Shown here: positions 1 to 64,000 of the stretch, piece by piece
How the letters are laid out: each line of letters begins with the position of its first letter
Numbering within the stretch: position 1 is the stretch's first letter
NCBI GenBank assembly: GCA_018826075.1
Contig: JAHKAJ010000015.1
Span: 15,091 to 79,090 of the forward strand
Origin: Candidatus Omnitrophota bacterium
Lineage (GTDB): Bacteria > Omnitrophota > Gorgyraeia > Duberdicusellales > 4484-171
Direction of reading: 5' to 3'
Length of the DNA: 64,000 nucleotides
Notes under the pieces: model-generated
Told to the model about the DNA's origin: nothing
What the model saw: the letters and a program-made list of their open reading frames with translations, nothing else
The model's database searches: none
Translations under genes and position numbers: made by a program

Positions 1-758
1 TTTGAGCAGACCATCCCCGGCTATTTTAAGCGGGATACCCTTTAACTTTTTCCAAGCTTGCAAAAGGATAGCGATTCCTTTCTCTTGAGAAAGCCGGCCG
101 GCAAAAAGAACATAGCTTTTAGTTTTTCTCTCCATCCCAGGATCAGAATTAATAAAATTAGGCTTAATAACTATTTTCTTTTCTGGAAGCCCTCCTTCAA
201 TGTATTTATCACGGGCGAACTTAGTAAGGGCGATATAAATATCAATTTGTTTCTGCCAGGTCTTAAGCCAGCGATGTATAGCTATCATTGAGGCAACTCC
301 GGCAGTTTGTAAATGAGAGCTCCTATAACAAGCCCTTAATACTCCTGGCCAAGGTAAAATAGTTTTTAGACAATGCTCACAAATTTTTCCGTCACGAAAA
401 ATAATTGCTGCCGGACAAAGTAAACGATAATTATGTAATGTCTGGACTACCGGAATTTTTAGTTTCTTGCAAGTATAGTAAGCTGACGGAGAAATGAGAG
501 GAAAAATATTGTGAAAATGAACTATATCCGGTTGTTCTTTATTTAATAGTCGAAGTAACTTGTGCTTTGATTCATTGGACCAGATGAGCTTAGCAGCCAG
601 AACTAAACTATTCATCTTGTCAATCCGGCGGTTATCCTCTGTATAGGTTATAACTTCCTGACCGCCTTGACGTAAAACTGCAACTTCCGATTTAAAAACT
701 TCGTTTTCTCCGCCGTAATTTTTATAGTAATTATGTACTTGAAGTATTTTCATCTCAA
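1..758 (-). CDS. Glycosyltransferase family 4 (GT-B, group-1 type), partial because the C-terminus runs off the window start.
   Basis: The minus-strand ORF begins with ATG at 756..758 and reads MKILQVHNYYKNYGGENEVF...LHNYRLLCPA...YVLFAGRLSQEKGI. It has the typical GT4 N-terminal architecture and is absent from the ORF track only because it is truncated. Confidence 0.6.
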
Positions 759-761
759 ATC

Positions 762-1682
762 TCAAAAGCCAAAATTATAATATACCTTTCTCTTTACTAA
801 AAACTGTAAGCTTTTAGGGGCAATTGAAAAATAGGCTAAAAGAGAAACGGCAGTAAGATTGGCTTTATTTTCCTTAATTGCCCAAAGCAACTCCTGCTTT
901 ACCTTTCCAAACTCTCCGGTCAACAGATAATATATAGCGCAGCGCAGATAAACTTTAGAGATCAGCTTATTTTTAAACCCGGGCTTAAGTCTATAATTTC
1001 TCTGGAAAGCTTTTTCGAGCATATTTTTTTCTTCTTGTTTTGACTGCTCGATATTCTTAAGAATGTAATTTGCTGACATCCGATAAAGAGTTAAAGGCTT
1101 GTTGATATAACCTACTTTATAGTTCTCAGCTAAACGCAGCCACATATCCCAATCAGCAGGAATAAAAATGGTTTCGTCAAAAAGCCCCGCCTTTTCAAAG
1201 CAAGCTTTACGGACGACCGAGGTGGAATTACAAATGTAGTTTCTGGGAAGCAACCTTTTAGCTATCCAGCCGGCTCGCCGGCTTTTAGGGTGAGAAAAAG
1301 TTCGTAAAATCCTATCGTTCTCATCTACGTAATAAGCAGCAGTATGAACGAAACCAAAATCAGGATGTTTCTCTAAATAGCCAACACTCCGCTCTATTTT
1401 TTCCGGTAAATAAATATCGTCGCAATCAAGAAAGCCAATGTAATCGCCGCTAGCTAAACCGATACCTAAATTTCTGGCACTGCAGGCGCCGCCGTTTTTT
1501 TTATAGACATATTTAATCCTCTGCTTAAAGACCGAAAGACACTCCCTGGTATTGTCGCTAGAACCATCATCAACCACAATAAGTTCTATATTTTTATAGG
1601 TCTGATTCAAGACACTATCAATGGCTTTAGCGGTCAGCTCAGCCATATTATAAGCCGGAATAATAACTGATACTTTTTTCAT
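762..1682 (-). CDS. Glycosyltransferase family 2.
   Basis: VSVIIPAYN...LIVVDDGSSDNT...FLDCDD (DXD) motifs. Confidence 0.75.
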   Translation of the reverse strand: MKKVSVIIPAYNMAELTAKAIDSVLNQTYKNIELIVVDDGSSDNTRECLSVFKQRIKYVYKKNGGACSARNLGIGLASGDYIGFLDCDDIYLPEKIERSVGYLEKHPDFGFVHTAAYYVDENDRILRTFSHPKSRRAGWIAKRLLPRNYICNSTSVVRKACFEKAGLFDETIFIPADWDMWLRLAENYKVGYINKPLTLYRMSANYILKNIEQSKQEEKNMLEKAFQRNYRLKPGFKNKLISKVYLRCAIYYLLTGEFGKVKQELLWAIKENKANLTAVSLLAYFSIAPKSLQFLVKRKVYYNFGF

Positions 1683-1691
1683 TTATTATCT

Positions 1692-2576
1692 CTACCTATC
1701 TTTATTGGTCTTAATATATTCGGCCAAAGAATCATGCCAATGAGGCATATGGTTAAGACCAAGTGAATCCAGCTTATAGTTAGAGAGTATTTCCGAACGG
1801 GGCCGCGGCGCCGGCAAAGGAAACTCTTCAGAGCTAATCGGCTTAACCTTCACTCGGCTCTTAAAACCCATAAATTCAACTATTTTTAAAGCAATGTCAT
1901 AACGCGACCCCATGCCTTTATTAACCATATGGTATAAACCATATTTTTCAGTTTCAATTACCTTCAATAAGTTAGCGGCAAAGTCTTTAGTAAAAGTGGG
2001 GCTGCCGAATTTATCGGAAACCGCCCTAAGTTCAGTTCTTCCTTGGCGTAACTGCTGGACGATTTTATAAACAAACTTCTTATCCAGCTGCCAGCCGCCA
2101 ACCATCCAGCCGGCCCGAATAATGAAATAGTCAGAAAGCAACTCCTTTACTACCAGCTCACCCTCGAATTTGCTCCTTCCATAAACATTGATTGGATCCG
2201 GCAAATCAGACTCAATGTAAGCTCGCTGCTTATTACCGTCAAATACATTACTTGTACTAATATAAAGAAGTCGGCAGTTAAACTCCCGGCAGGCATAAGC
2301 AATATTTTTTGTGCCTAGACTATTTACTCTGAAAGCATGTTCGGGATTCTCCTGGCATAAATCAACATTAGTTTCAGCAGCAAGATGAAATATATAGTCT
2401 AGTTGCAGTTGCTCGACTTTACTAAAAACTCTATCCCGATCAGTGACATCTAAAGCCTCTATGTCTGGAACCCGTTGATGAATATCAGTCTGAACGACCT
2501 GGTGTTTGGCCTCTTGCAAACGAACGATAATATCAGCAGCAAGCATACCGGCTGCTCCAGTAATTAATATTTTCAT
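1692..2576 (-). CDS. RmlD-family NDP-4-keto-6-deoxyhexose 4-reductase (dTDP-4-dehydrorhamnose reductase-like).
   Basis: KILITGAAGMLA Rossmann motif, YISTSNVFDG (the STDYVFDG-like motif), YGRSK, GSPTFTKDFA, and a length of 294 aa. Confidence 0.7.
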   Translation of the reverse strand: MKILITGAAGMLAADIIVRLQEAKHQVVQTDIHQRVPDIEALDVTDRDRVFSKVEQLQLDYIFHLAAETNVDLCQENPEHAFRVNSLGTKNIAYACREFNCRLLYISTSNVFDGNKQRAYIESDLPDPINVYGRSKFEGELVVKELLSDYFIIRAGWMVGGWQLDKKFVYKIVQQLRQGRTELRAVSDKFGSPTFTKDFAANLLKVIETEKYGLYHMVNKGMGSRYDIALKIVEFMGFKSRVKVKPISSEEFPLPAPRPRSEILSNYKLDSLGLNHMPHWHDSLAEYIKTNKDR

Positions 2577-2603
2577 GCCTCTCCTTGATTTGCAACCAAA
2601 TAG

Positions 2604-3563
2604 TTAATAATTTGTTGCTGCTTTTCGCAACCGGCCTAAAACTGCAGCGTCAGAGATTAGATCATCGTAAAACTGTCGGTAGTTCTTTTTCTTGATACTT
2701 ATTAATACCTCTCTTAAAAATAACTCAAAACAATCAGCCTTGGCTATCCTTAAAGTCCTTTTTTGGTTTTTTTCGACAATTTTGAACTCATTCTCCATCT
2801 CAACCGGAATTGTAAAAATTCGCTCTATATCTACAAATGTATCTTTACCTAAAAAACTTATGGAATTGCGGTATTCAGTATCAAAACCAAAATGCCCAAC
2901 CATTGACCTTCCTTTAGAGTAAATAGCTAACAAACTAAAAGAAACCTCAAGGTTATCTTTGCTGTCGCGGTTATTTATAGTGCAATACATTTCTTTCGGC
3001 TCCTCGCCAAAAAATAACCTTCCCGGACTAACAGCGTAAGGCCCAAGATCATAAAAAGCTCCTCCGCCTAAAGACCGGCTATATCTAAAATTATCATGAG
3101 CCAGTGGCGGAAAAGAAAAAGAAACAATCAAACGTTGAGGCTCCGTTTTGTTAGCCGAAAAAATATCTTTGGCCATTTTAATTTGAGGATGATAAGCATA
3201 AACCGTAGCTTCAGCCAAACATAGATTGCTCTTTCTTGCTAAATTAACCAATTCTTCGGCTTCCTTCAAACTAGCGAAAGCCGGTTTATCAACTATCACA
3301 TGAAAACCTTTACTAAGTGCAGCTTGAGCTAATTCCTTATGTAAACTATTTACGCTCGATATGTAAACCAAACTAGCCTTACTCTTAGACAAAGCTTGTT
3401 GATAATCATCATAGACATTTCCTCCTAAATCTTTAGGCAAAGTAATTGAAGTTTTAGCCCTATGCGAAGCAAGATCGATGCCGCTAATATCACTAATCGC
3501 CTGTATTGCCGGAATAACTCTTCTTTTTGCAATCTCTGAATAGCTCAAAATTAATACTTGCAT
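2604..3563 (-). CDS. Gfo/Idh/MocA-family oxidoreductase, putatively the NDP-hexose 3-ketoreductase of the 2,6-dideoxy pathway.
   Basis: N-terminal Rossmann fold (MQVLILSYSEIAKRRVIPAI). The track's start at 3611 is a TTG; the ATG at 3561..3563 is the more plausible start. The gene sits immediately downstream of the 2,3-dehydratase. Confidence 0.55.
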   Translation of the reverse strand: MQVLILSYSEIAKRRVIPAIQAISDISGIDLASHRAKTSITLPKDLGGNVYDDYQQALSKSKASLVYISSVNSLHKELAQAALSKGFHVIVDKPAFASLKEAEELVNLARKSNLCLAEATVYAYHPQIKMAKDIFSANKTEPQRLIVSFSFPPLAHDNFRYSRSLGGGAFYDLGPYAVSPGRLFFGEEPKEMYCTINNRDSKDNLEVSFSLLAIYSKGRSMVGHFGFDTEYRNSISFLGKDTFVDIERIFTIPVEMENEFKIVEKNQKRTLRIAKADCFELFLREVLISIKKKNYRQFYDDLISDAAVLGRLRKAATNY

Positions 3564-3579
3564 ATCTTTAACTAAAAAT

Positions 3580-4872
3580 TTACCGGCAAGATAAAAGAGT
3601 TCTTGCCTCAACGCTTACTAAACTGGTCTGGCCAGTAAAATCTAGAAGTTGATCAAAGGTCATCCAGATATAATTAGAAGGTATTTCTAATTCTTCGTTC
3701 TCTCCAACTTCGATTATCATATATCTGTTTTGAGAATGGTAAAAACGTCCTCCTTCTTCCGAAAAAATAACTGAAGATTTAATCTGCTCCGGCGTTGCCT
3801 TAATAAATAACTCTGCAAAAGGAGGCAATTGGCCGCTTTTAAGTCTTTGTTCCGGATCAGAATAAGATACCGTAGGTGCCATTTCGCAAGTATTAATATA
3901 GCCGGGCTCAACTTTAGCCTGGACCAAAGCATGTAAAACACCCTTTATTCTTTTGGTCAGAAACCCCACCATTCCAATATTGGACGGCTTCAATAAAGGT
4001 TGAGACCAGCTTCTGACTTCGCGACCTTCAACCTTAACCGAAACAGCGATAATTGAAAAAAAGGTTCTTGATTCATGACTAATCTGCCAATCATCGATAT
4101 GCCAACCACCCCGGACATCTTTCAAAGCAATACTTTCAGTTTGACACTTATATTTGCTTCTTAATCCCTGGATCCAACTGGCTATCTGCGATTTAGTATA
4201 AATGCCATCACCTTCTTGAGCGGTTAAAGGAAAACAAGAGAGCACCGACCTAGCATCCATATTTACAAAATTATCAATAGCCAAAAGCTCCTTTATCTGC
4301 CTCAAAGTTAACCAATAGAAATTAGGCGGTAAATTTATTTCTTGATCAATCTCAACAATTACGTTGCGATTTCGTTTGCGTAAGAATTTTGCTCCTTGCT
4401 CAGACTGCAGTTGGTCAACTAAAATTTTAGCCTTGCTACCATTAAGAAAAAAATCTAAAAATAAAGGCTGTTTCCCTTTATGAACTTGAGTATAATTACT
4501 TTTAGTAGCTTGGACCGTAGGTGATAATTGAAAAATATTAACATTCCCCGGTTCAACTTTAGCCTGCATAAGAAAATATCTGACCCCGCCGATTATTTTA
4601 GTAACAATACCTAAGATACCGATTTCCGGTTGATTTATGATCGGCTGCTCCCAAAATCCCGGGTATCGAAAATTGGTTTCAATCCTCAAGCCCTCAATTC
4701 TAAAAAATTTACCTGAAGAATGAACGATATTTCCTGAATCTTCTTCAAAGTGCCAACTATCTAATTGGCTAAATGGAATCTGCTTAACTGAAAAATTGGT
4801 TAAGTTTTTTAACCGCTCGAATTCTGACTTAAGGCCCTTAACGCTTATAAAATTTCTATCTTTTATTCTCAT
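3580..4872 (-). CDS. NDP-hexose 2,3-dehydratase (two tandem Hexose_dehydrat/Nudix-like repeats).
   Basis: Internal duplication is visible in the protein: ...YFLMQAKVEPGNVNIFQLSPTVQATKSNY... and ...HALVQAKVEPGYINTCEMAPTVSYSD.... The 430-aa two-repeat architecture is typical of EvaA/TylX3/OleV-type enzymes. Confidence 0.6.
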   Translation of the reverse strand: MRIKDRNFISVKGLKSEFERLKNLTNFSVKQIPFSQLDSWHFEEDSGNIVHSSGKFFRIEGLRIETNFRYPGFWEQPIINQPEIGILGIVTKIIGGVRYFLMQAKVEPGNVNIFQLSPTVQATKSNYTQVHKGKQPLFLDFFLNGSKAKILVDQLQSEQGAKFLRKRNRNVIVEIDQEINLPPNFYWLTLRQIKELLAIDNFVNMDARSVLSCFPLTAQEGDGIYTKSQIASWIQGLRSKYKCQTESIALKDVRGGWHIDDWQISHESRTFFSIIAVSVKVEGREVRSWSQPLLKPSNIGMVGFLTKRIKGVLHALVQAKVEPGYINTCEMAPTVSYSDPEQRLKSGQLPPFAELFIKATPEQIKSSVIFSEEGGRFYHSQNRYMIIEVGENEELEIPSNYIWMTFDQLLDFTGQTSLVSVEARTLLSCR

Positions 4873-4901
4873 TTCTTGCTGGCTATAAATTTTTAAAAAG
4901 A

Positions 4902-6821
4902 TTAAGAGATATCACTGCTCACCCCTTTACCCATTAATTCATTCAAGTAAGCAAAGGTTACCCCAAACAAAGACCAGAAAGGTATGGCATAATAAGGCAA
5001 CTCTAAAATAACCGCAAAATTAGCATACATCAATATGCTGATTATGGCTCCTGACAACAATATTCCGTTAATTGATCTTAAACATATCGACCTTTTTATT
5101 ATTTTAATTAAAAAAATAACCATAAACACAATATATAGCATCCCTACTATTCCTGCTCTATACACAAGGGCTAAGTAAGAGTTATGGAAGGCGATCCAAC
5201 CGTCGCGACCCCATTCCCCCCCGGCGAAACCAGCTATCTCAATGCCGCGAGAACGAAAAGGTTTACCAAAATCAAAACCTAAAAGAGGCTTTTCTTTTAT
5301 AAGCTGGATTAAAGCATCTCTCCAAATTAAAATCCTAAAGATAGAATTGCCACGGGCGTCAGATGCTTTCCTTACTCTAAGTTTATACCGCGTATCACGG
5401 ATATTCAAGAATGGATCTTCGATTTTATTCCGAAACTCCTGAATTGCTTTAGTTAATTCAACGTCTTCAGTTGCGATTTCCAACTCATTTAAAAGCGCTA
5501 GGTTTTGTTCTATCTCATTTTGGGCCTTTTTTACCAAAACCCAAACATCTTCAGTCTCTCTAAACGACTCTGTTTTCTCGGATATTTTCCGAAGCCTTTC
5601 TAAAACCGCATTAACCCTAACCACCTTTTCCTCTAATATCCCTAAGGTAGCTTGGATTTCTGTTGCTATCGGAGAAGATAATGCTTTTTTAGCTTTTGGA
5701 ATTTGAGCTAAATCTGTATTTACCGGTTGCGGGCTGAGTTTTTCTAAAGAATCAATGACGCCAATCGTGCTGGCTTGGATTTCTTTTAATCTAGATTCAG
5801 GTTCCTTGTTTTTTTCTGCTGTCGGATTTACTTCAACTGGCTTTTCCTCAATTACCGAAACCGGCAATGCAGCTTTTCGTTTAATTTGTGGGTTATAAAG
5901 AACTGCTTTGATCTCTTTAGGGTTATAATCATTTTCAGTGTCGCTGACAAGCTCTTTAGACTCTAAATATTGCTTCTTTAGCTTACCTAAATCTATGAGA
6001 GATTTTATTTCCTGAACATATCCCAACTTAAATACAGCTAGCAGCAAAAAAAACATACAAAGCCCCAATATAAAAACTTTAGTTCTTGCCTTAGCCTTTA
6101 AAATAAAAATTATCGCTACGCATATAAATATCGCAGCTGTAACATTACCTACCAGAATTGCCCGCGAATCTCGCAAAAATGCACCATAGGGAACTAACAG
6201 AAATAATAATAAAAAAAGAGCGTATTTGATACTTCTGAGGGAGTAAGCTTTTATTAATACAAAGGCTAAAATAAAAACAGTAAATAAAAAAAACGGCTGG
6301 ATTCGAAAAAATAATTTAACTATGTTTATCCTCAATGAAATAATCAAAAGAAGTGATAGAATTAAAATGGCGTTTTGACTAAAAAACTTTTTCTTATAGA
6401 AAGTATAGCCGAATATTGCAAACAGAGGATAATAAAATAATGCTGCATGCCTAAAAGCTAAAGGCCCCCATTTAGAGGGCCCTAAATACCCCCAAAAAGC
6501 TTTTGCCGCCACAAAGATGAAATAAAAAAACAATGAATAATGCCAAGCTTTTAGTTTTGGAGGAAACTTTTTCCATTTCATGGACAAGACAATTAAACAT
6601 AAAAAAATTAATATTTCACCGATAAATATAGGAAAATCTAAAAAAGAAAACTGAATATGGCATTCGGCAAATTCACGCCTAAACAAAAGATAGCCAAAAG
6701 AAATTAATCCCATGAGAAATAGACCTATAGCCTCTAAGCGACAACTCTTGTCTACGCCAAAACGGTTAAATATTCTACCTAAATAATTAGATATACCGCT
6801 AGTAATGGTTCGATGACTCAT
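4902..6821 (-). CDS. Polytopic membrane protein with a Wzy_C domain (O-antigen ligase / polymerase / O-oligosaccharyltransferase family) and a roughly 240-aa coiled-coil insert.
   Basis: About eight N-terminal TM helices, then a charged coiled-coil region, then RGNSIFRILIWRD...GWIAFHNSYL (the Wzy_C R...H...NSYL signature) and further TM helices. Confidence 0.55.
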   Translation of the reverse strand: MSHRTITSGISNYLGRIFNRFGVDKSCRLEAIGLFLMGLISFGYLLFRREFAECHIQFSFLDFPIFIGEILIFLCLIVLSMKWKKFPPKLKAWHYSLFFYFIFVAAKAFWGYLGPSKWGPLAFRHAALFYYPLFAIFGYTFYKKKFFSQNAILILSLLLIISLRINIVKLFFRIQPFFLFTVFILAFVLIKAYSLRSIKYALFLLLFLLVPYGAFLRDSRAILVGNVTAAIFICVAIIFILKAKARTKVFILGLCMFFLLLAVFKLGYVQEIKSLIDLGKLKKQYLESKELVSDTENDYNPKEIKAVLYNPQIKRKAALPVSVIEEKPVEVNPTAEKNKEPESRLKEIQASTIGVIDSLEKLSPQPVNTDLAQIPKAKKALSSPIATEIQATLGILEEKVVRVNAVLERLRKISEKTESFRETEDVWVLVKKAQNEIEQNLALLNELEIATEDVELTKAIQEFRNKIEDPFLNIRDTRYKLRVRKASDARGNSIFRILIWRDALIQLIKEKPLLGFDFGKPFRSRGIEIAGFAGGEWGRDGWIAFHNSYLALVYRAGIVGMLYIVFMVIFLIKIIKRSICLRSINGILLSGAIISILMYANFAVILELPYYAIPFWSLFGVTFAYLNELMGKGVSSDIS

Positions 6822-7782
6822 TTACCCCTCTGGATCTTTTTCCTAAAGCCCTAATCCAGGTGCCTTGAGGATTATTGGTAACTGTACCGTAATACCACTG
6901 ATAAAATCTTTTTGAAATACATACCGGGATAAAAAAACGCAACTTATAGAATAGGTTTTCCAGTATTTTAAAAATCACTCTATTTTTACCGCGGCCGGCC
7001 GGAGAGCCTTGCATATCCCTTCCATAACAAGCAATCTGCTGAAGGCTTAAACCACTTTTTTCAAAAAGCATTTGCAGGCTCAGCTTATTGAAAAAAGTTA
7101 AATGCGGGAATACGTCCAGTTTGAACAGATAATCTTGATTAGGCAAATCAGCAAAAATGTATCCCCCTTCAGCTAATTTCTCTACTGCTTTTTCCAGCAT
7201 ATCCTTAGGCCGATAAAGGTGTTCTAAAACATTTGATAAAATAATAATATCAAATTGCCCTTCTATTGCCTCTAAACTGTCTTCAACTTTCAATTTAATC
7301 TTAGGATAACCTTTATGCCAAGTTTTTTTGAGTGACTCCCTTAACACATTGTCTTTTTCGACAATGTAATAACTGTCTAAACATATTTCCCGATCTTTAG
7401 CTGCAACCATTCCTAAAAACCCCTGCCCGGCCCCGATATCAAGCATAGATATGGCTTTAGTAATTTTCTTAATAACCGGCTTAATAATTCTCCAACGGGC
7501 AGTAGACAAAGCATAATGGCCAGGGAATTTCCTCGGCAACAAGACCTCTACTCGAGAATTATTCCAATAACCGCTCTGGGAATAAAATTCAAGCAACTGC
7601 TCATCGCTCAATTTGGGAAAAGCTACTCCAACACCGCAACTACTACAAAAAAGGATAGAGTGCGGCTTGGAAAGAAAACTATTCCTAGATAAATCCGTAG
7701 GGTACTTTACAGTTCTAAAACCAGAATCTTCCAAAGACCGAGAACAGACAGGACAAATCAATAATGTTTTCTCGATTATCAT
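6799..7782 (-). CDS. Class I SAM-dependent methyltransferase with an N-terminal Zn ribbon.
   Basis: CPVCSRSL...CSSCGVGVAF Zn ribbon and LDIGAGQGF motif I. Confidence 0.6.
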   Translation of the reverse strand: MIIEKTLLICPVCSRSLEDSGFRTVKYPTDLSRNSFLSKPHSILFCSSCGVGVAFPKLSDEQLLEFYSQSGYWNNSRVEVLLPRKFPGHYALSTARWRIIKPVIKKITKAISMLDIGAGQGFLGMVAAKDREICLDSYYIVEKDNVLRESLKKTWHKGYPKIKLKVEDSLEAIEGQFDIIILSNVLEHLYRPKDMLEKAVEKLAEGGYIFADLPNQDYLFKLDVFPHLTFFNKLSLQMLFEKSGLSLQQIACYGRDMQGSPAGRGKNRVIFKILENLFYKLRFFIPVCISKRFYQWYYGTVTNNPQGTWIRALGKRSRGVNESSNHY

Positions 7783-8705
7783 GATCTAAAAAAATTAATC
7801 AGGTTTTTTGTCGCTTCCACTTCCATTGCCAAACGAGATTCTCTGGTTAAAGTTCCCACATGGGGAGTTAAAATTACATTATCCAGTTCAAAAAGCTTTC
7901 CTCGATAGGGCTCCTTAGAAAAAACATCCAAGGCTGCCGCAGACAAATACTTGCTGGATAAAGCATCGTATAGAGCATTTTCATCAATAAATTTACCCCG
8001 GGAAGTATTGATTACAGCAGCCCCTCTTTTCATCAAGGATATTTTTTCTCTATCCAGCTTAAAAGAGTCAGCAGCATTATCAGAAAGATGGATAGATATA
8101 ATATCAACGACACTCAATAATTCCCGCACCGGTAAAACCTTCAAGTTATTGCTTTTAGCCCAGGCATCATCAATAACCATATCTGCCCCGTAAAGATCAG
8201 CCTCTAATCTATTTAATAATTCAACTACCCGGCGGCCTATCCTGCCTAAACCTAATATCCCCACTTTTGCTCCGCTCAATAAATTTCCAGATACCTTTTG
8301 CCATTTTCCCGACTTCAAAAGAGCGGTATGAAAACTCAAATTACGCAATAAATCAAAAAACATGGCAATGGTTAGTTCGGCCACCGGCTGGATTACCACG
8401 CTGGGAGTATTAAAAACAGCGATACCTTTTTGTTTAGCTTTCGATAGAGCTATATTATCTAAGCCTACGCCGCAACGTGAGATACAGCGAAGCTGCGGCA
8501 AATGGTCAATAACGTAATCGTCATAAGGTTCAAGGCCGGCGATTGCGCCTTCGGAATCTTTACCCATTTTGATTATTTCTTCCTGGACTAACCTTCGGCC
8601 TAAGGGATTAATAAAATACTCAAAACCATTTTGTTCAAGCAGATTCAGCGATTCTTTTCCGTGTTCAGCAAAAGTCGAAGCTGAAATAAATATTTTCTTA
8701 CTCAT
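7779..8705 (-). CDS. D-isomer-specific 2-hydroxyacid dehydrogenase family (PGDH/glycerate dehydrogenase-like).
   Basis: GILGLGRIGRRV NAD-binding motif and a catalytic-domain layout typical of the family. Confidence 0.7.
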   Translation of the reverse strand: MSKKIFISASTFAEHGKESLNLLEQNGFEYFINPLGRRLVQEEIIKMGKDSEGAIAGLEPYDDYVIDHLPQLRCISRCGVGLDNIALSKAKQKGIAVFNTPSVVIQPVAELTIAMFFDLLRNLSFHTALLKSGKWQKVSGNLLSGAKVGILGLGRIGRRVVELLNRLEADLYGADMVIDDAWAKSNNLKVLPVRELLSVVDIISIHLSDNAADSFKLDREKISLMKRGAAVINTSRGKFIDENALYDALSSKYLSAAALDVFSKEPYRGKLFELDNVILTPHVGTLTRESRLAMEVEATKNLINFFRS

Positions 8706-9469
8706 CTTATCTTTTGATAGAATGCCTGCTGAGCAGGGTCCTGAAGCAAAATCTTTTCAACCTCTTCTACATCACTTTCTCTATCTACGGCTACTGTCCG
8801 CTGAGGATAAATAACGCTGTAAATCGGATACCCGTGCTCAAGTATTCTTAAGAAATCTATGGATTCGGCTATTTCCATAGTCGTATGCGGCAAACTAGAA
8901 TATTGCCGTAAAAAAGTTTTGGTAAATGCAGAGATCCCTGTCTGGCGGTATGCCGGGCAATTATTTTTTACCCGCATATAGGGAACAGGCAGACGGGAAT
9001 AATACATAATATAGCCTCTATTGTTTAAAACCGCCTTAACCACGTCAGTATTATTTAAATCGCCTTCCTCGCTAATAACCGAAACCAAGTTAACGCATTC
9101 GGCCTTTTTATCCCTGACTATTGGCCGGACAACCAGATCAAAAGGGCCGGGATCAATAAGCGGCTCATCTCCTGAAATAATAACCACGATATCAACATCT
9201 AATTTTTCAGCTGCCTCTTCGATGCGGTCAGTGCAGCGCTGATGAGTATCAGCGGTCATAACCGCTTTCCCGCCATAGCGTTCAACAGTTTCTTTTATCT
9301 CATTATCGCAAGTAGCCACATAGACATCATTAAAAATTTCGGACAGAAGAGCCCGCCGGCGGACATGTTCAATCATCGGCAAACCCAATATATCCACCAG
9401 GGGTTTTCCGGGAAAACGCGAAGAAGCCATCCGAGCAGGAATAACTGCTGCTATCTTTTTTTTATTCAT
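8702..9469 (-). CDS. KdsB-like 3-deoxy-ulosonate cytidylyltransferase (CTP_transf_3 family).
   Basis: IAAVIPARMASSRFPGKPLVDILGLPMIEHV closely resembles the KdsB N-terminus; length is 255 aa. Confidence 0.65.
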   Translation of the reverse strand: MNKKKIAAVIPARMASSRFPGKPLVDILGLPMIEHVRRRALLSEIFNDVYVATCDNEIKETVERYGGKAVMTADTHQRCTDRIEEAAEKLDVDIVVIISGDEPLIDPGPFDLVVRPIVRDKKAECVNLVSVISEEGDLNNTDVVKAVLNNRGYIMYYSRLPVPYMRVKNNCPAYRQTGISAFTKTFLRQYSSLPHTTMEIAESIDFLRILEHGYPIYSVIYPQRTVAVDRESDVEEVEKILLQDPAQQAFYQKIR

Positions 9470-9491
9470 ATCAAAATTGCTTCATACATAA

Positions 9492-10106
9492 TTAAACGTT
9501 ACTTTTGCGCGAACCGATTTTTATTGCAGGAACCCCACCGACAATATCAAAATCGGCTACATCTTTAGTTACTACAGCCCCTGCACCCACAACAGCCCCC
9601 TTACCAACTACAACATTAGGTAGGATTACGGCATTTGCCCCTATCCAAACATCTTCTTTTATGACTATTTTTCCTTCTTGATGGCCTTGATCTCTTATAG
9701 GAATATTAATATCTTTATATCTATGCCCACTGGCTCGCATAACTACATTTGGGCCCACCAAGACATTACTTTCAATAGTGATCTCTCCTCCTATATCGGC
9801 ATTTATCATAACATTACAATTTAGACCTACTCTATTTCCTATCTTTATACTTGAATCATTACTTTTTGATTCGGCAAAAATACAACTATGCGGAGATATG
9901 CACACCTCATCACCAAACTCAATATTTTTAAACCCTTTAATAGATACGCCCTGTAAAATATACACTTTCTTACCGCAGGTCCTAAATCTTTTTTTATAAA
10001 TAGAATACCGTAAATGACAGCCCAAAATTCCTGGAATTTCTGACAATAGGCTATCGCTAAGTAGCCTAACTTCTCTTAAAATTTTGTTTAGAATACTTAC
10101 TCCCAA
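9492..10106 (-). CDS. Hexapeptide-repeat (left-handed beta-helix) acyl/acetyltransferase.
   Basis: Repeated [LIV]G-x-x-x-x hexapeptides (IGNRVGLNCNVMINADIGGEITIESNVLVGPNVV...). Confidence 0.65.
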   Translation of the reverse strand: MGVSILNKILREVRLLSDSLLSEIPGILGCHLRYSIYKKRFRTCGKKVYILQGVSIKGFKNIEFGDEVCISPHSCIFAESKSNDSSIKIGNRVGLNCNVMINADIGGEITIESNVLVGPNVVMRASGHRYKDINIPIRDQGHQEGKIVIKEDVWIGANAVILPNVVVGKGAVVGAGAVVTKDVADFDIVGGVPAIKIGSRKSNV

Positions 10107-10109
10107 TAT

Positions 10110-10769
10110 TCACTTATTTTGTCTATTCTTCCTTTCCTCTTCAGTGATATGATTTTTGATACCGATGAAATCTTTATGTACCGGAATATTTGCATCTCTA
10201 AAAGACTTGTTGCTATCCCGTCCGACAAAAGGTACGCCTGCTTCTTGTGCAGCCAGATAATCCTCGAAAGTATCTCCGATGAATAAAATCTCATCTTTAA
10301 GAATGCATTCGGTATCTATAACATCTTTAATAACCTTTATTTTAGTCCAAGGATAAGCATATATTTTTTTGAAATAGTTCCTTATACCTCTAAAATTAAT
10401 AACCTCATCTAACTCCTGGCTGGGTGTAATTGATGCCAGGTAAAGAGATACTTTTTTATAATAATAATCTAAGAAATCTTTTGCCCCATCAACATAAGGG
10501 CATTTTTTAATTGCACTAAGCACATAACTAGAAAATTTCTCGCTTAGCGTCTGCGCAACGGCCATATCATAACTGCGGCCTAAAATGTTTTCGGTGATAT
10601 ATTTAAATTTTTCATAGCGGATAGTAGCATTATGAGAAAGATGATAGTGCATTATTTCATCTAAATTCTGAGAATAGTCTTTAAAGAGCTCCTTGAAGGC
10701 TGAATCTTTTATGCCCACTGATTCAACAATGGTTCCATCGAAGTCTAAGATAATTGTTTTAAATCTCAT
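10110..10769 (-). CDS. HAD-superfamily hydrolase/phosphatase.
   Basis: ILDFDGTIVES (the DxDGT motif I). Confidence 0.65.
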   Translation of the reverse strand: MRFKTIILDFDGTIVESVGIKDSAFKELFKDYSQNLDEIMHYHLSHNATIRYEKFKYITENILGRSYDMAVAQTLSEKFSSYVLSAIKKCPYVDGAKDFLDYYYKKVSLYLASITPSQELDEVINFRGIRNYFKKIYAYPWTKIKVIKDVIDTECILKDEILFIGDTFEDYLAAQEAGVPFVGRDSNKSFRDANIPVHKDFIGIKNHITEEERKNRQNK

Positions 10770-11575
10770 TGGGTAGAAACTCGTTCTTTTTTTCTGATCT
10801 GATCAGTTATATTTCTCATGCGTTCGCTCCATTTCCATAATAAGAATATATCCGAAGCTAATACCACAAAGGTATAGCCCAATTTAAACTTATCCTCTAT
10901 AGCTTTCATGTCCGGATCGACTATGTGAGTGCCGCAAGCCTTATTGTGACGACGGCAAGAATCAATTACACGTATTGCCGCCTGGTTAACCTTTGGATGG
11001 TCCAATTGACCAGGAATACCCAACGACCCAGAAATATCATAAGGACCAACCATCACTCCATCTATTTGCTCAAAACTCAAAATCTGATCAATATTTTCTA
11101 CTCCCTTGACAGTCTCGATCTGCATAATCAAAGAAGATGAATCATTCCATGCTGACACATACTCATCAAAATCAAAACCATATCCTTGAGCCCGGGCAAC
11201 GCCAAAACTCCGGCTTCCCTCAGGTGGATACTTACACCAAGGGATTATCTTCTCTGCTTCTTCAGGCAAAGACACCATTGGAACCATTAACCCGTCTGCC
11301 CCTGAGTCCAGAAGACGCTTGATCATTTCCTGATTATGAGTAGCAATCCTAGGAAGGCACAAAGTGCCATTCACCTGAGAAGCGGTTATAATTCTCTGTG
11401 TCTGCTCCTGGCTTATGGTGCTATGCTCAATATCAACTCCTACGAAATCTACACCAATCCTGGAAAAAATCTCGGTTATCGAAGGATGACCCAGTGAAGT
11501 CCAAGCGCCAAAAACCGGTTTACGCTGTCTTAACTTCTGTTTAAATTCGTAACGTCTCTGATTTAATTCTTTCAT
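10766..11575 (-). CDS. HpcH/HpaI-family (class II, pyruvate-dependent) aldolase.
   Basis: Overall similarity to 2-keto-3-deoxy acid aldolases (GAWTSLGHPSITEIFSRIGVDFVGVDIEH...). Confidence 0.55.
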   Translation of the reverse strand: MKELNQRRYEFKQKLRQRKPVFGAWTSLGHPSITEIFSRIGVDFVGVDIEHSTISQEQTQRIITASQVNGTLCLPRIATHNQEMIKRLLDSGADGLMVPMVSLPEEAEKIIPWCKYPPEGSRSFGVARAQGYGFDFDEYVSAWNDSSSLIMQIETVKGVENIDQILSFEQIDGVMVGPYDISGSLGIPGQLDHPKVNQAAIRVIDSCRRHNKACGTHIVDPDMKAIEDKFKLGYTFVVLASDIFLLWKWSERMRNITDQIRKKERVSTQ

Positions 11576-12257
11576 CTTTTAACAATTCCTCCTCGGCTTT
11601 AGCAGCATCATCGAGAAACATTTTTACGGTTTCCTTAGTGTAGGGATGAATGATCATGCCTTTTAGTAGATTTGGTAAAACAGTTACAATATGAGCTCCG
11701 GCATGTAACCATTCGACAACATTCAACACCTCTCGTGTCGAACCTAATATTATTTTTGACTTCAATTTGAAATCCTCAAGCAATTTAGACAATTTCTTTA
11801 TTTCTTCAACAACGTTATAACCCATATTATTTACTCTTCCGCCAAACATAGAAACATAGGTCGCTCCGGCCATGGCAGCCAAGAAACACTGTTGGGCACT
11901 CATCATCGCCGTAACATTCACCCGAATATTGTGTCTTGTCTCCAACTCATGCACAACTTCTAGGTTATCTAACTCGCCTTCCGGACCGTGAACTGTAATT
12001 TTTACTACGATATTCTCAGCCCAGCTGGAAAACTCCTTAGCTTGATCAAACATCTTTTGACGATCATTAGTGGTAACTTCCACCGACAAAGGATAAGGAG
12101 CAATAACCCTGGCGATGTCTCGAGAACAATCTTTTAAAACTTTTTTAACTCCGGACCGATACAGAATCGTCGGATTAGTGGTCACTCCGCGTATTATCCC
12201 CAGTTTGTGAAACTGTTCTACTTCTTCAACTTTTCCGGTATCCAAAAATATAGCCAT
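11541..12257 (-). CDS. Transaldolase / fructose-6-phosphate aldolase family.
   Basis: AIFLDTGKVEEVEQ...GVTTNPTIL signature. A strong SD (AAGGAGGA) lies 7 nt upstream of the ATG. Confidence 0.7.
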   Translation of the reverse strand: MAIFLDTGKVEEVEQFHKLGIIRGVTTNPTILYRSGVKKVLKDCSRDIARVIAPYPLSVEVTTNDRQKMFDQAKEFSSWAENIVVKITVHGPEGELDNLEVVHELETRHNIRVNVTAMMSAQQCFLAAMAGATYVSMFGGRVNNMGYNVVEEIKKLSKLLEDFKLKSKIILGSTREVLNVVEWLHAGAHIVTVLPNLLKGMIIHPYTKETVKMFLDDAAKAEEELLKDERIKSETLRI

Positions 12258-12308
12258 AAAAATTCCTCCTTACTAATTGTTAATAACTATTTTGTTTTCA
12301 AAAACTTT

Positions 12309-12917
12309 TCATTTATTGTGTGCTAATGTACTTTCCCATTTATTTCCTGTCTGCATGACTCTGGGGTCAGAAACAATCAAATGCCAGATAACTCCCTGAA
12401 AAGCTTCGGTTTGAGGAGTAATCGTGTCGGGATTAACCACTGGTATAGTCAAACAGGCATCTGCTAATTTAGCGGTGTAACCGCCATCGTGGCCGACTAC
12501 GCCGACTATTTTAGCCTTGCAGCCTTTTGCATAATCAAGGGCATCGACAATATTAACACTTATATTTCTTTCCCGGTCACCGCCACCTACTGAAAAAACA
12601 AACAGGCAGTCTTTAGTATTCAAATTGCTGCCTTTAAGCCACTGGCTAAAAACCGTATGCCAGCCTTCGTCGTTAGTTCGGGCTGTCAGCTCAGAAATAT
12701 TATCTACCGGCGTATAAGCTTCAAAGCCGGCTATTTTTCTAAAATCGTTGACCGCGTGAGAACAATTTCCAGCGCTGCCGCCTACGCCGATAAAAAATAA
12801 ACGCCCTTTCTGGCTGCGGACTTTGAGCAAAACCTCTATCATCTTTTCGATTTGGCTTCGGTCTATCTTTTCGATAATAGCTGCGGCTTCTTTCAAATAC
12901 TGTTCTGGGTATAACAT
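12309..12917 (-). CDS. SIS-domain sugar-phosphate isomerase (GmhA-like sedoheptulose-7-P isomerase).
   Basis: FFIGVGGSAGNCSHAVNDF; 202 aa; single SIS domain. Confidence 0.7.
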   Translation of the reverse strand: MLYPEQYLKEAAAIIEKIDRSQIEKMIEVLLKVRSQKGRLFFIGVGGSAGNCSHAVNDFRKIAGFEAYTPVDNISELTARTNDEGWHTVFSQWLKGSNLNTKDCLFVFSVGGGDRERNISVNIVDALDYAKGCKAKIVGVVGHDGGYTAKLADACLTIPVVNPDTITPQTEAFQGVIWHLIVSDPRVMQTGNKWESTLAHNK

Positions 12918-12921
12918 CTGA

Positions 12922-13944
12922 CTATTTCTCCTTTTTCCTTAATAATATCCGGGCATAAGAACTGAGTAGATTGGCTTGTAAAAACTGTTGAAAAGAACGC
13001 TTAACATTCTCATCCCTATTTTCAACTATATATTTTACAAATCTAGGAAGCTTTACACTCTTGTTTTGTTGAGCTGTTTTGGCCACTATTGCCAAATCTA
13101 ACACCCCTGGCGTACTGAATTCAATACACTCAAAACCACGCCTTTCAAATAGAACCTTCAAACCTTCTACCGTAAACAGGTTCATTCTATCCGGCGGACA
13201 TAAATTTTCGGCCTTATCCCAAAGAATCTGTAAATCAAAACCGGAAATCAAAACTGTGGTTATGAAACAAAGCCCGCCCGACCTCAACATCTTATAGACT
13301 TTATCCAACAAAAGGTCAACATCAGAAGCCCGGTCAATGACTTCAAATAAGCAGACAACATCAGCTTCGTTACACAGATAAAGGTCTGCGATTTTGGAAT
13401 TTATAACTTTTATTTCCGAACTGAGCTTAAGGCTGTCTAGATCGAGAAAAGGATTTATTAATATTTTCTGCTCAAACTGCTCGGCTCCCAATATTTCTTC
13501 AATATAGTTATAGTGAGCGGTATTAATATCGACCAATTTCTTAGCCTGCGGAAAATATTCGGCAGTTGCGCCGTTTATCCAATCAAAACGCGGCTTGATT
13601 ATTTTCTCTTTCCTCTTGGAAGCTGTTACCTTAGAAAGTTCTTCCCGCCAGAATATCCGCGCTTGAGAATTGCGGTAATAATCGATTAAGGCCGCTTCAC
13701 TGGGCCGCGGCGACAGATAAACCGTTTTACAACTCTCACATTCTAAATAAGTTAAGCCCAATTTTACAAAAGCTTCTTTCTGGCCTCTGCTCTGGCAACC
13801 CGGACAAAGGCAAGGGGTTAGAATTTCCTCATTTACCAAAAAAGAAAAGACATCTTTTTCGATAAGCTTTAAATAAGTATTGAATAATTCTGAAGGCTTT
13901 AAATCAATTTCATTATATTCATCAAAGATTACAATATTTCTCAT
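12922..13944 (-). CDS. Zn-ribbon methyltransferase, possibly a TylC3/NovU-like sugar C-methyltransferase.
   Basis: CLCPGCQSRGQK...CESCKTVYLSP Zn-binding domain followed by an MTase-like region. The start is refined to the ATG at 13942..13944, which is preceded by GGGAGGA. Confidence 0.4.
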   Translation of the reverse strand: MRNIVIFDEYNEIDLKPSELFNTYLKLIEKDVFSFLVNEEILTPCLCPGCQSRGQKEAFVKLGLTYLECESCKTVYLSPRPSEAALIDYYRNSQARIFWREELSKVTASKRKEKIIKPRFDWINGATAEYFPQAKKLVDINTAHYNYIEEILGAEQFEQKILINPFLDLDSLKLSSEIKVINSKIADLYLCNEADVVCLFEVIDRASDVDLLLDKVYKMLRSGGLCFITTVLISGFDLQILWDKAENLCPPDRMNLFTVEGLKVLFERRGFECIEFSTPGVLDLAIVAKTAQQNKSVKLPRFVKYIVENRDENVKRSFQQFLQANLLSSYARILLRKKEK

Positions 13945-14962
13945 CGCCAATCCTCCCTTCGGCCTTGCCGTCTTGATAGGCTTTATCAATGATTTCCATA
14001 ACTGATAAGGCATCACTCGATGAGCTGCTGACAACCGGGCTATCGCTGTCAATACACTTTATAAATTCTTCTACCTCCAGCTCCCATGATTGATCACGAT
14101 CAAAATAAGTTATTTCCTCAGCCGGATTGCCGACCGCGCTAGCTTCATCTTCGAATTGCCGCCGGCCGACAACTAATTTTTCTCTTCCGTAGCTGCCTGA
14201 TTTAGACAAAAGGCCTTCGATTAAAATGTAGCCTTGTTCGAATATGATATTCAGTTGAAAGGCGTGTTTCCAAAGCGTAGCTGAGGAATGCAAAAAAGCA
14301 TTCTGGCCTCTTTGGTTTTGTAAAATAACATAAGCATTGTCTTCGAGATCGAACTTCCAGAATCTATTGCTGAGAAAACACTTTATTTTCTGGAAATCAC
14401 CGCAAAAATAACGAAAAAGATCCAACATGTGTATGCCTTGATCAAGTAATATGCCGCCGCCGGATAAATCTCTATTGTTTCGCCATGATTTTGCAAAGTT
14501 CAATCCTCCCGATTTACCATATACACCCCGCAAACCTATAATTTCACCAAGCCTTTTGCTGTCAACGATGACTTTAGCTTTCATTACCGCCGGATGAAAA
14601 CGGTGGTTAAAACCGAACATCAGTTTGGTTTTGGCGCCTTCTGCGGCGATTATGCTCTGAATATCCTCTAAATTTCTTCCCGGCGGTTTCTCACAAAAAA
14701 CGTGTTTACCTCTGTTCATGCTTTCAATACAAATCTTAGGCGAATAGCTGTTAGGCGTACAAACAAAGATTATTTCCGGATCTCTCCGGATAAGTTCTTG
14801 GAATGATTTAAATACCGGGCAGCCGTCAACGGCTTTGGCTGCTTCCGGATCGGGATCAACGATCCCGATTAACTTTAAACGCGGATTATTTTCGATAACC
14901 AATTTGCGTATTTTACCCATATAACCATAACCGACTATGCCAACCTTATAAATCTTATTCAT
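13922..14962 (-). CDS. Gfo/Idh/MocA-family NAD(P) oxidoreductase.
   Basis: KVGIVGYGYMGKIR Rossmann motif. Confidence 0.7.
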   Translation of the reverse strand: MNKIYKVGIVGYGYMGKIRKLVIENNPRLKLIGIVDPDPEAAKAVDGCPVFKSFQELIRRDPEIIFVCTPNSYSPKICIESMNRGKHVFCEKPPGRNLEDIQSIIAAEGAKTKLMFGFNHRFHPAVMKAKVIVDSKRLGEIIGLRGVYGKSGGLNFAKSWRNNRDLSGGGILLDQGIHMLDLFRYFCGDFQKIKCFLSNRFWKFDLEDNAYVILQNQRGQNAFLHSSATLWKHAFQLNIIFEQGYILIEGLLSKSGSYGREKLVVGRRQFEDEASAVGNPAEEITYFDRDQSWELEVEEFIKCIDSDSPVVSSSSSDALSVMEIIDKAYQDGKAEGRIGDEKYCNL

Positions 14963-14971
14963 AATATATCC

Positions 14972-16819
14972 TCATTCAACGAACTTAGCCAAAGTTTCTT
15001 TGCTGGGCGGATGAAAATAGCTAGCCAGATAAGCCTTAGCTTTATCCCTTTGCAGATTAAAATCTTCCTGGCTTAAATTGTCTATCTCATCTAGTTTTGC
15101 TTTTAAAGAATCTTCTTTATGGACTACCCATTTTAGATGGCGGCAATCAAACAAAGGATCATAACTTAAAATTTCTCCGCGGTCAAAATGGATAACCGGT
15201 TTACCGATACTTAAGGCTTCCAGAGAAACAGTGGTTCCCCAATAGATAACAATATCGGCCCAAATAATATCGTCATAGAGATAATTTCCGTTGGAAACGC
15301 TGACGTTAGGCATCCGGCTCAAATCATAAGCAAACCTTCTTTTAAAATAAGGCCAGGGAACCATGGGATGAGTCCTTATTTTTATATGATAGCCGTTACG
15401 GCCCTGCATCTGGCTTAAAACATAATCCACTATACAGTGGACATCGATATTGCCTTCCAAAGCCACCAAAATATTCTTCAAACGCTTTCTTGGCTGAAAA
15501 GGTTTATCAAAAAGATATTCAAAACGCAAACCACAGGTAGCCTCAATAAAGCCCGGCTCATATTCACCATACCTCTCCATAATCTTCTTGGTTTCAACCC
15601 CAACAGTCAATATTTTATCCGGCAAAGGAGATAATGACCTATCGTGACCGACAACAAACATATTCACTGAAGATTGAGGAACAACCGTATGTTGATAGCC
15701 GATAATCCGGCTAGCCGGAGAATATCGCCTTAAAGCTAATATACACATCCGTTCCCAAGGTTTATTCTCATAAGTTAGAAGGAACTTTTCAACAGCAACT
15801 TTCTTAATCAGATTCTTAGTGCTCCAATAATGCAAAAAATGATAAAATCGGACGCCCTTAAAGGTCCTTTTTAATTCAGCGTTGATTATATCGGAAACAT
15901 CGTATCCGAAAAATAAAACCTTCCGATTAATCCTGATTTTAGTAAATAAAAACTCTATGGCCGCCTTTACAATACTCGGCAAAGTTAAGAGAGCTTCTAC
16001 CGGCAAAATAATCCGCTGCTGGCATTGGCTAATTTTTTTTAGGCACTGTTTATAATCACCTAAAATGCAGGCGTAAATCAAACTCTTTTGCTTACCCTTT
16101 AAAAACTCCGGCAAACTACCAAAAAAAACATCGCGGTAACTACCGTCTTTTAAAAACGAATGGTTATAAATAAAAGTTTTAATAACATAATAGGACTTTT
16201 TAGGATTAAGCTCTTTTTTTATCCTTGAGCCTAATTGTTTTCTGGCATATAAACTACGGCGATAAAACTTTACCGTCTTATATATAACTCCGATGGTTCT
16301 TCGAACAGTTATATATATTGAATCTAACCGCTTCTCGGCCGGATTACCGAAATAATGAAATTGTATATTAACGCTCTTTAAAGTTTTCTTCAGTAACCCG
16401 ATTGTGCTAATTGCCGGGCCGACAATAATTAACTGCAGATAGTCTTCATCTTTGGCAACTTTTGTCATAGTCAAAAACTGATAAAGAAACTCTGGAACTT
16501 TTGAGGCAAATCTGTCTTTGGAGGCTATATCGGTAGCCCACCATACCTTAGAAGAACTAAACTCTTGGGAACAACTCGCAATAGCTTTGTTGTATTCACG
16601 CAGGAATGCATCACGATAAAACTCATCGTGTTCGGACTTAGGGATTTTTTTAAAATTCTTAGCTTCGAGAAGATCCTCAGCCTTTTTGCTGACAGTTTTC
16701 CACAAAAGATATTTCCTGCCTTTTTGCTCTTTAGACGAAAGTGTAGCGAGATAGCTGATTAGCCGTCTTTCGGTTTTAAAAACAAGCGCTGATTTTATAA
16801 ATAGAGTTTCTTTATTCAT
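14972..16819 (-). CDS. Large GT-B-like protein, possibly a KpsC/KpsS (Capsule_synth)-type ulosonic-acid transferase.
   Basis: C-terminal ...DIVIYWGTTVSLEALSIGKPVIHF... resembles the Capsule_synth/TagF-type nucleotide-sugar binding motif. 615 aa. Confidence 0.3.
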   Translation of the reverse strand: MNKETLFIKSALVFKTERRLISYLATLSSKEQKGRKYLLWKTVSKKAEDLLEAKNFKKIPKSEHDEFYRDAFLREYNKAIASCSQEFSSSKVWWATDIASKDRFASKVPEFLYQFLTMTKVAKDEDYLQLIIVGPAISTIGLLKKTLKSVNIQFHYFGNPAEKRLDSIYITVRRTIGVIYKTVKFYRRSLYARKQLGSRIKKELNPKKSYYVIKTFIYNHSFLKDGSYRDVFFGSLPEFLKGKQKSLIYACILGDYKQCLKKISQCQQRIILPVEALLTLPSIVKAAIEFLFTKIRINRKVLFFGYDVSDIINAELKRTFKGVRFYHFLHYWSTKNLIKKVAVEKFLLTYENKPWERMCILALRRYSPASRIIGYQHTVVPQSSVNMFVVGHDRSLSPLPDKILTVGVETKKIMERYGEYEPGFIEATCGLRFEYLFDKPFQPRKRLKNILVALEGNIDVHCIVDYVLSQMQGRNGYHIKIRTHPMVPWPYFKRRFAYDLSRMPNVSVSNGNYLYDDIIWADIVIYWGTTVSLEALSIGKPVIHFDRGEILSYDPLFDCRHLKWVVHKEDSLKAKLDEIDNLSQEDFNLQRDKAKAYLASYFHPPSKETLAKFVE

Positions 16820-16822
16820 TAA

Positions 16823-18991
16823 CTATAGCACTCCGGTGTATTTGTCTCTCAAATAAACAGCTTTAAAAGGGCTTACCGTTCCTTGAAAAACTTGCCTTAC
16901 CTTATCATGGCCCCAAATATTACCGTAACGCTCGGCCGCATCGGCTAAAACTTTCTCTCGAGGAAGTTTTGCTTTAAACCCATCCAAGAGCCATTTCAAA
17001 TAGGTACCTATTCTTTCAGCGGCCCGACCATCCCTAAAAGGATCTATCTCATCAAGTATGGACGACCAATTGCCAAATTCCGGCATGCTCGAAGCATTAT
17101 TCCAATACTCACTGCATGTCTTCCATAAATTCTGCCAATCAGTGAAAACAACACGCCCTGTACCTAATCTGTACAATGAGCTTACTTTCCAACCTTCTCT
17201 GTCCAAAAGAAGTGTCGGCGCGCCGGCTAAAGCCGACTCCACCCCTGCTGTTGCCACGCAAAGATGACCATGAACCGCAACATCACAAGCAATAGCTGCT
17301 AATGCCGGGGGATACCAACCATGCAACAGACCTCCTTCAATTACCAAACATCGGCCAGTCTCCTCAGCGCGCTTCAATAATTCGGCCACTTTTCCCAATC
17401 GCAATCTCAGTGTAGTTGGAACCTTGGGTTTGAAAATAATTCCCAGCTCCGGTTCTGATAAAACTCTTTCAAGTAAAAAACTATAATTCTCCCGCATAAA
17501 CTCATGACCGGTATGCCAACGAGAATCATCAGCTGAACCTTCATCAAAATAAGCTAAGATATATTTTGCTCCGCTCTCTTTAAGTTTATTTCGAATTGCT
17601 TGAGCCGGTTTTTTCAGCAAAGGAAACCTATGGTCACCAAAATAACCTACAGCAACATGATAGGGGATTAATGAGCCGGACCTTCTTTCGATGTCTGCAT
17701 TCCGAGAAGAAAATCCAAAAACTATATCTGAAACAATAGTTGTGCCCATCGAAGAAAACTCTTCAAATGCTCTCTGGTAGATAGCCAAAACTCCTCCTAG
17801 TTTTTCTAAAACATCGGCTATTATGCAATGTTCATGGCCATATTTATACCAAGTTAAATATATTTTCCCATTATAACTGGTAAAAAAATCAAACCAATAA
17901 TTATATTGTGAGACAAAATAAGCCAATTGCTGCTTTAGCCATTTCTTTTCTGCCTTATCTTTTGAAAGGTCTAAACTACTTTTGAAATAATTCACATCTA
18001 GATTGCACTTCCGATGATAAAATACCTCAGCATTTGGAACCTCAACAGCATCGGGAGAAAGAGCAATTGCCCTCATGTCGTACTGTTCAACTTCTTGCAG
18101 CTTTTTTTTATCTAAAGGATCCTCGGCGAAGTTAAAATTAATAACTATATCTTCAGCTGACAAACTGGAATTTTGCCAAAAGAATAAATCAGAAGTTAAT
18201 TCTGGTTGGGCTAAATTAAGGTGTCCGTAGTATTGAACTGCTAGTTTTGGCGATGGATTTCGAGCCGGGAAAACAGCCCTCGTCTGTCTTAAAAACTTAA
18301 TAAGCCCTTCTCGTTTAATAAAAAAACATATACTTTGGAAAAGCTTTAGTTTTGCTCCGCTAAGCCTTACTAAAATATCTCTGAGATTGATGTGCCAATT
18401 TTTTATCGGTATAAGTTCTACTTTGTACTTAGAAGAGTACTTCTTTATCTCCCTCCACCACATCCTCTTATTTATGAAGAGAACTTTTTCTGTATCCTTA
18501 GCTGAAGAATCTTCTTTGGTTTTCCATAGGGCAAGCTGAATTAAAAGCTGTGCCCGCCATACAGTAGAATTTACATTGTAATAAAGATTGGCGATTCGCT
18601 TAGTAAGAAATGTTAGTGTTTTTTTATTAATCTCTTGGCAAGAATCTAATTTTTTAAAAATATCACGAGATAAGATGTCTTTTTGAACCTCAGCAAAATC
18701 GAAATAATCCAGTCTCAGCCTTATGAGATTTCCCGAATCATCTTTAATGTCAATGATTCGAAATTCCAGCTTCCGGAAAGAAAAGCCTAATATTCGAGAA
18801 ATGAAACCAGCAAGAACAAATCCGGCTTTACTCGTATCAATTACATATATATCTTTCTTTATTGATTGCGGCTTTTTTTTCAACAAATAAGGCAATACAT
18901 AAAATAAGTATGAACTCAGAGTGAGCTCCTCAATAAAACACAAACAATGAGTGTCTTTATTACAAGATTGTTTTTGTGTTGAAAAATTCAT
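16823..18991 (-). CDS. Large GT-B-like protein, a paralogous KpsC/KpsS/TagF-like putative transferase.
   Basis: ...CDVAVHGHLCVATAGVESALAGAPTLLLD... motif. The start is probably the ATG at 18989..18991, just after the upstream stop. Confidence 0.3.
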   Translation of the reverse strand: MNFSTQKQSCNKDTHCLCFIEELTLSSYLFYVLPYLLKKKPQSIKKDIYVIDTSKAGFVLAGFISRILGFSFRKLEFRIIDIKDDSGNLIRLRLDYFDFAEVQKDILSRDIFKKLDSCQEINKKTLTFLTKRIANLYYNVNSTVWRAQLLIQLALWKTKEDSSAKDTEKVLFINKRMWWREIKKYSSKYKVELIPIKNWHINLRDILVRLSGAKLKLFQSICFFIKREGLIKFLRQTRAVFPARNPSPKLAVQYYGHLNLAQPELTSDLFFWQNSSLSAEDIVINFNFAEDPLDKKKLQEVEQYDMRAIALSPDAVEVPNAEVFYHRKCNLDVNYFKSSLDLSKDKAEKKWLKQQLAYFVSQYNYWFDFFTSYNGKIYLTWYKYGHEHCIIADVLEKLGGVLAIYQRAFEEFSSMGTTIVSDIVFGFSSRNADIERRSGSLIPYHVAVGYFGDHRFPLLKKPAQAIRNKLKESGAKYILAYFDEGSADDSRWHTGHEFMRENYSFLLERVLSEPELGIIFKPKVPTTLRLRLGKVAELLKRAEETGRCLVIEGGLLHGWYPPALAAIACDVAVHGHLCVATAGVESALAGAPTLLLDREGWKVSSLYRLGTGRVVFTDWQNLWKTCSEYWNNASSMPEFGNWSSILDEIDPFRDGRAAERIGTYLKWLLDGFKAKLPREKVLADAAERYGNIWGHDKVRQVFQGTVSPFKAVYLRDKYTGVL

Positions 18992-19007
18992 AATACTCTG
19001 CAATATT

Positions 19008-19769
19008 TCACCAGGCGCTCCAACCGCCATCCACATTTAATACTTCACCAGTTATATAGTTTGATGCTTCACTGGCCAGAAAAAGACAGCAGTTAGCTAC
19101 ATCCAGGGAGCTGCCCCATTTCTTTTGGGGTGTTCTTTCTATAGTAAACTTATATAAATCTTCTTTCTTCTTGAAATTTTCAAAGTATGAAGTCTGGCAA
19201 AATCCGGGAGCAATAGTATTAACGTTAATATTATGCTCTGCCCATTCAAGAGCCAAACACTTTGAAAGCGTAATGATAGCTCCCTTAGAAGCTCCATAGG
19301 CTGAAAGCTCAGGTAAGCCAAGAGTTCCAACAATAGAAGAAATATTTATAATCTTGCCACTCTTTTTTGAAACCATACTTTTGCCAACTTCGCGGCAAAA
19401 GAAATAAACACTATTAAGATTATTACTTATTACTTGATTCCACTCTTGGCTGTTGGTATCAAGGAATTTTTTTCTAAATCGCATGCCGGCATTATTTATA
19501 AGTAGATCGATCTTATTAAATTTTTCAATTGTTTGCTTCACAAATTTCTCAACAACCTCTTCCTTGGATACATCCCCTTCATATAAAAATATACGCTTGG
19601 AATCAAAACTAACTTCCTCTTTAAGGCTTGATAAATCCTTTAAATTTCTGCTAATAAGAGCAATATTCGCTCCTTCTTTATAAAAAAGCTTGGCAGTCTC
19701 TCTTCCTATACCTTTGCCAGCGCCGCTAATAATAGCTACTTTATCTTTTAATGCGTATTCCTGGGCCAT
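19008..19769 (-). CDS. Short-chain dehydrogenase/reductase (SDR).
   Basis: VAIISGAGKGIGRETA with YxxxK later. Confidence 0.75.
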   Translation of the reverse strand: MAQEYALKDKVAIISGAGKGIGRETAKLFYKEGANIALISRNLKDLSSLKEEVSFDSKRIFLYEGDVSKEEVVEKFVKQTIEKFNKIDLLINNAGMRFRKKFLDTNSQEWNQVISNNLNSVYFFCREVGKSMVSKKSGKIINISSIVGTLGLPELSAYGASKGAIITLSKCLALEWAEHNINVNTIAPGFCQTSYFENFKKKEDLYKFTIERTPQKKWGSSLDVANCCLFLASEASNYITGEVLNVDGGWSAW

Positions 19770-19788
19770 TTTCGCACCTCCGAATCTG

Positions 19789-20928
19789 CTATTTTATAAT
19801 ATAATCAAACGTCTTATTTATAAAATCCTCATCTATATCATCATATACCTGACAACTTCCAATTTCTTTCGGCAAAACAAACCTTAACTTATTATCTTTC
19901 TTTTTTTTATCTTTATTTATATTCAGCACACAATCTTTAATCAAATCATCACGGTTAAATGAGATCTTTTCGGTTTCAACCCTTATCGGAAGCCCGTATT
20001 GTCTAAGGATTTCCTCATGGGCCGCCAAAACAGTTTCATCAGATCCAAGGTATTGCTTTGCTAAATGGGCTGCAGCAACCATACCTAAAGACACACCTTC
20101 TCCATGTCTATATACCTCCTGAAGAGTATCGGTAGAAATCTCTATCGCATGGCCGAGGGTATGACCATAGTTCAACTTAAGCCTTTTAGCTTGTTCTTTT
20201 ACATCGCCGGCCACATGTTCAAGCTTTATCTCTATAGTTCTACACATAATATAAAACAAAACTTCCTCTTGGCGTTTAAGTATTTGTGCGCTATTAGCTT
20301 TAAGGTAACTAAAAAAATCCTTATCGCAGATAAAAGAACATTTTATAATCTCGGCTAACCCAGCCTTAAAGTCACGTTGAGATAATGATTCTATAAAGTC
20401 AAGATCTACGATATTTACTATCGGATGATAATAATTTCCTATAGCATTAATAGTCTTTCGGAAATTAATCGCTACTTTACCTCCAATACTACTATCGATC
20501 ATGGCAGTAAGGGTCGTTGGTATATGCGCAAGATTTATGCCTCTATGGTAAGTACTTGCCACAAAACCGGCTAAATCTCCGATGACTCCTCCCCCTAAAG
20601 CTATAATTGTTGAATCTCGCGAAAATCCGCTAATTTCAAGCAATTCGTAGATTTTGATTGCCTCACTTATAGTTTTATTGTGCTTGCCGGATTCCATAGC
20701 ATAAAAGTAAACATCGTAACCCTCCTTTGATAGAGAAGCTGCTAAGTTTTTGCTAACTTTATCTTTAAAAAAGGAATCAAAAACTAAAAGGATTTTTCTA
20801 TTTTTAGTTTTTTCCGACAATATCTCAACGAGATTACTCGTGAGCAAATCTTTTCCAATAAGAATATCATATTTGCTGCTATCAAAATTTACTCGATATT
20901 TCTTACTAGATAATGTTTTTTGACTCAT
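19789..20928 (-). CDS. 3-dehydroquinate-synthase-like sugar-phosphate cyclase (DHQS/DOIS/EEVS superfamily).
   Basis: GGGVIGDLAGFVASTYHRGINLAHIPTTL and the later metal-binding His residues; 379 aa. Confidence 0.7.
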   Translation of the reverse strand: MSQKTLSSKKYRVNFDSSKYDILIGKDLLTSNLVEILSEKTKNRKILLVFDSFFKDKVSKNLAASLSKEGYDVYFYAMESGKHNKTISEAIKIYELLEISGFSRDSTIIALGGGVIGDLAGFVASTYHRGINLAHIPTTLTAMIDSSIGGKVAINFRKTINAIGNYYHPIVNIVDLDFIESLSQRDFKAGLAEIIKCSFICDKDFFSYLKANSAQILKRQEEVLFYIMCRTIEIKLEHVAGDVKEQAKRLKLNYGHTLGHAIEISTDTLQEVYRHGEGVSLGMVAAAHLAKQYLGSDETVLAAHEEILRQYGLPIRVETEKISFNRDDLIKDCVLNINKDKKKKDNKLRFVLPKEIGSCQVYDDIDEDFINKTFDYIIK

Positions 20929-20937
20929 AATAACATC

Positions 20938-21600
20938 CTAAATTACAAAAAGGCCTGTGTTGACAATTAACTCTGCAACCTTAAAGTCTTCGGGTGTGTC
21001 AATGTCATGACCTTCAAAATGATCAATAAACTTTATATAAGAATTTTGAGAAATTCTCTGACCGGTTTTTTCAAAAATTTCCCTTTTAAATACGTACAAA
21101 CTAGATTGTTCAACGATCACCGGATCTATATCCTGAGTACGGGGAGTTGAAACGCCAAGAGAATAATTCAAAGGCTTGCCACCAAACCAACAAAACTTTT
21201 TTACCTGGTAGGCAGTGAAAGCTGAATCATATTCTCCACTGTTGACCTTATCTATACATTCAGCTATAGTCTGTGGCTTCAAGAAAGGTGAGGTAATATG
21301 TAAAAGCACAATCGTATCAGCCTTATCTTTCTTTAAAAACTCAGCTATAATATCTTGTATTTTTGCCTCTTGGCTATCCAGACTCTTGGGCCGCTCTAGA
21401 AACTTATATTTCAAACCATGCTCAATATGCTTGCAAATAGAATCCTCTGAGGCAAATATTACGACTTCATCGATCGAAGGAACTTTATTCATCGCCTTAA
21501 CTGTGTAATTTATTAAAGGAATACCCCCTAATTTTTTTATGTTTTTAAACGGGACTCTTTCGCTATTAAGCCTTGACGGTATGAATCCTACTGTCCTCAT
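20938..21600 (-). CDS. Acylneuraminate (nonulosonate) cytidylyltransferase-like (CTP_transf_3 family).
   Basis: VGFIPSRLNSERVPFKNIKKLGGIPLINYT. Confidence 0.6.
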   Translation of the reverse strand: MRTVGFIPSRLNSERVPFKNIKKLGGIPLINYTVKAMNKVPSIDEVVIFASEDSICKHIEHGLKYKFLERPKSLDSQEAKIQDIIAEFLKKDKADTIVLLHITSPFLKPQTIAECIDKVNSGEYDSAFTAYQVKKFCWFGGKPLNYSLGVSTPRTQDIDPVIVEQSSLYVFKREIFEKTGQRISQNSYIKFIDHFEGHDIDTPEDFKVAELIVNTGLFVI

Positions 21601-21610
21601 AATCCTTCCC

Positions 21611-22681
21611 CTATTTTTTTCTGCCGCCTAAATATTCTTCTTCATATTCGGCAGAGATTCTATCCAACACCTGCATTGCCTCTTTAGATGCTTTATTTTC
21701 AGCAAACTGTCTACGTAATTGGAGTTCATAATTTTCATCTGCTGACACCGGCGGCTCCCAACCGCAGCGTTTATATATTTTCAATCCTACACCTTCAGCA
21801 TACATCTTACGTGGAACATTTTGCTTTCGCATCATCCTACGGGTAACTGACGAAATTTTGGTCTCCAGTGAATCTACTATTTTCTCCATATAAGATTCAG
21901 GATCGATAACAAAACATTCAAAAGGTACGGTTATAAGCTTCGCTGCCGTTTGCCTTTCTTTAAGTTTAGCCTTAAAAGCTTTTGTTCTTTTAGTCATACT
22001 TTCTATTAAATAAATTGCCTTTTCAACGAGATTGGATTTTAAATATAGATCTTCCCAGCCGCGCACGAAATAAGGAAATGCCTTATTTTTATAAGTAAAA
22101 TAAACTTCAAAATGCCTTGGGTCTGACAAGAACAAACTCTCCATATTAAGCACTTCCTGCTTTAGCATATACAATGGGTGCCTAACCACTTCTATAAATA
22201 CAAGTTTTTTTCCAAGTGCCGAAAAAACAGAGCCTGCCCGGCCTAAAAGATCATGAGTAGTCAGATGTAATATCGGTTTATCCCTCTTAATACGTTCAGT
22301 TATTGCTTCATCGCCGGCCTGAAAGAGTCTTTTTAAATACCTGAAAGGTTTTGCATCACGAAATACACTTGAGGAATCAGTCAGCCTGAAATTTGTTTCA
22401 CGTGACATCATTAAGTTATAGATTCGAAGATCAGTAAATAACTTAATCAATGTCTGCGCTGTATCTTGATCTATTTTTTGCAAAAACTGTAAAGCACAAA
22501 CCATCTCAACCTCATAGGCAAAGGTAAGAAGCTCTACGCGCTCAAGAGCGGCAACAATCGGAGAAAGCATCGTCTTACCGCAACCCGGCTGGCCATCAAC
22601 AATAACAATTTTATTGCCAAACTCAACATCACGAACTATGGCAGTATCTTTTAAGTTAAGCTTTTGCAATACATCTTCCAT
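21611..22681 (-). CDS. P-loop protein, putatively a sulfotransferase or sugar kinase.
   Basis: IVIVDGQPGCGKTML (Walker-A / 5'-PSB-like) and VVRHPLYM (3'-PB-like RxP). The PAPS cassette lies in the same array. Confidence 0.3.
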   Translation of the reverse strand: MEDVLQKLNLKDTAIVRDVEFGNKIVIVDGQPGCGKTMLSPIVAALERVELLTFAYEVEMVCALQFLQKIDQDTAQTLIKLFTDLRIYNLMMSRETNFRLTDSSSVFRDAKPFRYLKRLFQAGDEAITERIKRDKPILHLTTHDLLGRAGSVFSALGKKLVFIEVVRHPLYMLKQEVLNMESLFLSDPRHFEVYFTYKNKAFPYFVRGWEDLYLKSNLVEKAIYLIESMTKRTKAFKAKLKERQTAAKLITVPFECFVIDPESYMEKIVDSLETKISSVTRRMMRKQNVPRKMYAEGVGLKIYKRCGWEPPVSADENYELQLRRQFAENKASKEAMQVLDRISAEYEEEYLGGRKK

Positions 22682-22692
22682 TTTTTACTACT

Positions 22693-23880
22693 TCATCCTC
22701 TACTGCCGGCTATACAACAACCAATAATCTCAATCACCTTATCTTGTTGCTTTGGAGTAAGCCCCACCGAACAAGGTAGACTTAAACCGCTTTTATGTAC
22801 ATCATCGACAACTTCCATTCTATGAGCATAGCAATCTTTAAACGGTGGCAAAGAATACAAAGGATGCCAAAAAAGCCGAGTTTCAATATTGGCGGCCTTC
22901 AATTTTTCCAACAGTTGCTTATTGCTCAAACCATAACTATTCTTATCTATTAAAATTGTATAAAGCCAGAAGATAGACCTGATACCTTGAGCTTCCTGAG
23001 GTAAGGTAATTCCTTTTACTCCGGTTAAGGCTTCATTGTATTTTTTTGCGATTTGCCTCTTCTTGACTATAAATTCGTCAAGCTGTTCCATCTGAGCCAC
23101 TCCTATGGCTGCTTGAATATTAGTCAAGCGATAATTATAGCCGATTTCGTTATGGATATGTTCCAAGGCATCATCTCTGGCTTGGGTAATAAAATAGCGT
23201 GCTCTCTGAGCTAACTTTTGATTATCGGTTAAAATCATTCCGCCGCCGCCGGTTGTAATAATCTTGTTACCATTAAAACTCAAGCAAGCAAGCTCTCCCA
23301 GACTTCCCACTTTCCTTTCTTTGTATAGGCCCCCCAGACTTTGAGCTGCATCTTCAATCACTTTTAACCCAAAACGCTCAGCTATTTTCAAAATCGGATC
23401 CATATCTACAGAATGCCCTAAAAGATGCACCGGCAATATCGCCTTTACAGCTCTTTTGGTTTTAAGATTGATAAACTTTCCCTTTGAATACTTACACTCT
23501 CTAGTCAGAAAATCGTTAACCTTATCTGGATCGATTTGCAGGAAATTCGATTCAACATCAATAAATACAGGGTAAGCACCAATATATTTAACCGCATTGG
23601 CTGAAGCAACGAAAGTTAAGCCCGGCAATAGCACTTCCTCGTCCGGCCTAATACCCGCTACCATTAAAGCAATGTGTAAAGCTGATGTTCCATTAATGCA
23701 GGCAACCGCAAATTTTCTTCCTATATAATTGGCTACCACGCCTTCAAACTTATTTACATATTCACCGGACGATGAAACCCAATTAGTATCCAGACATTCC
23801 TTCACATATTTCCACTCATTACCTTGAATTTGAGGAACGCTTAGACAAATTGCTTTTTTATTATTTTCCTTTTCAACCAT
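22693..23880 (-). CDS. DegT/DnrJ/EryC1-family PLP sugar aminotransferase.
   Basis: Family-typical N-terminus, SSGEYV...SLNGNKIITTGGGGM, and a Lys-containing PLP region. Confidence 0.8.
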   Translation of the reverse strand: MVEKENNKKAICLSVPQIQGNEWKYVKECLDTNWVSSSGEYVNKFEGVVANYIGRKFAVACINGTSALHIALMVAGIRPDEEVLLPGLTFVASANAVKYIGAYPVFIDVESNFLQIDPDKVNDFLTRECKYSKGKFINLKTKRAVKAILPVHLLGHSVDMDPILKIAERFGLKVIEDAAQSLGGLYKERKVGSLGELACLSFNGNKIITTGGGGMILTDNQKLAQRARYFITQARDDALEHIHNEIGYNYRLTNIQAAIGVAQMEQLDEFIVKKRQIAKKYNEALTGVKGITLPQEAQGIRSIFWLYTILIDKNSYGLSNKQLLEKLKAANIETRLFWHPLYSLPPFKDCYAHRMEVVDDVHKSGLSLPCSVGLTPKQQDKVIEIIGCCIAGSRG

Positions 23881-23882
23881 AA

Positions 23883-24884
23883 TTAAATTACATACCTGTC
23901 TTTCTGGTAAAATTCTAAGTTTTTCTCATCCTTAAACCAGGCTATTGTTTTCTCAAGGCCTTGCTCTAAAGAAACTCGCGGCTGCCATTTTAATATTTTT
24001 CTTGCCTTAGTAATATCAGCCTGGAGCAGCATCACTTCGCTATTCTTAGGACGGATTCTCTCTTTTTTGCTTATAATCGAAGGTGTGTTGCCAATTAACT
24101 TAAAAATCATCGTTGATAACTCTTTAATAGATAAGGCCTCTCCAAAACCAATATTAAATACTTGGCCCAAGGCCGACTCTTGCGCCATAGCAGCACAAAT
24201 AAAACCAGAAACAGTATCTTCAACAAAAGTCAAATCACGCTTGGGGGTAAGTAAACCTATATGCACTACTTTTTTGGTTAGAGCCTGTATGACAATCGTA
24301 GGTATAATTGCTCGTGCTGACTGCCGAGGACCATAAGTATTGAAGGGGCGAACCATAACAACCGGCAGCCCAAAGGAACGATAAAAACTTTCAGCGATCT
24401 TATCAGCGCCTATTTTCGTCGCAGAATAAGGAGATTGTCCTTGCAAGGGATGCTTCTCATCTATCGGCGTATATTGTGCTGTTCCATAAGTCTCACTGGT
24501 TGAAGTATGTATGAAACGTTTCACTTTCATGTCTTTTGCCGCCTGCAAAAGATTTAAAGTACCTGTAATATTAGTCTGCACATATGAAGCTGGTGCATGA
24601 TACGAATAAGGAATACCAATTAAGGCTGCTAAGTGAAAAATATACTCCCTGCCTTTCATCGCCTTGTACACATTATCTCTATCGGTTATATCGCCAAGTA
24701 TAATGTCCATTTCATTGGACTTACAAGAGTTATCAAGCCAACCCCAGCGCCCTAAAGAATTGTAATGAACAAAAGCTCTTACCTCAGCGCCTAACTCAAG
24801 GAGACGTTCGCATAAATGACTTCCGATGAATCCTCCGGCTCCGGTAACAAAAACTTTTTTATTTTTCCAGCTGAAGCGCGCCAT
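23883..24884 (-). CDS. NAD-dependent NDP-sugar 4,6-dehydratase/epimerase (extended SDR; LegB/PseB-like).
   Basis: KVFVTGAGGFIGSHL, TSTSETYG, YSATK. Confidence 0.6.
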   Translation of the reverse strand: MARFSWKNKKVFVTGAGGFIGSHLCERLLELGAEVRAFVHYNSLGRWGWLDNSCKSNEMDIILGDITDRDNVYKAMKGREYIFHLAALIGIPYSYHAPASYVQTNITGTLNLLQAAKDMKVKRFIHTSTSETYGTAQYTPIDEKHPLQGQSPYSATKIGADKIAESFYRSFGLPVVMVRPFNTYGPRQSARAIIPTIVIQALTKKVVHIGLLTPKRDLTFVEDTVSGFICAAMAQESALGQVFNIGFGEALSIKELSTMIFKLIGNTPSIISKKERIRPKNSEVMLLQADITKARKILKWQPRVSLEQGLEKTIAWFKDEKNLEFYQKDRYVI

Positions 24885-25938
24885 TCTTAATGTCCTCCTT
24901 TGCTTGTTCGTAATTTTCAGGATGTCCTATATCAAGCCAATACTCCTGTATAGGAAAACAAACTACTCTATGATTAGCTTTTAGTAACTCATTAACTAAA
25001 TCGGTCATATCAAAATTGACATTTTTAGGAATATAGTTGTAAGCTATAGGTTCTAACAAATAAATTCCGGCATTAACAATAAAATTCTTTACTGGTTTTT
25101 CGATAAGCCTTTTTACAACCACATCATCAATATCAATAACTCCATAAGGTATCTCTATCTCGCACTTGCGCACCCCTACAGTCATTATTGCATCATGATG
25201 ACGATGAAAATCCAGCAACCTACGAAAATCTAATTGAGTCAACACGTCTCCGTTAATAACCAAAGTCGGCTCATCCATTGGTTTCATTAATCCCAAAGCT
25301 CCGGCAGTCCCCAAAGGCTGGTCCTCGTTGACATAATCAATATCTACCCCAAAAGCATCTCCTTTGCCAAAATGTTTTATAATCACATCAGATTTATAAT
25401 GAGTAGAAATATTTACTTTTGTGATTCCTGATTTACGCAGCTGCTTTATCGTACGCTCCATCAAGGGGCGATCCTCTAAAAGAAGCATCGGTTTTGGTGT
25501 ATCTTTAGTAAGCGGATGCAAGCGCTGCCCCTTTCCGCCGGCCATGACCACTGCTCTAACCGGCATATTAAGCTCTTCTTCAACCAGCTCTGAAAGCAAA
25601 GCCAGTTCTACGATGTGGGAGTCACTGTCGAGAAGCGGTATTTGTTTTAGCTTTTTCTCACTCATGATTTCAATGAGCTTTTCATGAAGCGTATTGTAAG
25701 GCATTGAAACCGGAACTGGATAGTCTTCAGGACGACAATCAAGCAAGACAGTAATCTTTTTACTTAAAGGGATTTTATTCAAAATGGCTCTGCGGATATC
25801 TCCATCGGTTATTGTTCCAACAAGACGCTGTTGATCATCTACAACAAGAGATATGCCGACACCTCCACGCTGTATAACAGTTAAAGTTTCCTCGATTGTA
25901 TTATCGCAACTTACAAATACTTTTTTTACGTCTTTCAT
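24859..25938 (-). CDS. CBS-pair plus sugar-1-phosphate nucleotidyltransferase (PtmE-like).
   Basis: N-terminal CBS domains (VGTITDGDIRRAI) followed by AVVMAGGKGQRLHPLT. Confidence 0.7.
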   Translation of the reverse strand: MKDVKKVFVSCDNTIEETLTVIQRGGVGISLVVDDQQRLVGTITDGDIRRAILNKIPLSKKITVLLDCRPEDYPVPVSMPYNTLHEKLIEIMSEKKLKQIPLLDSDSHIVELALLSELVEEELNMPVRAVVMAGGKGQRLHPLTKDTPKPMLLLEDRPLMERTIKQLRKSGITKVNISTHYKSDVIIKHFGKGDAFGVDIDYVNEDQPLGTAGALGLMKPMDEPTLVINGDVLTQLDFRRLLDFHRHHDAIMTVGVRKCEIEIPYGVIDIDDVVVKRLIEKPVKNFIVNAGIYLLEPIAYNYIPKNVNFDMTDLVNELLKANHRVVCFPIQEYWLDIGHPENYEQAKEDIKNGALQLEK

Positions 25939-25966
25939 TTTAAATCATTTTTACCATCTTCAACCC

Positions 25967-27166
25967 TCAAGATACTTTATGCTTAAGTTTCCATTCACCA
26001 TTTATTTTTTCCCAAAGATGAGGTGAAAGAGAGCGATAGAAATCGATAACTTCCCAAAATTGCTCTTCTTTAATATCTAAGTATTCAAGAAATTCCTTAA
26101 AGTATTTTTTAGGAAATTCGCCATCGTAACGATGGACTAAGGCTACACCCTCTTCTCTGGTTAAATGCCCGTCTCTGATTTCATGTGCAGCATCTGATGT
26201 AGCACGGGCAATGCCAAACTTGATATATGCCAGATAAAAATGGAATCCGTCGGTCTTGTCATCCAAACTGGCATATTTAGAATATGTGCCCTCTGAACGC
26301 CCGTCAAAGTTTGCCTGAAAACCAGTATGATCAACAGAATAATAGTAATTCTCCTGCGGCACCCACTTTTTATAAAAAGAAAACCAGTGCATCTGCGGTT
26401 TAAGTTTCTCTATATCCTCAAACGGAGGCATTCGATAAAACTGGAAAGGATCACTCTTTACTTCTTCTTCGCTAAACAACCCCGCCTTTTGGCCATGTTT
26501 TATAATTTCATCGACACCAGAACCCTTATAATAAACTTCTTTATAATTATCGGTTGGTTCCACCGGACTATCTACATAGGCAGTAGAACCTCCATATTCT
26601 ACTTCGCCACTTTCGCCATAGAAAATTAAAGGAATCTTAAACTTGGTAGCAATATGAAAAGCATATGCCTTTTGCCCATAAGCAAAAGGCTCCCAAGCAT
26701 CACCCAATAATTCAAAACTAAGACGAGCTAATTTACGATGGATTATTCCGTTAGGAAAACACAAAAGGTTATCAAACCCATGATCTTTAAAGGCGATATA
26801 ATTCTGCCAACCAACGTCTGTGTACATAAAAGGTGCCCAGGTTACAGTGAGCGGGTGCATCCGATATTTATATTTCAGTTGATGGGCAACATAACTACTA
26901 TCCTTTCCGCCGGAACCAGGAACAACGCAGTCATAACTTCCATCCCTGGACCTGTGCTTATCAAGCAACTCCAAAAGCATTTTTTCTCTTTTAACCCAAT
27001 CAATCTTATTATGCTTAAGATAAGCATAGTTACATGCGCTACAGACTCCCTTTTCATCAAAGGTAATTCTTGGCCTTTGGTTTGAAACCACACATTTTGT
27101 ACAATATCTAACCTTTTTGGGGCTTTTTGCTAATTGTCGATCTAAGGTTTTTCCTGAAAACAACAT
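25967..27166 (-). CDS. N-acetyl-sugar amidotransferase (WbpG/PseA/LfnA family, PP-loop).
   Basis: CTKCVVSNQRPRITFDEKGVCSAC Zn ribbon and SGGKDS PP-loop. Confidence 0.7.
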   Translation of the reverse strand: MLFSGKTLDRQLAKSPKKVRYCTKCVVSNQRPRITFDEKGVCSACNYAYLKHNKIDWVKREKMLLELLDKHRSRDGSYDCVVPGSGGKDSSYVAHQLKYKYRMHPLTVTWAPFMYTDVGWQNYIAFKDHGFDNLLCFPNGIIHRKLARLSFELLGDAWEPFAYGQKAYAFHIATKFKIPLIFYGESGEVEYGGSTAYVDSPVEPTDNYKEVYYKGSGVDEIIKHGQKAGLFSEEEVKSDPFQFYRMPPFEDIEKLKPQMHWFSFYKKWVPQENYYYSVDHTGFQANFDGRSEGTYSKYASLDDKTDGFHFYLAYIKFGIARATSDAAHEIRDGHLTREEGVALVHRYDGEFPKKYFKEFLEYLDIKEEQFWEVIDFYRSLSPHLWEKINGEWKLKHKVS

Positions 27167-27205
27167 TATTTCTCCTTTCTCTAGCCAAAAATCCTATTGG
27201 TAAAT

Positions 27206-27862
27206 TTAAACAGCATATAAAAACTCTTTTAAAATTCGCAAACCTACATTCGCACTTACCTCAGGATGAAACTGACATCCAAACACATTCTTAGAACGTA
27301 TTACCGAACAAAAACGACGCTGGCCATATTCAGTTTCAGCAAGAATATGTTCGGGTCTTTGAGAAACAACTGTGTACGAATGTACAAAATAGACAAATTC
27401 ACCCTCAACAGTAGTAGATAAAATGCTGCTCTGCCACTGGCTGGATTCAACTGGCCGAAGCAAGCGGTTCCACCCTACATGCGGTATTTTATAGTTAGAG
27501 CAGCCGTTTTCCGGCTCTAGAAAACGCCGCACCGACCCGGAAATAATATCCAAACCTCGATGCCGACCAAATTCTTCGCTCTCGGTCATAAGAAGCTGCA
27601 TGCCTAAACATATTCCTAAAAACGGCTTACCGGCATCAATGACTTTTAGTATCGGCGCAATTAGCCCCATCTTTCTTATCTTGTCCATGCCATCGCCAAA
27701 AGCACCTACCCCAGGTAAAATAACCCGCTCAGCAGAAGCTATAGCCTCCGAGTCAGAAGATACGACTGCAATCCCACCAAGATACCTTATCACTCTTTCT
27801 AGACTGAAAAGATTGCCCATTCCATAGTCGATTATCACAGTAACTGGCCTTGTGCCTTTCAT
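27206..27862 (-). CDS. HisH-like glutamine amidotransferase subunit (WbuY-type).
   Basis: VIIDYGMGNLFS...GICLGMQLL...HPE class-I GATase triad context. Confidence 0.75.
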   Translation of the reverse strand: MKGTRPVTVIIDYGMGNLFSLERVIRYLGGIAVVSSDSEAIASAERVILPGVGAFGDGMDKIRKMGLIAPILKVIDAGKPFLGICLGMQLLMTESEEFGRHRGLDIISGSVRRFLEPENGCSNYKIPHVGWNRLLRPVESSQWQSSILSTTVEGEFVYFVHSYTVVSQRPEHILAETEYGQRRFCSVIRSKNVFGCQFHPEVSANVGLRILKEFLYAV

Positions 27863-28776
27863 ATTTTCTCTGCTTTTATAACCTCTCTAAAGGCCTCTAC
27901 AGCTCTACAGTCAATACCGGAATCAGATAAATATTTTTTAGCAGTTAGTATGTCTACCGGCTCAAGCCTCTTTTTCATAAAATCTAATGACTCTCTATTT
28001 TGGCTAATAAATTCAACATTACCTTCTTCTGTGAACTTTTCAGCCGAACGCAGTCTCTCTAAACAATGGTAATGAAAAATAGAGGCAGCGCTTACAGCAT
28101 CGGCATGGCCGGTTTCGATAACTTCAAGAAAATGTTCAGTCTTTCCGGCACCGCCACAGGCGATAACCGGAACGGGCACTGATTCTGAAATCATTTTAAT
28201 CAACCCTAAATCATATCCCCTGCCAGTTCCTTCCTTATCGATACTGGTAATAAGCAGTTCTCCGGCGCCAAGGCTAACTGCCTGCTGTGCCCAATCAAAT
28301 ACATCTTTTTCGGTTTTTTCTCGACCATTATCAGTTAAAGCCTCGTATTTACCCTCGCTTCTAAATTTAGCCTCAATCGAAATAACAATACACTGTGAAC
28401 CAAAAACTTTTGCAGCCTCGCTGATAAAGATGGGATTTCTTATGGCGGCAGTATTTATCGCTACCTTATCTGCGCCGGCCCTTAATAACTCTCTTATATC
28501 CTCAATAGTTCTGATTCCACCGCCGGCGGTCAAAGGAATAAATATATTTTGAGCTGCTCTCCTCACAATCTCTAAAAGATTTTCTCTGCCGTAAAGACTG
28601 GCAACAACATCAATATAGATAAGTTCATCGGCCCCATCAGTATAATATTTTGAAGCAAAGTCCTCGGCTTTGCCTAAAACTCTAAGACCTTCAAGGTGAA
28701 CTCCTTTAACTAAATTAGGACCTTTAATATCAAGGCGCGGTATAATTCTTATCATCTCTTCCCCATAACCTTGCAA
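27859..28776 (-). CDS. HisF-like cyclase subunit (WbuZ-type).
   Basis: IIPRLDIKG...TAGGGIRTIED. Confidence 0.75.
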   Translation of the reverse strand: MQGYGEEMIRIIPRLDIKGPNLVKGVHLEGLRVLGKAEDFASKYYTDGADELIYIDVVASLYGRENLLEIVRRAAQNIFIPLTAGGGIRTIEDIRELLRAGADKVAINTAAIRNPIFISEAAKVFGSQCIVISIEAKFRSEGKYEALTDNGREKTEKDVFDWAQQAVSLGAGELLITSIDKEGTGRGYDLGLIKMISESVPVPVIACGGAGKTEHFLEVIETGHADAVSAASIFHYHCLERLRSAEKFTEEGNVEFISQNRESLDFMKKRLEPVDILTAKKYLSDSGIDCRAVEAFREVIKAEKI

Positions 28777-29393
28777 GGATTTCCAAAGGCTTTTGAATTA
28801 TCCTCGATATCGCTGATTACCACACTGCCAGAACCAATTAAACAATTACAGCCTACATTAATTCCCTGATTAACTACTGTGCCAACTCCGATATGGCTAA
28901 ACTTACCAATAGTTACCCCTCCGCTTAAAGTAACTCCCGGAGCGATATGAACCAGCTCTGCAATTTGACAATCATGGTCAACAGAAGACAATGTGTTTAT
29001 TATCGCATTCTTTCCGACCCTTGTTCCTGGATTAACCACTGCGCCAGTCCCGATAAATACGCCTTCATCGAGGGAACATTCTTTTGCAATAACAGCTGCC
29101 GGATGAACAATCGTTGGTAAATTAAACCCTATCTCTTTAAGTTGCTTATAAATCTTCCCTCTTATTGAAAAATCACCTATTGAACCAACAGCAATAAAGG
29201 CATTTTTAATGCCCCGGTTGTAAATATCCAATAAATTATTATCGCTACCAATTACAGAAATATTCGAAACTTTTTTACCTATATCTATATTCGGGTCAAC
29301 AATACCTTCTATTTCAAACTGCTTCGCTTTCAAAACAGCATCAATGATAACTTTACAATGTCCGCCGCCGCCGATAAGTATAATCTTTTCCAT
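28752..29393 (-). CDS. NeuD/PglD-family sugar N-acetyltransferase.
   Basis: ILIGGGGHCKVIIDAV N-terminal domain followed by hexapeptide repeats. Confidence 0.7.
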   Translation of the reverse strand: MEKIILIGGGGHCKVIIDAVLKAKQFEIEGIVDPNIDIGKKVSNISVIGSDNNLLDIYNRGIKNAFIAVGSIGDFSIRGKIYKQLKEIGFNLPTIVHPAAVIAKECSLDEGVFIGTGAVVNPGTRVGKNAIINTLSSVDHDCQIAELVHIAPGVTLSGGVTIGKFSHIGVGTVVNQGINVGCNCLIGSGSVVISDIEDNSKAFGNPCKVMGKR

Positions 29394-29395
29394 CG

Positions 29396-30577
29396 CTAAC
29401 CTACTTTTATTCCAACATTAAAATCTAGATCATAAAAAGCTTTTTTTAAGCTACCTTTTACATCAAAGTTTTTAAAAATATGGTTGATTCTTTTCGCTGC
29501 CTGACCATCGCCATAGGGACTAACAACCGAAGCAAGGCCCTGCTGAAACTCTTTCGAGTAAAGCTTCTCAAAAGAAGCTTTAATCTCCTCTTTTGTCGGC
29601 TCACAATCAATGATACTTTCTGCACGAATCCTTCCCTTTTGTCGATCACCAATATTTATGGTCCCAATCTTAAAACTTAAGGCCTCGATAATTCCGCTCG
29701 ATGAGTTGCCAACGACCGCATCAACCAACTGCATTGTTGACAAATACTTTAAATTTCCCAACGAGGTAAAAGCTTTGGCTTTCTGGGAATTGTTGTTCAC
29801 GTATTGGTCAATCATCTTGTTAATTACTCGACCGCCAACATCAGCGTTAGATTTAGTAAGAATAATACCGGTTTGATCTAATCCCTCTAAGACATCAAGA
29901 AGATTCTTAAACTGGCCTTCCGATGTATTGGATTCCAAAGTAACCGGATGAAAAGTAACCAGTAAGTTGTGTTTTTGAAACTTAAAATCTAAATCTTTCT
30001 CTAGCTCTTCTTTAGAAAGAAGTTTTAATCCTTTTATGTTATCTACCCCCAAGGCGCCTACATTGAATACTCTTTCCGGCGATTCTCCCAGCTGGATAAC
30101 CCTCCTTCTGTAATCCTCGGTGGAAGTAAAATGTAAATGGCTCATCTTAGTCATCGAATGCCTGAAAGCATCATCAAATGATCCTTGAGTAACTTCTCCT
30201 CCGTGAATATGAGCAATCGGGATTCGAGCTATATGTGCAGCTATGGCTGCGCTAAGAATTTCAAACCTATCCCCCAAGACAACAACGATATCAGGTTTCA
30301 ATCTGTCGTAAGCTTCAGATAATCCCGAAATCCCAAGGCTAATAGATTTTGATATACCAACAGGGGTATCGGAATTTAGGAAAATTTCTATTTTTTCATC
30401 TATGCTAAACCCATCTTGTTCTATTTCTTTATAAGTTAAGCCAAAATCCGACTCAAGATGCATTCCAGTTGCAATTAGCTGTGACTTTAAATCGCTATCG
30501 CCTACAACTTCCCTTAACAGAGGCCTAAGAAGACCGTATTCTGCTCTTGAACTAGTAATAAAACAAATCTTTTTCAT
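29396..30577 (-). CDS. Hydrolysing UDP/GDP-N-acetylhexosamine 2-epimerase (NeuC/LegG-like).
   Basis: KICFITSSRAEYGLL...VLGDRFE...HIHGGE. Confidence 0.75.
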   Translation of the reverse strand: MKKICFITSSRAEYGLLRPLLREVVGDSDLKSQLIATGMHLESDFGLTYKEIEQDGFSIDEKIEIFLNSDTPVGISKSISLGISGLSEAYDRLKPDIVVVLGDRFEILSAAIAAHIARIPIAHIHGGEVTQGSFDDAFRHSMTKMSHLHFTSTEDYRRRVIQLGESPERVFNVGALGVDNIKGLKLLSKEELEKDLDFKFQKHNLLVTFHPVTLESNTSEGQFKNLLDVLEGLDQTGIILTKSNADVGGRVINKMIDQYVNNNSQKAKAFTSLGNLKYLSTMQLVDAVVGNSSSGIIEALSFKIGTINIGDRQKGRIRAESIIDCEPTKEEIKASFEKLYSKEFQQGLASVVSPYGDGQAAKRINHIFKNFDVKGSLKKAFYDLDFNVGIKVG

Positions 30578-30591
30578 AACTACTTACAAAC

Positions 30592-32037
30592 TCAAGCCTT
30601 AGCCAGGAGCTGCTTAAACAAACGTACAAATATGGGTAACTCCTTATGGATCGACCTGATCGGATCAATCTTTACCTTCATACAATAACCTAACCACAAA
30701 TAAAATAATACTCGATATAGCCCTGAGAAAGGTAACCAACTTAAAAACTCGGCTGCCGGCCGTAAAATCGGAAAGCGGATAATAATCCCGGCTATCTTTT
30801 GTAAATTTTCAATCTTTCTTTTTTCTTCGGCTGAAGAAAAGGTAAATATTGAAACTCTTTTATTCGACTCAAGAAAATTTTCTGAATTTTTCAGATAGCC
30901 ATTTTTTATGCCATATTTCATAATGTCCGTACCGGGATAAGGATAAATCAACCCGCAAGAAGCAAATGTCGGGCGTAATTTAATATTTAAATCGATTGTC
31001 TCTAAATCAATTCTGAAAGCATCGGGGGCTGGTATACCCATAATATTAAAAGTAACTATTCTGATTCCCTGCCGATGCAATACATCTGCAGCTTTAACAA
31101 TTTGATCATTAGTTATGTTTCGCTGTAATATTTCATTAGCAACCTTTTCGTTACCGCACTCAACCCCCATCCAAACATAACTCAATCCGGCATCGCGCAA
31201 CTGAGCAATGTCCTGCTCTCGAACTAAATCTGGACGTATTTCAATTGAGAAAGGGAGAGCTATCTTTTCCTTATATCTTTTGCAAAACTCATCCAGCCAG
31301 CCTTTAGGCTTCAAAACAAAATTGCTATCACAAAAAGAAACTTGAGTTAAGGGATAATAATCACGTACTTTCTCGATTTCCTCAATCACCCGCTCTGGAG
31401 ATACGCAACGGACCACATTGCCTTTGCCTTTATAGAATTCATTAAATTGTTTATTAAAACAATAACTACACTCAAAGGGACAACCGCGTGAGGCAAAAAA
31501 AGCCTTAGATCTTAAGTTTTTCATGTTGGGATCAGCATCATAAATAATCTTTCGATCGGGCAAGGGTAGCGTGCTTAAATCAGCTTCCAGGGGCCGCAAA
31601 GGATTTTTTATAATATTACCGTTATATTTTAGGTGAAAATTGAGGGTATTCTGATAATCTCCCCCCTTCTCCAGGCTCCGACAGAACTCAGGAAAGGCCT
31701 CATCGCCTTCACCAATACAAATAGCATCAACCCCATCTTCCTTAATCACCTGCGGAAAAAACATGGCATGCGGCCCGCCGAATACGGCTAGAAAATTAAA
31801 ATTTTTCTTGAGAGTCCGATTAACTTCCAAGAGTGTCGAATGTTCACCAGTCATGGCGCTATAGCCTACTACCTGAGGTGAAAATTCCCGCATAATTTCT
31901 TCTATTGTCGTCAAACCGCTAACACTTACTACCGCTAAACGAGTTTCGTGTCCGCAGCGATTCAAGCTTGCGCTAAGAGCCATGACGCCTATACGTTCAT
32001 AAGCAATTACATCCTTGATTATAAATAGTATTTTCAT
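30592..32037 (-). CDS. B12-binding radical-SAM enzyme (class B).
   Basis: N-terminal cobalamin-binding Rossmann domain and SRGCPFECSYC (CxxxCxxC). Confidence 0.75.
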   Translation of the reverse strand: MKILFIIKDVIAYERIGVMALSASLNRCGHETRLAVVSVSGLTTIEEIMREFSPQVVGYSAMTGEHSTLLEVNRTLKKNFNFLAVFGGPHAMFFPQVIKEDGVDAICIGEGDEAFPEFCRSLEKGGDYQNTLNFHLKYNGNIIKNPLRPLEADLSTLPLPDRKIIYDADPNMKNLRSKAFFASRGCPFECSYCFNKQFNEFYKGKGNVVRCVSPERVIEEIEKVRDYYPLTQVSFCDSNFVLKPKGWLDEFCKRYKEKIALPFSIEIRPDLVREQDIAQLRDAGLSYVWMGVECGNEKVANEILQRNITNDQIVKAADVLHRQGIRIVTFNIMGIPAPDAFRIDLETIDLNIKLRPTFASCGLIYPYPGTDIMKYGIKNGYLKNSENFLESNKRVSIFTFSSAEEKRKIENLQKIAGIIIRFPILRPAAEFLSWLPFSGLYRVLFYLWLGYCMKVKIDPIRSIHKELPIFVRLFKQLLAKA

Positions 32038-32038
32038 G

Positions 32039-33022
32039 CTAAACCTCTATTGCCTCGTCAGCTTTAAAACACCTCTTGGCAACCCGGCCAATAACTCTAT
32101 CCCACTCTATCGGACTAATTCCGACGCCGGGACGTTTAGCGGTGATATTTTCTTGACTAAGGATTTCCCCTTTTTTAATTTCCCTTGAAGCAACAATACT
32201 CTTTCTAACTACTTCTCTGTTATGTAGCTCTGAGGGGGATACTCTCTTGATTCCATCACCAAGAGCATTCTTTATTTTTCTTATTGACTCTACCATTGCT
32301 TTGAGTTCGCTTGGCTCCAAAGAGGCCTGATGATCAGGTCCTTCCATGGTTCGATCGAGAGTAAAGTGCTTCTCGACCACCTCTGCTCCAAGAGCTACTG
32401 CTGCAATAGGAACTTCTATCCCCAAGGTATGGTCAGAATATCCAACTTTAACCCTTAAGGTATTCTTGATCGTTAACATTGCTAATAAATTAACGTCTTT
32501 AAAAGGTGTGGGATACTCTGTGTTGCAATGCAAAACTGTAATCTTTTCCTTGGCTGTTCCCGAAGCAACTAAAATATCTAAAGCTTTACTTATTTCTTCT
32601 AACTCGGCCATGCCGGTTGAAATTATTATTTTCTTGTTTAAGCTCCCTACTTTTCGCAAATAAGGAAGATTGGTTATTTCTCCGGAAGGTATTTTAAAAA
32701 TTTCTAAACCTAAACTTTTAAGAAAGTCTATACTTTCTAAATCAAAGGGGGTTGATAAAAATATAACTCCTTTTTCTCTGCAATAATCATTAAGCTCTAT
32801 GTGATCTTGCCGACTCAACTCTAATTTCTTTAGCATATCAAGTTGTAAAGATTGCTGACTAACCACTTTCTCAGCACTGAATGTCTGAAACTTTACTGCG
32901 TCAACGCCAGCTTCGTAAGCTAAATCTACCAGCTGTTTAGCAATCTCGATGTCGCCGTTATGATTTACGCCGACCTCAGCAATAATGAATATCCTGCTGG
33001 TATTTTTCACCATGCAGTCCAA
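32039..33022 (-). CDS. Nonulosonic acid synthase (NeuB/LegI/PseI family) with a SAF domain.
   Basis: IFIIAEVGVNHNGDIEIAKQLVDLAYEAGVDAVKFQTF; C-terminal SAF domain; 327 aa. Confidence 0.8.
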   Translation of the reverse strand: MDCMVKNTSRIFIIAEVGVNHNGDIEIAKQLVDLAYEAGVDAVKFQTFSAEKVVSQQSLQLDMLKKLELSRQDHIELNDYCREKGVIFLSTPFDLESIDFLKSLGLEIFKIPSGEITNLPYLRKVGSLNKKIIISTGMAELEEISKALDILVASGTAKEKITVLHCNTEYPTPFKDVNLLAMLTIKNTLRVKVGYSDHTLGIEVPIAAVALGAEVVEKHFTLDRTMEGPDHQASLEPSELKAMVESIRKIKNALGDGIKRVSPSELHNREVVRKSIVASREIKKGEILSQENITAKRPGVGISPIEWDRVIGRVAKRCFKADEAIEV

Positions 33023-33810
33023 CCTCCATCAACCACTATATTTTGACCGGTTACATAACTAGAAAGTTCACTGGCTAAATAAGCAACTGCCCCTTTTAAA
33101 TCCTCTTCTTTAGCCATGCGCCTCAAGGGGGTACGTTCTAGATAACGCGAAAGAAAAGGCTCTGAGTGGTCTCTAAAGACCCCTCCGGGGGTAACTGTAT
33201 TTACCCGTATCTGAGGCGCTAAGACTGTTGCCAGCCATTTAGTAAAATGGATTAAACCTCCTTTAGTAACGCTATAAGCAGCCGGATTGCCTAAGTCGGT
33301 TCCTTGATATAACCGCATATCCGGGCCGACTAAACCATAGATTGAACTTATATTGATTATTGATCCCTGTCCTGAATAAGCCAATGCTTTCTGGCAAGCT
33401 TGGACTAAAACAAAAATAGAAGTTAGGTTAACTTCCAGTGCCACGCGCCAAGCATCAGTTAGTTGATTTTCAAACGGCACAGCCCAGCCTTTTAATTCAG
33501 AGCTTCCAACTAATGCTGCACAATTTACCAGAATGTCAAGACGCCCGAACTTATCCAATACAGCTTTCGGCACCAAACGCACCTTATCTTCTTTAGCAAG
33601 ATCAACTGCTAACGGTAAAGTTTCTACATTATATTTATTGGCAACTGCTTCTGCTTCCTTATCACACTGGGCTTTATCGATATCCAATAAAACAATCTTA
33701 GCGCCTAACTCAGCTAAAGTTTCTGCCGCCGAAAACCCAATATGTCCGGCACCTCCGGTAATAAGTGCTACCCTATCTTTTAAATCCATTAGTTCTTTCA
33801 ATGATTTCAT
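33007..33810 (-). CDS. SDR-family oxidoreductase.
   Basis: VALITGGAGHIG. Confidence 0.7.
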   Translation of the reverse strand: MKSLKELMDLKDRVALITGGAGHIGFSAAETLAELGAKIVLLDIDKAQCDKEAEAVANKYNVETLPLAVDLAKEDKVRLVPKAVLDKFGRLDILVNCAALVGSSELKGWAVPFENQLTDAWRVALEVNLTSIFVLVQACQKALAYSGQGSIINISSIYGLVGPDMRLYQGTDLGNPAAYSVTKGGLIHFTKWLATVLAPQIRVNTVTPGGVFRDHSEPFLSRYLERTPLRRMAKEEDLKGAVAYLASELSSYVTGQNIVVDGGWTAW

Positions 33811-34514
33811 TTTCTACCTCTTTTATTGATTAAGCACTCAGCAATTTCAAAATCTAACATAGTATCAATATCAATTGCCCTCTCCGATGGTATTTCTACC
33901 ACTTTAACTCTTCCTTCTAGTAAAGAAGAAGCCTTAAGTATATAGGAAGCTACGGCCGCATAAGCCACAGTTGTCATGTCATAGACTACCGGCGCTTGTT
34001 GGCGTCGGCTAATATCTTTACCTGTAGGTATAGCTAATTTAGCGTAACCTTTTTCATCCAGCGTAATCATATTAAAGTAAGGATTGCGCTCAGCAACCTT
34101 AGCGGTAACTACAATATCGGTATCTCCTTGAAGTAACAGCTCTATACAAGAAGTAACGTCTCTTTCGCTACGCAAAGGTGATGTTACTGGAACGCTTACT
34201 GATATATCAACTTTATGACCAAGCTCTTTTTCAACTGCCCCGATTGAATGCTTCCAGGCAAATAACTCCGGGGAATCGTCTCTGGCAAATTCAGCTGGAC
34301 GGATAAAAGGAATTTCCGCACCATACTTACGAGCAACGTCGGCTATTTCCTCGCTATCAGTAGAAACAATTAACCTATCTATCAAAGAAACTTTTTTGGC
34401 TGTTTCAATAGCGTAAGCGATTAGCGGCTTACCGGCTAACTCTTTAATGTTTTTACCAGGTAGACCTTTTGAGCCTCCGCGGGCAAAGATCACACCCAGT
34501 ATGTACGGTTTCAT
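33807..34514 (-). CDS. CMP-nonulosonate synthetase (NeuA-like cytidylyltransferase).
   Basis: LGVIFARGGSKGLPGKNIKELAGKPLIAYAIE. Confidence 0.7.
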   Translation of the reverse strand: MKPYILGVIFARGGSKGLPGKNIKELAGKPLIAYAIETAKKVSLIDRLIVSTDSEEIADVARKYGAEIPFIRPAEFARDDSPELFAWKHSIGAVEKELGHKVDISVSVPVTSPLRSERDVTSCIELLLQGDTDIVVTAKVAERNPYFNMITLDEKGYAKLAIPTGKDISRRQQAPVVYDMTTVAYAAVASYILKASSLLEGRVKVVEIPSERAIDIDTMLDFEIAECLINKRGRK

Positions 34515-35509
34515 AATGAAACTCTTTCCTTTGTTTTTGCTGAAGCTTTCAGTGTATTTACTAAACGAATAACTTCTTTGGCCTCTTCTAGAGAAACAGT
34601 TGGCTTAGAGCCAGAAGCAAGGCAATTAAAAAAGTGCTCTAATTCGGCCTTGTACATTTCGCTTGAACCAGCTTCTCTTACAGCAAGCAGCTCCTGCCAG
34701 CTGCCAGTTTCTGAAGAGAAAAATCTCACACTGCCGCCATCAAATGAATCCCAGAGAAGCGTTCCCTTAACCCCAACTATACGACAGTAACGATTTGCCG
34801 CATGATCGATCATATCAAGATGGACGCTGCCGAAAGCACCACTCTTAAACTTCAAAGATATCTCAACAAGATCTTCAACATCAATTTCTAAATCACTTAC
34901 CTTACCTAAAAAAGCATGTATATCGGTTACTTCTCCAATAAGCCAAGATACATAATCTAATTCATGACTTAATTCAAAACAGGCGCCGCCGCCTAAGTCT
35001 GCCCTGGCGCTAACTGTATCCTGATATCTCTGGCTAGGCCGCCAATTCAATAAATTCTGCCCGGCTGAAACTCTAATTGATAACACCTTACCTATAAGGT
35101 TGTCCCCTAAGGCTTTTTTTATTGTCTGGAGCGCTTTAGAAAATCTTAATACATAGCCAACCATGACTATAAGCCTGCGCTTATTTACTTCTTCAATTAA
35201 TTCCTGCAAACCCTCTTCATTAACTGACAATGGTTTTTCAATAAACAGGTGGCTATTACCCTTGGCAAAGATTAAAGCTGTATCTATATGCCTGGTAGCA
35301 GGATTAGTTATAAAAGTAATCTGCGGCATCCATTGCAAGGCATCTTCTTTCGAAAAAAAGACTTTATCCACCAAAGATTCCAATTCACCCAGCTGGGCTT
35401 CTTTGGAAAACTGCCTCCAGACCGCTATTTGAATACCAGAGTCAATACTCTTTATATTCTTAATATGCCTGCGGGCAATACTACCCAATCCAACAACTAA
35501 AATCTTCAT
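34511..35509 (-). CDS. Gfo/Idh/MocA oxidoreductase.
   Basis: KILVVGLGSIARRH Rossmann motif. Confidence 0.65.
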   Translation of the reverse strand: MKILVVGLGSIARRHIKNIKSIDSGIQIAVWRQFSKEAQLGELESLVDKVFFSKEDALQWMPQITFITNPATRHIDTALIFAKGNSHLFIEKPLSVNEEGLQELIEEVNKRRLIVMVGYVLRFSKALQTIKKALGDNLIGKVLSIRVSAGQNLLNWRPSQRYQDTVSARADLGGGACFELSHELDYVSWLIGEVTDIHAFLGKVSDLEIDVEDLVEISLKFKSGAFGSVHLDMIDHAANRYCRIVGVKGTLLWDSFDGGSVRFFSSETGSWQELLAVREAGSSEMYKAELEHFFNCLASGSKPTVSLEEAKEVIRLVNTLKASAKTKERVSL

Positions 35510-36498
35510 ATCGTTTTCGTCTGGCTATTAATAGCTTCTCTTTTATCGGAAACATTAGAGGACATCTGTTCTGCTAAAGCCATAGTTTTATATGCTCCTT
35601 CCAAATCAAGCATCGGCCATTGACTAACTCGATTACGCACTAACTTTATAAATGCTTGCATCTGCCTAAAAAATCCCGGCTTATACGCGCGGTCAACCTC
35701 ATCAGGCTCAATATCATGTATTACAAAATTCTTATCAGTCCATCTGCCGGCTTCTAAAGGTTTGTACTCAACTGTAACTCCGTACCCATAAAGAACAACG
35801 CTCCAACCACCAGGAGAATACCAATATGCACTGTAGTGGCCTATAGCTCCTGAGTTAAGTTCCATTTGTACGGAAAATTGATCACCGCGCGGCTCTATAT
35901 ATTTATGAGCTAGAGAACTGATTGACTCTGGCTCACCGCCAAAAAATCTTAATAAATCAATCGTATGGGTACTATTTGAAAAAATCCAATGATAGCGATC
36001 TTTTTCCGATAGCCGGGCTGCTCTTAACCACATACGTTCATGGCCTTGAATTTCTACACCTAAAAGCGGGCCGTGGGCGCGTATTATTTCTAAACCTTTA
36101 GCAAATATAGAGTAAAACCGGCGATTAAATCCAACCATGTTAGGAACCGAATGTTCTTTGGCTAAGGCAGCTAATTTCTTTGTATCAGATGGGGTCAAGC
36201 CCGGTGGCTTCTCTATAAATAATGGTAAACCATAAGGGATAGCTTTCGAAGTCACCTCATAAATCTGATCAGCAGAAACAAGCACCATCAAAGCATCGAG
36301 TTGAGCTTCTTTTATAAGTGAATCGAGACTATCAACACAAATAGCAATTCCATATTCACTCGCTAGATTTTCTGCTTTTTTCCGGGTACGAGAAGTTATC
36401 GCTACAGCTTCAATATCATCGATGTCTTTAATCACATCAAGGTGCTTTCTGGTAATTGAACCGGCGCCGATCAATCCTACTTTTATTTTTTTCATCAT
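35506..36498 (-). CDS. Gfo/Idh/MocA oxidoreductase.
   Basis: KVGLIGAGSITRKH. Confidence 0.7.
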   Translation of the reverse strand: MMKKIKVGLIGAGSITRKHLDVIKDIDDIEAVAITSRTRKKAENLASEYGIAICVDSLDSLIKEAQLDALMVLVSADQIYEVTSKAIPYGLPLFIEKPPGLTPSDTKKLAALAKEHSVPNMVGFNRRFYSIFAKGLEIIRAHGPLLGVEIQGHERMWLRAARLSEKDRYHWIFSNSTHTIDLLRFFGGEPESISSLAHKYIEPRGDQFSVQMELNSGAIGHYSAYWYSPGGWSVVLYGYGVTVEYKPLEAGRWTDKNFVIHDIEPDEVDRAYKPGFFRQMQAFIKLVRNRVSQWPMLDLEGAYKTMALAEQMSSNVSDKREAINSQTKTI

Positions 36499-36507
36499 CT
36501 TATCTCT

Positions 36508-37497
36508 TTAGGTAACTGGACAATAATTATCTTCTTTTTTTAACAAACGATTAAAATGCACAAGCAACTCTCCAAGAATAAACTCATGACTCAAAAAACA
36601 CTGCGACAGTGTAGGCAATTGGCAGTTGTCTTTAGCTAATATATCGGCAACAAATGTTTTACTCATATGGCTTACATTCCAATCTTCATCTATGGCAATA
36701 TTGTGCCATTGCCAATCTGATGAAAGATGACTTTCATAGGCAAATTTTTGAAAATGATCAATAATAAACCTGCAGTTTGGCGTATGAATAGTAGTGTGGT
36801 CAGGACTCTTGTTGTCACCGGCAAATGAAATCATGAATTTGCTTCCTTTGTCAGAATAACCGCAGATACTTCCGCTTAGATCACAAACTTGCGGCCCACG
36901 CTTTGAAGAATGAACTATTGGGTCTATCTGGGAACCGAAACTCTTAAGCTGTTTCGACTCATCAAAAAATACAAATAAATCAACTACATGGACACCTATA
37001 TTAGCTAAGCCGTGATTGCCTCCGATTACACTAAACAACAACGGTTCATTCACATTTAGGCACGATTTAATATACTCATGAATAGCATAAGCCCGACTCT
37101 TACAGTTAACCCAAACTAAAAGGTCATTAATCTTACAAAATGTCATTAAATCCTGATAATCTTCTACTGATTGTGACACTATCTTTTCTATTAAAAACTT
37201 TTTATAGCCAAGCTTGCTAGCAGCCTGCTTAACCATATCGCAGCGAATATCAGCCTGGGTTGCGACAATGCAAAGATCACCGTTAGCTGACTCATCATTT
37301 AACTCACTAAACCAACTAAACTTTATTGCCTTGTTTAAATCTGATAACTCTTGCAAGCGCAATTTGCCGACTTCAGCTGCCTTAGGATTAGAGTCAACAA
37401 CATGGACTTCGCCAACCGCACCAAGATAAGCTACTGCCTGCAGGTGCCGACTGCCGAGTGCTCCACAACCAATAATAAGAACTTTATATTGCTTCAT
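36508..37497 (-). CDS. Gfo/Idh/MocA-like oxidoreductase.
   Basis: KVLIIGCGALGSRH. The start is refined to the ATG at 37495..37497, which forms an ATGA overlap with the upstream stop; the track's start is a TTG. Confidence 0.55.
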   Translation of the reverse strand: MKQYKVLIIGCGALGSRHLQAVAYLGAVGEVHVVDSNPKAAEVGKLRLQELSDLNKAIKFSWFSELNDESANGDLCIVATQADIRCDMVKQAASKLGYKKFLIEKIVSQSVEDYQDLMTFCKINDLLVWVNCKSRAYAIHEYIKSCLNVNEPLLFSVIGGNHGLANIGVHVVDLFVFFDESKQLKSFGSQIDPIVHSSKRGPQVCDLSGSICGYSDKGSKFMISFAGDNKSPDHTTIHTPNCRFIIDHFQKFAYESHLSSDWQWHNIAIDEDWNVSHMSKTFVADILAKDNCQLPTLSQCFLSHEFILGELLVHFNRLLKKEDNYCPVT

Positions 37498-38306
37498 TGT
37501 ATTTTCTGCTGGCCGGTCGGCACCCCCCAAAACTCACAACCATTACACAAGGCCACTTCTTTTCTTCTTCCTTCTATATGTTTCTTTAACCATTGCCCTC
37601 TCTGAGAACCATTCCAAATATCTGCTAAAGCTGTTGAGTTGCAATCTCCAATAATACCTAAACCTTTAGGATCAAACCTTACACATATAGAAACTTTTCC
37701 ATCTCTGCGGATAACCATATGATTAAGAAAGTCTAAGCAAACTCCTATCTCAGGTATAGTTGGATTCTTTTTATAGCTAAAACTACCCATAGGAGAATGC
37801 AGTATGCGAGTCGCGACTATACATCCTAAATCCTTATACCGGGTTAAATCCATCTCGCCTAAACAACGTATTATGACATTAGGCTTTCTTGGTCCTTTGA
37901 TTTTTAGAAATTCTTTAATCAACTTATATTGTTCTTCTTGATCTTTATCCTTCTCAAATGTTGAAATAGTCAAAGTATCTAAATTATCAATAATTTCATT
38001 GGCTTTTTCGACTATTAATTTGCCGTTAGTATCCATGCATCTAATTTGCCGAGTAAACAAGCTCGCTGCTTCTTTAAATCTAGGATAAAGAAGCGGCTCG
38101 CCATTATTATGAAGTTGAACCACAATTGAATCCGGTAATTGCTTGGCAATTGATTCAACCAGTTCGAACTCCATATCGCCATAGTTAAGGGCGATCTCTG
38201 GATAATCCCGATCAACCTTTCTGCGTCCGCACATCCAACAATCTTTGTTGCAGCGATTGGTTAACTCTATATTTACAGTCGTCAAATTATTAAAACATTT
38301 ATCCAT
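37494..38306 (-). CDS. Small radical-SAM enzyme with a C-terminal Cys-rich (twitch/SPASM-like) region.
   Basis: TNRCNKDCWMCGRR (CxxxCxxC) and C-terminal ...CNGCEFWG. Confidence 0.65.
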   Translation of the reverse strand: MDKCFNNLTTVNIELTNRCNKDCWMCGRRKVDRDYPEIALNYGDMEFELVESIAKQLPDSIVVQLHNNGEPLLYPRFKEAASLFTRQIRCMDTNGKLIVEKANEIIDNLDTLTISTFEKDKDQEEQYKLIKEFLKIKGPRKPNVIIRCLGEMDLTRYKDLGCIVATRILHSPMGSFSYKKNPTIPEIGVCLDFLNHMVIRRDGKVSICVRFDPKGLGIIGDCNSTALADIWNGSQRGQWLKKHIEGRRKEVALCNGCEFWGVPTGQQKIQ

Positions 38307-38317
38307 TTTCTATATCT

Positions 38318-39178
38318 TTACAGCGATAGGCTCATGATAATCGTGTCGCACTTACCCAAGATTCTTAAATGAGATTCATAAGCCTGGTTAAGCTCTTTTG
38401 AATCAAGAAATTTCCACTGATTATGACCATCGGGTTTACCTTTTGCCAGCCAAAATAGATGGTTAGCTAAAGAATACCTTTGAATCTGCTTTATGTAATT
38501 TACTTTTAAATTTGCTTGCGAAGCTAATTCTTTTAAAGTTTTAATCGTAAACAAAAACAAATGACAACTCCAATAAGTAAAGTCAGAAAAGGCTTCAGAA
38601 TTATAAATTGTCAGTAAAGCATCATCAGCATTAGGCACTTCAATAATAAGCTCTCCCTTACTTTTTAATAATTTACTTAATTCGATTAAAGTTGACTTTG
38701 GATCGGGCAAATGTTCCAAAGTATGAAAAAGAGTAATTAGATCAAATTTATCCTTGGCCGGAACTTCAGGCACAGAGCGATATACTGTTAAATTTAGCTC
38801 TCGGAAACGTTCGACTAAGCGCACCTCCGGCTCAATACCGCAAACCTGGTTGGCTAAACTAGAAGCTTTGACCAGAAAATTACCGCTACCACAACCAAAA
38901 TCAAGCAAAGAACTTTGAGGCAAAACGCTCTTAAGCTCCTGGAAACGGCGCTCGTCATCGGCCTCTGTCTTTTTAATCCAATCTTCGATATTTATAGTTT
39001 GCTCAGTATGCATATTTGAATTTTCATAAAAATCATCTTTAATATGATCAAATGATGATAAGAAAACTAAGTTACAAGAAGCGCATTCTAGTACTTTCAA
39101 CTGGGGATCATCCCGAACCTTGGCTGATCTCTCTCGATAGGTTCGGCCCTTACATAGATAACATTCTTTCTTGGTCAT
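38318..39178 (-). CDS. Class I SAM methyltransferase with an N-terminal Zn ribbon.
   Basis: CYLCKG...CASCNLVF and LLDFGCGSGNFL. Confidence 0.7.
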   Translation of the reverse strand: MTKKECYLCKGRTYRERSAKVRDDPQLKVLECASCNLVFLSSFDHIKDDFYENSNMHTEQTINIEDWIKKTEADDERRFQELKSVLPQSSLLDFGCGSGNFLVKASSLANQVCGIEPEVRLVERFRELNLTVYRSVPEVPAKDKFDLITLFHTLEHLPDPKSTLIELSKLLKSKGELIIEVPNADDALLTIYNSEAFSDFTYWSCHLFLFTIKTLKELASQANLKVNYIKQIQRYSLANHLFWLAKGKPDGHNQWKFLDSKELNQAYESHLRILGKCDTIIMSLSL

Positions 39179-39180
39179 AA

Positions 39181-39885
39181 TTAACTATTTTTGCCTTCTC
39201 TGGGTTTAACAGCACTAGAAAGCAACATAACTTCCTTGGAAAATCTTACCCATTTACTATGAGAACTTAGTCCTTTAGGGGTAATTAAAGCTATCAGTCC
39301 GGACAAAAGATTTAGCCAGGGCAACTTCCACAACAAAGGCAGCTGTCTAAATTTCTCGGCTTTAACCTGACTAAAACCGTTAATCTTAAAAATATCTTCT
39401 AAAGATTTGACTGTAAAAGGGGTCCGATGTGTATAATCTTCATAAAACATCTTGTAAACAGACTGCCAATCCGGTGTCATGGTAATAACTAAACCGCCGG
39501 GATTCAAAACTCGATAAATTTCCTGCACTAGCTTTTCAGGATAATAAAAATGTTCTAAAACTGATTTTGAAAAAATTACATCAAAACTGCTATCTTTATA
39601 CGGCAAAGGTTCATTTTCCAAATCTGATTGTAAAATTTCTGATTTCGAACAAAGATCTTTTGCCGCCAAAGATTCATCAACGCCATAGCCTTTTAATCCA
39701 CAGCGCACAAATCCTCTTAAAAACTCCCCGCGACCACAACCTAAATCAAGTATTTTCTGGCCAGCCGATAGCTGGTATCTTTTAACAAGATACTCAGTAA
39801 GCAAATCGGGATATTGAGTGAGTGGTTTTTCCTTTTGGTCATAGATTACCGAAACATAGTCTCTTTTATTGACTTCTTTAGACAT
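39181..39885 (-). CDS. Class I SAM methyltransferase.
   Basis: ILDLGCGRGEFL. The start is refined to the ATG at 39883..39885, which is GGAGG-preceded and overlaps the upstream stop. Confidence 0.7.
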   Translation of the reverse strand: MSKEVNKRDYVSVIYDQKEKPLTQYPDLLTEYLVKRYQLSAGQKILDLGCGRGEFLRGFVRCGLKGYGVDESLAAKDLCSKSEILQSDLENEPLPYKDSSFDVIFSKSVLEHFYYPEKLVQEIYRVLNPGGLVITMTPDWQSVYKMFYEDYTHRTPFTVKSLEDIFKINGFSQVKAEKFRQLPLLWKLPWLNLLSGLIALITPKGLSSHSKWVRFSKEVMLLSSAVKPREGKNS

Positions 39886-40313
39886 CAGAGAACCTCCACT
39901 AATTCGATAAATGTTCCTTCGGGGGCCCGGCAAAAGGCAACTTTAGCATAGCCGTCAGGTGAAACCTCAGGCCGGGAGTTAAAGAAAATTCCTGCGTCCT
40001 TTAATCTTTGGTATTCACTATCTAAATTATCCACAGTAAAAGCCACATGTCTGATACCGATATCAGTTATTTGATCTACCTCTATCTCCTGAAGATGAGA
40101 ATGGTACTCGAGCAACTCAATCATTTCCCCGTCTGGGGCCTTCATCTTAACTGTTGTTACAGATACTCCTTCCAAAGCGAGAACCTTATCAATATAGCCA
40201 CCCTTCTCTTCCATTTGCCTTTCAACCTTGAAACCGAGTAAATCACGGTAAAAAGCTAAAGACTTCTCAAGATTCTTAACTACTATCCCGGTATGACGAA
40301 TGTTTTTAACCAT
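39885..40313 (-). CDS. VOC (glyoxalase/bleomycin-resistance/dioxygenase) family protein, possibly a sugar isomerase/epimerase.
   Basis: IRHTGIVVKNLEKSLAFYRDLLGF. Confidence 0.55.
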   Translation of the reverse strand: MVKNIRHTGIVVKNLEKSLAFYRDLLGFKVERQMEEKGGYIDKVLALEGVSVTTVKMKAPDGEMIELLEYHSHLQEIEVDQITDIGIRHVAFTVDNLDSEYQRLKDAGIFFNSRPEVSPDGYAKVAFCRAPEGTFIELVEVL

Positions 40314-41041
40314 TATTCTATTACCACTCTATTTAACTTAATCTCTTCAGAGACCATTTCCTGGTCAAAAGAAACGACAAAAACTATATACCGAGCTAAC
40401 TCTTTAGGGTCAATAAAAGTATCAAAGTTTTGATTTTCAATTAGTTTTCCCATCCTTGTTTTTACTGCTCCCGGCGAAACACAAAATGTTCTGATATTGT
40501 GATCTTTTAGCTCTTTGTGTAAAGATCGAGAAAATCCTAAAAGAGCATGCTTTGAAGCACAGTAAAGTGAGGTCTTTTTGTATCCGGTGTAAGCCGAAGA
40601 AGAACCAATATTTATAATCCTACCCCATTTTTTCTTTACCATACCTTTAGAAAACTCTTTGCAAAATATGAATGCCGATCTGACATTTAAGTTAAAACTG
40701 GTTTCAAAATCTTCCAAGCTAGAATCGGATAGATTCTTGACTACAAAAATACCAGCACAATTAATTAAAATATCTATAATCAACATCTTCTCTTTTGCTA
40801 GGGCTATTATTTTATTTATATCCTGAATCTTATTAAAATCTCCGGCTTGATAAAAAATATTTCTTTTCTTATCCTGAGAGGCTTCTATCTCTTCCTTCAA
40901 ACTTTTCAATTTAGCGCTATTGGTCGCGGTCAAAAATAAATTACAACCATTGGCAGCCATTTGCAAGGCTATCTGCTTTCCTATTCCGCCAGTTGCGCCG
41001 GTTATAAAACAATTCTTATTTTCAAATAGTTTAAACTTCAT
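40313..41041 (-). CDS. SDR-family oxidoreductase.
   Basis: CFITGATGGIGKQIA. Confidence 0.7.
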   Translation of the reverse strand: MKFKLFENKNCFITGATGGIGKQIALQMAANGCNLFLTATNSAKLKSLKEEIEASQDKKRNIFYQAGDFNKIQDINKIIALAKEKMLIIDILINCAGIFVVKNLSDSSLEDFETSFNLNVRSAFIFCKEFSKGMVKKKWGRIINIGSSSAYTGYKKTSLYCASKHALLGFSRSLHKELKDHNIRTFCVSPGAVKTRMGKLIENQNFDTFIDPKELARYIVFVVSFDQEMVSEEIKLNRVVIE

Positions 41042-41802
41042 TAACCAAAAATCCTCCTTGCAAGATTTGGATCCTTGCCAATTTGATATTCTAGATAACC
41101 AAAGTCTTCCGGAATGTCGACTTCAAAAATCTGTGGCGTAACATAAGCGATAACCCGATCGCCGTGTATCTTTTTAGCCTCTCTAACATAAGCACTCTTA
41201 ATTATGTCAACATAGCCATTAGCTTGATAGGTTGTTGCAAACTCCTGACGAGGACGATTGGCCGCTTCTATGTCTAAAGATCCTGAACCGATAGATTTCA
41301 AATATCCTTCCTCTATATCAAAAGCTTTATAAACTGATTCGGTCATCGCATGCACTGAACGCAAAGCAGTGACCGACTCTTCAGCTTCCTTGATCCGCGA
41401 AATCGCCCCTTCGATATAACTTATCTCACGAAACGGTGTTGTCGGACGTAGATGAACTAGATATTTAGGCTGATACCCTTGATTGTCCTGCAGCCAATCT
41501 AAAAGATGTTTAATAAACTCATAGTCGGTACTGCTGTCGCCGGATATCTCCTTGGGCCGCAAAAAAGGAACGTCAGCCTTGTATTTCCGGGCGATATCAG
41601 CGTAATGTTCGGAATCGGTCGAGACAATTACTCTATCGATATTAGCTGTTGCGGTTGCCGCCGCAATGGTATAAGCAAACAAAGGCCGGCCGCCTAATAA
41701 TTTGATATTCTTATCGATCACAGATCTTGAACCGGATCTTGCCGGAATTACAGCAACCACTTCTTCCATAGTTAACAAACCTCTTGTATGCTTGACTCCC
41801 AA
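41041..41802 (-). CDS. NeuA-like nonulosonate cytidylyltransferase (CTP_transf_3 family).
   Basis: VAVIPARSGSRSVIDKNIKLLGGRPLFAYTI. Confidence 0.65.
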   Translation of the reverse strand: MGVKHTRGLLTMEEVVAVIPARSGSRSVIDKNIKLLGGRPLFAYTIAAATATANIDRVIVSTDSEHYADIARKYKADVPFLRPKEISGDSSTDYEFIKHLLDWLQDNQGYQPKYLVHLRPTTPFREISYIEGAISRIKEAEESVTALRSVHAMTESVYKAFDIEEGYLKSIGSGSLDIEAANRPRQEFATTYQANGYVDIIKSAYVREAKKIHGDRVIAYVTPQIFEVDIPEDFGYLEYQIGKDPNLARRIFG

Positions 41803-42632
41803 CGAATATGAGCCCTTAATTTTTGAGCAATTGGCACTTCTTTGCTGTGCATGGTTAGTTTTCCTGTACCCATTGCAGCTTCTATTTTTCGCACGGCTCC
41901 CACTAATGTCCGCAAACCACCTGGTTCAACTGAGGCTGCTTGATCTGAACCATACATCGCCCGATCTAAAGTAATATGCCTCTCCAATGAAGAAATCCCT
42001 AAAGAAGCCGCTGCATAAGACACCGCTAAACCAACTTCATGTCCGCTATAGCCAACCTTGCACTGATATAAATTACGTAAAGCTTCTATCCGTTTCAAAT
42101 TAGCATCTTCATCAGCCATCGGGTAAGTAGAAATGCAATGCATTAGCTCAAAAGAACACTTAGCTTTCTTGAAAATTTCTACCGCTCGGTCAATGTGTTT
42201 TTTTTCACTCATGCCGGTCGCAATAAAAGTATGCTTACCTTCTGAAGCAACTAGCTCAAGTAGCTCTTCATAAACAATCATTGCCGAAGCGATCTTGTTA
42301 TATTTTAAATTAAATTGTTGCAAAAACTTCTGACTTTCAATATCCCAAGCTGAAGCAAACCATTCAATGCTCTTTTCTTTACAATATTGATCGATCTCTT
42401 GATATTCTTTGAGTCCAAATTCAAGGCCTTCCTTTTGAGCCCGTTGGGTATCGCCCCAGGGACTTTGACGCGGTGAATCTAGAAACTGTTTTGAATAAAC
42501 TAAATCAACTGTCCGCTTCTGAAACTTAACAACATCGCATCCGGCATCTTTAGCTGTATCAATTAACTGCTTAGCAATGCCTACATCTCCGTTATGATTA
42601 ATCCCGACTTCAGCAACAATAAATATTCCCAT
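41772..42632 (-). CDS. NeuB-like synthase TIM-barrel domain with no apparent C-terminal SAF domain.
   Basis: IFIVAEVGINHNGDVGIAKQLIDTAKDAGCDVVKFQ. At 286 aa it is about 40-60 aa shorter than canonical NeuB. Confidence 0.55.
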   Translation of the reverse strand: MGIFIVAEVGINHNGDVGIAKQLIDTAKDAGCDVVKFQKRTVDLVYSKQFLDSPRQSPWGDTQRAQKEGLEFGLKEYQEIDQYCKEKSIEWFASAWDIESQKFLQQFNLKYNKIASAMIVYEELLELVASEGKHTFIATGMSEKKHIDRAVEIFKKAKCSFELMHCISTYPMADEDANLKRIEALRNLYQCKVGYSGHEVGLAVSYAAASLGISSLERHITLDRAMYGSDQAASVEPGGLRTLVGAVRKIEAAMGTGKLTMHSKEVPIAQKLRAHIRWESSIQEVC

Positions 42633-42652
42633 TTTTTCTCCTTGGTTAAAGT

Positions 42653-43942
42653 TTAGTTAGTTCTATCTGCCAACTCTACTAATAATTCATCAATACTTTT
42701 TTCGGCCGAAGGAACGTGTTTTCCTCTTCTAAAAATAACCGGATCATAAGTCCCGTCTTCTTCAATCCAATCAATTCCTTCTGAGTTGCCAAACCAAGCT
42801 TTGGGATTCAAGGTGTAACTCTTAGATATTGCACTAAAACCGATAACAAAAGCTTGATCGCAAGCAGCTCGGCCGTCACGCAGGGCACTGGAAGCAAAAC
42901 CAACCATACCTAAATAATCACACATGACTTCTCTTATTGGCTGATCATACCCAACGCAAATTGCGTTAACACCTTTACTTTTAAGATAATCCTGTAAATC
43001 ATAGGCCCAATGACTATTATCCCGTGGATGAAAACGTAAATGTACACTTCTAGCGCCACTCTCAGACAAAACAATCTGGATATCTCGATAGATAATTTCC
43101 AGCTGACTGGGAGAAAGTTTACTTTCATTAATAAAGCCACTCAATATCAGTAAAATAGCCGACTTATCTTTTTTAGCCTCATTGCCATTACAGCGGCAAT
43201 TTCCCTGTGTCGGATACTTAACAACATGCGCTTGGGCTTTTTTAAATAACTTTCTCACCTCTTCGGCTTCAACCTCATCGCAAAAAACAAAAACTCCTGA
43301 ATTATCTTTCGGAGCGATTTGATTAGAACTAACGTGTCCAGTTAAAGGGAATATTTTTCTAACCAACAACCCTGGTAAAATAATTCGACTACAAAACCGG
43401 TTCCCTTCTTTAAGAAAAAGGTGAAAAATCTTATTAGCATAGGCTTTTCCAGTCTGAAAAAATTCGTCAAATGATTTTGCCTGTTTAGTTTTTCTAAGTA
43501 CTTTGGATAAAAAACTATCCTGACTGCCGGGGTCAACAACTCGTTTGTACAAAGGATACCCCAGGGCTGCCCAAAAACAAACACAGACACAATGCGAAGG
43601 AATAACGCATTCTACTATATATCGCTCAAACACCTGGGCCACAGCATTTGATAGAAAAACATCGAAATTAGAACTGCGCCAGGTTTTCAGCTTTGACTTA
43701 ATATAAAAATGATGCTTGAGTATATTTTTAGAACTAGGCACAAGCCAGTATTCCTTAATTAACCCCTGAACACGCATTGAATCTAAAGCTTCTAGAGTTT
43801 TTGCTGGGGTAAAGTAATCTATTAAGATAATCGAAATCGAAAAATTCTCAGCCAATTTTGGTATCAAAGGAATCATTGTCTCATAAAAAACTTGAGGGCT
43901 GCCCCAGGACATCAATAGCTTTTTCTTATCATTCTTACTCAT
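42653..43942 (-). CDS. Hypothetical GT-B-like protein, possibly a TagF-like glycerophosphotransferase or a nonulosonate transferase.
   Basis: ...VHLRFHPRD... and ...LGMVGFASSAL... resemble TagF/Capsule_synth motifs. No confident family call. Confidence 0.25.
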   Translation of the reverse strand: MSKNDKKKLLMSWGSPQVFYETMIPLIPKLAENFSISIILIDYFTPAKTLEALDSMRVQGLIKEYWLVPSSKNILKHHFYIKSKLKTWRSSNFDVFLSNAVAQVFERYIVECVIPSHCVCVCFWAALGYPLYKRVVDPGSQDSFLSKVLRKTKQAKSFDEFFQTGKAYANKIFHLFLKEGNRFCSRIILPGLLVRKIFPLTGHVSSNQIAPKDNSGVFVFCDEVEAEEVRKLFKKAQAHVVKYPTQGNCRCNGNEAKKDKSAILLILSGFINESKLSPSQLEIIYRDIQIVLSESGARSVHLRFHPRDNSHWAYDLQDYLKSKGVNAICVGYDQPIREVMCDYLGMVGFASSALRDGRAACDQAFVIGFSAISKSYTLNPKAWFGNSEGIDWIEEDGTYDPVIFRRGKHVPSAEKSIDELLVELADRTN

Positions 43943-45765
43943 CTATAATCACTCCCTAAGGCCTGTAAACAAACAAGTCTATGATATACTCCTTTCTGTT
44001 CAAGGAGCTCCTGATGAGTTCCCTGCTGAACAAGGCAGCCGCCGCTAACAACAAATATTCGGTCAGCATCTAAAACCGTGGAAAGACGATGAGCTATAGT
44101 AATAACCGTTCTTCCTTTAGCGATATAATCTAAAGCCTGCTGAACTATCCGCTCTGACTCTGTGTCTAGAGATGAGGTTGCTTCATCAAAAACAAGAATC
44201 TCAGGCTCAGTTAAGATAGCCCTAGCAATTGCGATCCGCTGCCTTTGGCCTCCCGATAAACGCACGCCTCTTTCACCAAGCAAGGTATCATAGCCCTTAG
44301 GCAGTTCCTTTATAAACTCAGAAACATGGGCCCGTTGGGCGGCTGTCTCTATCTCCTCTTTGCTGGCTCCAGGTTTAGCAAAGGCAATGTTAGCCTGAAC
44401 TGTATCATTAAATAAAAAAGTGTCTTGAGAAACAACTCCGATTGACCTACGCCAAAAATTAAGATCCAGCTCTCGCAAGTCAACACCATCAATAAGAATC
44501 TGTCCCTTTTGGGGATCATAAAAACGCAATAGAAGTTCTACTATCGTTGATTTGCCGCCGCCAGAAGGGCCAACAATGCCAACTTTCAATCCTTTAGTAA
44601 TCGACAAAGACACATCGCTCAATACTACATTCTCACCACTATTGTATTGAAAACTAAGATCTTTTATCTCTATTTCCTTTTTTAAGCCGGAGAAACATTT
44701 GCTACCATTAGGAATGTAGAGCGATTCTTTTTCCTGAATAAATTGATGAATGCGATTCAAGAAAGGCCAATAGCCAATAATTGAAACTCGTATTGAATTA
44801 AAAGCATTTGCCGAAGGTAGAATCCGGAAAAATATAAAAAGAAAGACTAGAAGGACCTGGATCGAAGACTCACCGTAATGCTGCAAAGCAAATGATCCAG
44901 CAATCATAACCAAAGCTAAACTGCTGACAGCTATAAATTCAAAAAAAGGCTTAACTAGATCTTTTGCCTTAACCAAACTAAAAACCTTTTTTCTATATTC
45001 TTCTGCATCTTTATCGAACCTATTGATAGTATCATTCTCACGATTAAACAAATGAATGGTCTTCATGCCAGTTAAGGCGTCAAGCAAAGTACTAGTTAAA
45101 TTTTTAACCGCTAAATCGGAAGCCTTACCGGATGCTGCTGCCCGGCGACTTAAGCCTTTAAGGATCGACGAAGCTAATACAACTAGAACAACAGCAAGGA
45201 TTGTCATCTTCCAAGATAAAACAAATAACATTGAAAGAAGCAACAAAATAGTAAGCAGCTTAGGAACAATATTTCCTATATTACCTATCAACACTCCTAC
45301 ATGATTAGCATTAGTTATAATCAGAGATTGAATATGGCCCAATCGTTGCAAGTTAAAGTAACCTATTTTAAATTTCATCAATTGTTCAAAGCAAAGCATG
45401 CGATAGTATTTTATGGAATTCTGCTGCAGGCGATTTACTAAAATATTCCCCATATAGGTTAAAAAACTCTTAAGCGAAATTATAATAATCATAAACGCGG
45501 CAATGGTTTGAATTTTTTGTTTGAGTCCCATATCAACAAAAAAAGAAGAAACTAGACTAAAAGGATATGGCAACGGCACAATCTTTGGCCCAGCGGCGCC
45601 ATCTAACAAAGGAATAACTATAGTTACTCCAAAGCCCTCAGTTAAAGATACACCAATTCCAAAAAAGGCGATAAGAATAACTATGCCTTTAAACCGTTTT
45701 AACAACTGCACGAGCTGTTTTGTATTATCTTTAACTAACAGCTCTTTATGTAACTGCTCATCCAT
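43939..45765 (-). CDS. Fused TMD-NBD ABC exporter (MsbA/PglK-like flippase type).
   Basis: Six N-terminal TM helices, Walker A (GPSGGGKST), signature (LSGGQRQR) and Walker B (ILVFDEATS). Confidence 0.85.
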   Translation of the reverse strand: MDEQLHKELLVKDNTKQLVQLLKRFKGIVILIAFFGIGVSLTEGFGVTIVIPLLDGAAGPKIVPLPYPFSLVSSFFVDMGLKQKIQTIAAFMIIIISLKSFLTYMGNILVNRLQQNSIKYYRMLCFEQLMKFKIGYFNLQRLGHIQSLIITNANHVGVLIGNIGNIVPKLLTILLLLSMLFVLSWKMTILAVVLVVLASSILKGLSRRAAASGKASDLAVKNLTSTLLDALTGMKTIHLFNRENDTINRFDKDAEEYRKKVFSLVKAKDLVKPFFEFIAVSSLALVMIAGSFALQHYGESSIQVLLVFLFIFFRILPSANAFNSIRVSIIGYWPFLNRIHQFIQEKESLYIPNGSKCFSGLKKEIEIKDLSFQYNSGENVVLSDVSLSITKGLKVGIVGPSGGGKSTIVELLLRFYDPQKGQILIDGVDLRELDLNFWRRSIGVVSQDTFLFNDTVQANIAFAKPGASKEEIETAAQRAHVSEFIKELPKGYDTLLGERGVRLSGGQRQRIAIARAILTEPEILVFDEATSSLDTESERIVQQALDYIAKGRTVITIAHRLSTVLDADRIFVVSGGCLVQQGTHQELLEQKGVYHRLVCLQALGSDYR

Positions 45766-46825
45766 ATCGCGCCTCTTGACATTTCTTAGAAATAGCTGTC
45801 ACTGCCTTATATATAGGTAAAAACCCAGGATAGTTTACTGACTTTTTATTTAACAATGAACTCAAACTCACTTCTTTTGAGGAAAACAACTGCTTGGTTT
45901 TCTTTAAAATCCCATAGGCTCCGGGAATGCACTTACTTATCTTCTTTAAGCGTTCTTTTGGGGAAAAAACAGCATAGCGCTGCTTAAACTTATCTGACAG
46001 GCAACCATTCAGATAGCTCCAAAAAGCCCTTTTAGATATAGCCTGAGCCTGCTCGCGAGTAATACTATCCTCCTGAATAAGGCCTTCAACCAAAGAATCA
46101 TGAAATATTTTATAAGCTTCATTCCAGTCAGGATTAGTTATCCAATCATAAATATCACTATGAAATGCACGCCCCTGATGGTGCTGTCTCACTAAATACA
46201 GGTCATCATAATGCTTTATTTTTCCATGAACAACAGAAAGGCAACATGGCAATAGCTCCTCCATAAATGCCCGCTCAGAGAGTTGTTTAACATTCTGATA
46301 TAACTTTTTCCATGTTTCCGTGCGCTGAACTGAAAAAACAGTAACACTGTAATTATTTAAATGGCCTATTAACCTCTCGCTTGCTGTTGATTCCTCTACT
46401 GCCCGCTGAGGATACCTCCCTATATTCAAAAACTCTCCATAAACACCGGAATTCTTAAGTGAAAAAACCAAAGCGCTACCATGAGCGGCACTATATTCTG
46501 GATTGCTCTCTAGAAAATCAATACACTTTTCCAACGTTTTGGTAATAATGAAGTCATCGTCAAGAATGATTGCTGCATAAGGAGTATCTAACTTGTCGAC
46601 CAGGGCCTTCAAGCACATTGAAATCGATAGATTAGGATACTCAAGGTGTCTAATGTTTAACTTACCGTCTAGGCTCTTAATAAATTCTTTAGTTCGTTCC
46701 AGATGAGTCTGGTCACTGGAATCTCCTATACAAATTGAATAGGGATAGTCTGTGTCAGCGTAATATTGCAGTAATCTAATTAAAAAATCAGATCGGTCCA
46801 TTGTCGGAATCATCAAGGTAATCAT
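45758..46825 (-). CDS. GT2-like glycosyltransferase.
   Basis: LMIPTMDRSDFL...AAIILDDDF (DXD). Confidence 0.5.
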   Translation of the reverse strand: MITLMIPTMDRSDFLIRLLQYYADTDYPYSICIGDSSDQTHLERTKEFIKSLDGKLNIRHLEYPNLSISMCLKALVDKLDTPYAAIILDDDFIITKTLEKCIDFLESNPEYSAAHGSALVFSLKNSGVYGEFLNIGRYPQRAVEESTASERLIGHLNNYSVTVFSVQRTETWKKLYQNVKQLSERAFMEELLPCCLSVVHGKIKHYDDLYLVRQHHQGRAFHSDIYDWITNPDWNEAYKIFHDSLVEGLIQEDSITREQAQAISKRAFWSYLNGCLSDKFKQRYAVFSPKERLKKISKCIPGAYGILKKTKQLFSSKEVSLSSLLNKKSVNYPGFLPIYKAVTAISKKCQEARYG

Positions 46826-46849
46826 AACTATCTTTTTATAGCCCTGCGT

Positions 46850-48055
46850 TTAACCTTCTTGCTTATTATTTATAAACTCTTCGACGATTTTTAAAAAATA
46901 ATCGAGATGCTCTTTGCCTAAATCCTGATGCACCCCAATATGCAGACCATTGTTACCTACATACTCAGCATTTGGGAAATCACCTAACTTATAGCCTAAG
47001 AATTCGAATCCCGGACATTGAGTCGGCATTGAAGAAAAAAGACTTCGTGTGTCAACGCCTTTTTCTTCAAGAAAAATCACCAATTGTTCACGACTGAATT
47101 TAGCCTTTTCCTGGACAATAATCGGAAAGGCATGTGGACCTATCTTTTCATAAGCGGCCTCTTCTATAGTTACAAGGTCAGCTTCGAACTTTTTAAAATT
47201 ATCAATTAAATATTTTAAGTTTTCTCTTCTTTTATCTAATATGTCCTGATAACTATCGATATTGCCAAGACCAATAGCCGCTTCCATTTCGTTCATCTTG
47301 CAGGAATAGCCAATCCGCTCAAAGCTAAATCGAATATCTCGCTTTTGACCATATTGAAACCGCTTAGCGCAATATTTAGATTGGGTATTAAGTTGGCAAA
47401 TTTTGCATTTGCAGGCTCGACCATGGCAACGCAACGATCTTAAAATTTCAGCAAATTCAGAGTTATCAGTAGTTATGATTCCGCCTTCAACCGTAGTGAT
47501 AATGTGGGCTACATAAAGGCTAAAAGCTCCCATATCAGCCAAGGCCCCAGCTTTTTTGCCCTTATATTCGGCACCATGAGCTTCAGCAGCATCTTCGATA
47601 ACATAAAGATTGTATTTTTTGGCTATTAGTTTAATCTCATCCATCGCTGCTGGTTTACCCATTAAATGAACCGGCATAATTGCGCATGTGTTATCAGTAA
47701 TTGCTGCCTCTATTTTTTTAGGATCGATATTTAAAGTTTTCCGATCAATATCGATAAATGCCGGCCTAAACCCGGCTTGCAACACTGCGTTTCCAGTAGC
47801 TACAAAAGAAAGTGCCGGAACTATTACCTGATCGTCTTTTTGAGCCCCAAAATCATACAATGTTGCTAAGGCTAAAGCATCGGCATCAGTGCCACTGGAT
47901 ACAGCGACTGCTTCTTTAACCCCGATTAGCTGAGCGAATCTCTCTTCCAATTCTCTTACATATTTACCGGAAGAAAGACGATTAGAATCTAAACACTGAT
48001 TAACCAATTCTTTTGCTTTAGTAGTAACTGAAATAGTACCAAAAGGTATTCTCAT
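46850..48055 (-). CDS. DegT/DnrJ/EryC1-family PLP sugar aminotransferase.
   Basis: VSSGTDALALA and the family-wide layout. The start is refined to the ATG at 48053..48055, which forms an ATGA overlap and has an AAGGGAG SD. Confidence 0.8.
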   Translation of the reverse strand: MRIPFGTISVTTKAKELVNQCLDSNRLSSGKYVRELEERFAQLIGVKEAVAVSSGTDADALALATLYDFGAQKDDQVIVPALSFVATGNAVLQAGFRPAFIDIDRKTLNIDPKKIEAAITDNTCAIMPVHLMGKPAAMDEIKLIAKKYNLYVIEDAAEAHGAEYKGKKAGALADMGAFSLYVAHIITTVEGGIITTDNSEFAEILRSLRCHGRACKCKICQLNTQSKYCAKRFQYGQKRDIRFSFERIGYSCKMNEMEAAIGLGNIDSYQDILDKRRENLKYLIDNFKKFEADLVTIEEAAYEKIGPHAFPIIVQEKAKFSREQLVIFLEEKGVDTRSLFSSMPTQCPGFEFLGYKLGDFPNAEYVGNNGLHIGVHQDLGKEHLDYFLKIVEEFINNKQEG

Positions 48056-49482
48056 TTTTTCAACTCCCTTTGGAAAAGACATCTTTTAATTTTGTCAGTC
48101 AATCTAAATAACATAAGAATCGCCCCTAAAATTCCACTTTTACGAATCATCGGTAAAATTCGCCAAGGAGCAGAATAGATACTTAAAAATCCGTCATTTT
48201 GTAGCTGAAGTAACTTTTCGGCCGACAACTCGTTCACCTCCATAACCGCTGAACCGTAACGCCTGTACCTTGAATAGTCTTCAGTCAATAATCTTAATCC
48301 ATAATCTCCTCTTCTAGCCATATCATAAAGCTCAGTGCCAGGGTAGGGAGTAGCAATGCTAAAATTGGCCTGCTGAATATCTCGGGCCTGACGCAAAAAG
48401 CTAAGTGTTTTGCCTACGGTTTCAGCTGTCTCCCCGGGTAAACCAAGCATAATCGAATTCAAAGTCTCAATGCCATATTTATTAGTAATCCGATTGGCTT
48501 TTTCATAACTATCTAAAGGAACTTCTTTTTTAATAATTTTGCGAATTTCAGGATCGACAGTTTCTAAACCAAAAGAAATTCTAATTAAACCGCTGTTAGC
48601 CATAACTTCTACCAACTCTTCATCAATCAGATTTGCTCGAGTGCTGCCGTCAAAAGTTATTTTCAAGTTCTCTTTAATTATTGCCTGACAAATTGCTAAA
48701 ATATAGTTTCGATCCAAAGTAAGAGTATCATCAAGAAAAGTAAAATGCCGAGTATTAAAATTATAAATCACTGACTTAATCTCAGCGATGACTGAATCTA
48801 CAGATCTTCTTCTCACCTGACTTCCAAATACTTTAGTGCTACAAAATATGCATTTAAAAGGGCAACCTCTTGTAGTCATGATAGTAGTGAAATTCTTTCT
48901 GCCCCTTAAAGTTCCGATATTATATTTTTCTCTGTTTAGCAGGTGTCGGGCCGGATAAGGTATTGAATCGATGTCCTTTACTGGTTCTGAACTGCCGGTA
49001 GAAATAGTTTTGCCGTCTTTCCGATAAATAATGCCTTTAATACCGGAAATGTCTTCATCATTTTCATAACGGTTCAAAAAATTAACCCATGACTCCTCAG
49101 CTTCGCCAATAAACGCATAGTCAAAACAAGCTGGGAAATCTTTTTCCTGTAATATAGTTATATGGGCCCCTCCGATAACTATCGGGATATTAGAAAACCT
49201 CCGTTTAAAAGCCTTGGCATGCTCAACCACTATATGGAAAAAAGGAGTAGTTGCGGTCATGCCGATAATATCCGGATTGAAATTTTCTATTTCTTTGGTA
49301 ATTTTTTCTAAAGAAATATTTTCAGCCTCAGCATCGATAATTTTCACTGTATGACCCAGTTTTTCAGCCAAAGCAGCGATGTAAGCTAAATTTAACGGCG
49401 GCCAAATAGATGCTTTTTTGGCAAAATGCGAAAATATTCCGTATTCAGCCGTCCAGCGTGGAAATAGCAATAGGATCTTCAT
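48052..49482 (-). CDS. B12-binding radical-SAM enzyme (class B).
   Basis: N-terminal B12-binding domain and TRGCPFKCIFC. Confidence 0.75.
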   Translation of the reverse strand: MKILLLFPRWTAEYGIFSHFAKKASIWPPLNLAYIAALAEKLGHTVKIIDAEAENISLEKITKEIENFNPDIIGMTATTPFFHIVVEHAKAFKRRFSNIPIVIGGAHITILQEKDFPACFDYAFIGEAEESWVNFLNRYENDEDISGIKGIIYRKDGKTISTGSSEPVKDIDSIPYPARHLLNREKYNIGTLRGRKNFTTIMTTRGCPFKCIFCSTKVFGSQVRRRSVDSVIAEIKSVIYNFNTRHFTFLDDTLTLDRNYILAICQAIIKENLKITFDGSTRANLIDEELVEVMANSGLIRISFGLETVDPEIRKIIKKEVPLDSYEKANRITNKYGIETLNSIMLGLPGETAETVGKTLSFLRQARDIQQANFSIATPYPGTELYDMARRGDYGLRLLTEDYSRYRRYGSAVMEVNELSAEKLLQLQNDGFLSIYSAPWRILPMIRKSGILGAILMLFRLTDKIKRCLFQRELKK

Positions 49483-49483
49483 C

Positions 49484-50185
49484 TTAATTTTTCACTACCA
49501 AACTCTTCTTTGCTTGTTCGTATCTCTCCGGGGTACCGATATCAACTAATTGCTGTTCAGTTACATAGCCAAAGCAATTTTTGTTTTTAAGTTTAGGGAA
49601 TAAATCATATTCCAAAGAAAATATCCCTTTAGGCATATAGGAAAAAATAGTTTTTTCCATAAAATATATACCTGCATTCATAAAGCCTTGTTTTTGAGAG
49701 TCGGCCCGCTCAGAAAAATCTTTTATCTGACCAAAATCATCCAAAGTAACTATTCCGCAATCTCCTGACTCTCTTGCCTTAACTAGAACTAAAGTAGTAA
49801 AAGCTTTTTTACTCTGATGAAAGTTGAAAACCTTATTAAAATCCAAATCACAAAAAGAATCACCATTTATAGCTAAAAATAAATCACTGGTAACTAACTT
49901 CTCGGCCTTCTTTAAGCCACCGCCAGTGCCCAAAGCGCTCTCTTCTTCAGAAAAAACTATATCCTCCCGGTCTTTAAAATACTCTATGACCTCTTCTCTT
50001 TTATAGCCAACACTTAAAATAAACCGCTTAAAACTAAATCTCTTAAGATTCGTAATTAAAAGATCCAAAAAAGGTTTGCCATTAATATCCGCTAAAACTT
50101 TAGGCTTATCAGCTAAAACTGATTGTAATCTTTCACCCTTTCCACCGCAAAGGATAACTACATCTATATTTGTTAAATCACTCAT
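49484..50185 (-). CDS. Sugar-1-phosphate nucleotidyltransferase (HddC/NTP_transferase-like).
   Basis: VVILCGGKGERL...KPKVL. Confidence 0.7.
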   Translation of the reverse strand: MSDLTNIDVVILCGGKGERLQSVLADKPKVLADINGKPFLDLLITNLKRFSFKRFILSVGYKREEVIEYFKDREDIVFSEEESALGTGGGLKKAEKLVTSDLFLAINGDSFCDLDFNKVFNFHQSKKAFTTLVLVKARESGDCGIVTLDDFGQIKDFSERADSQKQGFMNAGIYFMEKTIFSYMPKGIFSLEYDLFPKLKNKNCFGYVTEQQLVDIGTPERYEQAKKSLVVKN

Positions 50186-51246
50186 TGCTTAATTATGGTT
50201 GAATTGCTAGCTATCTTTTCAGCCGCTAAAACATCCTTGTCAACATCTGCCCAAGACTGATGATCAGGAGCATAGTAAATTATCTGACTACCTAAAGTAT
50301 CAAACTTAAAAGGAACATAGAGTAACTCACCCAAAGCCTTTCTTACCTGAGGCTGAAGCTCAGGTTTAACAAAAAATAAAATAAACCCTCCACCACCGGC
50401 TCCCAAAAGTTTTCCGCCGCTGGCTCCGGCTCTGATAGCGCTTTCATATATTTCATCAATAACCGGAGTTGAGATCTTAGAAGTTAAACTCCTTTTTAAC
50501 ATCCAATTTTCATTAAGTAACTTACCAAACTCATCATAGCTATCTTTGCTTTGATTTAAAATATCCATTGCTGCAGCCACCATCTCATGCATAGCTGAAA
50601 GTTCCTTCTTTTTATTGGCCGTTTTTCTTATTTGCTCTTCGGCAATTTCAGAAGCAGTTCTTGAAAAACCAGTAAAAAACAACATTAGATGCTTTTGAAA
50701 ATGTTGCATTTTCTCAAGATCTACAGTTACCGGCTGAACTTCAATGTTATGGCTGTTAAAGGTAATTTCATTAAATCCGCCGAACGCGGCGATGGTTTGA
50801 TCTTGTGAACCAACATGCTCTTTGATTCGCTCCTGCTCAATGTGAATAGCTTCAAGCGCCAGCTGCTTCTTAGTTATCATATTGCCTTTTAAAGCATATA
50901 AAGCATTAAGCAAGCCTACGGTAAAAGATGAACTTGAGCCAAGACCGGTTCTAGCCGGCAAATCGCCATCATGATGTATTTCTACCCCCTTATCTAAATT
51001 CATAAAACCTAAACATTCCCTAACTGAGGGGTGTTTTATCTGAGAAAGCTTTTTTACTGCCTCGCGTTCTGAATAGACTATTCTATATTTATAACCAAAA
51101 AATGGCGGAAGGTACCGACAAGTTACATAACAATACTTATTAATTGAAGCTGAAATCACGGAGCCTTCATTTTCCTTATACCAAACCGGGTAATCAGTCC
51201 CTCCGCCAAAAAACGAAATTCTGAATGGAGTTCTGCTTATAATCAT
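50182..51246 (-). CDS. GHMP sugar kinase (HddA-like heptose-7-P kinase).
   Basis: IISRTPFRISFFGGGTDYP; GHMP motif PxGSGLGSSSS, here ARTGLGSSSS. Confidence 0.7.
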   Translation of the reverse strand: MIISRTPFRISFFGGGTDYPVWYKENEGSVISASINKYCYVTCRYLPPFFGYKYRIVYSEREAVKKLSQIKHPSVRECLGFMNLDKGVEIHHDGDLPARTGLGSSSSFTVGLLNALYALKGNMITKKQLALEAIHIEQERIKEHVGSQDQTIAAFGGFNEITFNSHNIEVQPVTVDLEKMQHFQKHLMLFFTGFSRTASEIAEEQIRKTANKKKELSAMHEMVAAAMDILNQSKDSYDEFGKLLNENWMLKRSLTSKISTPVIDEIYESAIRAGASGGKLLGAGGGGFILFFVKPELQPQVRKALGELLYVPFKFDTLGSQIIYYAPDHQSWADVDKDVLAAEKIASNSTIIKQ

Positions 51247-52217
51247 TTTGCCCCCACCATAGCTCTACAAGCTTCTTTAATCCGGTTTAGGATGCTGATT
51301 GTGTCTATCTGATTTATTTTATAGAGATGGTCACGGCCGCCAAGTTCAAAAACATACCTATCTTGGAAACCTAAACCTTTAAAGAAAACATTAGCTTGCC
51401 GATCATTTAAAATATTTAAAATCGCTGAATCCAGCCCGCCTTTTTTAATAAAAGCCTCTTCCAAAGTAATTACATATTTATAGTTCTTTAGAGTTTCAAA
51501 AATCAAATCTTCGTTCAAGGGTTTAATCAAAAGCATATCCAATAATCCGCAGTTAATACCTTGATTGCTAAGCTCCTCCACTACTTCACGAGCCTTGTGG
51601 GTCATGTAGCCGGTTGAAACTAAACAAACATTTTCACCTTTCTTAAGTTCATAAAATCCTCTTTCTAAATCCTCAAAAGTAATCGTATCGTAAATTTGCG
51701 GCAAGGGTTTGGCATCGAGCCGAAAGTATTTTGGTTTTTTAACCTTAAAAGAATATTCAGCCAAAGCCTTAGTTGCTACCCAATCACTGGGAGAAGCCAC
51801 AATAAAGTTAGGTAAAACTCGCATTAAAGCAATGTCCTCAAGACAATGGTGACTGGGTCCGGAGACATCATAACTTATCCCTGAACCAACTCCGACTAAA
51901 TTTATATTTAACTCCTTAGTTTGAGCAAGCAAAGATAAGTTATTTCTATTCTGTTCAAAAGCCCGCATAATTAAAAACGGTGCAATAGCATAAGCATAGA
52001 CGATGTAACCTTCCAAAGCCAACCCGGTTGAGATGTTAATTAAATTCTGCTCGGCAATTCCCACATTGATAAACCGGTCACTAAAATCTGCTCTCACTTT
52101 ATCGAGAACCGACGAACCAAAATCAGCCGATAAAAAGAAAATACTCTCATCTTTGGTCATTCGCTGATAAATCTGCTCAATAAAAGCATCACGCATTGTC
52201 TTCTTGCTAGGATTCAT
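51243..52217 (-). CDS. Transketolase, C-terminal (pyrimidine-binding) subunit.
   Basis: FLSADFGSS...INVGIAEQNLI. Confidence 0.75.
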   Translation of the reverse strand: MNPSKKTMRDAFIEQIYQRMTKDESIFFLSADFGSSVLDKVRADFSDRFINVGIAEQNLINISTGLALEGYIVYAYAIAPFLIMRAFEQNRNNLSLLAQTKELNINLVGVGSGISYDVSGPSHHCLEDIALMRVLPNFIVASPSDWVATKALAEYSFKVKKPKYFRLDAKPLPQIYDTITFEDLERGFYELKKGENVCLVSTGYMTHKAREVVEELSNQGINCGLLDMLLIKPLNEDLIFETLKNYKYVITLEEAFIKKGGLDSAILNILNDRQANVFFKGLGFQDRYVFELGGRDHLYKINQIDTISILNRIKEACRAMVGAK

Positions 52218-53029
52218 AAGCTCGATTCCTCAACTAGAGCATCAACCTCTTGGGCCGAAAGAGACCGAACATGGCAAAGACTATCATTTTCTAATTTAGG
52301 GACCCCTTTTCCTTTTTTGGTTTGAGCAATAATGAGCTTAGGCTTAGAGTTTCTGTCTTTTTTGGCTTTCAGCAAAACTTCCTGCATTACCGCTGGGTTA
52401 TGACCGTCAACTTCTTGAGTCATCCAACCAAAAGCCTTAAATTTATCGGCTAAGGGAGTTAAATCAAGTATTTTACTGCAATAATCAAGCATGCAAATCT
52501 TATTGTTATCAATAATTAAAATTAGATTATCCAACTTATGATAGCCGGCAAACATAACTGCCTCCCAAACTGAACCTTCATAAAGCTCTCCATCACCAAG
52601 AACAACAAAAACGCTCTCAAGCCTATTCTTTCTCTTTAAACCTATAGCTACTCCTGAAGCCACGCCTAGGCCGTGGCCTAGGGAACCATTTATAGTTTCA
52701 TAGCCAGGAATCAGGGTGTCGGGGATACCACCCAAGAACGAGCCTTCCTTGCAAACAGTTAAAAGTTCTTTTTTATCAAAAAATCCTAAATCAGCTAAAA
52801 TCGGATATAAACAGATTGAACCATGGCCTTTGCTGACTATCAACCGGTCTCTGTCTTCGGCCCTAAGGTTTGTCGGGTCATATTTCAATACTTTGCCATA
52901 ATACAGAGCCACAAAAAGCTCAACACTGGATAACGAAGAGGCAATCCGGGTCTCAGGAGCTAACTTATGCACCTTTAAAGTTTCTTTACGCACCCAATTA
53001 GACTTTTCAACTAAGAAATTTGGCTGCAT
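52214..53029 (-). CDS. Transketolase, N-terminal (TPP-binding) subunit.
   Basis: GHGSICLYP...LGDGELYEGSVWEA. Confidence 0.75.
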   Translation of the reverse strand: MQPNFLVEKSNWVRKETLKVHKLAPETRIASSLSSVELFVALYYGKVLKYDPTNLRAEDRDRLIVSKGHGSICLYPILADLGFFDKKELLTVCKEGSFLGGIPDTLIPGYETINGSLGHGLGVASGVAIGLKRKNRLESVFVVLGDGELYEGSVWEAVMFAGYHKLDNLILIIDNNKICMLDYCSKILDLTPLADKFKAFGWMTQEVDGHNPAVMQEVLLKAKKDRNSKPKLIIAQTKKGKGVPKLENDSLCHVRSLSAQEVDALVEESSL

Positions 53030-54516
53030 TCTAATGGATCCTCAAACAGCTTCCGGTTTAGTTTATGTTCCAACATCTGCTTTATATGTTCAAGCGTAGG
53101 TTGACCGAATTTTTCCTCAACCATCTTAAGATATCTAGGATTTTTATAATACTCATCAAAGGCCCGGTCTCTAAAACTTAACACCTCTTTGGCCGAAATA
53201 TGCTTAGTAGCCAAAGGAATAGTTTCTCGACTAATCTGTGAATATTCGAGCCAATTAGAAGAAAGTTTAATTCCCTGCTTTAGGGACTCCTGATAAAGCC
53301 TTGAACCAGGATAAGCCATGGTGGTGTAAAAATTAATATATTCGCAATTAAGCTCTTTTGCTAAATCTAAAGTCTCCTGCATTGATTCTAAATCATCATC
53401 GGGAAGGCCAAACATAAAATTACCGATTATGTTAATTCCTGCATCTTTGGTCATTTCAACCACTCTTTTTATTGCCGCCTGATCAAACCTACCCTTGGAA
53501 ACTTCCTCACGCACTTTTCTGCTAGCAGCTTCGATTCCATAAGCTAACCAATTTACTCCGGCTTTTTTTAACTTGTTCAAAATAGCTTCATCAACTGTAT
53601 CAATTCTGGCATAAGCCCAAATATTTAAATCATAGTTACGCTCAATCAATAAATCACAAAATTGGTTAACTCTTTCCTTATTAAGAACAAAAAGTTCATC
53701 AAGAATTTTAAAGTTTTTAACAGCATACTTCTTTACTAAAAAATCTATCTCTTCAACTACTTTTGAAATACTGCGATAACGTATTCCCGGTTGCCCATTG
53801 TACAACGCCCTGATATTGCAATATTTACAGTCAAAAGGACAACCCAAACTAGTATAGATAACTGCATAAGGACTGCGTTGATTGACATGGTCAAAACAAT
53901 GCCAATTGTGAGCACGGTATTTATCCATCGGCAAAAGATCCCAGGCAATAAACCCCAACTCATCTAAATCTTTAATTAAATCTGCCCAACCATTAGCAAT
54001 AACTTTCCCGTTTTTTACATACCAAAGACCTTTAATCAAAAGATCTCCCATTTCCTGATCAGTTTTCAATGTTTTTAAAAGTTCTAAAATCGGATAGAAA
54101 CTTTCTCCCCGACAAACAAAATCAACTGCTTCCTCCTTGAGAGTTTTCTCAGGCAAAGCTGAAACGTGAATACCATAGGCGACGGTCTTACCCTTAAGCT
54201 GCTTTGCTTTAAGCAGTTTTAAAACCTGACTGGCTGCGGCCATCTTAGGTGTTGATGCCGCCGATGGATTAGCCCCTATTGTACCAACGCCAATCAAAAT
54301 TGGATCGCAAGCAACGATTCTTTCAACGATCTCTTGAGTACTTAACTTTTCTGCATCAGCATCTATAATTGCGACTTCAAATCCCTTGTCGCGAATAAAA
54401 CTGGCTAACAAACCTGTCCATACTGGAGGTTCGATTCCAGAAAAAACCTCACTCAGTTTTCCATATGTGACTTTTTTATTGCCGGGATTTATTAGTAAAA
54501 GGTCTGGCTTATTCAT
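53011..54516 (-). CDS. B12-binding radical-SAM enzyme (class B).
   Basis: B12-binding N-terminal domain and SLGCPFDCKYCN. Confidence 0.75.
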   Translation of the reverse strand: MNKPDLLLINPGNKKVTYGKLSEVFSGIEPPVWTGLLASFIRDKGFEVAIIDADAEKLSTQEIVERIVACDPILIGVGTIGANPSAASTPKMAAASQVLKLLKAKQLKGKTVAYGIHVSALPEKTLKEEAVDFVCRGESFYPILELLKTLKTDQEMGDLLIKGLWYVKNGKVIANGWADLIKDLDELGFIAWDLLPMDKYRAHNWHCFDHVNQRSPYAVIYTSLGCPFDCKYCNIRALYNGQPGIRYRSISKVVEEIDFLVKKYAVKNFKILDELFVLNKERVNQFCDLLIERNYDLNIWAYARIDTVDEAILNKLKKAGVNWLAYGIEAASRKVREEVSKGRFDQAAIKRVVEMTKDAGINIIGNFMFGLPDDDLESMQETLDLAKELNCEYINFYTTMAYPGSRLYQESLKQGIKLSSNWLEYSQISRETIPLATKHISAKEVLSFRDRAFDEYYKNPRYLKMVEEKFGQPTLEHIKQMLEHKLNRKLFEDPLECSQIS

Positions 54517-54525
54517 TGAGCTCCT

Positions 54526-55458
54526 CTAAACGTTAGAATATTGATTCCTTTTTATAATCTGATATCCTTTTATCAATTCAGCAATTCCATCTTGGAGTGA
54601 AACATCAGGTTTTAATCCGGTAGCTTCGATTTTTTCATTACTAACAATATAGTCTCTTTTGTCGGGATCTTCGCCGATATCGGCTTCAACAAAATAAAAA
54701 TCAGGGAGTTGCTTCTTAATCTCCTGGCATAACTCTCCTTTGCTTAAATTAGCATCACTCAAACCTACGTTATAAGCCTGATTTTTCATAGTTTCAAAAT
54801 TACCTAAAGCATGAATAAAAGCCTTAGCCACATCACGAACATGGATATAATTTCTTTTGAAATGAGCCTGAAAAAGAACTATGAACTTATCGTTTACAGC
54901 TCGGTAAACAAAGTCATTAACTAAAAGATCGAGGCGCATTCGGGGGCTAACTCCAAAAGCAGTGGCTAAACGTAAAGTAATGACATTTCCAGATTCAAGC
55001 AGCATTTTTTCAGTTTCTACCTTTAACTTTCCATAAAGCGAAACCGGCCTTAAAGGAGTTTCCTCGGTACAAAAAATGTCTTTTTGGCCTATACCATAAC
55101 CACTATTGGTGGTTGGGTAGACGATAGTCTGATTTTGGCTACGTAAATCCAATATTAGCTTCACTGCGTCAAGAATAACGCTCCTGGCCACTAAAGGGTC
55201 TTTCTCGCAAAGCGGAGCGCCAGTAAGACAAGCTAAAGGAATAATAGCCTCCACTCCTTTCATGCTCTCGGAAATTATGCTTTTATCTCTGGCGTCACCA
55301 CGGATAATGGTTAATTTTTTATGATTGCAGCAATCTAGAAGTGAAGACTGATTATACATAAAGTTATCAACTACTCTTACTTCATGGCCATTATTAAGTA
55401 ATTGAGGAACTAATACTGATCCTATATAACCGGCCCCGCCAGTAACTACTATTCTCAT
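54526..55458 (-). CDS. NAD-dependent NDP-sugar epimerase/reductase (extended SDR).
   Basis: RIVVTGGAGYIGS and YGKLK. Confidence 0.7.
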   Translation of the reverse strand: MRIVVTGGAGYIGSVLVPQLLNNGHEVRVVDNFMYNQSSLLDCCNHKKLTIIRGDARDKSIISESMKGVEAIIPLACLTGAPLCEKDPLVARSVILDAVKLILDLRSQNQTIVYPTTNSGYGIGQKDIFCTEETPLRPVSLYGKLKVETEKMLLESGNVITLRLATAFGVSPRMRLDLLVNDFVYRAVNDKFIVLFQAHFKRNYIHVRDVAKAFIHALGNFETMKNQAYNVGLSDANLSKGELCQEIKKQLPDFYFVEADIGEDPDKRDYIVSNEKIEATGLKPDVSLQDGIAELIKGYQIIKRNQYSNV

Positions 55459-56423
55459 ATTTTCTTAACCCCCGTTTCAGCTTCATTGTTTGATAGTTTA
55501 ACCGCCGTTTGATAACCAAGATAGGTCTTAGCAATTCCTTCCTCTAGCGATGTTTTCGGCAGCCAGCCTAATTTTCTTATTTTTGTAGCATCTAAAGACT
55601 TCTCAGGAGCTCCGTCAGGTTTTGTGTTGTCAAAGATAAGTTCTCCTTTGTACCCGACAATATCTTTTATAACCATAGCTAATTCTTTTATCGAGATATT
55701 TTCTCCTGAGCCAAGGTTAATTGCTGTCGAACCATTATAACTAGTTATCAAAAAAATAGCCGCCTTGGCAACATCATCAATAAAAACAAATTCTCTTCTC
55801 GGATTACCACTTCCCCAAACAATCACCGAATCAAAATTATTAATCTTAGCTTGATGAAATTTATCAATTAAAGCCGGAAGCACATGTGAATCTTGAGAAC
55901 CAAAATGATCATCAGGACCATAAATATTTGAAGGTATAATACAGATAAAACTTGTTTTATACTGACGATTATAAGCCTCACACATTTTAACCCCGGCAAT
56001 TTTAGCTATAGCATAAGGTTCACTGGTTGACTCTAGGCGCCCTGTCAGCAGGTTATCTTCATTCATCGGCTGAAGGCAATGCTTAGGATACATGCAAGCA
56101 CTGCCAAAGAATAAAAGCTTTTTAACTCCCGAAGCGTATGCCGAATGGATGGTATTGGTCTGGATCATAAGGTTCTCGTAGATAAAATCTGCTGGATAGC
56201 TACTGTTTGCACCGATTCCACCGACCCGGGCAGCAGCTAAAAATACATAATCGGGCCTCTCCTGACTGAAAAATCTTTCAACTTCTATCTGCCGAGTAAG
56301 ATCCAATTCTTGATGGCTTCTGGTTAGTAGATTGGTATAGCCTTTTTTATTAAGTTCACGAACTAAGGATTTTCCGACTAATCCTGTGTGTCCGGCAACA
56401 TAAATCCTAGCCTGTTTTTCCAT
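55455..56423 (-). CDS. GDP-L-fucose synthase-like (Fcl/WcaG) 3,5-epimerase/4-reductase.
   Basis: RIYVAGHTGLVGKSLVREL...FLAAARVGGIGANSSYPADFIYENLMIQTN closely matches Fcl. No GMD-like gene was recognised nearby. Confidence 0.75.
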   Translation of the reverse strand: MEKQARIYVAGHTGLVGKSLVRELNKKGYTNLLTRSHQELDLTRQIEVERFFSQERPDYVFLAAARVGGIGANSSYPADFIYENLMIQTNTIHSAYASGVKKLLFFGSACMYPKHCLQPMNEDNLLTGRLESTSEPYAIAKIAGVKMCEAYNRQYKTSFICIIPSNIYGPDDHFGSQDSHVLPALIDKFHQAKINNFDSVIVWGSGNPRREFVFIDDVAKAAIFLITSYNGSTAINLGSGENISIKELAMVIKDIVGYKGELIFDNTKPDGAPEKSLDATKIRKLGWLPKTSLEEGIAKTYLGYQTAVKLSNNEAETGVKKI

Positions 56424-56427
56424 AAAT

Positions 56428-58404
56428 CTAAATACCCAACTTCTCTTCAGTCCAGGTCCGTTTTTCCTTATACCACTGGACAGTATTTTTTATTCCGGTT
56501 TTAAAATCTACCTGGGTTGAGAAACCCAAAGCCGAGATCTTTGATGAATCCAGGCAATAGCGAAAATCATGGCCTGGACGGTCAGTGACAAAATCAATAC
56601 AGTCTTTATCTTTTCCCAATAGTTTTAAGATCTCTCTGGCTAAATCGATATTTCTTTTCTCAACCCCTGAGCCTAAGTTATAGACTTCGCCAAGCTTTCC
56701 CTTGTCCATGACCAAAGCAATACCCCGGACACAATCGGTAACATAAAGCCATTCGCGTTTATTCAATCCTTGAGCATAGACCGGAATTTTTCTATCGGCT
56801 AAAACACTGGAGATCGCCACCGGGATAAACTTTTCCGGGTATTGCCAGGGGCCGTAATTATTGGAAGGCCTGATGGTCACTGCCGGAAAACCATAAGTCC
56901 GGACATAGGCTCGAACTAGGAAATCTGCGGCAGCCTTAGAAGCTGAATACGGCGAATTAGGCGCCAAAGGATGATTTTCCTTAAACTTACCTTTTTCAAT
57001 ATCACCGTAAACTTCATCGGTGGAAATATGGACAAACCTCTTTACCTTATATTTGCGGGCGCAGGCTAAAAGGTTAAGAGTACCCCGGACATTGACTTCT
57101 TCAAAAATAAACGGGTCTCTGATTGAATTATCGACATGGGTATTATGACAAACTACATTTCCTATTCCACAAACGAAATTGTGGCTCTTCTCTACTTCCA
57201 GATCATAAACCCAACCTTCATATTGAATTTCCTGTTTTTTTCTCTTCACCAATCCATAATGCTGGCCAGATAATTCAGTCTTAAACTCCCAGCTTCTTTT
57301 ATAGTTCTTTCTATCGCATTCAAAAACTTTGAATTTTTTTCCTTGTAATGTTAAAAGGAGGCTGATTTGATTCGTTAATTTGTAAGAAGTAGTCGAATAC
57401 CTGCCATCTTTAGTGCCATCACCTTCGAGTAACTTACTCCAAAAAAAACTCCGTTGATTAGCTTCTAAATCAAAAATCCAATCTGGGAAGAATTTTCCAT
57501 CACAATATTTTCCACAATTTTTTATTAAATAATTGAAAAACTTTTTATTGGACACCTGTAAATAAAACACATCTTTATGCTGTTTATTTTTATGCTTACC
57601 GATATAGCATTTTAACGAAAATTCTTTTCTAATTAGTTCTCCTATATGTTCAATCCATCCCTTGTTAGCTTGATTAATTTCTATGATATATCCGCCATTA
57701 GCCTTATTGAAAGTCGCATTTCCTTCTGTTATATAGGCTGCTAGAATTTCCAAAAGTGCCAAGCTTTTTCTCTTATTCCTTTTTTTTATTTCATTTATTT
57801 CTCTAATAACCAATAACTCCGGGTTAGTGTGCGGATTAGTCAACTCAAGACTTGAACTATAAATAGAATGGTTTGGAGTTGCTTTTATAACTCCATGCTT
57901 CTGAATTAGTTTTATAATCTTACCTTTATACCTATGTCGAGTAATTGCTTTGACTGGCATCCATTGGCCACCATTCAGAAAACTTAAAATTTTCGTCTGC
58001 TTGCCTCTTAAAAATATCGCTTCCCCCTTTTCGTTCTTTATGGGCTTATTATTTTTAGCCTGTTCTTTCCACAGCTCACCAAAGGTAATTGTTCTTGTCC
58101 CTATCCTGGGGACAGATTGAACTGGGACATAAATATCCTCGGGAATGCTTTCAGCCGCTAAATGTACCACCGTGTCTATAGGATGTGGAAAAATCTCTTC
58201 AATGTCAGAAATATTTCTTAAATCAGCCTTGATAAAATGATAACTTTTATTTTTGGAAACATCTTTCAAGCGGGCTAAATCTCCGGCGTAACTTAAATTA
58301 TCCAGGTTAAAGACGTTACAGTCGCGCTTATTTTCTAAAAGATAACGCACAAAATGCGATCCAATAAACCCTAAACCACCGGTAACTAAAATATTTTTAG
58401 CCAT
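56428..58404 (-). CDS. rmlB: dTDP-glucose 4,6-dehydratase (RmlB) interrupted by an intein.
   Basis: ILVTGGLGFIGSHF...HLAAE|intein|THVDNSI...YSASKAA.... The protein is 658 aa against about 320-350 for RmlB. Confidence 0.8.
   Translation of the reverse strand: MAKNILVTGGLGFIGSHFVRYLLENKRDCNVFNLDNLSYAGDLARLKDVSKNKSYHFIKADLRNISDIEEIFPHPIDTVVHLAAESIPEDIYVPVQSVPRIGTRTITFGELWKEQAKNNKPIKNEKGEAIFLRGKQTKILSFLNGGQWMPVKAITRHRYKGKIIKLIQKHGVIKATPNHSIYSSSLELTNPHTNPELLVIREINEIKKRNKRKSLALLEILAAYITEGNATFNKANGGYIIEINQANKGWIEHIGELIRKEFSLKCYIGKHKNKQHKDVFYLQVSNKKFFNYLIKNCGKYCDGKFFPDWIFDLEANQRSFFWSKLLEGDGTKDGRYSTTSYKLTNQISLLLTLQGKKFKVFECDRKNYKRSWEFKTELSGQHYGLVKRKKQEIQYEGWVYDLEVEKSHNFVCGIGNVVCHNTHVDNSIRDPFIFEEVNVRGTLNLLACARKYKVKRFVHISTDEVYGDIEKGKFKENHPLAPNSPYSASKAAADFLVRAYVRTYGFPAVTIRPSNNYGPWQYPEKFIPVAISSVLADRKIPVYAQGLNKREWLYVTDCVRGIALVMDKGKLGEVYNLGSGVEKRNIDLAREILKLLGKDKDCIDFVTDRPGHDFRYCLDSSKISALGFSTQVDFKTGIKNTVQWYKEKRTWTEEKLGI
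57142..58149 (-). mobile_element. Intein (about 336 aa) with a LAGLIDADG-type homing endonuclease, inserted in the RmlB HLAAE-S/THVD active-site region.
   Basis: Ser1 is residue 86 (codon 58147..58149). Block B reads GVIKATPNHSIY. The LAGLIDADG-like motifs are LALLEILAAYITEGNA and FFWSKLLEGDGTKDGRY. The C-terminal blocks F and G read GWVYDLEVEKSHNFVCGIGNVVCHN, ending at Asn421 (57142..57144), followed by Thr+1. Confidence 0.7.
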
Positions 58405-58957
58405 AGTTAAATCCTACATCGGCATCCTGCAAAGTAGGCCATTTTTTATCCCGTTCTGACAGAATCGGTTCTAAGCTGGGCCAGTGGACATCAATGGTCC
58501 GGTCTGACCAGATGATCCCCCGGTCGTCAGCCGGAGAATACTCATTGCTACAGCTATAGATGACTTCGCTGTTTTCCTCAAGGGTACAGAAACCGTGAGC
58601 AAAACCTTCGGGGATATAAAGCATAGCCTGATTTTTAGTCGAAAGCACAGCTGAAACCCAACGGCCAAAAGTAGCTGAACCCCGCCTGATATCCACTGCT
58701 ACATCAAGGATGCCTCCCGAAACCACCCTGACTAATTTTGCCTGCTGCATTGGTTTTTTCTGAAAATGTAAACCCCGGATCACTCCTTTAGCAAAAGTTT
58801 TAGAGTGATTCTCCTGAACAAACCGGTCTTTGATCCCGAATTTGGCAAAATCGCTTTCCTTATAGGTTTCCATAAAAAACCCCCGTTCATCGCCGATTAA
58901 GCGGGGCTTGATCAAGACCACTTCCGAGATTTCCAACCTTTTAAATTCAAAGGGCAT
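58397..58957 (-). CDS. rmlC: dTDP-4-dehydrorhamnose 3,5-epimerase (RmlC).
   Basis: Cupin-fold RmlC; ERGFFMETY; 186 aa. Confidence 0.8.
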   Translation of the reverse strand: MPFEFKRLEISEVVLIKPRLIGDERGFFMETYKESDFAKFGIKDRFVQENHSKTFAKGVIRGLHFQKKPMQQAKLVRVVSGGILDVAVDIRRGSATFGRWVSAVLSTKNQAMLYIPEGFAHGFCTLEENSEVIYSCSNEYSPADDRGIIWSDRTIDVHWPSLEPILSERDKKWPTLQDADVGFNYG

Positions 58958-58958
58958 T

Positions 58959-59828
58959 TTACTGTTCCTCAGCCAGAATGCTTAATAAATACTCTCCGTA
59001 ATTAGTGTTTACCTGTTTGGCTAATTGTCTTAACTGCCCGGCATTGATATAACCCATCCGAAAAGCTACTTCCTCGATACAGCCGACTTTTAAACCCTGG
59101 CGGTCTTCAATGGTCTTTATAAACATTGAAGCGTCGATTAAGGAATCATAGGTTCCGGTATCCAGCCAGGCATAGCCGCGGTTGAGAAATTTAGTTTTCA
59201 GTTTGCCGCGTTTAAGATATTCATTATTGACATCAGTGATCTCAAGCTCCCCCCGGGCTGAAGGCTTAAGAGCTTTGGCAATCTCGATTACTTTATTATC
59301 ATAAAAGTACAAACCGGTCACTGCCCAGTTTGATTTAGGATTGGCGGGTTTTTCTTTAAGCGCTGTAATATTTTTATTCTTGTCGAATTCGATTACTCCG
59401 TACCTCTCGGGATCTTTTACGTAATAACCGAAGATTACTCCACCCTCCGGTTCTGAAGCCGCTTCAACTAAAAGATCGGAAAGATTATGGCCATACAAAA
59501 CATTATCTCCTAAAATCAAACAAACCCGGTCTTGGCCGATAAACTCCTCGGCCAGAATAAAGGCCTGGGCTATACCTTCAGGCTTACTTTGAGCCAGGTA
59601 AGAAAATTTTACCCCTAAAGAACTTCCGTCACCCAAAAGATATTGAAAACGTTCAAGATCCCGGGGGGCTGAAATTATCAGAATATCCCTGATCCCGGCC
59701 AGCATTAAGACTGATAAAGGGTAATAAATAAGCGGCTTATCATAAACCGGCAGTAATTGTTTGCAGACCCCTTTAGTGATCGGATAAAGCCTGGTAGCAG
59801 TACCTCCGGCTAGAATTATTCCTTTCAT
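58959..59828 (-). CDS. rmlA: Glucose-1-phosphate thymidylyltransferase (RmlA).
   Basis: [37 protein letters not shown]. The ATG at 59826..59828 with a GGAGG SD is preferred over the track's TTG. Confidence 0.85.
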
Positions 59829-59830
59829 AA

Positions 59831-60208
59831 TCAAACCTCCGCCTTAATATCTTCAATCTCCTCTCCGTTAGCAATCAACTCCTGCTGTAACTTGCTCCAT
59901 TCGCTGCGCATCCGATTATATTCTTCCTCTTTTTTCTTTAAAAAGTGATAGGCAAGATGAATCTTCTGCTTTAAGCCGCTTTTAGTAAGAATATACCTTA
60001 CCTTACCCAACTTATCTTTGCCATGGGAGAAATTTCTGGCTTTGATCAGGTTTTTCTTGATTAGCGATTTTAGCAAGTAGTTAGTTTTACCCAAAGAGAT
60101 CTCAAGATGACTCGACACATCTCTCTGAGTTAAATCGTCTTGGCTGGATAAAAGACGCAGGATATTAAAAATATCCTCACCGAGAGTATATTTTTCTTCT
60201 TTCGCCAT
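59831..60208 (-). CDS. Small winged-helix (MarR/PadR-like) transcriptional regulator; first gene after the promoter.
   Basis: 125 aa, with a ...[30 protein letters not shown]... HTH-like segment and a C-terminal coiled-coil. Confidence 0.4.
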
Positions 60209-60220
60209 GAACTTATATAA

Positions 60221-60236
60221 CCCGTTAGCCCGTTAG
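60221..60236 (-). repeat. Perfect tandem 8-mer direct repeat (CCCGTTAG x2), a candidate operator in the 5' leader of the regulator gene.
   Basis: Plus-strand CCCGTTAGCCCGTTAG lies 12 nt from the regulator start codon at 60206..60208. Confidence 0.35.
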
Positions 60237-60276
60237 GAAAATATGAAAACTTACCCCTTGTTCATTTATTGAACAT

Positions 60277-60304
60277 ATTATAAAACCACACCGGGATATG
60301 TCAA
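60277..60304 (-). promoter_or_regulatory. Near-consensus sigma70-type promoter (TTGACA-N16-TATAAT) driving the regulator and the downstream array.
   Basis: On the minus strand, TTGACA is at 60299..60304 and TATAAT at 60277..60282, with a 16-nt spacer. It lies in the only substantial intergenic gap of the window. Confidence 0.45.
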
Positions 60305-60351
60305 CCTTTTTATTGGTTTAGATTTAGGGGAAGAAATCAAAAGGTCAGGAT

Positions 60352-61146
60352 CTATAACTTGCTGCGGTTTAATATCTTAGAAAGAATATCTTTCCGGGGA
60401 GCCGCGCAGATAAAACCGGAGTTTTTTAAGCTTTTCTTGTTATAGCTTAGACCCAAGACCCTGGCTCCAGAGCTTTCAGCGATGGCCTGGCCGCTAGCAG
60501 TGTCCCACTCCATGGTCGGGCCTTGCCTTAGGTAAAGATCGGCTTTTGCCTCAGCCACCCGGCAGAACTTCAGGGAACTTCCGGCATAAATTATCCGGGG
60601 ATTCTTAAACCAAGAGACCACTGTTTCTTCCTCAAGGCTTTGGTGAGAACGGCTCCGTACTATTACCACTCGCTTACCAGAAAGTTTATTGGCCAAAATC
60701 GGCTTAAACTTATTGTTTTTATCGACCTTAAAAGCGCCTTTTTGTTTCTGGCCGAAATATAATTGCTGCCGGGCCGGAATACCGATTATTCCTAAAACCG
60801 GCTGAGAGTTATGGATTAAGGCGATATTGACCGTAAACTCTCCGTTTCGTTTAATAAACTCTTTGGTTCCGTCCAAAGGATCGATCAACCAAAAATATTT
60901 CCAGTTCTTTCTTTTGCTGAAACTTACCGGCCGGCTTTCTTCGGAAATAAGCGGTATCTTGGGAAATAATTTCTTTAGCTTTTTAACTATCAGCTCCTGA
61001 GAAAGCTGATCAGCCAAAGTTAAAGGGCTATTATCTTTTTTTATTGAGACTTCGGTTTGATGGGAATTATAAACTTCGATTATCTTTTGGCCGGCCAGAG
61101 AGGCTATCTTAAGCAGTTGTTTTATCTGAGAATCATTAAAAATCAT
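60352..61146 (-). CDS. cysQ: 3'(2'),5'-bisphosphate nucleotidase (CysQ; inositol monophosphatase family).
   Basis: WLIDPLDGTKEF. Confidence 0.75.
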   Translation of the reverse strand: MIFNDSQIKQLLKIASLAGQKIIEVYNSHQTEVSIKKDNSPLTLADQLSQELIVKKLKKLFPKIPLISEESRPVSFSKRKNWKYFWLIDPLDGTKEFIKRNGEFTVNIALIHNSQPVLGIIGIPARQQLYFGQKQKGAFKVDKNNKFKPILANKLSGKRVVIVRSRSHQSLEEETVVSWFKNPRIIYAGSSLKFCRVAEAKADLYLRQGPTMEWDTASGQAIAESSGARVLGLSYNKKSLKNSGFICAAPRKDILSKILNRSKL

Positions 61147-61760
61147 TTTTGGATATAACCATTCTTGTCCAAATAATCTAAGATCGCTTTTGCGCTTTCC
61201 TGCTTATTAAATTTTTCTGTATCTACAACTAGCTCAGGGCTTTGCGGCTCTTCATATGGGGCGGAAATTCCGGTAAATTCTTTAATTACCCCCGAACGGG
61301 CTTTTTGATAAAAGCCTTTAGGGTCTCTTTGTTCACAAATCGAAAGCCCGGCTTTAATAAATACCTCGATAAAATCACTCTTGGATAAGATCTTTCTTAC
61401 CTGATCCCGGTCTTTTCGGTAAGGAGAGATGAAGGCAGTTATAACTAAAAATCCGGCATCGGAAAAAAGTTTTGCCACTTCTCCAATCCTGCGGATATTT
61501 TCCTCACGGTCCTGGGGTGAAAATCCCAGGTTGCTGTTCAAACCGTGCCTGATATTATCCCCGTCTAAGACGTAAACTTGACAATCTCTTTCAAATAGCA
61601 TTGCCTGCAGCTCGACAGCTATAGTTGACTTTCCCGAAGAAGGAAGCCCGGTAAACCAGATAACCGCTCCTTTGTTTTTGTTTCTTTGTTCGCGGTCGGA
61701 TTTTGAAACTCCGCTCTCATGCCAGGTTATATTTGTACTTTTAATTTTATCCTTATTCAT
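61143..61760 (-). CDS. cysC: Adenylylsulfate (APS) kinase.
   Basis: GAVIWFTGLPSSGKSTIA. Confidence 0.85.
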   Translation of the reverse strand: MNKDKIKSTNITWHESGVSKSDREQRNKNKGAVIWFTGLPSSGKSTIAVELQAMLFERDCQVYVLDGDNIRHGLNSNLGFSPQDREENIRRIGEVAKLFSDAGFLVITAFISPYRKDRDQVRKILSKSDFIEVFIKAGLSICEQRDPKGFYQKARSGVIKEFTGISAPYEEPQSPELVVDTEKFNKQESAKAILDYLDKNGYIQK

Positions 61761-63024
61761 CTTTTCTCCTTCGGTAATAATCAGTTAAAATTTGCGAAAC
61801 CGGTTTGCGCATCACTCTTTGATCGACTTCTTCGCCATTCTGAAGTTTTTTTCTCAACTCCTTACCGGAAATCGATATCTGATGATAGCCTTTTTTACCA
61901 AACTCATCAACCAGGCCGACTCTTTCTATTTCCTCAAAATAAGCGGCAAAACCGACCTTGACCGGCTGGATAAGCAGTTCACCCTTAAGTTGACTGAATT
62001 TATCCTGGGCATCAAAGTCACGCCAGGCCGCAATTCCGTCATCAAAAGAAGCGTCGGCGTGTTTCCTGCCGATAATAATGTCACTAAATCCGTAATTCTG
62101 CCGATAGATAGCATGCATTATCGCCTCTTTGGGCCCGGCATAAAACATCTTCATATCCAGCCCGATCAGTAAAAATTCATCGCTTAGATCATAACCTTTA
62201 GTTTTCCATAGCTCTAAATCTTTATCACCAAAACCCAGCAGTTTATGTTCGATCAAGGCCTCATAAGTCTGCATCCGGACATCAGCCGGGACATCATCGG
62301 ATTTAGTTGCCCCGACTAAAGGGTTAAGCACTACTCCGGTAAAAAAACCCTGCCGGGTAAGCTCCTCCATGGCATAAACCAGGGCATATTCATGGGCCCG
62401 GTGTAAAGCATTTCTGGTCTGAAAAGCAATAATCCTTTCCCAGCCGCGCTTCTTGAATATTTCTCTAGTAGCTTGGGGAAAAAGCATGTATTTGCTGTAG
62501 GCCGAACGGGCAACTTGAGAGAAAGCCCGGATCTTTCCGCCTAAAAGGTACTCGCGCCGGTCATCGTTAACAATCCGGGGGCCGGGATGATCAATGCGTT
62601 CAGTACCGTAAACTGATCGGTTATAAGCTTTCTTATCAAAAAAATAAATATCGGAAATTTCCAGCAGGCCGACAGTCTCGCCGGATTCAGTTTTAACGGC
62701 CACGGTTTCGCCGATACTGAATTTGTCGGCTTCTTGCTTATAAACTGGAAAAGCGATCGGAATAGTCCAGGCATAAAGTTTGCCATTCCTTTCTATGCAT
62801 TCATCCTGCAAAACTTTATTAAACTCATTTTCATCCATCGGCCCTTCTAAAGGAGATAGGGCTCCGTCGGCAATCCGGTAAAATACCGAAAGATCTGAAT
62901 CGAAAATATTATAAACCTTGATTTGTGAAGTTTTGGCTAAAAAACCGGGTTTTTCGGATTCGCTGATAAAGCGGTTGATCAGGCCTATGCCGCCGTGAAC
63001 CGGATAACTACTCTGATTTTTCAT
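61753..63024 (-). CDS. sat: Sulfate adenylyltransferase (ATP sulfurylase, Sat type).
   Basis: IAFQTRNALHRAHEYAL (QTRN...H...H motif). Confidence 0.8.
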   Translation of the reverse strand: MKNQSSYPVHGGIGLINRFISESEKPGFLAKTSQIKVYNIFDSDLSVFYRIADGALSPLEGPMDENEFNKVLQDECIERNGKLYAWTIPIAFPVYKQEADKFSIGETVAVKTESGETVGLLEISDIYFFDKKAYNRSVYGTERIDHPGPRIVNDDRREYLLGGKIRAFSQVARSAYSKYMLFPQATREIFKKRGWERIIAFQTRNALHRAHEYALVYAMEELTRQGFFTGVVLNPLVGATKSDDVPADVRMQTYEALIEHKLLGFGDKDLELWKTKGYDLSDEFLLIGLDMKMFYAGPKEAIMHAIYRQNYGFSDIIIGRKHADASFDDGIAAWRDFDAQDKFSQLKGELLIQPVKVGFAAYFEEIERVGLVDEFGKKGYHQISISGKELRKKLQNGEEVDQRVMRKPVSQILTDYYRRRKDE

Positions 63025-64000
63025 GAAATCTCTTGATTGTTGAGGTTACATACTCGACTTGCCGGTCGCTTAAAAAAGGGTGGATCGGAAGGCTTAAGAT
63101 TTTTTTGGCGGTATCTTCGCTGGCTTTCAAACTGCCGCCTGATTTAGCTGTCTTAAAAGCTTTCATCTTATGTAAAGGAACCGGATAGTAGACGCGTGAA
63201 CTTATCCCCTTGGAATTCAAATAGTTAAGAAGCTGATCTCTTTTTGATGAAACTTTTAAACTATAAAGATGATAAACGTGTTCACTAGCTTTAGGCACAA
63301 AAGGAGTTTTAATCCCTTTGATACCTTTTAGGCCTAAGTCATAGCTTCTGGCAAACTTTCTTCTTAAAGCATTCAATTTATCGATATATTTAAGTTTAGC
63401 TAAAAGTATTGCTGCCTGGATTGAATCCAAGCGAGAATTATATCCGATAAAAGAAGCGTCGTATTGGCTGGTCTGGCCGTGGTTACGCAAAGTTTTTAAA
63501 GACTCAAATAATTTATGGCTGTCAGTTACGATCAGGCCTGCGTCGCCAAAACCGCCTAAATTCTTGGAAGGAAAAAAACTAAAAGCTCCACAATCCCCGA
63601 AGCTGCCTAACTTTTTATTTTCCAAGCTGGCGCCGAAACTTTGTGCAACATCTTCCACCACAAACAAATCGTTCTCTCTGGCTATTTCAAGAATCGCCGA
63701 TAAATCAGCAGCTAAACCGTAAAGGTGCACCGGCATGATGCCTACGGTATTTTTAGTAATCGCTTTTTTGATCTTTAAAGGGTCGATATTAAAAGTCTCG
63801 GGGTCAATATCTACGAATACCGGGGTTGCCCCGCAACGGACAATACTTTCAGCGGTAGCGATAAAGGTAAAGGGGGTGGTGATGACCTCGTCTTTCTTAT
63901 CAAAATATTCCCGGCCTTTGATTTTAAGAGCCAGGGCGCTTAAAGATAAGATAAGGGCTTCGGTGCCGGATGAGACGCCGATCGAATATTTTGAACCTAG
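63008..64000 (-). CDS. DegT/DnrJ/EryC1-family aminotransferase, partial because the N-terminus lies beyond the window end.
   Basis: The in-frame translation continues upstream of the track ORF to the window edge (...SGTEALILSLSALALKIKGREYFDKKDEVITTPFTFIATAESI...MPVHLYG...). Confidence 0.75.
   Translation of the reverse strand, partial: LGSKYSIGVSSGTEALILSLSALALKIKGREYFDKKDEVITTPFTFIATAESIVRCGATPVFVDIDPETFNIDPLKIKKAITKNTVGIMPVHLYGLAADLSAILEIARENDLFVVEDVAQSFGASLENKKLGSFGDCGAFSFFPSKNLGGFGDAGLIVTDSHKLFESLKTLRNHGQTSQYDASFIGYNSRLDSIQAAILLAKLKYIDKLNALRRKFARSYDLGLKGIKGIKTPFVPKASEHVYHLYSLKVSSKRDQLLNYLNSKGISSRVYYPVPLHKMKAFKTAKSGGSLKASEDTAKKILSLPIHPFLSDRQVEYVTSTIKRFHEKSE

Follow-up and report, generated by a model that had tools for sequence, protein, structure and literature searches.

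How far does this long run of carbohydrate genes extend, what controls it and what kind of glycan does it build? A first-pass annotation of the 64,000-nucleotide stretch of Omnitrophota DNA analysed here (the window) had described an island spanning positions 1 to 60304 and led by one promoter and regulator. NCBI assigns proteins identical to ORFs of the window to 'Candidatus Omnitrophica bacterium'. As the annotation had claimed, the minus strand carries every gene: all 64 in the window, including all 63 ORFs of at least 100 aa that have domain matches. The plus strand has five short ORFs, each antisense to and nested within an annotated minus-strand gene. With gene starts placed at the longest ORFs, the 63 junctions include a single 143-nt gap (60209..60351); no other gap exceeds 51 nt. 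Four-base overlaps number 14, and 13 of these read ATGA, although some overlaps are over-estimated because start codons were set by the longest ORF. A sequence scan found no canonical intrinsic terminator or strong minus-strand terminator inside the array, in keeping with the uninterrupted array described earlier, and no terminator-like site in the 143-nt gap. The scan works in this lineage, since it detected a textbook terminator in one relative at a true operon boundary. In total, promoter-like and terminator-like sites showed no excess over shuffled controls. Together, these sequence features suggest co-transcription and read-through across the array.

The proposed island ends, 1 and 60304, did not hold. 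Both ends of the window cut ORFs, so coordinates 1 and 64000 fall within the array, and a Logan contig (L007) carries at least 10 kb of further same-strand glycan genes past the left end, in the order GT4, PMT_2-like, DegT, GT2, PMT_2-like, Glyco_trans_1_2, Wzx, B12-radical-SAM and radical-SAM/SPASM. The family counts given earlier were largely reproduced: the window holds four CTP_transf_3 cytidylyltransferases, two NeuB, three B12-radical-SAM enzymes plus one SPASM protein, four methyltransferases, three DegT and about four recognisable glycosyltransferases, but five rather than six Gfo/Idh/MocA oxidoreductases. This content agrees with the earlier picture of a very large glycan locus, confined to one strand, in which genes for precursor synthesis and tailoring predominate. 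The apparent scarcity of glycosyltransferases is partly an effect of the window's edge, since GT4, GT2, Glyco_trans_1_2 and two PMT_2-like genes lie past coordinate 1.

As the annotation had reported, the only large gap contains a sigma-70 consensus promoter, TTGACA-N16-TATAAT (60277..60304, minus strand); no other site in the 60 kb scanned matches at 12/12 positions. Internal minus-strand promoter-like sites peak at 10/12 (e.g., 59942, 15186 and 14565), and what sets the promoter apart is solely its quality, position and conservation. Across 11 aligned diverged loci, in which the flanking sequence is only ∼45% identical, its hexamers vary little or not at all, and we consider the promoter real because it is kept across diverged relatives. 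A perfect palindrome, TGTTCA-N5-TGAACA (60259..60275, minus strand), starts 1–3 nt (usually 1) past the −10 hexamer, and at least 10 diverged loci from Omnitrophota retain both promoter and palindrome. The palindrome occurs once in exact form within the window and, like the promoter, is invariant in the 11 diverged loci (alignment A3); among 164 loci, exact copies were found only adjoining regulator homologs or a NusG-like gene near one. Between promoter and coding sequence, immediately before the regulator ATG, lies the leader motif CTAACGGG-CTAACGGG-TTATATA (60214..60236, minus strand); AACGGGTTATATA is found at the same leader position in two related loci (L165 and L011). The leader RNA fold was not significant (z = 0.46).

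The regulator itself (59831..60208, minus strand) is a 125-aa winged-helix protein that matches NCBIfam TIGR04176, MarR family EPS-associated transcriptional regulator, with 103.1 bits (trusted cutoff 88), as well as Pfam HTH_24. By sequence, it is a member of this already known MarR_EPS family. Named sources of its 127 homologs are nearly all Omnitrophica/Omnitrophota metagenome-assembled genomes. The palindrome, lying over the transcription start, is most likely the operator of MarR_EPS, which probably represses its own promoter.

The genes flanking this promoter argue against its being the head of the array. The PAPS cassette (60352..63024, minus strand; Pfam ATP-sulfurylase/PUA_2, APS_kinase and Inositol_P) had been counted within positions 1–60304 but lies upstream of the promoter; it comprises ATP sulfurylase (61753–63024), APS kinase (61143–61760) and a CysQ-like PAP phosphatase (60352–61146). 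One of the three DegT genes likewise falls outside that interval: a DegT/PseC/WecE-type sugar aminotransferase from 63008 to beyond 64000 on the minus strand (Pfam DegT 2e-67), with its 5′ end past the window and with PseC/WecE-like NCBIfam matches under their cutoffs. In relatives, too, this gene adjoins the PAPS genes. Three related loci (L165, L167 and L174) share the order of two SDR genes, DegT, PAPS genes, gap, MarR_EPS, rml, Fcl-like and split transketolase, and in relatives the array begins ∼11–12 kb before the regulator, at a head that has a promoter-like site of its own. This position is carried over from relatives with 71% identical regulators. With co-directional, linked PAPS genes preceding it, the promoter does not lead the array as had been claimed.

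Downstream of the regulator are the dTDP-rhamnose genes (56428..59834, minus strand; Pfam NTP_transferase, dTDP_sugar_isom and Epimerase/GDP_Man_Dehyd): rmlA (58959–59834), rmlC (58397–58957) and rmlB (56428–58404; TIGR01181, 391 bits over two stretches). rmlB is interrupted by a 336-aa intein with LAGLIDADG-like motifs (57142..58149, minus strand; residues 86–421). The intein begins with Ser1, has TPNH as block B and ends with VVCHN followed by Thr+1; it scores 30.8 bits against Pfam Intein_splicing, under the gathering score of 35.8, and the spliced product of 322 aa reads as a normal RmlB. Past rmlC, near 58.4 kb, third-codon-position GC drops, a step suggestive of acquired cassettes attached to a conserved core.

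The region that follows consists, by domain matches, of successive precursor and tailoring modules, all on the minus strand. A nucleotide-sugar tailoring block (46850..56423) encodes an Fcl-like SDR, an SDR epimerase, a B12-radical-SAM enzyme, a split transketolase-like pair, an HddA-like GHMP kinase, an HddC-like nucleotidyltransferase, a second B12-radical-SAM enzyme and an RfbH/DegT-type PLP enzyme; the Fcl-like and split-transketolase genes come after rml in relatives too. Beyond an ABC/glycosyltransferase segment, a second ulosonic-acid module (34511..42632) combines a short NeuB without SAF domain, a PseF-like cytidylyltransferase, an SDR, a VOC/glyoxalase-fold protein, two SAM methyltransferases, a radical-SAM/SPASM protein and three Gfo/Idh/MocA oxidoreductases. 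The legionaminic-acid module with acetamidino tailoring (22693..34514) contains a cytidylyltransferase, a PtmA-like SDR, NeuB/LegI, a B12-radical-SAM enzyme, NeuC/LegG, a NeuD/PglD-type acetyltransferase, WbuZ(HisF)/HisH/WbuX, a PtmE-like CBS-nucleotidyltransferase, LegB and LegC. Its NCBIfam scores exceed their cutoffs (in parentheses) for NeuB, 477 (400); NeuC, 492 (236); NeuD, 207 (161); WbuX, 346 (203); and LegC, 470 (420), with LegB, at 433, under its cutoff of 475. A sister lineage has this module in identical gene order. The Kdo-like/heptose-related module (7779..14962) holds a Gfo oxidoreductase, a methyltransferase, a GmhA-like SIS protein, an FSA/transaldolase, an HpaI-type class II aldolase, a HAD phosphatase, a hexapeptide acetyltransferase, a KdsB-type cytidylyltransferase (subfamily NF009905, 271 vs. 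cutoff 255) and a D-2-hydroxyacid dehydrogenase. Finally, a 2,6-dideoxyhexose branch (1692..4872) comprises NDP-hexose 2,3-dehydratase (Pfam Hexose_dehydrat 2e-144), a Gfo-type ketoreductase and an RmlD-type reductase (RmlD_sub_bind 2.6e-75). The sugars of the locus would thus include acetamidino-legionaminic acid, the products of three further CMP-sugar routes (one of them Kdo-like), a heptose-type GDP-sugar and a 2,6-dideoxyhexose.

Between the legionaminic-acid and Kdo-like modules lies a minus-strand group that includes a 356-aa protein without a Pfam family (21611..22681). It has 708 homologs and an invariant GxxGCGK loop, and its AF2 model (pLDDT 89.7) retrieved sulfotransferases at all 50 of the top 50 PDB positions in Foldseek (best E 5e-7, TM 0.4–0.5). 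On the strength of this predicted fold, the protein is the probable consumer of the PAPS made by the upstream cassette, from which it is separated by the promoter and which it follows by 38 kb. Next come the third cytidylyltransferase (20938–21600), a DHQS-clade enzyme (19789–20928; TIGR01357 aroB, 318.5 bits vs. cutoff 305) that is nearer true DHQS structures than DOIS, EEVS or DDGS, and a KduD/FabG-like SDR (19008–19769). In three phyla this trio adjoins the sulfotransferase-fold gene and a ∼700-aa protein, beside Leg genes. The group ends with two large proteins for which Pfam has no family (737 and 615 aa; 14972..19036, minus strand). The longer is probably 722 aa, starting at Met16; its family comprises 1,624 clusters at 50% identity and has no PDB relative, even by profile search. 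The 615-aa protein weakly matches TIGR04326, the Leptospira LIC13510 surface-carbohydrate family, which belongs to the O-antigen region of Leptospira. Our guess is a transferase role.

Genes for assembly and export, all on the minus strand, are found in two places. Mid-locus, the ABC/glycosyltransferase segment (42653..46825; domain matches) encodes a TIGR04440-type glycosyltransferase (45758–46825), an MsbA/HepA/PglK-like ABC exporter (43939–45765) and a 429-aa protein with no family match (42653–43942). Toward the left end, a methyltransferase (6799–7782) precedes a 639-aa polytopic membrane protein (4902–6821) with a weak match to Pfam Wzy_C, the O-antigen polymerase/ligase domain (1.1e-5, 25.7 bits, under the gathering score), and no sequence relative in the PDB. 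The assembly/export end begins at 1..1682 with a GT2 glycosyltransferase (762–1682) and the 5′ part of a GT4 enzyme (1–754) that continues beyond the window. The sequence surveyed contained no priming transferase, chain-length regulator, outer-membrane exporter or WaaL. Wzx, the Wzy-like protein, the ABC exporter and the further glycosyltransferases point to a lipid-linked polysaccharide. In layout, the array comes nearest to established O-antigen/exopolysaccharide loci; an example is the Leptospira rfb locus, which carries a MarR gene, fcl, sugar-modifying genes, rfbABCD and Wzy-pathway genes (PMC10958091).

The annotation had instead likened the island to flagellin, pilin or S-layer glycosylation systems. 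A self-contained ∼60-kb operon of that kind, transcribed from near 60270 under the sole control of the winged-helix regulator, accounts for a promoter that is real and of consensus strength, for tailoring genes that far outnumber transferases inside the window and for the legionaminic-acid, PtmA-like and PtmE-like genes, which are typical of Campylobacter flagellin glycosylation loci. Wzy_C is also found in O-oligosaccharyltransferases, including the PglL type; because of this, and because the match here is weak, en bloc protein O-glycosylation is possible. We nevertheless regard such an operon as improbable. None of the 64 window ORFs gave a profile match to a flagellin, pilin, S-layer or Maf/DUF115 domain, and Wzx, the ABC exporter, MarR_EPS and TIGR04326 indicate polysaccharide. 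The PAPS genes, which the downstream part needs, precede the promoter on its own strand and no terminator separates them from it, relatives' arrays begin farther upstream still, and additional glycosyltransferases follow past the window. A secondary-metabolite cluster (an aminoglycoside, an aminocyclitol or a heavily glycosylated natural product) is very improbable. NDP-hexose 2,3-dehydratase, a DHQS-family enzyme, several DegT, inositol-dehydrogenase-like Gfo enzymes, B12-radical-SAM enzymes and an ABC exporter are present, and such types are frequent in antibiotic deoxysugar/aminocyclitol pathways. However, the 64 kb hold no PKS, NRPS, terpene or other aglycone genes, the DHQS-like protein is nearer to true DHQS than to DOIS or EEVS, and NeuB/NeuC/LegB/LegC, the KdsB-type enzyme, Wzx, the Wzy_C-like and GT-C-like proteins and the EPS-family regulator are hallmarks of surface glycans.

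The presence of both an ABC and a Wzx export route could indicate two glycans. Two or more separate systems might then share the strand, each with an internal promoter hidden in coding sequence; for example, an ABC-exported glycan from ∼64 to 43 kb and a Wzx/Wzy-dependent one from ∼43 kb to beyond coordinate 1. The ABC exporter after the glycosyltransferase (within 43939..46825), Wzx downstream in L007, the GC step after rmlC and several 10/12 promoter-like sites within genes fit this arrangement, as do the hyper-variable polysaccharide cassettes described in a preprint on Aspo groundwater Omnitrophota (bioRxiv 10.64898/2026.05.20.726742). Yet promoter-like sites occur at the shuffle level and internal ones never exceed 10/12; the proposed units are not divided by any gap longer than 51 nt or by any convincing terminator; the halves are linked by PAPS genes at one end and a sulfotransferase-fold gene in the other half; and a sister lineage, in which the sulfotransferase-fold protein is 89% identical, keeps exactly the same gene order over the central 21 kb. 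We therefore consider separate systems unlikely.

With moderate confidence, we favor a single surface-polysaccharide locus of O-antigen/EPS type, exceeding 74 kb, in an uncultivated groundwater Omnitrophota; the window would be its middle 64-kb slice, and the promoter at 60304..60277 would be an internal, MarR_EPS-repressed one rather than the array head. A conserved 5′ core would supply the sugar aminotransferase, PAPS synthesis, MarR_EPS, the dTDP-rhamnose genes, the Fcl-like SDR and the split transketolase. A long variable tailoring region of lower third-codon-position GC would make or feed acetamidino-legionaminic acid and other sugars, decorated by B12-radical-SAM enzymes, SAM methyltransferases, acetyltransferases and a PAPS-dependent sulfotransferase, with the ABC exporter placed mid-locus. 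The 3′ assembly/export end would contribute glycosyltransferases, the Wzy-like membrane protein, GT-C-like proteins and Wzx. In this scheme, in which we infer the sugar products, the operator binding and the glycan's final acceptor, a MarR_EPS dimer on TGTTCA-N5-TGAACA would repress its own promoter and the downstream genes until a signal relieves repression, and transcription from an upstream promoter would probably also read through the region.

The window contains 63 minus-strand ORFs of at least 100 aa with protein-family matches, together with a partial GT4 gene at its left edge (all window genes named below lie on the minus strand). Five ORFs of at least 100 aa lie on the plus strand, each of them short and antisense within an annotated minus-strand gene. 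Counted on the longest ORFs, the 63 junctions include a single 143-nt gap, at 60209..60351; the remaining gaps do not exceed 51 nt, and 13 of the 14 four-base overlaps are ATGA. The tightly spaced one-strand array with ATGA overlaps described in the first-pass annotation is thus borne out, as is the TTGACA-N16-TATAAT promoter that it placed in the sole sizeable gap (60304..60277, minus strand). Most of its family counts also stand, except that there are five Gfo/Idh/MocA genes and not six. What fails is the proposal of an island bounded by bases 1 and 60304 and led by that promoter and its regulator. The locus is open at both ends, and four codirectional glycan genes precede the regulator in the window (∼11 kb in relatives). 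The PAPS cassette (ATP sulfurylase, APS kinase, and CysQ-like phosphatase; 60352..63024) had been counted as island content, as had all three DegT genes; the cassette and one DegT gene (63008 to beyond 64000) are in fact outside the proposed interval, upstream of the supposed leading promoter. Rfam, tRNA, and tandem-repeat scans across the window found nothing. The glycan locus is real and large, and the window covers only part of it; its promoter and regulator are a point of control inside the locus and not its head.

At the left, the 65.6-kb Logan contig L007 overlaps the window end and extends at least 10 kb further on the same strand, encoding GT4, PMT_2-like, DegT, GT2, PMT_2-like, Glyco_trans_1_2, a Wzx flippase, a B12-radical-SAM protein, and a radical-SAM/SPASM protein. 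The locus therefore exceeds 74 kb, with both ends open. At the right, an exact 32-mer from the window end matched no metagenome contig, and a scan of metagenome contigs with the partial DegT protein gave only relatives at 71% identity or less; a homolog search with the same protein returned no identical full-length copy. Look-ups with three right-hand proteins yielded only contigs of 2–5 kb, and the best matches in a genome scan with ATP sulfurylase were 70% identical and came from mixed phyla. Other copies of the region are present in groundwater metagenomes and metagenome-assembled genomes (MAGs), often as 2–5 kb contigs breaking within the locus; fragments of 2–2.5 kb are L003, L004, L005, L006, and L009. 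This break-up into 2–5 kb pieces in several MAGs and metagenomes suggests strain-level heterogeneity. Hyper-variable polysaccharide cassettes have been described in Aspo groundwater Omnitrophota (preprint bioRxiv 10.64898/2026.05.20.726742).

Relatives indicate where the array begins. Using local tblastn and context look-ups, we found a conserved block in diverged Omnitrophota-type MAGs whose regulators are 55–73% identical to that of the window. Its order is SDR, SDR, DegT, ATP sulfurylase/APS kinase, sometimes CysQ, a gap of ∼130–170 nt, and the MarR_EPS regulator, followed by RmlA, RmlC, RmlB, an Fcl-like SDR, and a split transketolase. In L174, a 429-kb contig, the array head lies ∼11–12 kb upstream of the regulator and consists of ROK, a 773-aa protein, and then two UDP-sugar dehydrogenases; housekeeping genes, a strong intrinsic terminator, and promoter-like sites all precede this head. 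Homology with these relatives puts the probable start of the window's array several kilobases past base 64000. As a caution for annotation, a locus need not begin at a perfect promoter, even one in its sole intergenic gap. The window encodes ATP sulfurylase and APS kinase in two genes that overlap by 8 nt; in the relatives L022 (3387..5276), L010 (10001..11890), and L165 (7946..9832), the two form one fused protein (∼628 aa), and some relatives carry an extra DUF2061-APS-kinase gene.

The regulator, MarR_EPS (59831..60208, 125 aa), scores 103.1 bits against the equivalog model TIGR04176 (cutoff 88), covering model positions 6–103 of 105. Its gene sits within an exopolysaccharide-type locus, as the model name, MarR family EPS-associated transcriptional regulator, implies; the searchable literature yielded no experimental work on the family. 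Over the 60 kb scanned, no site other than the promoter in front of it matches at 12/12; in total, promoter-like and terminator-like sites are no more numerous there than in shuffled controls. In an alignment of 11 diverged loci, the −35 TTGACA, a TAnAAT-type −10, and a perfect palindrome, TGTTCA-N5-TGAACA, are all invariant, with flanks only ∼45% identical; by this conservation, the promoter is well supported. The palindrome starts 1–3 nt (usually 1) past the −10 hexamer, and its exact form occurs once in the window (60275..60259). Among the 164 loci compared, exact copies lie only beside regulator homologs, apart from two that fit the same pattern, in L010 and L091; the positions, all in diverged Omnitrophota glycan loci, are L010 11988, L011 9792, L012 12032 and 12119, L015 18088, L022 5368, L027 186, L088 1503, L091 15655, L093 2981, and L165 9926. 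The two L012 copies form tandem promoter-palindrome units, and the L091 copy is at the extreme end of the available locus sequence. In L010, a 762-kb contig, the promoter and palindrome drive a UpxY/NusG-like gene (11994..12542, with NGN and KOW motifs) two genes before MarR_EPS, which hints at processive antitermination in these long arrays. The 64-kb window has no NusG/UpxY-like gene.

When a MarR-type gene represses itself, the classic layout has a palindrome covering the start site of the gene's own promoter. We infer that the 17-bp palindrome, lying over the start site of a consensus-strength promoter, is a putative operator through which MarR_EPS would repress its own gene. In four relatives (L027 186–202, L015 18088–18104, L088 1503–1519, and L093 2981–2997), the regulator ATG falls inside the palindrome (TGTTCAATGAATGAACA), ∼8 nt past the −10, so that a near-leaderless regulator mRNA would begin inside its own putative operator. 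The leader in the window is ∼60 nt long and bears the motif CTAACGGG-CTAACGGG-TTATATA just 5′ of the ATG (60214..60236, minus strand). The repeated CTAACGGG motif is common to the window and its closest relatives; AACGGGTTATATA occupies the same place in L165 and occurs twice in L011. The window leader has no obvious Shine–Dalgarno sequence. It also gave no significant RNA fold, and we therefore abandoned a riboswitch or attenuator as an explanation. As far as could be checked, this promoter-palindrome cassette of MarR_EPS is undocumented.

What the genes would make is judged here from gene-family membership. The dTDP-rhamnose genes, equivalents of rfbA/B/C/D, are present as RmlA, RmlC, and RmlB (56428..59834) and RmlD (1692..2576). 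The predicted enzyme set for CMP-legionaminic acid is complete and contiguous (22693..34514), comprising a 4,6-dehydratase, an aminotransferase, an N-acetyltransferase, a hydrolysing 2-epimerase, a synthase, and a cytidylyltransferase. Scores exceed the family cutoffs for LegC (470 vs. 420 bits), NeuD (207 vs. 161), NeuC (492 vs. 236), and NeuB (477 vs. 400); LegB falls just below (433 vs. 475), and the module's cytidylyltransferase is PseF-like at 144 bits, below the cutoff of 206. The same block holds WbuX/HisH/WbuZ acetamidino genes, PtmA-like and PtmE-like genes scoring below their cutoffs, and an embedded B12-radical-SAM gene. A literature search on Omnitrophota and legionaminic acid gave nothing relevant. 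In the adjoining block (34511..42632), a second, short NeuB is accompanied by a cytidylyltransferase of its own and by three Gfo enzymes, two methyltransferases, a VOC protein, and a SPASM enzyme. This second NeuB homolog (41772..42632, 286 aa) lacks the C-terminal SAF domain and falls well short of the cutoffs for both NeuB and PseI; the sugar that it condenses may be another one. A third cytidylyltransferase accompanies a DHQS-clade enzyme at 19008..21600. Further sets comprise a KdsB-type cytidylyltransferase with HpaI-type aldolase, SIS, FSA/transaldolase, HAD, and 2-hydroxyacid dehydrogenase genes (7779..12917), HddA/HddC-like kinase and nucleotidyltransferase genes with a split transketolase (49484..53029), and an NDP-hexose 2,3-dehydratase branch (1692..4872).

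The ORF at 21611..22681 (356 aa) has no Pfam or NCBIfam match (Pfam Sulfotransfer_3 gives a nonsignificant E of 0.035); its family is well conserved, with 708 homologs, many at 50% identity or more. Its AF2 model has a pLDDT of 89.7, and the top 50 PDB matches of the model are all sulfotransferases, with a best E of 5e-7 and modest TM scores of 0.4–0.5. The family has an invariant GxxGCGK loop. The protein is thus predicted to fold as a PAPS sulfotransferase, and its relatives seem to make up a family of sulfotransferases that no model yet covers and that goes with nonulosonic-acid clusters. In three phyla (Omnitrophota, Margulisbacteria, and Pseudomonadota), the neighbours of this family are legionaminic-acid genes together with genes for a DHQS-like enzyme, a cytidylyltransferase, an SDR, and a ∼700-aa protein lacking a Pfam match. 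The DHQS-clade enzyme of the window (19789..20928) scores above the aroB cutoff and sits in the middle of a glycan operon beside a CMP-sugar-type cytidylyltransferase, a setting conserved in the three phyla. We rejected an assignment as sedoheptulose-7-phosphate cyclase, as the enzyme is nearer to true 3-dehydroquinate synthases than to DOIS, EEVS, or DDGS.

The ∼700-aa protein of the window is the 737-aa ORF at 16823..19036. The database copy has 722 aa, so the true start is probably Met16. Its family comprises 1,624 clusters at 50% identity, with relatives in L169 (11813..13867) and L172 (13729..15945), and always adjoins the DHQS-like, cytidylyltransferase, and SDR genes. Pfam and NCBIfam hold no relative of the family, and searches with the single protein or with 4-sequence and 38-sequence profiles found no PDB sequence relative. 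A single-sequence AlphaFold2 model was unusable (pLDDT 34). Comparison by hhalign aligned the 737-aa protein with a 615-aa ORF over a 39-column motif only (6% probability) and with a 429-aa ORF not at all; PDB sequence searches with the 615-, 429-, 356-, and 639-aa ORFs gave no meaningful matches. The 737-, 615-, and 429-aa proteins, all without Pfam matches, may be the missing transferases, and after these comparisons, a glycosyltransferase role stays a guess. Because the core genes (sulfotransferase-fold, DHQS-like, cytidylyltransferase, SDR, and ∼700-aa) recur in three phyla, they could form a widespread, unnamed legionaminic-acid accessory pathway. This belongs to a wider reading, which we hold tentatively and consider rather doubtful, in which the ∼12–34 kb block would encode undescribed chemistry: an amidinated, sulfated, and possibly B12-radical-SAM C-methylated legionaminic acid derivative plus a second CMP-activated unit made by the DHQS-clade enzyme, with the ∼700-aa family installing them.

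Whether these genes serve one glycan bears on how the array is read, and the main rival is that two adjacent glycan systems share one strand. There are two export types, an MsbA/HepA/PglK-like ABC exporter (43939..45765) and the downstream Wzx, and third-codon-position GC steps down after rmlC, from 0.40–0.49 in rmlC and the genes upstream of it (58397 to 64000) to 0.25–0.41 in the 57 downstream genes. The GC step, at ∼58400, is what would be expected of a conserved core joined to tailoring cassettes gained by lateral transfer. For these two reasons, we retain the rival, and we consider it improbable. In favour of a single system, the sulfotransferase-fold ORF could plausibly use the product of the PAPS genes, which are upstream of the promoter and 38 kb from that ORF; the position of its family beside legionaminic-acid genes in three phyla points the same way. 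A lineage with an 89%-identical sulfotransferase-fold protein keeps the gene order unchanged over 21 kb. Moreover, the window has no minus-strand terminator combining a strong stem with a good T-run, and all candidates lie inside genes.

In the window, rmlB (56428..58404) carries a 336-aa intein with LAGLIDADG-like motifs (58149..57142), inserted at the conserved motif HLAAE/S...HN/THVD (slashes mark the insertion point). Class 1 intein signatures with a homing-endonuclease domain are present (Ser86, block B TPNH, and VVCHN(421) followed by Thr); the Pfam Intein_splicing score of 30.8 is below the gathering score of 35.8. The predicted spliced RmlB is a continuous, normal protein of 322 aa. 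The RmlB homolog of L022 (8303..10363) lacks the window's intein and has a different one at HIS/C...GN/TDEVYG. From these two sequences, RmlB has two apparently independent intein insertion sites. Our literature search found no paper linking inteins with dTDP-glucose dehydratase. The intein had initially raised the idea that the DNA is archaeal, which we rejected: NCBI assigns proteins identical to window ORFs, one with locus tag KKH93_01305 on a contig of up to 125 kb, to a 'Candidatus Omnitrophica bacterium' MAG, and the conserved promoter is bacterial.

The architecture of the locus is not a new kind of system. In a survey of 722 genomes, the Leptospira rfb locus opens with a MarR gene, after which come fcl and sugar-modifying genes; rfbC/D/B/A and Wzy-pathway genes are also present (PMC10958091). 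This is the closest described layout: both loci are very large and share a regulator of the MarR family, a gene of the fcl type, many enzymes that modify sugars, and rfbA/B/C/D, with candidates for Wzy-pathway genes in the present locus, and one window protein weakly matches TIGR04326, the family of Leptospira LIC13510. Nonulosonic-acid genes occur in Leptospira too. The MarR gene defines the start of the Leptospira locus, whereas the window's regulator is internal, with ∼11 kb of same-strand glycan genes before it in Omnitrophota relatives; unlike in Leptospira, the rml genes are at the 5′ side, directly after the regulator. The phylum also differs. On the Wzy pathway, Wzx (Polysacc_synt) is encoded in the downstream L007 extension, and the Wzy_C match of the ORF at 4902..6821 is below the Pfam gathering score. 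The sequence available contains no WaaL, lipid A, or core genes.

The first-pass annotation had instead likened the array to flagellin, pilin, or S-layer O-glycosylation islands. The flagellin island of Campylobacter jejuni has pse, leg, ptm, and maf genes, acetamidino tailoring, and many tailoring genes, and it has in common with the window the legionaminic-acid pathway, PtmA-like and PtmE-like genes, and acetamidino tailoring. However, flagellin genes and Maf (DUF115), which define the Campylobacter island, are absent from the 64 window ORFs and the 10-kb downstream extension, which have Wzx, a Wzy-like protein, an ABC exporter, and GT-C-like proteins; the likeness is not supported. Protein O-glycosylation by a PglL-type enzyme is a possible reading, as the Wzy_C domain occurs in such enzymes and the sole Wzy_C match here is weak. 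Bacteroides capsular loci, which have UpxY (NusG-like) antiterminators at their head, resemble the window in being long polysaccharide operons on one strand. Such a gene is found in L010 and not in the window, and we saw no invertible promoter or UpxZ-type partner.

The most interesting leads include the conserved promoter-palindrome cassette of an uncharacterised regulator family, the cross-phylum sulfotransferase-fold/DHQS-like/∼700-aa cassette beside legionaminic-acid genes, and the rmlB inteins. Should the palindrome have the proposed role, the MarR_EPS family would gain its first defined operator; promoter, palindrome, and regulator together make a regulatory unit that can be examined in vitro without culturing the organism. 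The sulfotransferase-fold family without a Pfam model, the ∼700-aa family without a structural relative, and the DHQS-clade enzyme in a glycan setting are targets for enzymology. Members of the uncultivated Omnitrophota are often very small and are thought to spend their lives attached to other organisms (bioRxiv 10.64898/2026.05.20.726742). For genomes of this kind, giving more than 74 kb to a glycan locus is a large investment, and the locus is thus a candidate determinant of how these cells appear to hosts, phages, and grazers.

Follow-up and report, generated by a model that had tools for sequence, protein, structure and literature searches.

In an Omnitrophota MAG, a 64,000-nucleotide stretch of DNA (the window) encodes an NDP-hexose 2,3-dehydratase beside a 3-ketoreductase, within a very large locus for surface glycans (Table 1). 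Judged from sequence, the locus may be a working C-2 deoxygenation branch of a dTDP-sugar pathway that serves a cell-surface glycan, with RmlC and RmlD finishing the 2-deoxy intermediate. We hold this as the best explanation, while placing it somewhat short of probable. The enzymes themselves belong to known families, are unremarkable within them and are already annotated accordingly; little has been written on such a setting, outside antibiotic pathways.

In the proposed scheme, RmlA and the intein-containing RmlB, once spliced, would supply dTDP-4-keto-6-deoxy-D-glucose. The EvaA-type dehydratase (3580-4872) would then take off the 2-OH to give dTDP-3,4-diketo-2,6-dideoxyglucose, and the KijD10-like enzyme (2604-3563) would reduce C-3, yielding dTDP-4-keto-2,6-dideoxyhexose. 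The steps to this point are predicted from homology, conserved catalytic residues and a strongly conserved gene pairing. As the most likely fate of the 2-deoxy intermediate, we infer conversion by RmlC and RmlD, which would also complete dTDP-L-rhamnose, into a dTDP-2,6-dideoxy-L-hexose. With an equatorial 3-OH, this product would be 2-deoxy-L-rhamnose (L-olivose). The adjoining GT2 (762-1682) would transfer the sugar. RmlD would thus act as a shared enzyme and not as a dedicated antibiotic-type reductase.

Table 1. Genes of the deoxysugar module and its surroundings, in window coordinates
Feature	Position	Strand	Basis
GT4 glycosyltransferase gene, 5' part, runs off window start	1..753	(-)	L001 gene map
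GT2 glycosyltransferase, 306 aa, conserved RmlD partner	762..1682	(-)	PF00535 E 1.9e-35
RmlD, dTDP-4-dehydrorhamnose reductase family 4-ketoreductase, 294 aa	1692..2576	(-)	PF04321, TIGR01214
KijD10/OleW-like Gfo/Idh/MocA NDP-hexose 3-ketoreductase, 319 aa	2604..3563	(-)	PF01408 + PF22725, KijD10 3rbv
EvaA/OleV/TylX3-family NDP-hexose 2,3-dehydratase, 430 aa, two Nudix-like halves	3580..4872	(-)	PF03559, EvaA 4j7g match
Wzy-like polytopic membrane protein, 639 aa, directly upstream of dehydratase	4902..6821	(-)	weak Wzy_C, E 1.1e-5
RmlB, dTDP-glucose 4,6-dehydratase, 658 aa, intein-interrupted	56428..58404	(-)	RmlB structures
RmlC, dTDP-4-dehydrorhamnose 3,5-epimerase	58397..58957	(-)	PF00908 E 2.2e-71; TIGR01221 236 vs cutoff 156
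RmlA, glucose-1-phosphate thymidylyltransferase	58959..59834	(-)	PF00483 E 1.4e-74

The deoxysugar enzymes and their surface-glycan setting

The original prediction described three adjacent minus-strand genes of deoxysugar type, and all three family assignments hold. It had proposed a Hexose_dehydrat profile search as a check on the dehydratase; in that Pfam search the protein matched PF03559 over two stretches (E 2e-144). The predicted internal duplication is also evident, as the N- and C-terminal halves are 33% identical (E 2e-36). EvaA (PDB 4j7g), from the epivancosamine branch of chloroeremomycin biosynthesis, aligns with residues 22-429 (E 2.7e-106), so that the likeness extends over the whole length and both Nudix-like domains. 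Two glutamates in pocket A of EvaA, E139 and E190, have a catalytic role (PMC8987622). Both are kept here as E107 and E158, and are invariant in an alignment of 20 homologues. The pathways differ in what follows: the diketo product of EvaA is C-3-aminated by EvaB and C-methylated by EvaC, whereas in the window a 3-ketoreductase comes after the dehydratase and no C-methyltransferase is linked.

A mycarose-like branch had been suggested on the basis of a further gene (12922-13944), whose product does carry the cysteine motifs CxCxxC...CxxC at its N-terminus. However, neither PF08421 nor PF08484 was matched in this protein, only PF13489 Methyltransf_23 (maximum E-value 1), and a PDB search returned no entry at E <= 0.01. 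In L015/L016, its homologue lies between GFO and 2-hydroxyacid dehydrogenase genes of another module, together with CMP-sugar genes. Given the missing profiles, the missing structural match and the different module, assignment as a TylC3/TcaB9/EvaC-type C-3-methyltransferase was rejected, which leaves the suggested branch unsupported.

The family assignment of the predicted KijD10/OleW-type 3-ketoreductase holds, with a corrected start. The mechanical ORF (2604-3611) reaches a TTG at 3611, but translation probably begins with the ATG at 3563, 16 nt past the dehydratase stop, as it does in relatives and according to one gene caller. Pfam matched both the N- and C-terminal GFO_IDH_MocA domains (PF01408, PF22725). 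The best solved match is KijD10 (3rbv, E 4.7e-28; next structure 2e-14), from the dTDP-L-digitoxose pathway of kijanimicin, which aligns over the full length. The equivalents of its Lys102 and Tyr186 are conserved, the Lys of DKP in 121/121 aligned sequences and the Tyr of GPYAV in 120/121. Identity to KijD10 is only ~25%, however, and the window enzyme is part of a large subfamily of environmental sequences whose N-terminal motif is LxxGYSxI in place of GxxGxA.

The window enzyme departs from the canonical glycine-rich dinucleotide-binding motif. Its Rossmann motif reads LILSYSEIA (GVIGCADIA in KijD10), with Ser at a position that is Gly in 113/119 homologues. The same Ser occurs in the 87% identical ketoreductase of L097, which comes from another sample. 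A recent inactivating mutation was rejected as an explanation in view of this shared residue, and for the same reason the substitution is probably tolerated.

The rmlA, rmlB and rmlC genes, said to lie 54 kb upstream, were found there on the same strand as the module. In RmlB, an intein of ~336 aa (residues ~86-421, nt ~57142-58149; junctions HLAAE|SIPE...VVCHN|THVD), which contains a LAGLIDADG endonuclease, separates two stretches that align with RmlB structures, residues 2-86 and 421-652. Intein_splicing and LAGLIDADG_3 domains were matched. Directly upstream of the dehydratase, the Wzy-like protein has nine hydrophobic windows and a weak Wzy_C match under the Pfam cutoff; proteins 40-44% identical to it come after RmlD-GT2 in L004 and L013. 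Neighbouring module genes are 9-29 bp apart, and promoter and terminator scans around the module marked no boundaries, their counts being at chance level and equal to the shuffled expectation. The module genes are therefore probably co-transcribed.

The surroundings also bear on whether the module might instead decorate a secreted small molecule, as an antibiotic-type glycoside, and not a surface glycan. Characterised 2,3-dehydratases all come from natural-product pathways (PMC8987622), the only source covered in published reviews, which would fit such a role. Against it, no PKS, NRPS or terpene genes were found among the 61 ORFs of the window, and the neighbours of the module comprise Wzy-like, Wzx, GT2, GT4, GT-C, NeuB and CMP-sugar genes. 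The surface-glycan setting originally proposed is thereby upheld, and a small-molecule glycoside appears highly improbable.

The dehydratase-ketoreductase pair across related loci

To place the module in context, 90 related loci were compared, with counts based on subsets of 82 (for the pair) or 61 (for genes past the pair). A single-protein search of genome contigs gave 6 loci; the statistics come from an alignment-based metagenome search. Neighbouring genes were assigned to classes by their top BLAST match in a small set of references and not by curated HMMs, which makes the class 'SDR' a coarse one. In 75/82 loci, a GFO ketoreductase is the first or second gene downstream of the dehydratase. 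Past the pair, 41 of the 61 loci have an aminotransferase, 11-12 have another SDR reductase and 3 have an RmlD-family gene.

The complete order dehydratase-ketoreductase-RmlD-GT2, with gaps of 9-27 bp, is common to a second organism (L097), at 90, 87, 72 and 79% identity, respectively. The pair also recurs in unrelated lineages with a reductase of the SDR or RmlD family a little further on, and often a GT2 as well; loci of this kind number 14, among them L011, L012, L060, L062, L071, L087 and L090. The ketoisomerase FdtA is found in 21/25 loci with a 3-aminotransferase architecture and is absent from the window and from all 15 reductase-type loci.

The sister loci L004, L013 and L015 share the arrangement GT2-FdtA-dehydratase-ketoreductase-aminotransferase-methyltransferase. 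No FdtA orthologue was matched in the window, and the sister-locus QdtB-like aminotransferase, N-methyltransferase and GT2_312 found weak matches only (28-38% identity), so this architecture is not present in the window. The window pair could conceivably be a leftover of it: FdtA, the 3-aminotransferase and the N-methyltransferase would have been lost, the Gly-to-Ser change would impair the ketoreductase, and either no surface 2-deoxysugar would be made or the intermediate would pass to an enzyme encoded elsewhere. The lack of window orthologues for the four genes that flank the pair in the sister loci would agree with such decay, as would the Rossmann substitution. Yet the dehydratase and ketoreductase ORFs are intact and full length, with all catalytic residues kept. 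Continued selection is further argued by the Ser variant being shared with a protein that is 13% diverged, and by the 87-90% conservation of the pair in L097. We therefore regard a decayed pair as unlikely.

The sugars concerned had been described as rare in bacterial cell-surface glycans. This agrees with the published literature: a search of the accessible library for 2,3-dehydratases linked to O-antigens, S-layers or capsules found none. Genomes of uncultured phyla, by contrast, commonly carry cassettes of this kind.

Candidate finishing enzymes for the 2-deoxy intermediate

The original prediction had the three genes, with rmlA, rmlB and rmlC, form a route to a dTDP-2,6-dideoxyhexose such as olivose or digitoxose. 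The link to rmlABC is supported, as is the predicted C-2 deoxygenation to dTDP-4-keto-2,6-dideoxyhexose; the finishing step by RmlD is not secured. The family of the 1692-2576 protein is clear, from PF04321 RmlD_sub_bind (E 2.6e-75), an NCBI TIGR01214 rmlD score of 250.8 bits (equivalog cutoff 224.05), the PDB RmlD entries 5u9c, 1vl0 and 3sc6 (E 1e-49 to 1e-54) and an SDR YxxxK motif (YGRSK). Its membership of the module is less so. It scores above the bona fide rmlD equivalog cutoff, accompanies rmlABC as the sole RmlD in the window, and has orthologues of 66-72% identity in L004, L013, L015 and L097 that always adjoin a GT2. In L004, L013 and L015 (66-68% identity), the orthologues sit next to this same GT2 but 3-7 genes from the dehydratase-ketoreductase pair. 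It is thus first of all the fourth rhamnose gene, and its adjacency to the pair could be a by-product of rearrangement. The GT2 (64% identity in L004, 79% in L097) lies directly past RmlD in both loci, and is a candidate transferase for an L-sugar, rhamnose and/or 2-deoxy-rhamnose.

Nevertheless, by analogy with OleL/OleU, RmlD may also reduce the 2-deoxy intermediate to an L-olivose-type sugar. OleU, the L-olivose 4-ketoreductase, is matched by an RmlD profile (bioRxiv 10.1101/854612), and OleL/OleU make dTDP-L-rhamnose besides serving 2,6-dideoxy branches (PMC10269268). The oleandomycin dTDP-L-olivose pathway of Streptomyces antibioticus (OleS/OleE, OleV, OleW, OleL, OleU) has the same order of chemistry and the same enzyme set as the window: a thymidylyltransferase, a 4,6-dehydratase, a Nudix-type 2,3-dehydratase, a Gfo/Idh/MocA 3-ketoreductase, an RmlC-type epimerase and an RmlD-family 4-ketoreductase. 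It differs in several respects. The window epimerase and reductase pass genuine rmlC and rmlD equivalog cutoffs, their involvement in the deoxysugar branch being our proposal; no sugar O-methyltransferase lies directly beside the module; and the module belongs to a surface-glycan locus of an Omnitrophota MAG, with a glycan in place of a macrolide as acceptor.

Another candidate consumer of the 4-keto intermediate is encoded just outside the window. Past the GT4 gene, the source contig (L001) continues with PMT_2, a WecE-like aminotransferase, GT2, PMT_2, GT and Wzx. The aminotransferase (381 aa, 3.2 kb past the RmlD gene) matches WecE 6blg (E 1.8e-97) and 4piw (E ~1e-97), and as a 4-aminotransferase would be as logical a consumer as RmlD. 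It was ruled out as an orthologue of the sister-locus aminotransferase, which is QdtB/DesV-like and only 28% identical. It is possible, although we lean against it, that C-4 transamination of the 2-deoxy intermediate yields a dTDP-4-amino-2,4,6-trideoxyhexose, delivered by the flanking GT2 and PMT_2 (GT-C) enzymes, while RmlD and its GT2 serve L-rhamnose only.

Supporting this, an aminotransferase accompanies the pair in 41/61 loci, and homologues 58-63% identical to the L001 enzyme either adjoin the dehydratase and ketoreductase genes of L043, L052 and L044 or lie between them; these loci lack FdtA. In L004, L013 and L015, moreover, PMT_2 proteins 52-64% identical to those flanking the aminotransferase follow the dehydratase-ketoreductase-aminotransferase block, and RmlD-GT2 forms a separate conserved pair. 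Conversely, the L001 aminotransferase is four genes off the pair and does not adjoin it, and the synteny dehydratase-ketoreductase-RmlD-GT2 is kept in L097. WecE-type enzymes normally take dTDP-4-keto-6-deoxyglucose, as in the dTDP-Fuc4N branch of enterobacterial common antigen; since this locus also makes that substrate, the aminotransferase may simply yield a Fuc4N-type sugar. It shares the dTDP-4-keto substrate class with WecE but differs in that cassettes with a dehydratase and a ketoreductase enclose the environmental homologues nearest to it, which suggests a 2-deoxy substrate. We know of no WecE that takes one.

On balance, a 2,6-dideoxy-L-hexose finished by RmlC and RmlD remains our preferred, if tentative, product. 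In its favour we count the family and catalytic-residue evidence, the 75/82 pairing, the L097 synteny, the recurring reductase loci, the absence of FdtA, the rmlC equivalog score and the OleL/OleU precedents. Counted against it are the rmlD equivalog score and uniqueness of RmlD, its GT2 linkage in L004/L013/L015, the 3/61 RmlD-family genes past the pair, the Rossmann Ser and the nearby WecE-like aminotransferase.

Possible surface 2-deoxysugars in uncultured phyla

To our knowledge, nearly all known 2,6-dideoxyhexoses, and nearly all of the amino sugars derived from them, decorate antibiotics of actinomycetes. Glycosides of this type are labile to acid, and standard hydrolysis easily overlooks them. 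A speculative extension, which we consider possible though doubtful, is that uncultured phyla (Omnitrophota, Elusimicrobiota, Margulisbacteria and others) routinely carry surface 2-deoxysugars, made by a modular core of dehydratase and ketoreductase that is completed by one of three finishing kits, each able to replace the others. These kits may be FdtA with a 3-aminotransferase, a 4-aminotransferase, or a 4-ketoreductase; in the present locus, housekeeping RmlC and RmlD would moonlight to make 2-deoxy-L-rhamnose. In combination, FdtA, dehydratase, ketoreductase and QdtB-like aminotransferase would amount to a route not yet described, giving 3-amino-2,3,6-trideoxyhexoses without a 4-ketoreductase.

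If this holds for the present locus and for the hundreds of similar metagenome cassettes, the known repertoire of bacterial surface sugars would have gaps across much of the uncultured tree. Glycodiversification would also gain from the cassettes a large and varied supply of dehydratases, of 3-ketoreductases and of glycosyltransferases to match.

A predicted C-2 deoxygenation core in a glycan locus

The 64-kb window is a single unbroken minus-strand array of about 61 ORFs (G+C near 0.38). Pfam scans of all ORFs identify it, by gene content, as a glycan-biosynthesis locus. It encodes a Wzy-like protein, GT2 glycosyltransferases, an ABC exporter, two NeuB-family synthases, four CMP-sugar cytidylyltransferases, several DegT aminotransferases and three B12-binding radical SAM enzymes, together with rmlA, rmlC and rmlB and, towards its upstream end, genes for sulfate activation. 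Among the window ORFs, the scans revealed neither PKS nor NRPS genes. Past window position 1, the array continues on the source contig with GT4, PMT_2, aminotransferase, GT2, PMT_2, GT and Wzx flippase genes.

The original prediction was a 2,6-dideoxyhexose module of three adjacent genes, supplied by rmlA, rmlB and rmlC in the same array. The observation is confirmed, including the positions of the three ORFs and of the rml genes (54 kb upstream, same strand), while the interpretation is supported in part.

Features of the window discussed in the text
Position	Strand	Feature
762-1682	-	GT2 glycosyltransferase
1692-2576	-	RmlD
2604-3563	-	Gfo/Idh/MocA (GFO) ketoreductase; ORF 2604-3611
3580-4872	-	NDP-hexose 2,3-dehydratase
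7779-14962	-	GFO oxidoreductase, Zn-ribbon methyltransferase, SIS isomerase, transaldolase-like protein, HpcH aldolase, HAD phosphatase, hexapeptide acyltransferase, CTP_transf_3 cytidylyltransferase, 2-hydroxyacid dehydrogenase
12922-13944		Zn-ribbon methyltransferase
14972-19036	-	Two large ORFs (615 and 737 aa)
19789-20928	-	3-dehydroquinate-synthase-like (sugar-phosphate cyclase family)
20938, 33807, 41041		Cytidylyltransferases
24859-30577		UDP-GlcNAc 2-epimerase, PglD-like, HisF/HisH-like and CBS-nucleotidyltransferase genes
30592-32037, 48052-49482, 53011-54516	-	B12-binding radical SAM enzymes
32039-33022, 41772-42632	-	NeuB-family synthases
37494-38306		SPASM radical SAM protein
54526-55458	-	Epimerase-family SDR
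55455-56423	-	GDP-L-fucose synthase-like SDR
56428-58404	-	rmlB (dTDP-glucose 4,6-dehydratase); intein at ~57142-58149
60352-63024	-	CysQ-like phosphatase, APS kinase, ATP sulfurylase
63035-63988	-	DegT-family aminotransferase, cut by the window end

The profile check of the proposed 2,3-dehydratase was positive, with PF03559 matching in two stretches (E 2e-144) and EvaA (4j7g) aligning over nearly the full length (E 2.7e-106). The N- and C-terminal halves are 33% identical, confirming the expected internal duplication. EvaA loses its activity on mutation of E139 and E190 (PMC8987622); their counterparts here, E107 and E158, are invariant in a 20-sequence alignment.

The neighbouring Gfo/Idh/MocA protein (Pfam) was predicted to be a KijD10-type 3-ketoreductase, and the sugar 3-ketoreductase KijD10 (3rbv) is indeed its best solved relative (E 4.7e-28; the runner-up structure reaches 2e-14). 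In an alignment of 120 homologues and KijD10, all 121 sequences have the catalytic Lys (DKP motif), and 120 of them have the Tyr (GPYAV motif). The true start is probably the ATG at 3563, 16 nt past the dehydratase stop, as the alignment, related proteins and one gene caller all indicate. The environmental ketoreductases form a subfamily with LxxGYSxI instead of GxxGxA as the N-terminal nucleotide-binding motif. In the window protein (319 aa; residues 4-12, LILSYSEIA), Ser replaces the remaining Gly, a residue that 113 of 119 homologues retain. P0122, an 87% identical ketoreductase from another sample (locus L097), has this Ser too, so the change is no isolated error and is probably tolerated. 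On these sequence matches, dehydratase and ketoreductase make a solid candidate for a two-enzyme C-2 deoxygenation core.

Cassette architecture across related loci

To place this core in context, 90 non-redundant loci with a dehydratase homologue were compared (6 from GTDB genomes, 80 from metagenomes, 4 from exact-protein look-ups), with neighbours classed by best BLAST hit against a reference set. Of the 82 loci with a gene downstream of the dehydratase, 75 have a GFO ketoreductase one or two genes on. Among the 61 loci in which this pair has a further neighbour, 41 have a DegT aminotransferase, 11-12 another SDR and three an RmlD-family gene (the window, L045 and L087); six have none of these. 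Judged by adjacency, the window falls within the reductase architecture.

An FdtA-type 3,4-ketoisomerase lies immediately upstream in 34 of 78 loci, and its presence correlates with aminotransferase type. It is found with the QdtB/DesV-like type in 21 of 25 loci, but never with an SDR or RmlD reductase (0/15) or a WecE-like or other DegT type (0/8). This distribution fits a simple chemical logic of keto-group position. The pair would deliver a 4-keto-2,6-dideoxy sugar, on which a 4-ketoreductase or 4-aminotransferase could act directly, while FdtA would place the keto function at C-3, where a 3-aminotransferase could use it.

A four-gene cassette of FdtA-like ketoisomerase, 2,3-dehydratase, GFO 3-ketoreductase and QdtB/DesV-like aminotransferase recurs in L004 (9592-14129), L013, L015, L008, L017 and about 20 more loci, often followed by an N-methyltransferase or PglD-like acetyltransferase. 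No characterised pathway that combines these enzymes is known to us; the combination could yield 3-amino-2,3,6-trideoxyhexoses without a 4-ketoreductase.

The dehydratase family is small, but clearly extends beyond actinomycetes. A word-indexed search gave at least 8000 matches, every candidate scoring as a hit. When 1.84 billion cluster representatives were searched exhaustively, 1758 clusters matched (700 at E <= 1e-30). The top word-indexed matches listed fall in Omnitrophota, Margulisbacteria, Saganbacteria, Nitrospirae, Thermodesulfobacteriota, Anaerolineae and Nitrosopumilus, and GTDB genomes add Aenigmarchaeota, Bacteroidia, Elusimicrobiota and a deltaproteobacterium. The supposed rarity of such sugars in bacterial surface glycans agrees with the searchable literature, where 2,3-dehydratases are described in natural-product pathways only, but not with genomes, where homologues occur in many phyla. 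The window proteins add members to known families and already carry the matching annotation. The dehydratase is identical to an NCBI-annotated protein of a Candidatus Omnitrophica (Omnitrophota) MAG and recurs in several samples, where its contigs reach 125 kb. What is of interest is the surface-glycan setting, together with the modular cassette architecture across uncultured phyla.

RmlD and the final sugar

Whether RmlD serves as the module's 4-ketoreductase, as originally proposed, is less clear-cut. Profile and structure matches support the family, and L097, from a second organism, repeats the order dehydratase-ketoreductase-RmlD-GT2 with gaps of 9-27 bp and identities of 90, 87, 72 and 79%. 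Other lineages have an analogous dehydratase, ketoreductase, reductase and GT2 pattern. OleU is itself an RmlD family member (bioRxiv 10.1101/854612), and OleL/OleU serve both dTDP-L-rhamnose and 2,6-dideoxy branches (PMC10269268). The presence of rmlC in the window also counts in favour. However, RmlD clears the curated equivalog threshold for rmlD (score 250.8, cutoff 224) and is the only RmlD in the window, alongside rmlABC. In the closest long relatives, sister loci L004, L013 and L015 (dehydratases 69-71% identical), the order is GT2-FdtA-dehydratase-ketoreductase-aminotransferase-methyltransferase-PMT_2, further genes, then RmlD-GT2. In these loci, RmlD (66-68% identical) always adjoins the GT2 (64%), well apart from the pair, which indicates a separate unit, most simply read as rhamnose and its transferase. 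That it adjoins the pair in the window lineage may reflect loss or relocation of intervening genes.

Beyond the core, two candidate fates differ in the last step and hence in the sugar made. We tentatively prefer an L-olivose-type neutral sugar made via shared RmlC and RmlD. A 4-amino-2,4,6-trideoxyhexose appears less likely, but is a serious alternative given the aminotransferases embedded in related cassettes and the orthology of PMT_2 proteins. Four genes beyond RmlD, the source contig (L001, 16407-17552) encodes a 381-aa aminotransferase matching WecE (E 1.8e-97), the dTDP-4-amino-4,6-dideoxygalactose transaminase. Its homologues (58-63% identical) lie between or beside dehydratase and ketoreductase in loci L043, L052 and L044, and its flanking PMT_2 proteins are orthologous (52-64%) to those after the sister-locus aminotransferase block. 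The neutral and amino sugars could also be made side by side.

Neighbouring modules of the array

The 12922-13944 gene, once considered a C-methyltransferase for a mycarose-like branch, was rejected for the dTDP-sugar module. Its product carries CxCxxC...CxxC near the N-terminus, matches only the generic Methyltransf_23 profile even at E <= 1, and has no similar PDB chain at E <= 0.01. In related loci L015/L016, its homologue has a GFO oxidoreductase on one side and a 2-hydroxyacid dehydrogenase on the other, all within an aldolase, transaldolase, SIS, HAD and cytidylyltransferase module that looks like a ulosonic-acid pathway.

The corresponding window block (7779-14962), partly conserved in L015/L016, looks set to make a CMP-activated, modified 2-keto-3-deoxy (ulosonic) acid. 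The adjacent large ORFs lack a Pfam match and are kept as a pair in sister locus L013 (607 and 722 aa; 48-50% identity). The two NeuB synthases, the several cytidylyltransferases and the 24859-30577 genes imply more than one nonulosonic-acid pathway. The radical SAM genes, a class of which sister loci likewise carry several, suggest that sugars are C-methylated or otherwise tailored by radical chemistry.

At the upstream end, rmlB is interrupted by a ~336-aa intein with LAGLIDADG-like motifs, inserted in the conserved AAE|THVD segment (HLAAE|SIPE...VVCHN|THVD), and the entire dTDP-sugar supply of the locus would hang on protein splicing. Either of the two SDRs directly after rmlB could be an extra 3,5-epimerase/4-reductase for 4-keto-6-deoxy sugars; the first scores 449 bits against NF047922, just under the cutoff of 500. 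The terminal DegT gene, missing from the ORF list because the window end cuts it, is 38% identical to the L004 QdtB-like enzyme. The sulfate-activation genes directly upstream of rmlA hint at sulfated glycans, and the 3-dehydroquinate-synthase-like gene lies beside a cytidylyltransferase and an SDR.

Follow-up and report, generated by a model that had tools for sequence, protein, structure and literature searches.

The window analysed here is a stretch of 64,000 nucleotides from a Candidatus Omnitrophota contig. Between positions 7779 and 12917 it holds seven ORFs, all on the minus strand and tightly packed, with 4-base overlaps or gaps of at most about 50 bases. Their positions match those given by a sequence-only reading of the same DNA, and Pfam and NCBIfam searches confirmed the enzyme types that it had listed: a GmhA-like SIS-domain isomerase (SIS_2; 12309-12917), a short transaldolase of the TalC/MipB type (TAL_FSA, 1.2e-37; 11541-12257), a class II metal-dependent pyruvate aldolase of the HpcH/HpaI family (HpcH_HpaI, 2.2e-30; 10766-11575), a HAD-IA (HAD_2) phosphatase (10110-10769), a hexapeptide O-acyltransferase (Hexapep; WcaF/LacA/Maa-like; 9492-10106), a KdsB/KpsU-like cytidylyltransferase (CTP_transf_3; 8702-9469) and a PGDH-like D-2-hydroxyacid dehydrogenase (2-Hacid_dh; 7779-8705). 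As limits of the whole module these coordinates were too small. The true functional unit extends beyond them on both sides, from about 6799 to 16819, and includes, on the same strand, a GFO/IDH/MocA NAD(P) sugar oxidoreductase (13922-14962), two methyltransferases (12922-14052 and 6799-7782) and an unannotated GT-B-fold protein of 615 aa (14972-16819).

The order GFO oxidoreductase, methyltransferase, SIS isomerase, transaldolase, HpcH aldolase, HAD phosphatase, (two SDRs), KdsB-like enzyme and 2-hydroxyacid dehydrogenase recurs in dozens of unrelated genomes of Omnitrophota, Planctomycetes, Chloroflexota, Firmicutes, Proteobacteria and methanogens. Overall, the cassette is present in at least a dozen bacterial phyla, CPR bacteria among them, and in some archaea. 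Its central part (SIS/transaldolase, HpcH, HAD, the SDR pair where present, KdsB-like) is kept in Methanoregula, Margulisiibacteriota, Thermodesulfobacteriota, Omnitrophota, Planctomycetes and Chloroflexota, and also in Eubacteriales, Kiloniella and Halopseudomonas. Because the same genes stand in the same order in dozens of unrelated genomes from more than 12 phyla, the arrangement is far beyond chance. No published description of the cassette was found in the literature.

For counting, we defined a set of 37 loci (type A) by an aldolase of at least 55% identity and by flanks of 8 kb or more on both sides. A KdsB-like gene is present in 30 of them, the transaldolase in 29, the isomerase and the HAD phosphatase in 34 each, KdsA in one and NeuB in two. 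When about 80 related loci are compared, no pair is more constant than that of the aldolase and the KdsB-like cytidylyltransferase, and the more distant architectures (L074-L077, L082, L088) have kept this pair and lost the transaldolase and the isomerase. Only three of the roughly 80 have a NeuB gene 10 kb or less from the aldolase. Another arrangement, type B, comprises Flavobacteriia and two deltaproteobacterial MAGs, where KdsA, the aldolase, two SDRs and the KdsB-like gene share one operon that lacks the transaldolase, SIS, GFO, 2-hydroxyacid dehydrogenase and HAD genes. This KdsA passes both KDO8P-synthase equivalog cutoffs and is 68-94% identical across the type-B loci, and therefore travels with the block.

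In the window, neither a DAHP_synth_1 (KdsA) nor a NeuB domain was found between 7779 and 12917, which bears out the earlier statement that the block lacks a PEP-dependent synthase. A tblastn search with a KdsA-like query gave no match across the whole window. The window does contain two NeuB genes (32039-33022 and 41772-42632), each with its own cytidylyltransferase and 20-30 kb distant from the cassette.

In the aldolase, H51, R76, E154 and D180 correspond to the catalytic and metal residues of YfaU, HpaI and GarL, and none of the four varies among 24 orthologs. The orthologs in type-A loci are 57-72% identical across bacteria and archaea, and the window protein reaches none of the NCBIfam equivalog cutoffs for HpaI, GarL and RhmA. 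The HAD phosphatase gene overlaps the aldolase gene by 4 bases; its product is not a KdsC-type enzyme. The transaldolase has as its top PDB match the transaldolase of T. acidophilum (3S0C, 8.6e-32) and keeps D6, N28, S58, E60, K86, T110, F132, R135, S167 and R169. Among 41 module orthologs the catalytic and phosphate-binding residues are intact, and all have Phe or Leu at position 132, where FSA has Tyr. Judged by these residues, the protein is a true class I transaldolase with a Schiff-base lysine; of the former label "transaldolase/FSA" only the first half holds, and an FSA identity was rejected. The block therefore has a single class II aldolase, the HpcH/HpaI enzyme, and not the several that had been proposed. 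As regards the isomerase, its sole named NCBIfam relatives are GmhA proteins, matched weakly (47.7 bits against a cutoff of 209), and its PDB matches are phosphoheptose isomerases only (E ~1e-8). It is 55-74% identical across phyla.

The cytidylyltransferase reaches 271 bits against the KdsB subfamily NF009905 (cutoff 255). It passes two NCBIfam KdsB subfamily cutoffs in all, and automatic annotation would name it KdsB; its score is below the kdsB equivalog cutoff (146.5 vs 155.2). The top PDB match is KpsU (1GQ9, 3.9e-45), and the CTP-binding N-terminus and the GDEP and VD motifs are retained. Its sequence places it securely within the KdsB/KpsU clade, a group whose enzymes, as far as known, act on ulosonic acids. 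However, where canonical KdsB/KpsU have (K/R)H(V/L)GIYxYR, ExLEQLR and HxSGT(D/E)R, the window enzyme has RQtGIsAF, ESvDfLR and tHeRCTDR, whereas the type-B enzymes keep EQxR. The dehydrogenase gene, which overlaps that of the cytidylyltransferase by 4 bases and follows the KdsB-like gene in 44 loci, has phosphoglycerate dehydrogenases as nearest relatives (e.g. 1WWK, 2e-47).

Among the remaining members, the GFO oxidoreductase occurs in 35 of the 37 complete type-A loci, and its counterparts in related loci share 47-73% identity with it; its PDB relatives are inositol dehydrogenases, DgpA and glucose-fructose oxidoreductase. The conserved methyltransferase (Methyltransf_23) is present in 34 of the 37; its probable start near 13944 gives 340 aa, the length called on identical contigs. 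Homologs of the second, a class I SAM methyltransferase, adjoin the module in about 16 loci, and those of the acyltransferase (29-55% identity) occur in 11 of the 37 at varying positions. In the window the latter occupies the slot held by the two SDR genes in most loci; this methyltransferase and the acyltransferase appear to be accessory tailoring genes. The 615-aa protein has no Pfam match and its homologs are all labelled "hypothetical". Its AF2 model (pLDDT 91.7) retrieved with Foldseek only generic GT-B enzymes from the PDB (CalG2, MurG, WbnH and UDP-GlcNAc 2-epimerases; E ~1e-8). In 34 of 34 family sequences R482, H484 and P485 are invariant, and this R-x-H-P motif resembles the "HP" motif whose histidine acts in sialyltransferases as the leaving-group acid and is retained in the Kdo transferase WbbB (PMC9587256). 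The protein, or its remote homolog c13, lies beside the module in most loci; it is a candidate CMP-sugar transferase. An unannotated 737-aa protein (16823-19036, minus strand) occurs with the module in some genomes, at 36-51% identity in eight loci; it has no Pfam match and shows no detectable relationship to the 615-aa protein.

We consider the chances about even that these genes form a self-contained, horizontally mobile cassette that makes a CMP-activated 3-deoxy-2-ulosonic acid without a PEP-dependent synthase and hands it to a dedicated surface-glycan transferase. With KdsA in one and NeuB in two of the 37 loci, the aldolase is the only C-C bond former besides the transaldolase that could feed the cytidylyltransferase. 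Archaea and monoderm bacteria have no lipid A, and since archaea, Chloroflexota, Eubacteriales and CPR bacteria carry the cassette, it does not serve lipid-A Kdo synthesis. Together with the constant aldolase/KdsB-like pair and the intact aldolase residues, this makes it most economical to read the genes as a non-canonical route in which an aldolase forms a 2-ulosonic acid that is then CMP-activated. To this extent the previous proposal of pyruvate-aldolase chemistry followed by CMP activation is upheld, but the genuine KDO8P synthase beside the aldolase in Flavobacteriia means that replacement of KdsA by the aldolase is not a general rule.

As for substrates, step order, chain length and what the tailoring enzymes do, we infer the following scheme. 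The transaldolase would move a dihydroxyacetone unit from fructose-6-P or sedoheptulose-7-P to an aldose phosphate acceptor, giving a ketose phosphate (sedoheptulose-7-P, or octulose-8-P as made by LmbR), which the isomerase would convert to the aldose phosphate, like GmhA and LmbN. The aldolase would add the pyruvate enolate to this aldehyde, yielding a 4-hydroxy-2-oxo acid, namely a 3-deoxy-2-ulosonic acid omega-phosphate of 9-11 carbons. The adjacent HAD phosphatase would remove the phosphate, and the KdsB-like enzyme would join the acid to CMP. The GFO oxidoreductase, the two methyltransferases, the O-acyltransferase and the PGDH-like dehydrogenase, and in other genomes two sugar-acid SDRs, may tailor the sugar or supply the donor, before transfer by the HP-motif GT-B protein. 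The gene order SIS/transaldolase, HpcH, HAD, (SDR, SDR), KdsB-like parallels this reaction order and supports the scheme. So does the HP motif, a CMP-donor motif, in the GT-B family inherited with the module. A dedicated transaldolase and a GmhA-like isomerase upstream of the aldolase point to a C6-C8 aldose phosphate acceptor, so the acid is probably C9-C11. On this ground the Kdo- or Dha-like product suggested before is unlikely. The acceptor and the chain length are proposed by analogy of role with the transaldolase LmbR and the SIS isomerase LmbN, which with the phosphatase LmbK have been shown experimentally to build a higher aldose phosphate (PMC5854111, PMC4351081).

Several observations weigh against the aldolase-based scheme. 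In type B the aldolase is needless as a synthase, given KdsA there; the scheme does not require the PGDH-like dehydrogenase or the strictly conserved GFO oxidoreductase; and the isomerase is distantly GmhA-like, with Asp at the position of the catalytic Glu. In addition, the HpcH-family enzymes that have been characterised work in catabolism, and the equilibrium of an aldol addition is less favourable than that of a condensation with PEP. A rival reading is an oxidative route, which we regard as unlikely. Here a heptose or octose phosphate made by the transaldolase and isomerase would be oxidised at C1 by the GFO enzyme, to an aldonate phosphate, and then at C2 by the PGDH-like enzyme, giving a Ko-like 2-ulosonic acid phosphate with a 3-hydroxyl, to be dephosphorylated by HAD and activated by the KdsB-like enzyme. 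The aldolase would only tailor, tentatively by re-equilibrating the C3-C4 bond (retro-aldol/aldol, that is, C4 epimerisation), with the SDR pair epimerising another centre. Such a route gives every type-A-specific enzyme (transaldolase, SIS, GFO, dehydrogenase, HAD) a chemically natural role, PGDH-type enzymes using phosphorylated D-2-hydroxy acids, and explains why type B, with a real KdsA, lacks exactly these five and yet keeps the aldolase, the SDR pair and the KdsB-like gene. Both front ends would lead to a C8 2-ulosonic acid 8-phosphate if the transaldolase is LmbR-like, and the first module SDR is nearest to dehydrogenases of sugar acids, namely KduD, mannonate oxidoreductase and gluconate 5-dehydrogenase. 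However, locus L073 has GFO, SIS, transaldolase, aldolase and KdsB-like genes but neither dehydrogenase nor HAD, Methanoperedens (type C) has these two without a source of aldonate phosphate, and the reaction order is not matched by the gene order. Furthermore, the aldolase, which no other enzyme of the cassette exceeds in conservation or constancy, would be left with a marginal job, and no biosynthetic epimerase is known to us from the HpcH family.

The kinship of the dehydrogenase with 3-phosphoglycerate dehydrogenases also raises the option, quite unlikely in our judgement, that it makes phosphohydroxypyruvate from 3-phosphoglycerate, from which HAD would free hydroxypyruvate for addition by the aldolase to an aldose phosphate, giving a 3-hydroxy (non-deoxy) 2-ulosonic acid. 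Types A and C have both the dehydrogenase and the HAD gene and type B has neither, and the structural relatives of the aldolase include HpcH-family hydroxy-ketoacid aldolases (6R62 and others), which use hydroxypyruvate. Yet the dehydrogenase gene goes with that of the cytidylyltransferase and not with that of the aldolase, a second phosphatase would be required for the terminal phosphate of the sugar, and the type-B KdsA is left unexplained. Ordinary CMP-Kdo for a non-LPS glycan, with SIS as arabinose-5-P isomerase, a pyruvate-dependent Kdo-8-P aldolase and HAD as KdsC analogue, seems to us improbable, even though isomerase, C-C former, phosphatase and CMP-transferase map one-to-one on KdsD, KdsA, KdsC and KdsB, the KdsB subfamily cutoffs are passed and a true KdsA occurs in type B. 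The conserved transaldolase would be pointless for arabinose-5-P, the SIS protein lacks the CBS pair of KdsD, the cytidylyltransferase diverges from kdsB in score and motifs, and the module has further oxidoreductases and methyltransferases as conserved companions. We give very little credence to the block not being one pathway, whether aldolase, dehydrogenase and methyltransferases supply the nonulosonic acids encoded elsewhere in the window with a 3-deoxy-aldonic or hydroxy-acid substituent, or the genes are a chance juxtaposition or catabolic remnant. The two NeuB pathways and many tailoring enzymes in the window, the reduction of 2-oxo acids by such dehydrogenases and the typically catabolic nature of HpcH aldolases would fit; but NeuB is rarely near the aldolase, whose most constant neighbour is the KdsB-like gene, acyl-activating enzymes and aromatic or sugar-acid catabolic genes are absent, and chance is excluded by the synteny.

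Outside the conserved module, the minus-strand gene at 4902-6821 encodes a Wzy_C-like membrane protein, a polymerase or ligase (Wzy_C 1.1e-5, below cutoff), with weak homologs in two loci only; as context, it points to a surface glycan as the destination of the product.

Calling of open reading frames (ORFs) together with Pfam and NCBIfam searches recovered, at 7779-12917, the seven genes that the sequence-only reading had described: a SIS isomerase, a transaldolase-family protein, an HpcH-type aldolase, a HAD phosphatase, a hexapeptide acyltransferase, a KdsB-like cytidylyltransferase and a D-2-hydroxyacid dehydrogenase, all on the minus strand. The same reading had pointed to the lack of a KdsA- or NeuB-type gene in this stretch, and none is present in the block. 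Across the whole window a KdsA-like query gave no tblastn match, and no DAHP_synth_1 domain was found by Pfam in any scanned window ORF. NeuB genes are found in the window solely at 32039-33022 and 41772-42632, 20-30 kb upstream of the block, each with a CTP_transf_3 gene beside it. The flagged genes do form part of a conserved cassette, but this cassette is larger than had been delimited; since their neighbours are conserved across related loci, the functional unit would span approximately 6799-16819, perhaps reaching out to 19036.

The genetic organization of the cassette was compared, by tblastn and ORF clustering, in the neighbourhoods of aldolase relatives and in 80 loci from species-level genomes. 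Co-occurrence was counted by tblastn, as the ORF caller mis-called genes in high-GC loci, in a set of 37 loci with an aldolase of at least 55% identity and no less than 8 kb of sequence to either side; the counts depend on the identity thresholds and on the 10-kb flanks. The dominant architecture (type A, that of the window) has the order GFO/IDH/MocA oxidoreductase (GFO), Methyltransf_23, SIS, transaldolase, HpcH aldolase, HAD, two SDRs in many cases, KdsB-like protein and 2-hydroxyacid dehydrogenase, and is frequently flanked by an unannotated 615-aa protein or a remote homolog of it, a second methyltransferase, a hexapeptide acyltransferase and a GT2 glycosyltransferase. GFO was detected in 35 of the 37 loci, SIS, HAD and Methyltransf_23 in 34 each, the KdsB-like gene in 30, the transaldolase and the SDR pair in 29 each and the 2-hydroxyacid dehydrogenase in at least 23, while NeuB appeared in two and KdsA in one. 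The side-by-side arrangement of transaldolase and SIS genes is likewise conserved (29-34/37 loci). The window carries the minority form without the two SDRs, as do L023 (Eubacteriales) and L028 (Aminicenantes), and has the acyltransferase in the SDR slot. Carriers belong to Omnitrophota, Planctomycetes, Chloroflexota, Elusimicrobia, Desulfobacterota, SAR324, Bdellovibrionota, Alpha- and Gammaproteobacteria (among them the cultured Kiloniella laminariae and Halopseudomonas aestusnigri), Eubacteriales, Acidobacteriota, a CPR bacterium and Methanomicrobia.

Two other architectures were observed. In marine Flavobacteriia and in two deltaproteobacterial MAGs (type B; L053, L058, L060, L062, L063, L066, L069 and L081) the order is KdsA-like protein, stand-alone CBS-pair protein, HpcH aldolase, SDR, SDR, KdsB-like protein and GT-B homolog; transaldolase, SIS, GFO, HAD and 2-hydroxyacid dehydrogenase are absent, and the aldolase is 49-55% identical to that of the window. 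The KdsA-like protein scores above both KDO8P-synthase equivalog cutoffs and reads KDCRSS where canonical KdsA reads KANRSS, and the accompanying KdsB-like protein has Asn at the Asp of the C-terminal VD. As the KdsA-like proteins remain 68-94% identical across loci whose G+C ranges from 0.25 to 0.44, this gene moves with the block. The presence of a genuine KdsA in the type-B operon means that the aldolase there cannot simply be "the KdsA replacement". In the loci of Methanoperedens and others (type C; L074-L077) the aldolase is accompanied by a methyltransferase, the KdsB-like gene, another methyltransferase, a B12-radical SAM enzyme, a 2-hydroxyacid dehydrogenase, an NAD-dependent epimerase/dehydratase, a HAD and a 'cyclase' family protein. 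The pair of aldolase and cytidylyltransferase persists without transaldolase and SIS in Methanoperedens (L074-L076) and in L077, L082 and L088.

The aldolase matches PF03328 (2.2e-30, Pfam) and is closest to HpaI, YfaU and GarL. It shares with HpaI, GarL and YfaU/RhmA the fold and the catalytic residues: H51, R76, E154 and D180 align with H49, R74, E153 and D179 of YfaU and are invariant in 24 orthologs. In HpaI, YfaU and GarL the His is the general base, the Arg stabilises the enolate and Glu and Asp are the metal ligands. Because these residues are kept, the enzyme should act on the C3-C4 bond of 4-hydroxy-2-oxo acids, either forming or cleaving it, by way of a pyruvate enolate bound to Mg; a 3-deoxy-2-ulosonic acid is a compound of this kind. 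It differs from the three characterised enzymes in that its scores fall well under the HpaI, GarL and RhmA equivalog cutoffs (164/369, 146/407 and 131/441 bits, score/cutoff, NCBIfam), and it constitutes its own subfamily, with 57-72% identity across bacteria and archaea in type-A loci. More than 2,000 relatives were found in the database at E < 1e-20; among the top 120, identity is 63-93% and the very different lineages represented include SAR324, Thermodesulfobacteriota, Margulisiibacteriota and Methanoregula. Contigs of assemblies GCA_018827925.1 and GCA_018827675.1 carry exactly the aldolase sequence of the window. The gene was always located in glycan loci, by a cytidylyltransferase, and never in hpa, gar or rhm operons.

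With regard to the TAL_FSA protein, the sequence-only reading had named a transaldolase or fructose-6-phosphate aldolase (FSA) and had spoken of class II aldolases in the plural. Neither the FSA label nor the plural holds: this protein is of class I, which leaves one class II aldolase in the block, and its nearest relatives are short archaeal and bacterial transaldolases. Its residues D6, E60, K86 and F132 are those of TacTal (3S0C), and the phosphate-binding Arg135, Ser167 and Arg169 are present. FSA has Tyr in place of this Phe and Gln in place of this Glu. Position 132 is Phe in 35 and Leu in six of 41 orthologs, and Tyr in none, so an FSA-type aldolase is ruled out by the residues of the window protein and its orthologs. 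The adjacent SIS protein (202 aa) consists of a SIS_2 domain only, without a CBS pair; the relatives detected are GmhA proteins only, and distant ones (47.7 bits against a cutoff of 209 for the GmhA equivalog, NCBIfam). It keeps the His of GGSxxxxxH and has Asp at the position of the GmhA catalytic Glu. A few loci without the transaldolase keep the isomerase, e.g. L028, which fits a ketose phosphate that may also be obtained from central metabolism, such as sedoheptulose-7-P. The HAD gene overlaps that of the aldolase by 4 bases and adjoins it nearly everywhere; the protein belongs to HAD-IA and is not of the KdsC type, and its position is in keeping with removal of phosphate from the aldol product.

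The cytidylyltransferase is closest to KpsU/KdsB, with KpsU as best PDB match. It exceeds the subfamily cutoffs of NF009905 (271 vs 255) and NF003952 (245 vs 193) but stays below the equivalogs TIGR00466 (146.5 vs 155.2) and NF003948; the PseF model gave 40 bits. Its CTP and Mg motifs, namely the CTP-binding N-terminal motif, GDEP and the C-terminal VD of KdsB/KpsU, are kept, whereas three motifs shared by E. coli KdsB and KpsU are changed: H to Q in (K/R)HxGIY, EQLR to DfLR and SGT to RCT. It looks like a distinct subfamily, judging from these motifs, and its sugar need not be Kdo. The gene of the D-2-hydroxyacid dehydrogenase (7779-8705, minus strand), whose closest relatives are 3-phosphoglycerate dehydrogenases (PGDH), is translationally coupled to it.

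Another element of the cassette is the 615-aa protein (14972-16819, minus strand), which is 100% identical to a deposited "hypothetical protein" of a Candidatus Omnitrophica MAG and matches no Pfam or CAZy-type model. Its AlphaFold (AF2) model, built on 39 homologs, is of high confidence (pLDDT 91.7) and has a GT-B fold with two Rossmann-like domains. Foldseek returned only generic GT-B matches, with no sialyl- or Kdo-transferase among the top 50. R-x-H-P is invariant in 34/34 sequences, comprising the 615-aa protein and the type-B remote homologs, and its His-Pro lies in the C-terminal domain. In sialyltransferases the His of the "HP" motif protonates the CMP leaving group, and the Kdo transferase WbbB has kept it (PMC9587256). 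The R-x-H-P recalls this CMP-donor motif, an equivalence predicted from sequence position only. The protein resembles the sialyltransferases of GT38, GT52 and GT80 and the beta-Kdo transferases WbbB (GT99) and KpsC (GT107) in its GT-B fold and C-terminal His-Pro, but differs from them in the missing model match, in an extra N-terminal region and in its generic Foldseek matches. Two other proteins were considered in this regard: the 639-aa protein at 4902-6821, a candidate for the conserved neighbour of about 600 aa, is Wzy_C-like and unrelated to the 615-aa protein, and a 737-aa protein, considered as a paralog, showed no relation to it by BLASTP or hhalign.

Taken as a pathway, these enzymes would act in the following manner. 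The transaldolase would provide a ketose phosphate, which the isomerase would convert to an aldose phosphate; the aldolase would then condense this with pyruvate to a 3-deoxy-2-ulosonic acid phosphate, from which the HAD enzyme would strip the phosphate; the KdsB-like enzyme would form the CMP-sugar, and the HP-motif GT-B protein would transfer it. The oxidoreductases, methyltransferases and acyltransferase would be tailoring enzymes. A hexose-, heptose- or octose-phosphate acceptor would lead to an acid of 9, 10 or 11 carbons, compared with 8 in Kdo and 7 in Dha. The sequence-only reading had proposed a Kdo- or Dha-like acid made by pyruvate-aldolase chemistry and then CMP-activated; the chemistry is still the favoured reading, while Kdo and Dha are disfavoured as products. 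The scheme is proposed because the gene order mirrors the reaction sequence, because the aldolase is the sole C-C bond former in type A besides the transaldolase, and because the aldolase/cytidylyltransferase pair persists in remote architectures without transaldolase and SIS. All these functional assignments are predictions from homology, conserved residues and gene neighbourhood, and to the scheme as a whole, a PEP-independent aldolase route to a C9-C11 CMP-ulosonic acid, we would give an even chance.

A point against the scheme is that it gives the strictly conserved GFO and the PGDH-like dehydrogenase no necessary role. These gaps motivate an oxidative route, in which GFO would oxidise an aldose phosphate to an aldonate phosphate and the PGDH-like enzyme would convert this to a 2-keto-aldonate phosphate, followed by HAD and CMP activation, with the aldolase as a retro-aldol/aldol epimeriser. 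Such a route would equate the type-B "KdsA" with the type-A set of transaldolase, SIS, GFO, 2-hydroxyacid dehydrogenase and HAD; nevertheless, two observations contradict it, namely that L073 has neither 2-hydroxyacid dehydrogenase nor HAD and that aldonate phosphate would have no source in type C. Moreover, only a marginal task would fall to the most constant enzyme, and we consider this route rather improbable. It is still less probable that the PGDH-like enzyme and the HAD supply hydroxypyruvate as the donor of the aldol reaction. Ordinary CMP-Kdo would agree with the name "3-deoxy-manno-octulosonate cytidylyltransferase" that the NCBIfam score would assign, but it is an unlikely product. 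A supply of Kdo for lipid A was rejected, given that archaea, Chloroflexota, Eubacteriales and CPR bacteria carry the cassette. Equally unlikely is that the block has a side-chain or catabolic function. That it depends on the two NeuB genes in the window, or serves the side chains of nonulosonic acids, was rejected since NeuB is seldom nearby elsewhere (within 10 kb in three of about 80 related loci), and aromatic or sugar-acid catabolism was rejected on the glycan-gene context and the scores under the equivalog cutoffs.

The proposed route shares with the Kdo pathway (KdsD, KdsA, KdsC, KdsB/KpsU) the same four steps of isomerase, C3 condensation, phosphatase and cytidylyltransferase. However, the cassette lacks DAHP_synth_1 and has a class II pyruvate aldolase in its place; its isomerase is GmhA-like and without CBS domains, its phosphatase is HAD-IA instead of KdsC-type and its cytidylyltransferase has the three altered KdsB motifs. 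It also adds a transaldolase, GFO, methyltransferases and a PGDH-like dehydrogenase, and it is found in archaea and monoderms. It is therefore not a member of the Kdo or Kdn pathways, because it has no KdsA/NeuB, KdsD-type isomerase or KdsC-type phosphatase, and the cytidylyltransferase is, by its model scores, the sole member assigned to a family of these pathways, at subfamily level only. With the NeuB-type nonulosonic and Kdn pathways it would have in common a CMP-activated 3-deoxy-2-ulosonic acid of at least nine carbons and the association with surface glycans, and with the Kdn-9-P and Neu5Ac-9-P pathways a HAD phosphatase after condensation with a sugar phosphate; in contrast to them, it has no NeuB, aminotransferase or N-acetyltransferase, and its cytidylyltransferase is KdsB-like and not NeuA/PseF-like. 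The pairing of transaldolase and GmhA-like isomerase has, by analogy, a single experimentally established precedent, LmbR and LmbN of lincomycin biosynthesis, where ribose-5-P and a C3 unit from F6P or S7P give octulose-8-P and then octose-8-P, on which the phosphatase LmbK acts (PMC5854111, PMC4351081). Compared by description, both systems have a short transaldolase, a GmhA-type SIS isomerase and a phosphatase in a sugar cluster, but the Lmb route goes on to a kinase and GDP activation of the octose, whereas the cassette continues with the aldolase and CMP-transferase.

Our full-text literature search found no published description of this cassette; a Maf/Kdo flagellin preprint and the SugarBase preprint do not concern it. 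To our knowledge, the synthase of every characterised CMP-ulosonic acid (Kdo, Kdn, sialic, legionaminic, pseudaminic) is PEP-dependent and of the KdsA or NeuB type, and genome mining for CMP-ulosonic sugars relies on KdsA and NeuB as markers; a pyruvate-aldolase cassette reaching the same product class would escape it. The public name of the aldolase, "aldolase/citrate lyase family protein", is generic, and the cassette is currently annotated under this name and as "Kdo cytidylyltransferase". The 2026 SugarBase preprint reported the first mass-spectrometric evidence of CMP-activated ulosonic acids with more than nine carbons, in Magnetospirillum, and such sugars are therefore plausible, although those of Magnetospirillum are N-acylated and have no link to the cassette. 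The cassette is probably a PEP-independent and so far uncharacterised way of making a CMP-ulosonic acid, and a new transferase family goes with it. More tentatively, and with the odds against it in this full form, it could be the first biosynthesis of an activated ulosonic acid that needs no PEP, in which the transaldolase and the GmhA-like isomerase make heptose-7-P or octose-8-P, the class II aldolase extends it to a new C10 or C11 3-deoxy-2-ulosonic acid, a distinct KdsB subfamily activates this and a new HP-motif GT-B family installs it; this class of sugar would then have spread horizontally among methanogens and uncultured bacterial phyla. The surface glycans of carriers such as Omnitrophota, Planctomycetes, CPR, marine Flavobacteriia and methanogens are barely characterised, and confirmation would give microbial glycobiology a new acidic sugar, possibly of longer chain, together with a new logic of biosynthesis and a new family of transferases; aldolase/cytidylyltransferase pairs would also become available for the chemo-enzymatic synthesis of sialic-acid analogues.

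The 64-kb window consists of about 70 genes in one run, all on the minus strand and with approximately 38-40% G+C, and the Pfam scan of nearly all ORFs gives the picture of a giant locus for surface glycans, in which rmlACBD-like genes and two NeuB-type nonulosonic-acid pathways stand alongside several aminotransferases, three B12-radical-SAM enzymes, an ABC exporter, glycosyltransferases and a Wzy-like protein. The NeuB and CTP_transf_3 genes form two separate pairs, at 30592-34514 and 41041-42632 (minus strand); the first is accompanied by NeuC-like, PglD-like, PtmE-like, dehydratase and aminotransferase genes of the legionaminic-acid type, and its NeuB is directly adjoined by a B12-binding radical SAM enzyme, a candidate source of C-methylated nonulosonic acids with a longer backbone like those of the SugarBase preprint. 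Within the nonulosonic-acid gene set, at 27206-28776 (minus strand), there is a HisH-like glutamine amidotransferase with a HisF-like cyclase. In other organisms such a pair goes with amidino or related N-modifications of nonulosonic acids.

Just upstream of the cassette, at 19008-21600 (minus strand), an SDR, a 3-dehydroquinate-synthase-like protein (379 aa) and a short CTP_transf_3 (220 aa) form an odd trio. At 46850-54516 (minus strand) a DegT aminotransferase, a B12-radical SAM enzyme, a nucleotidyltransferase, a GHMP kinase, a transketolase split into separate genes for its N and C halves and a second B12-radical SAM enzyme look like a further unusual sugar pathway with thiamine-dependent C2 transfer. 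The region downstream of the cassette, at 1692-4872 (minus strand), codes for a 2,6-dideoxyhexose branch that draws on the rml genes and consists of an NDP-hexose 2,3-dehydratase, a GFO-type reductase and an RmlD-like reductase. Sulfate may be present on the glycan: the upstream end of the locus (60352-63024, minus strand) encodes an ATP sulfurylase and an inositol-monophosphatase/CysQ-like protein, and the 356-aa protein at 21611-22681 has a weak sulfotransferase-like match. Finally, in RmlB (dTDP-glucose 4,6-dehydratase; 56428-58404, minus strand, 658 aa) an intein of about 335 aa, with LAGLIDADG-like blocks within it and junctions ...HLAAE|SIPEDI ... VVCHN|THVDNSI, interrupts the conserved AAE-(S/T)HVD motif.
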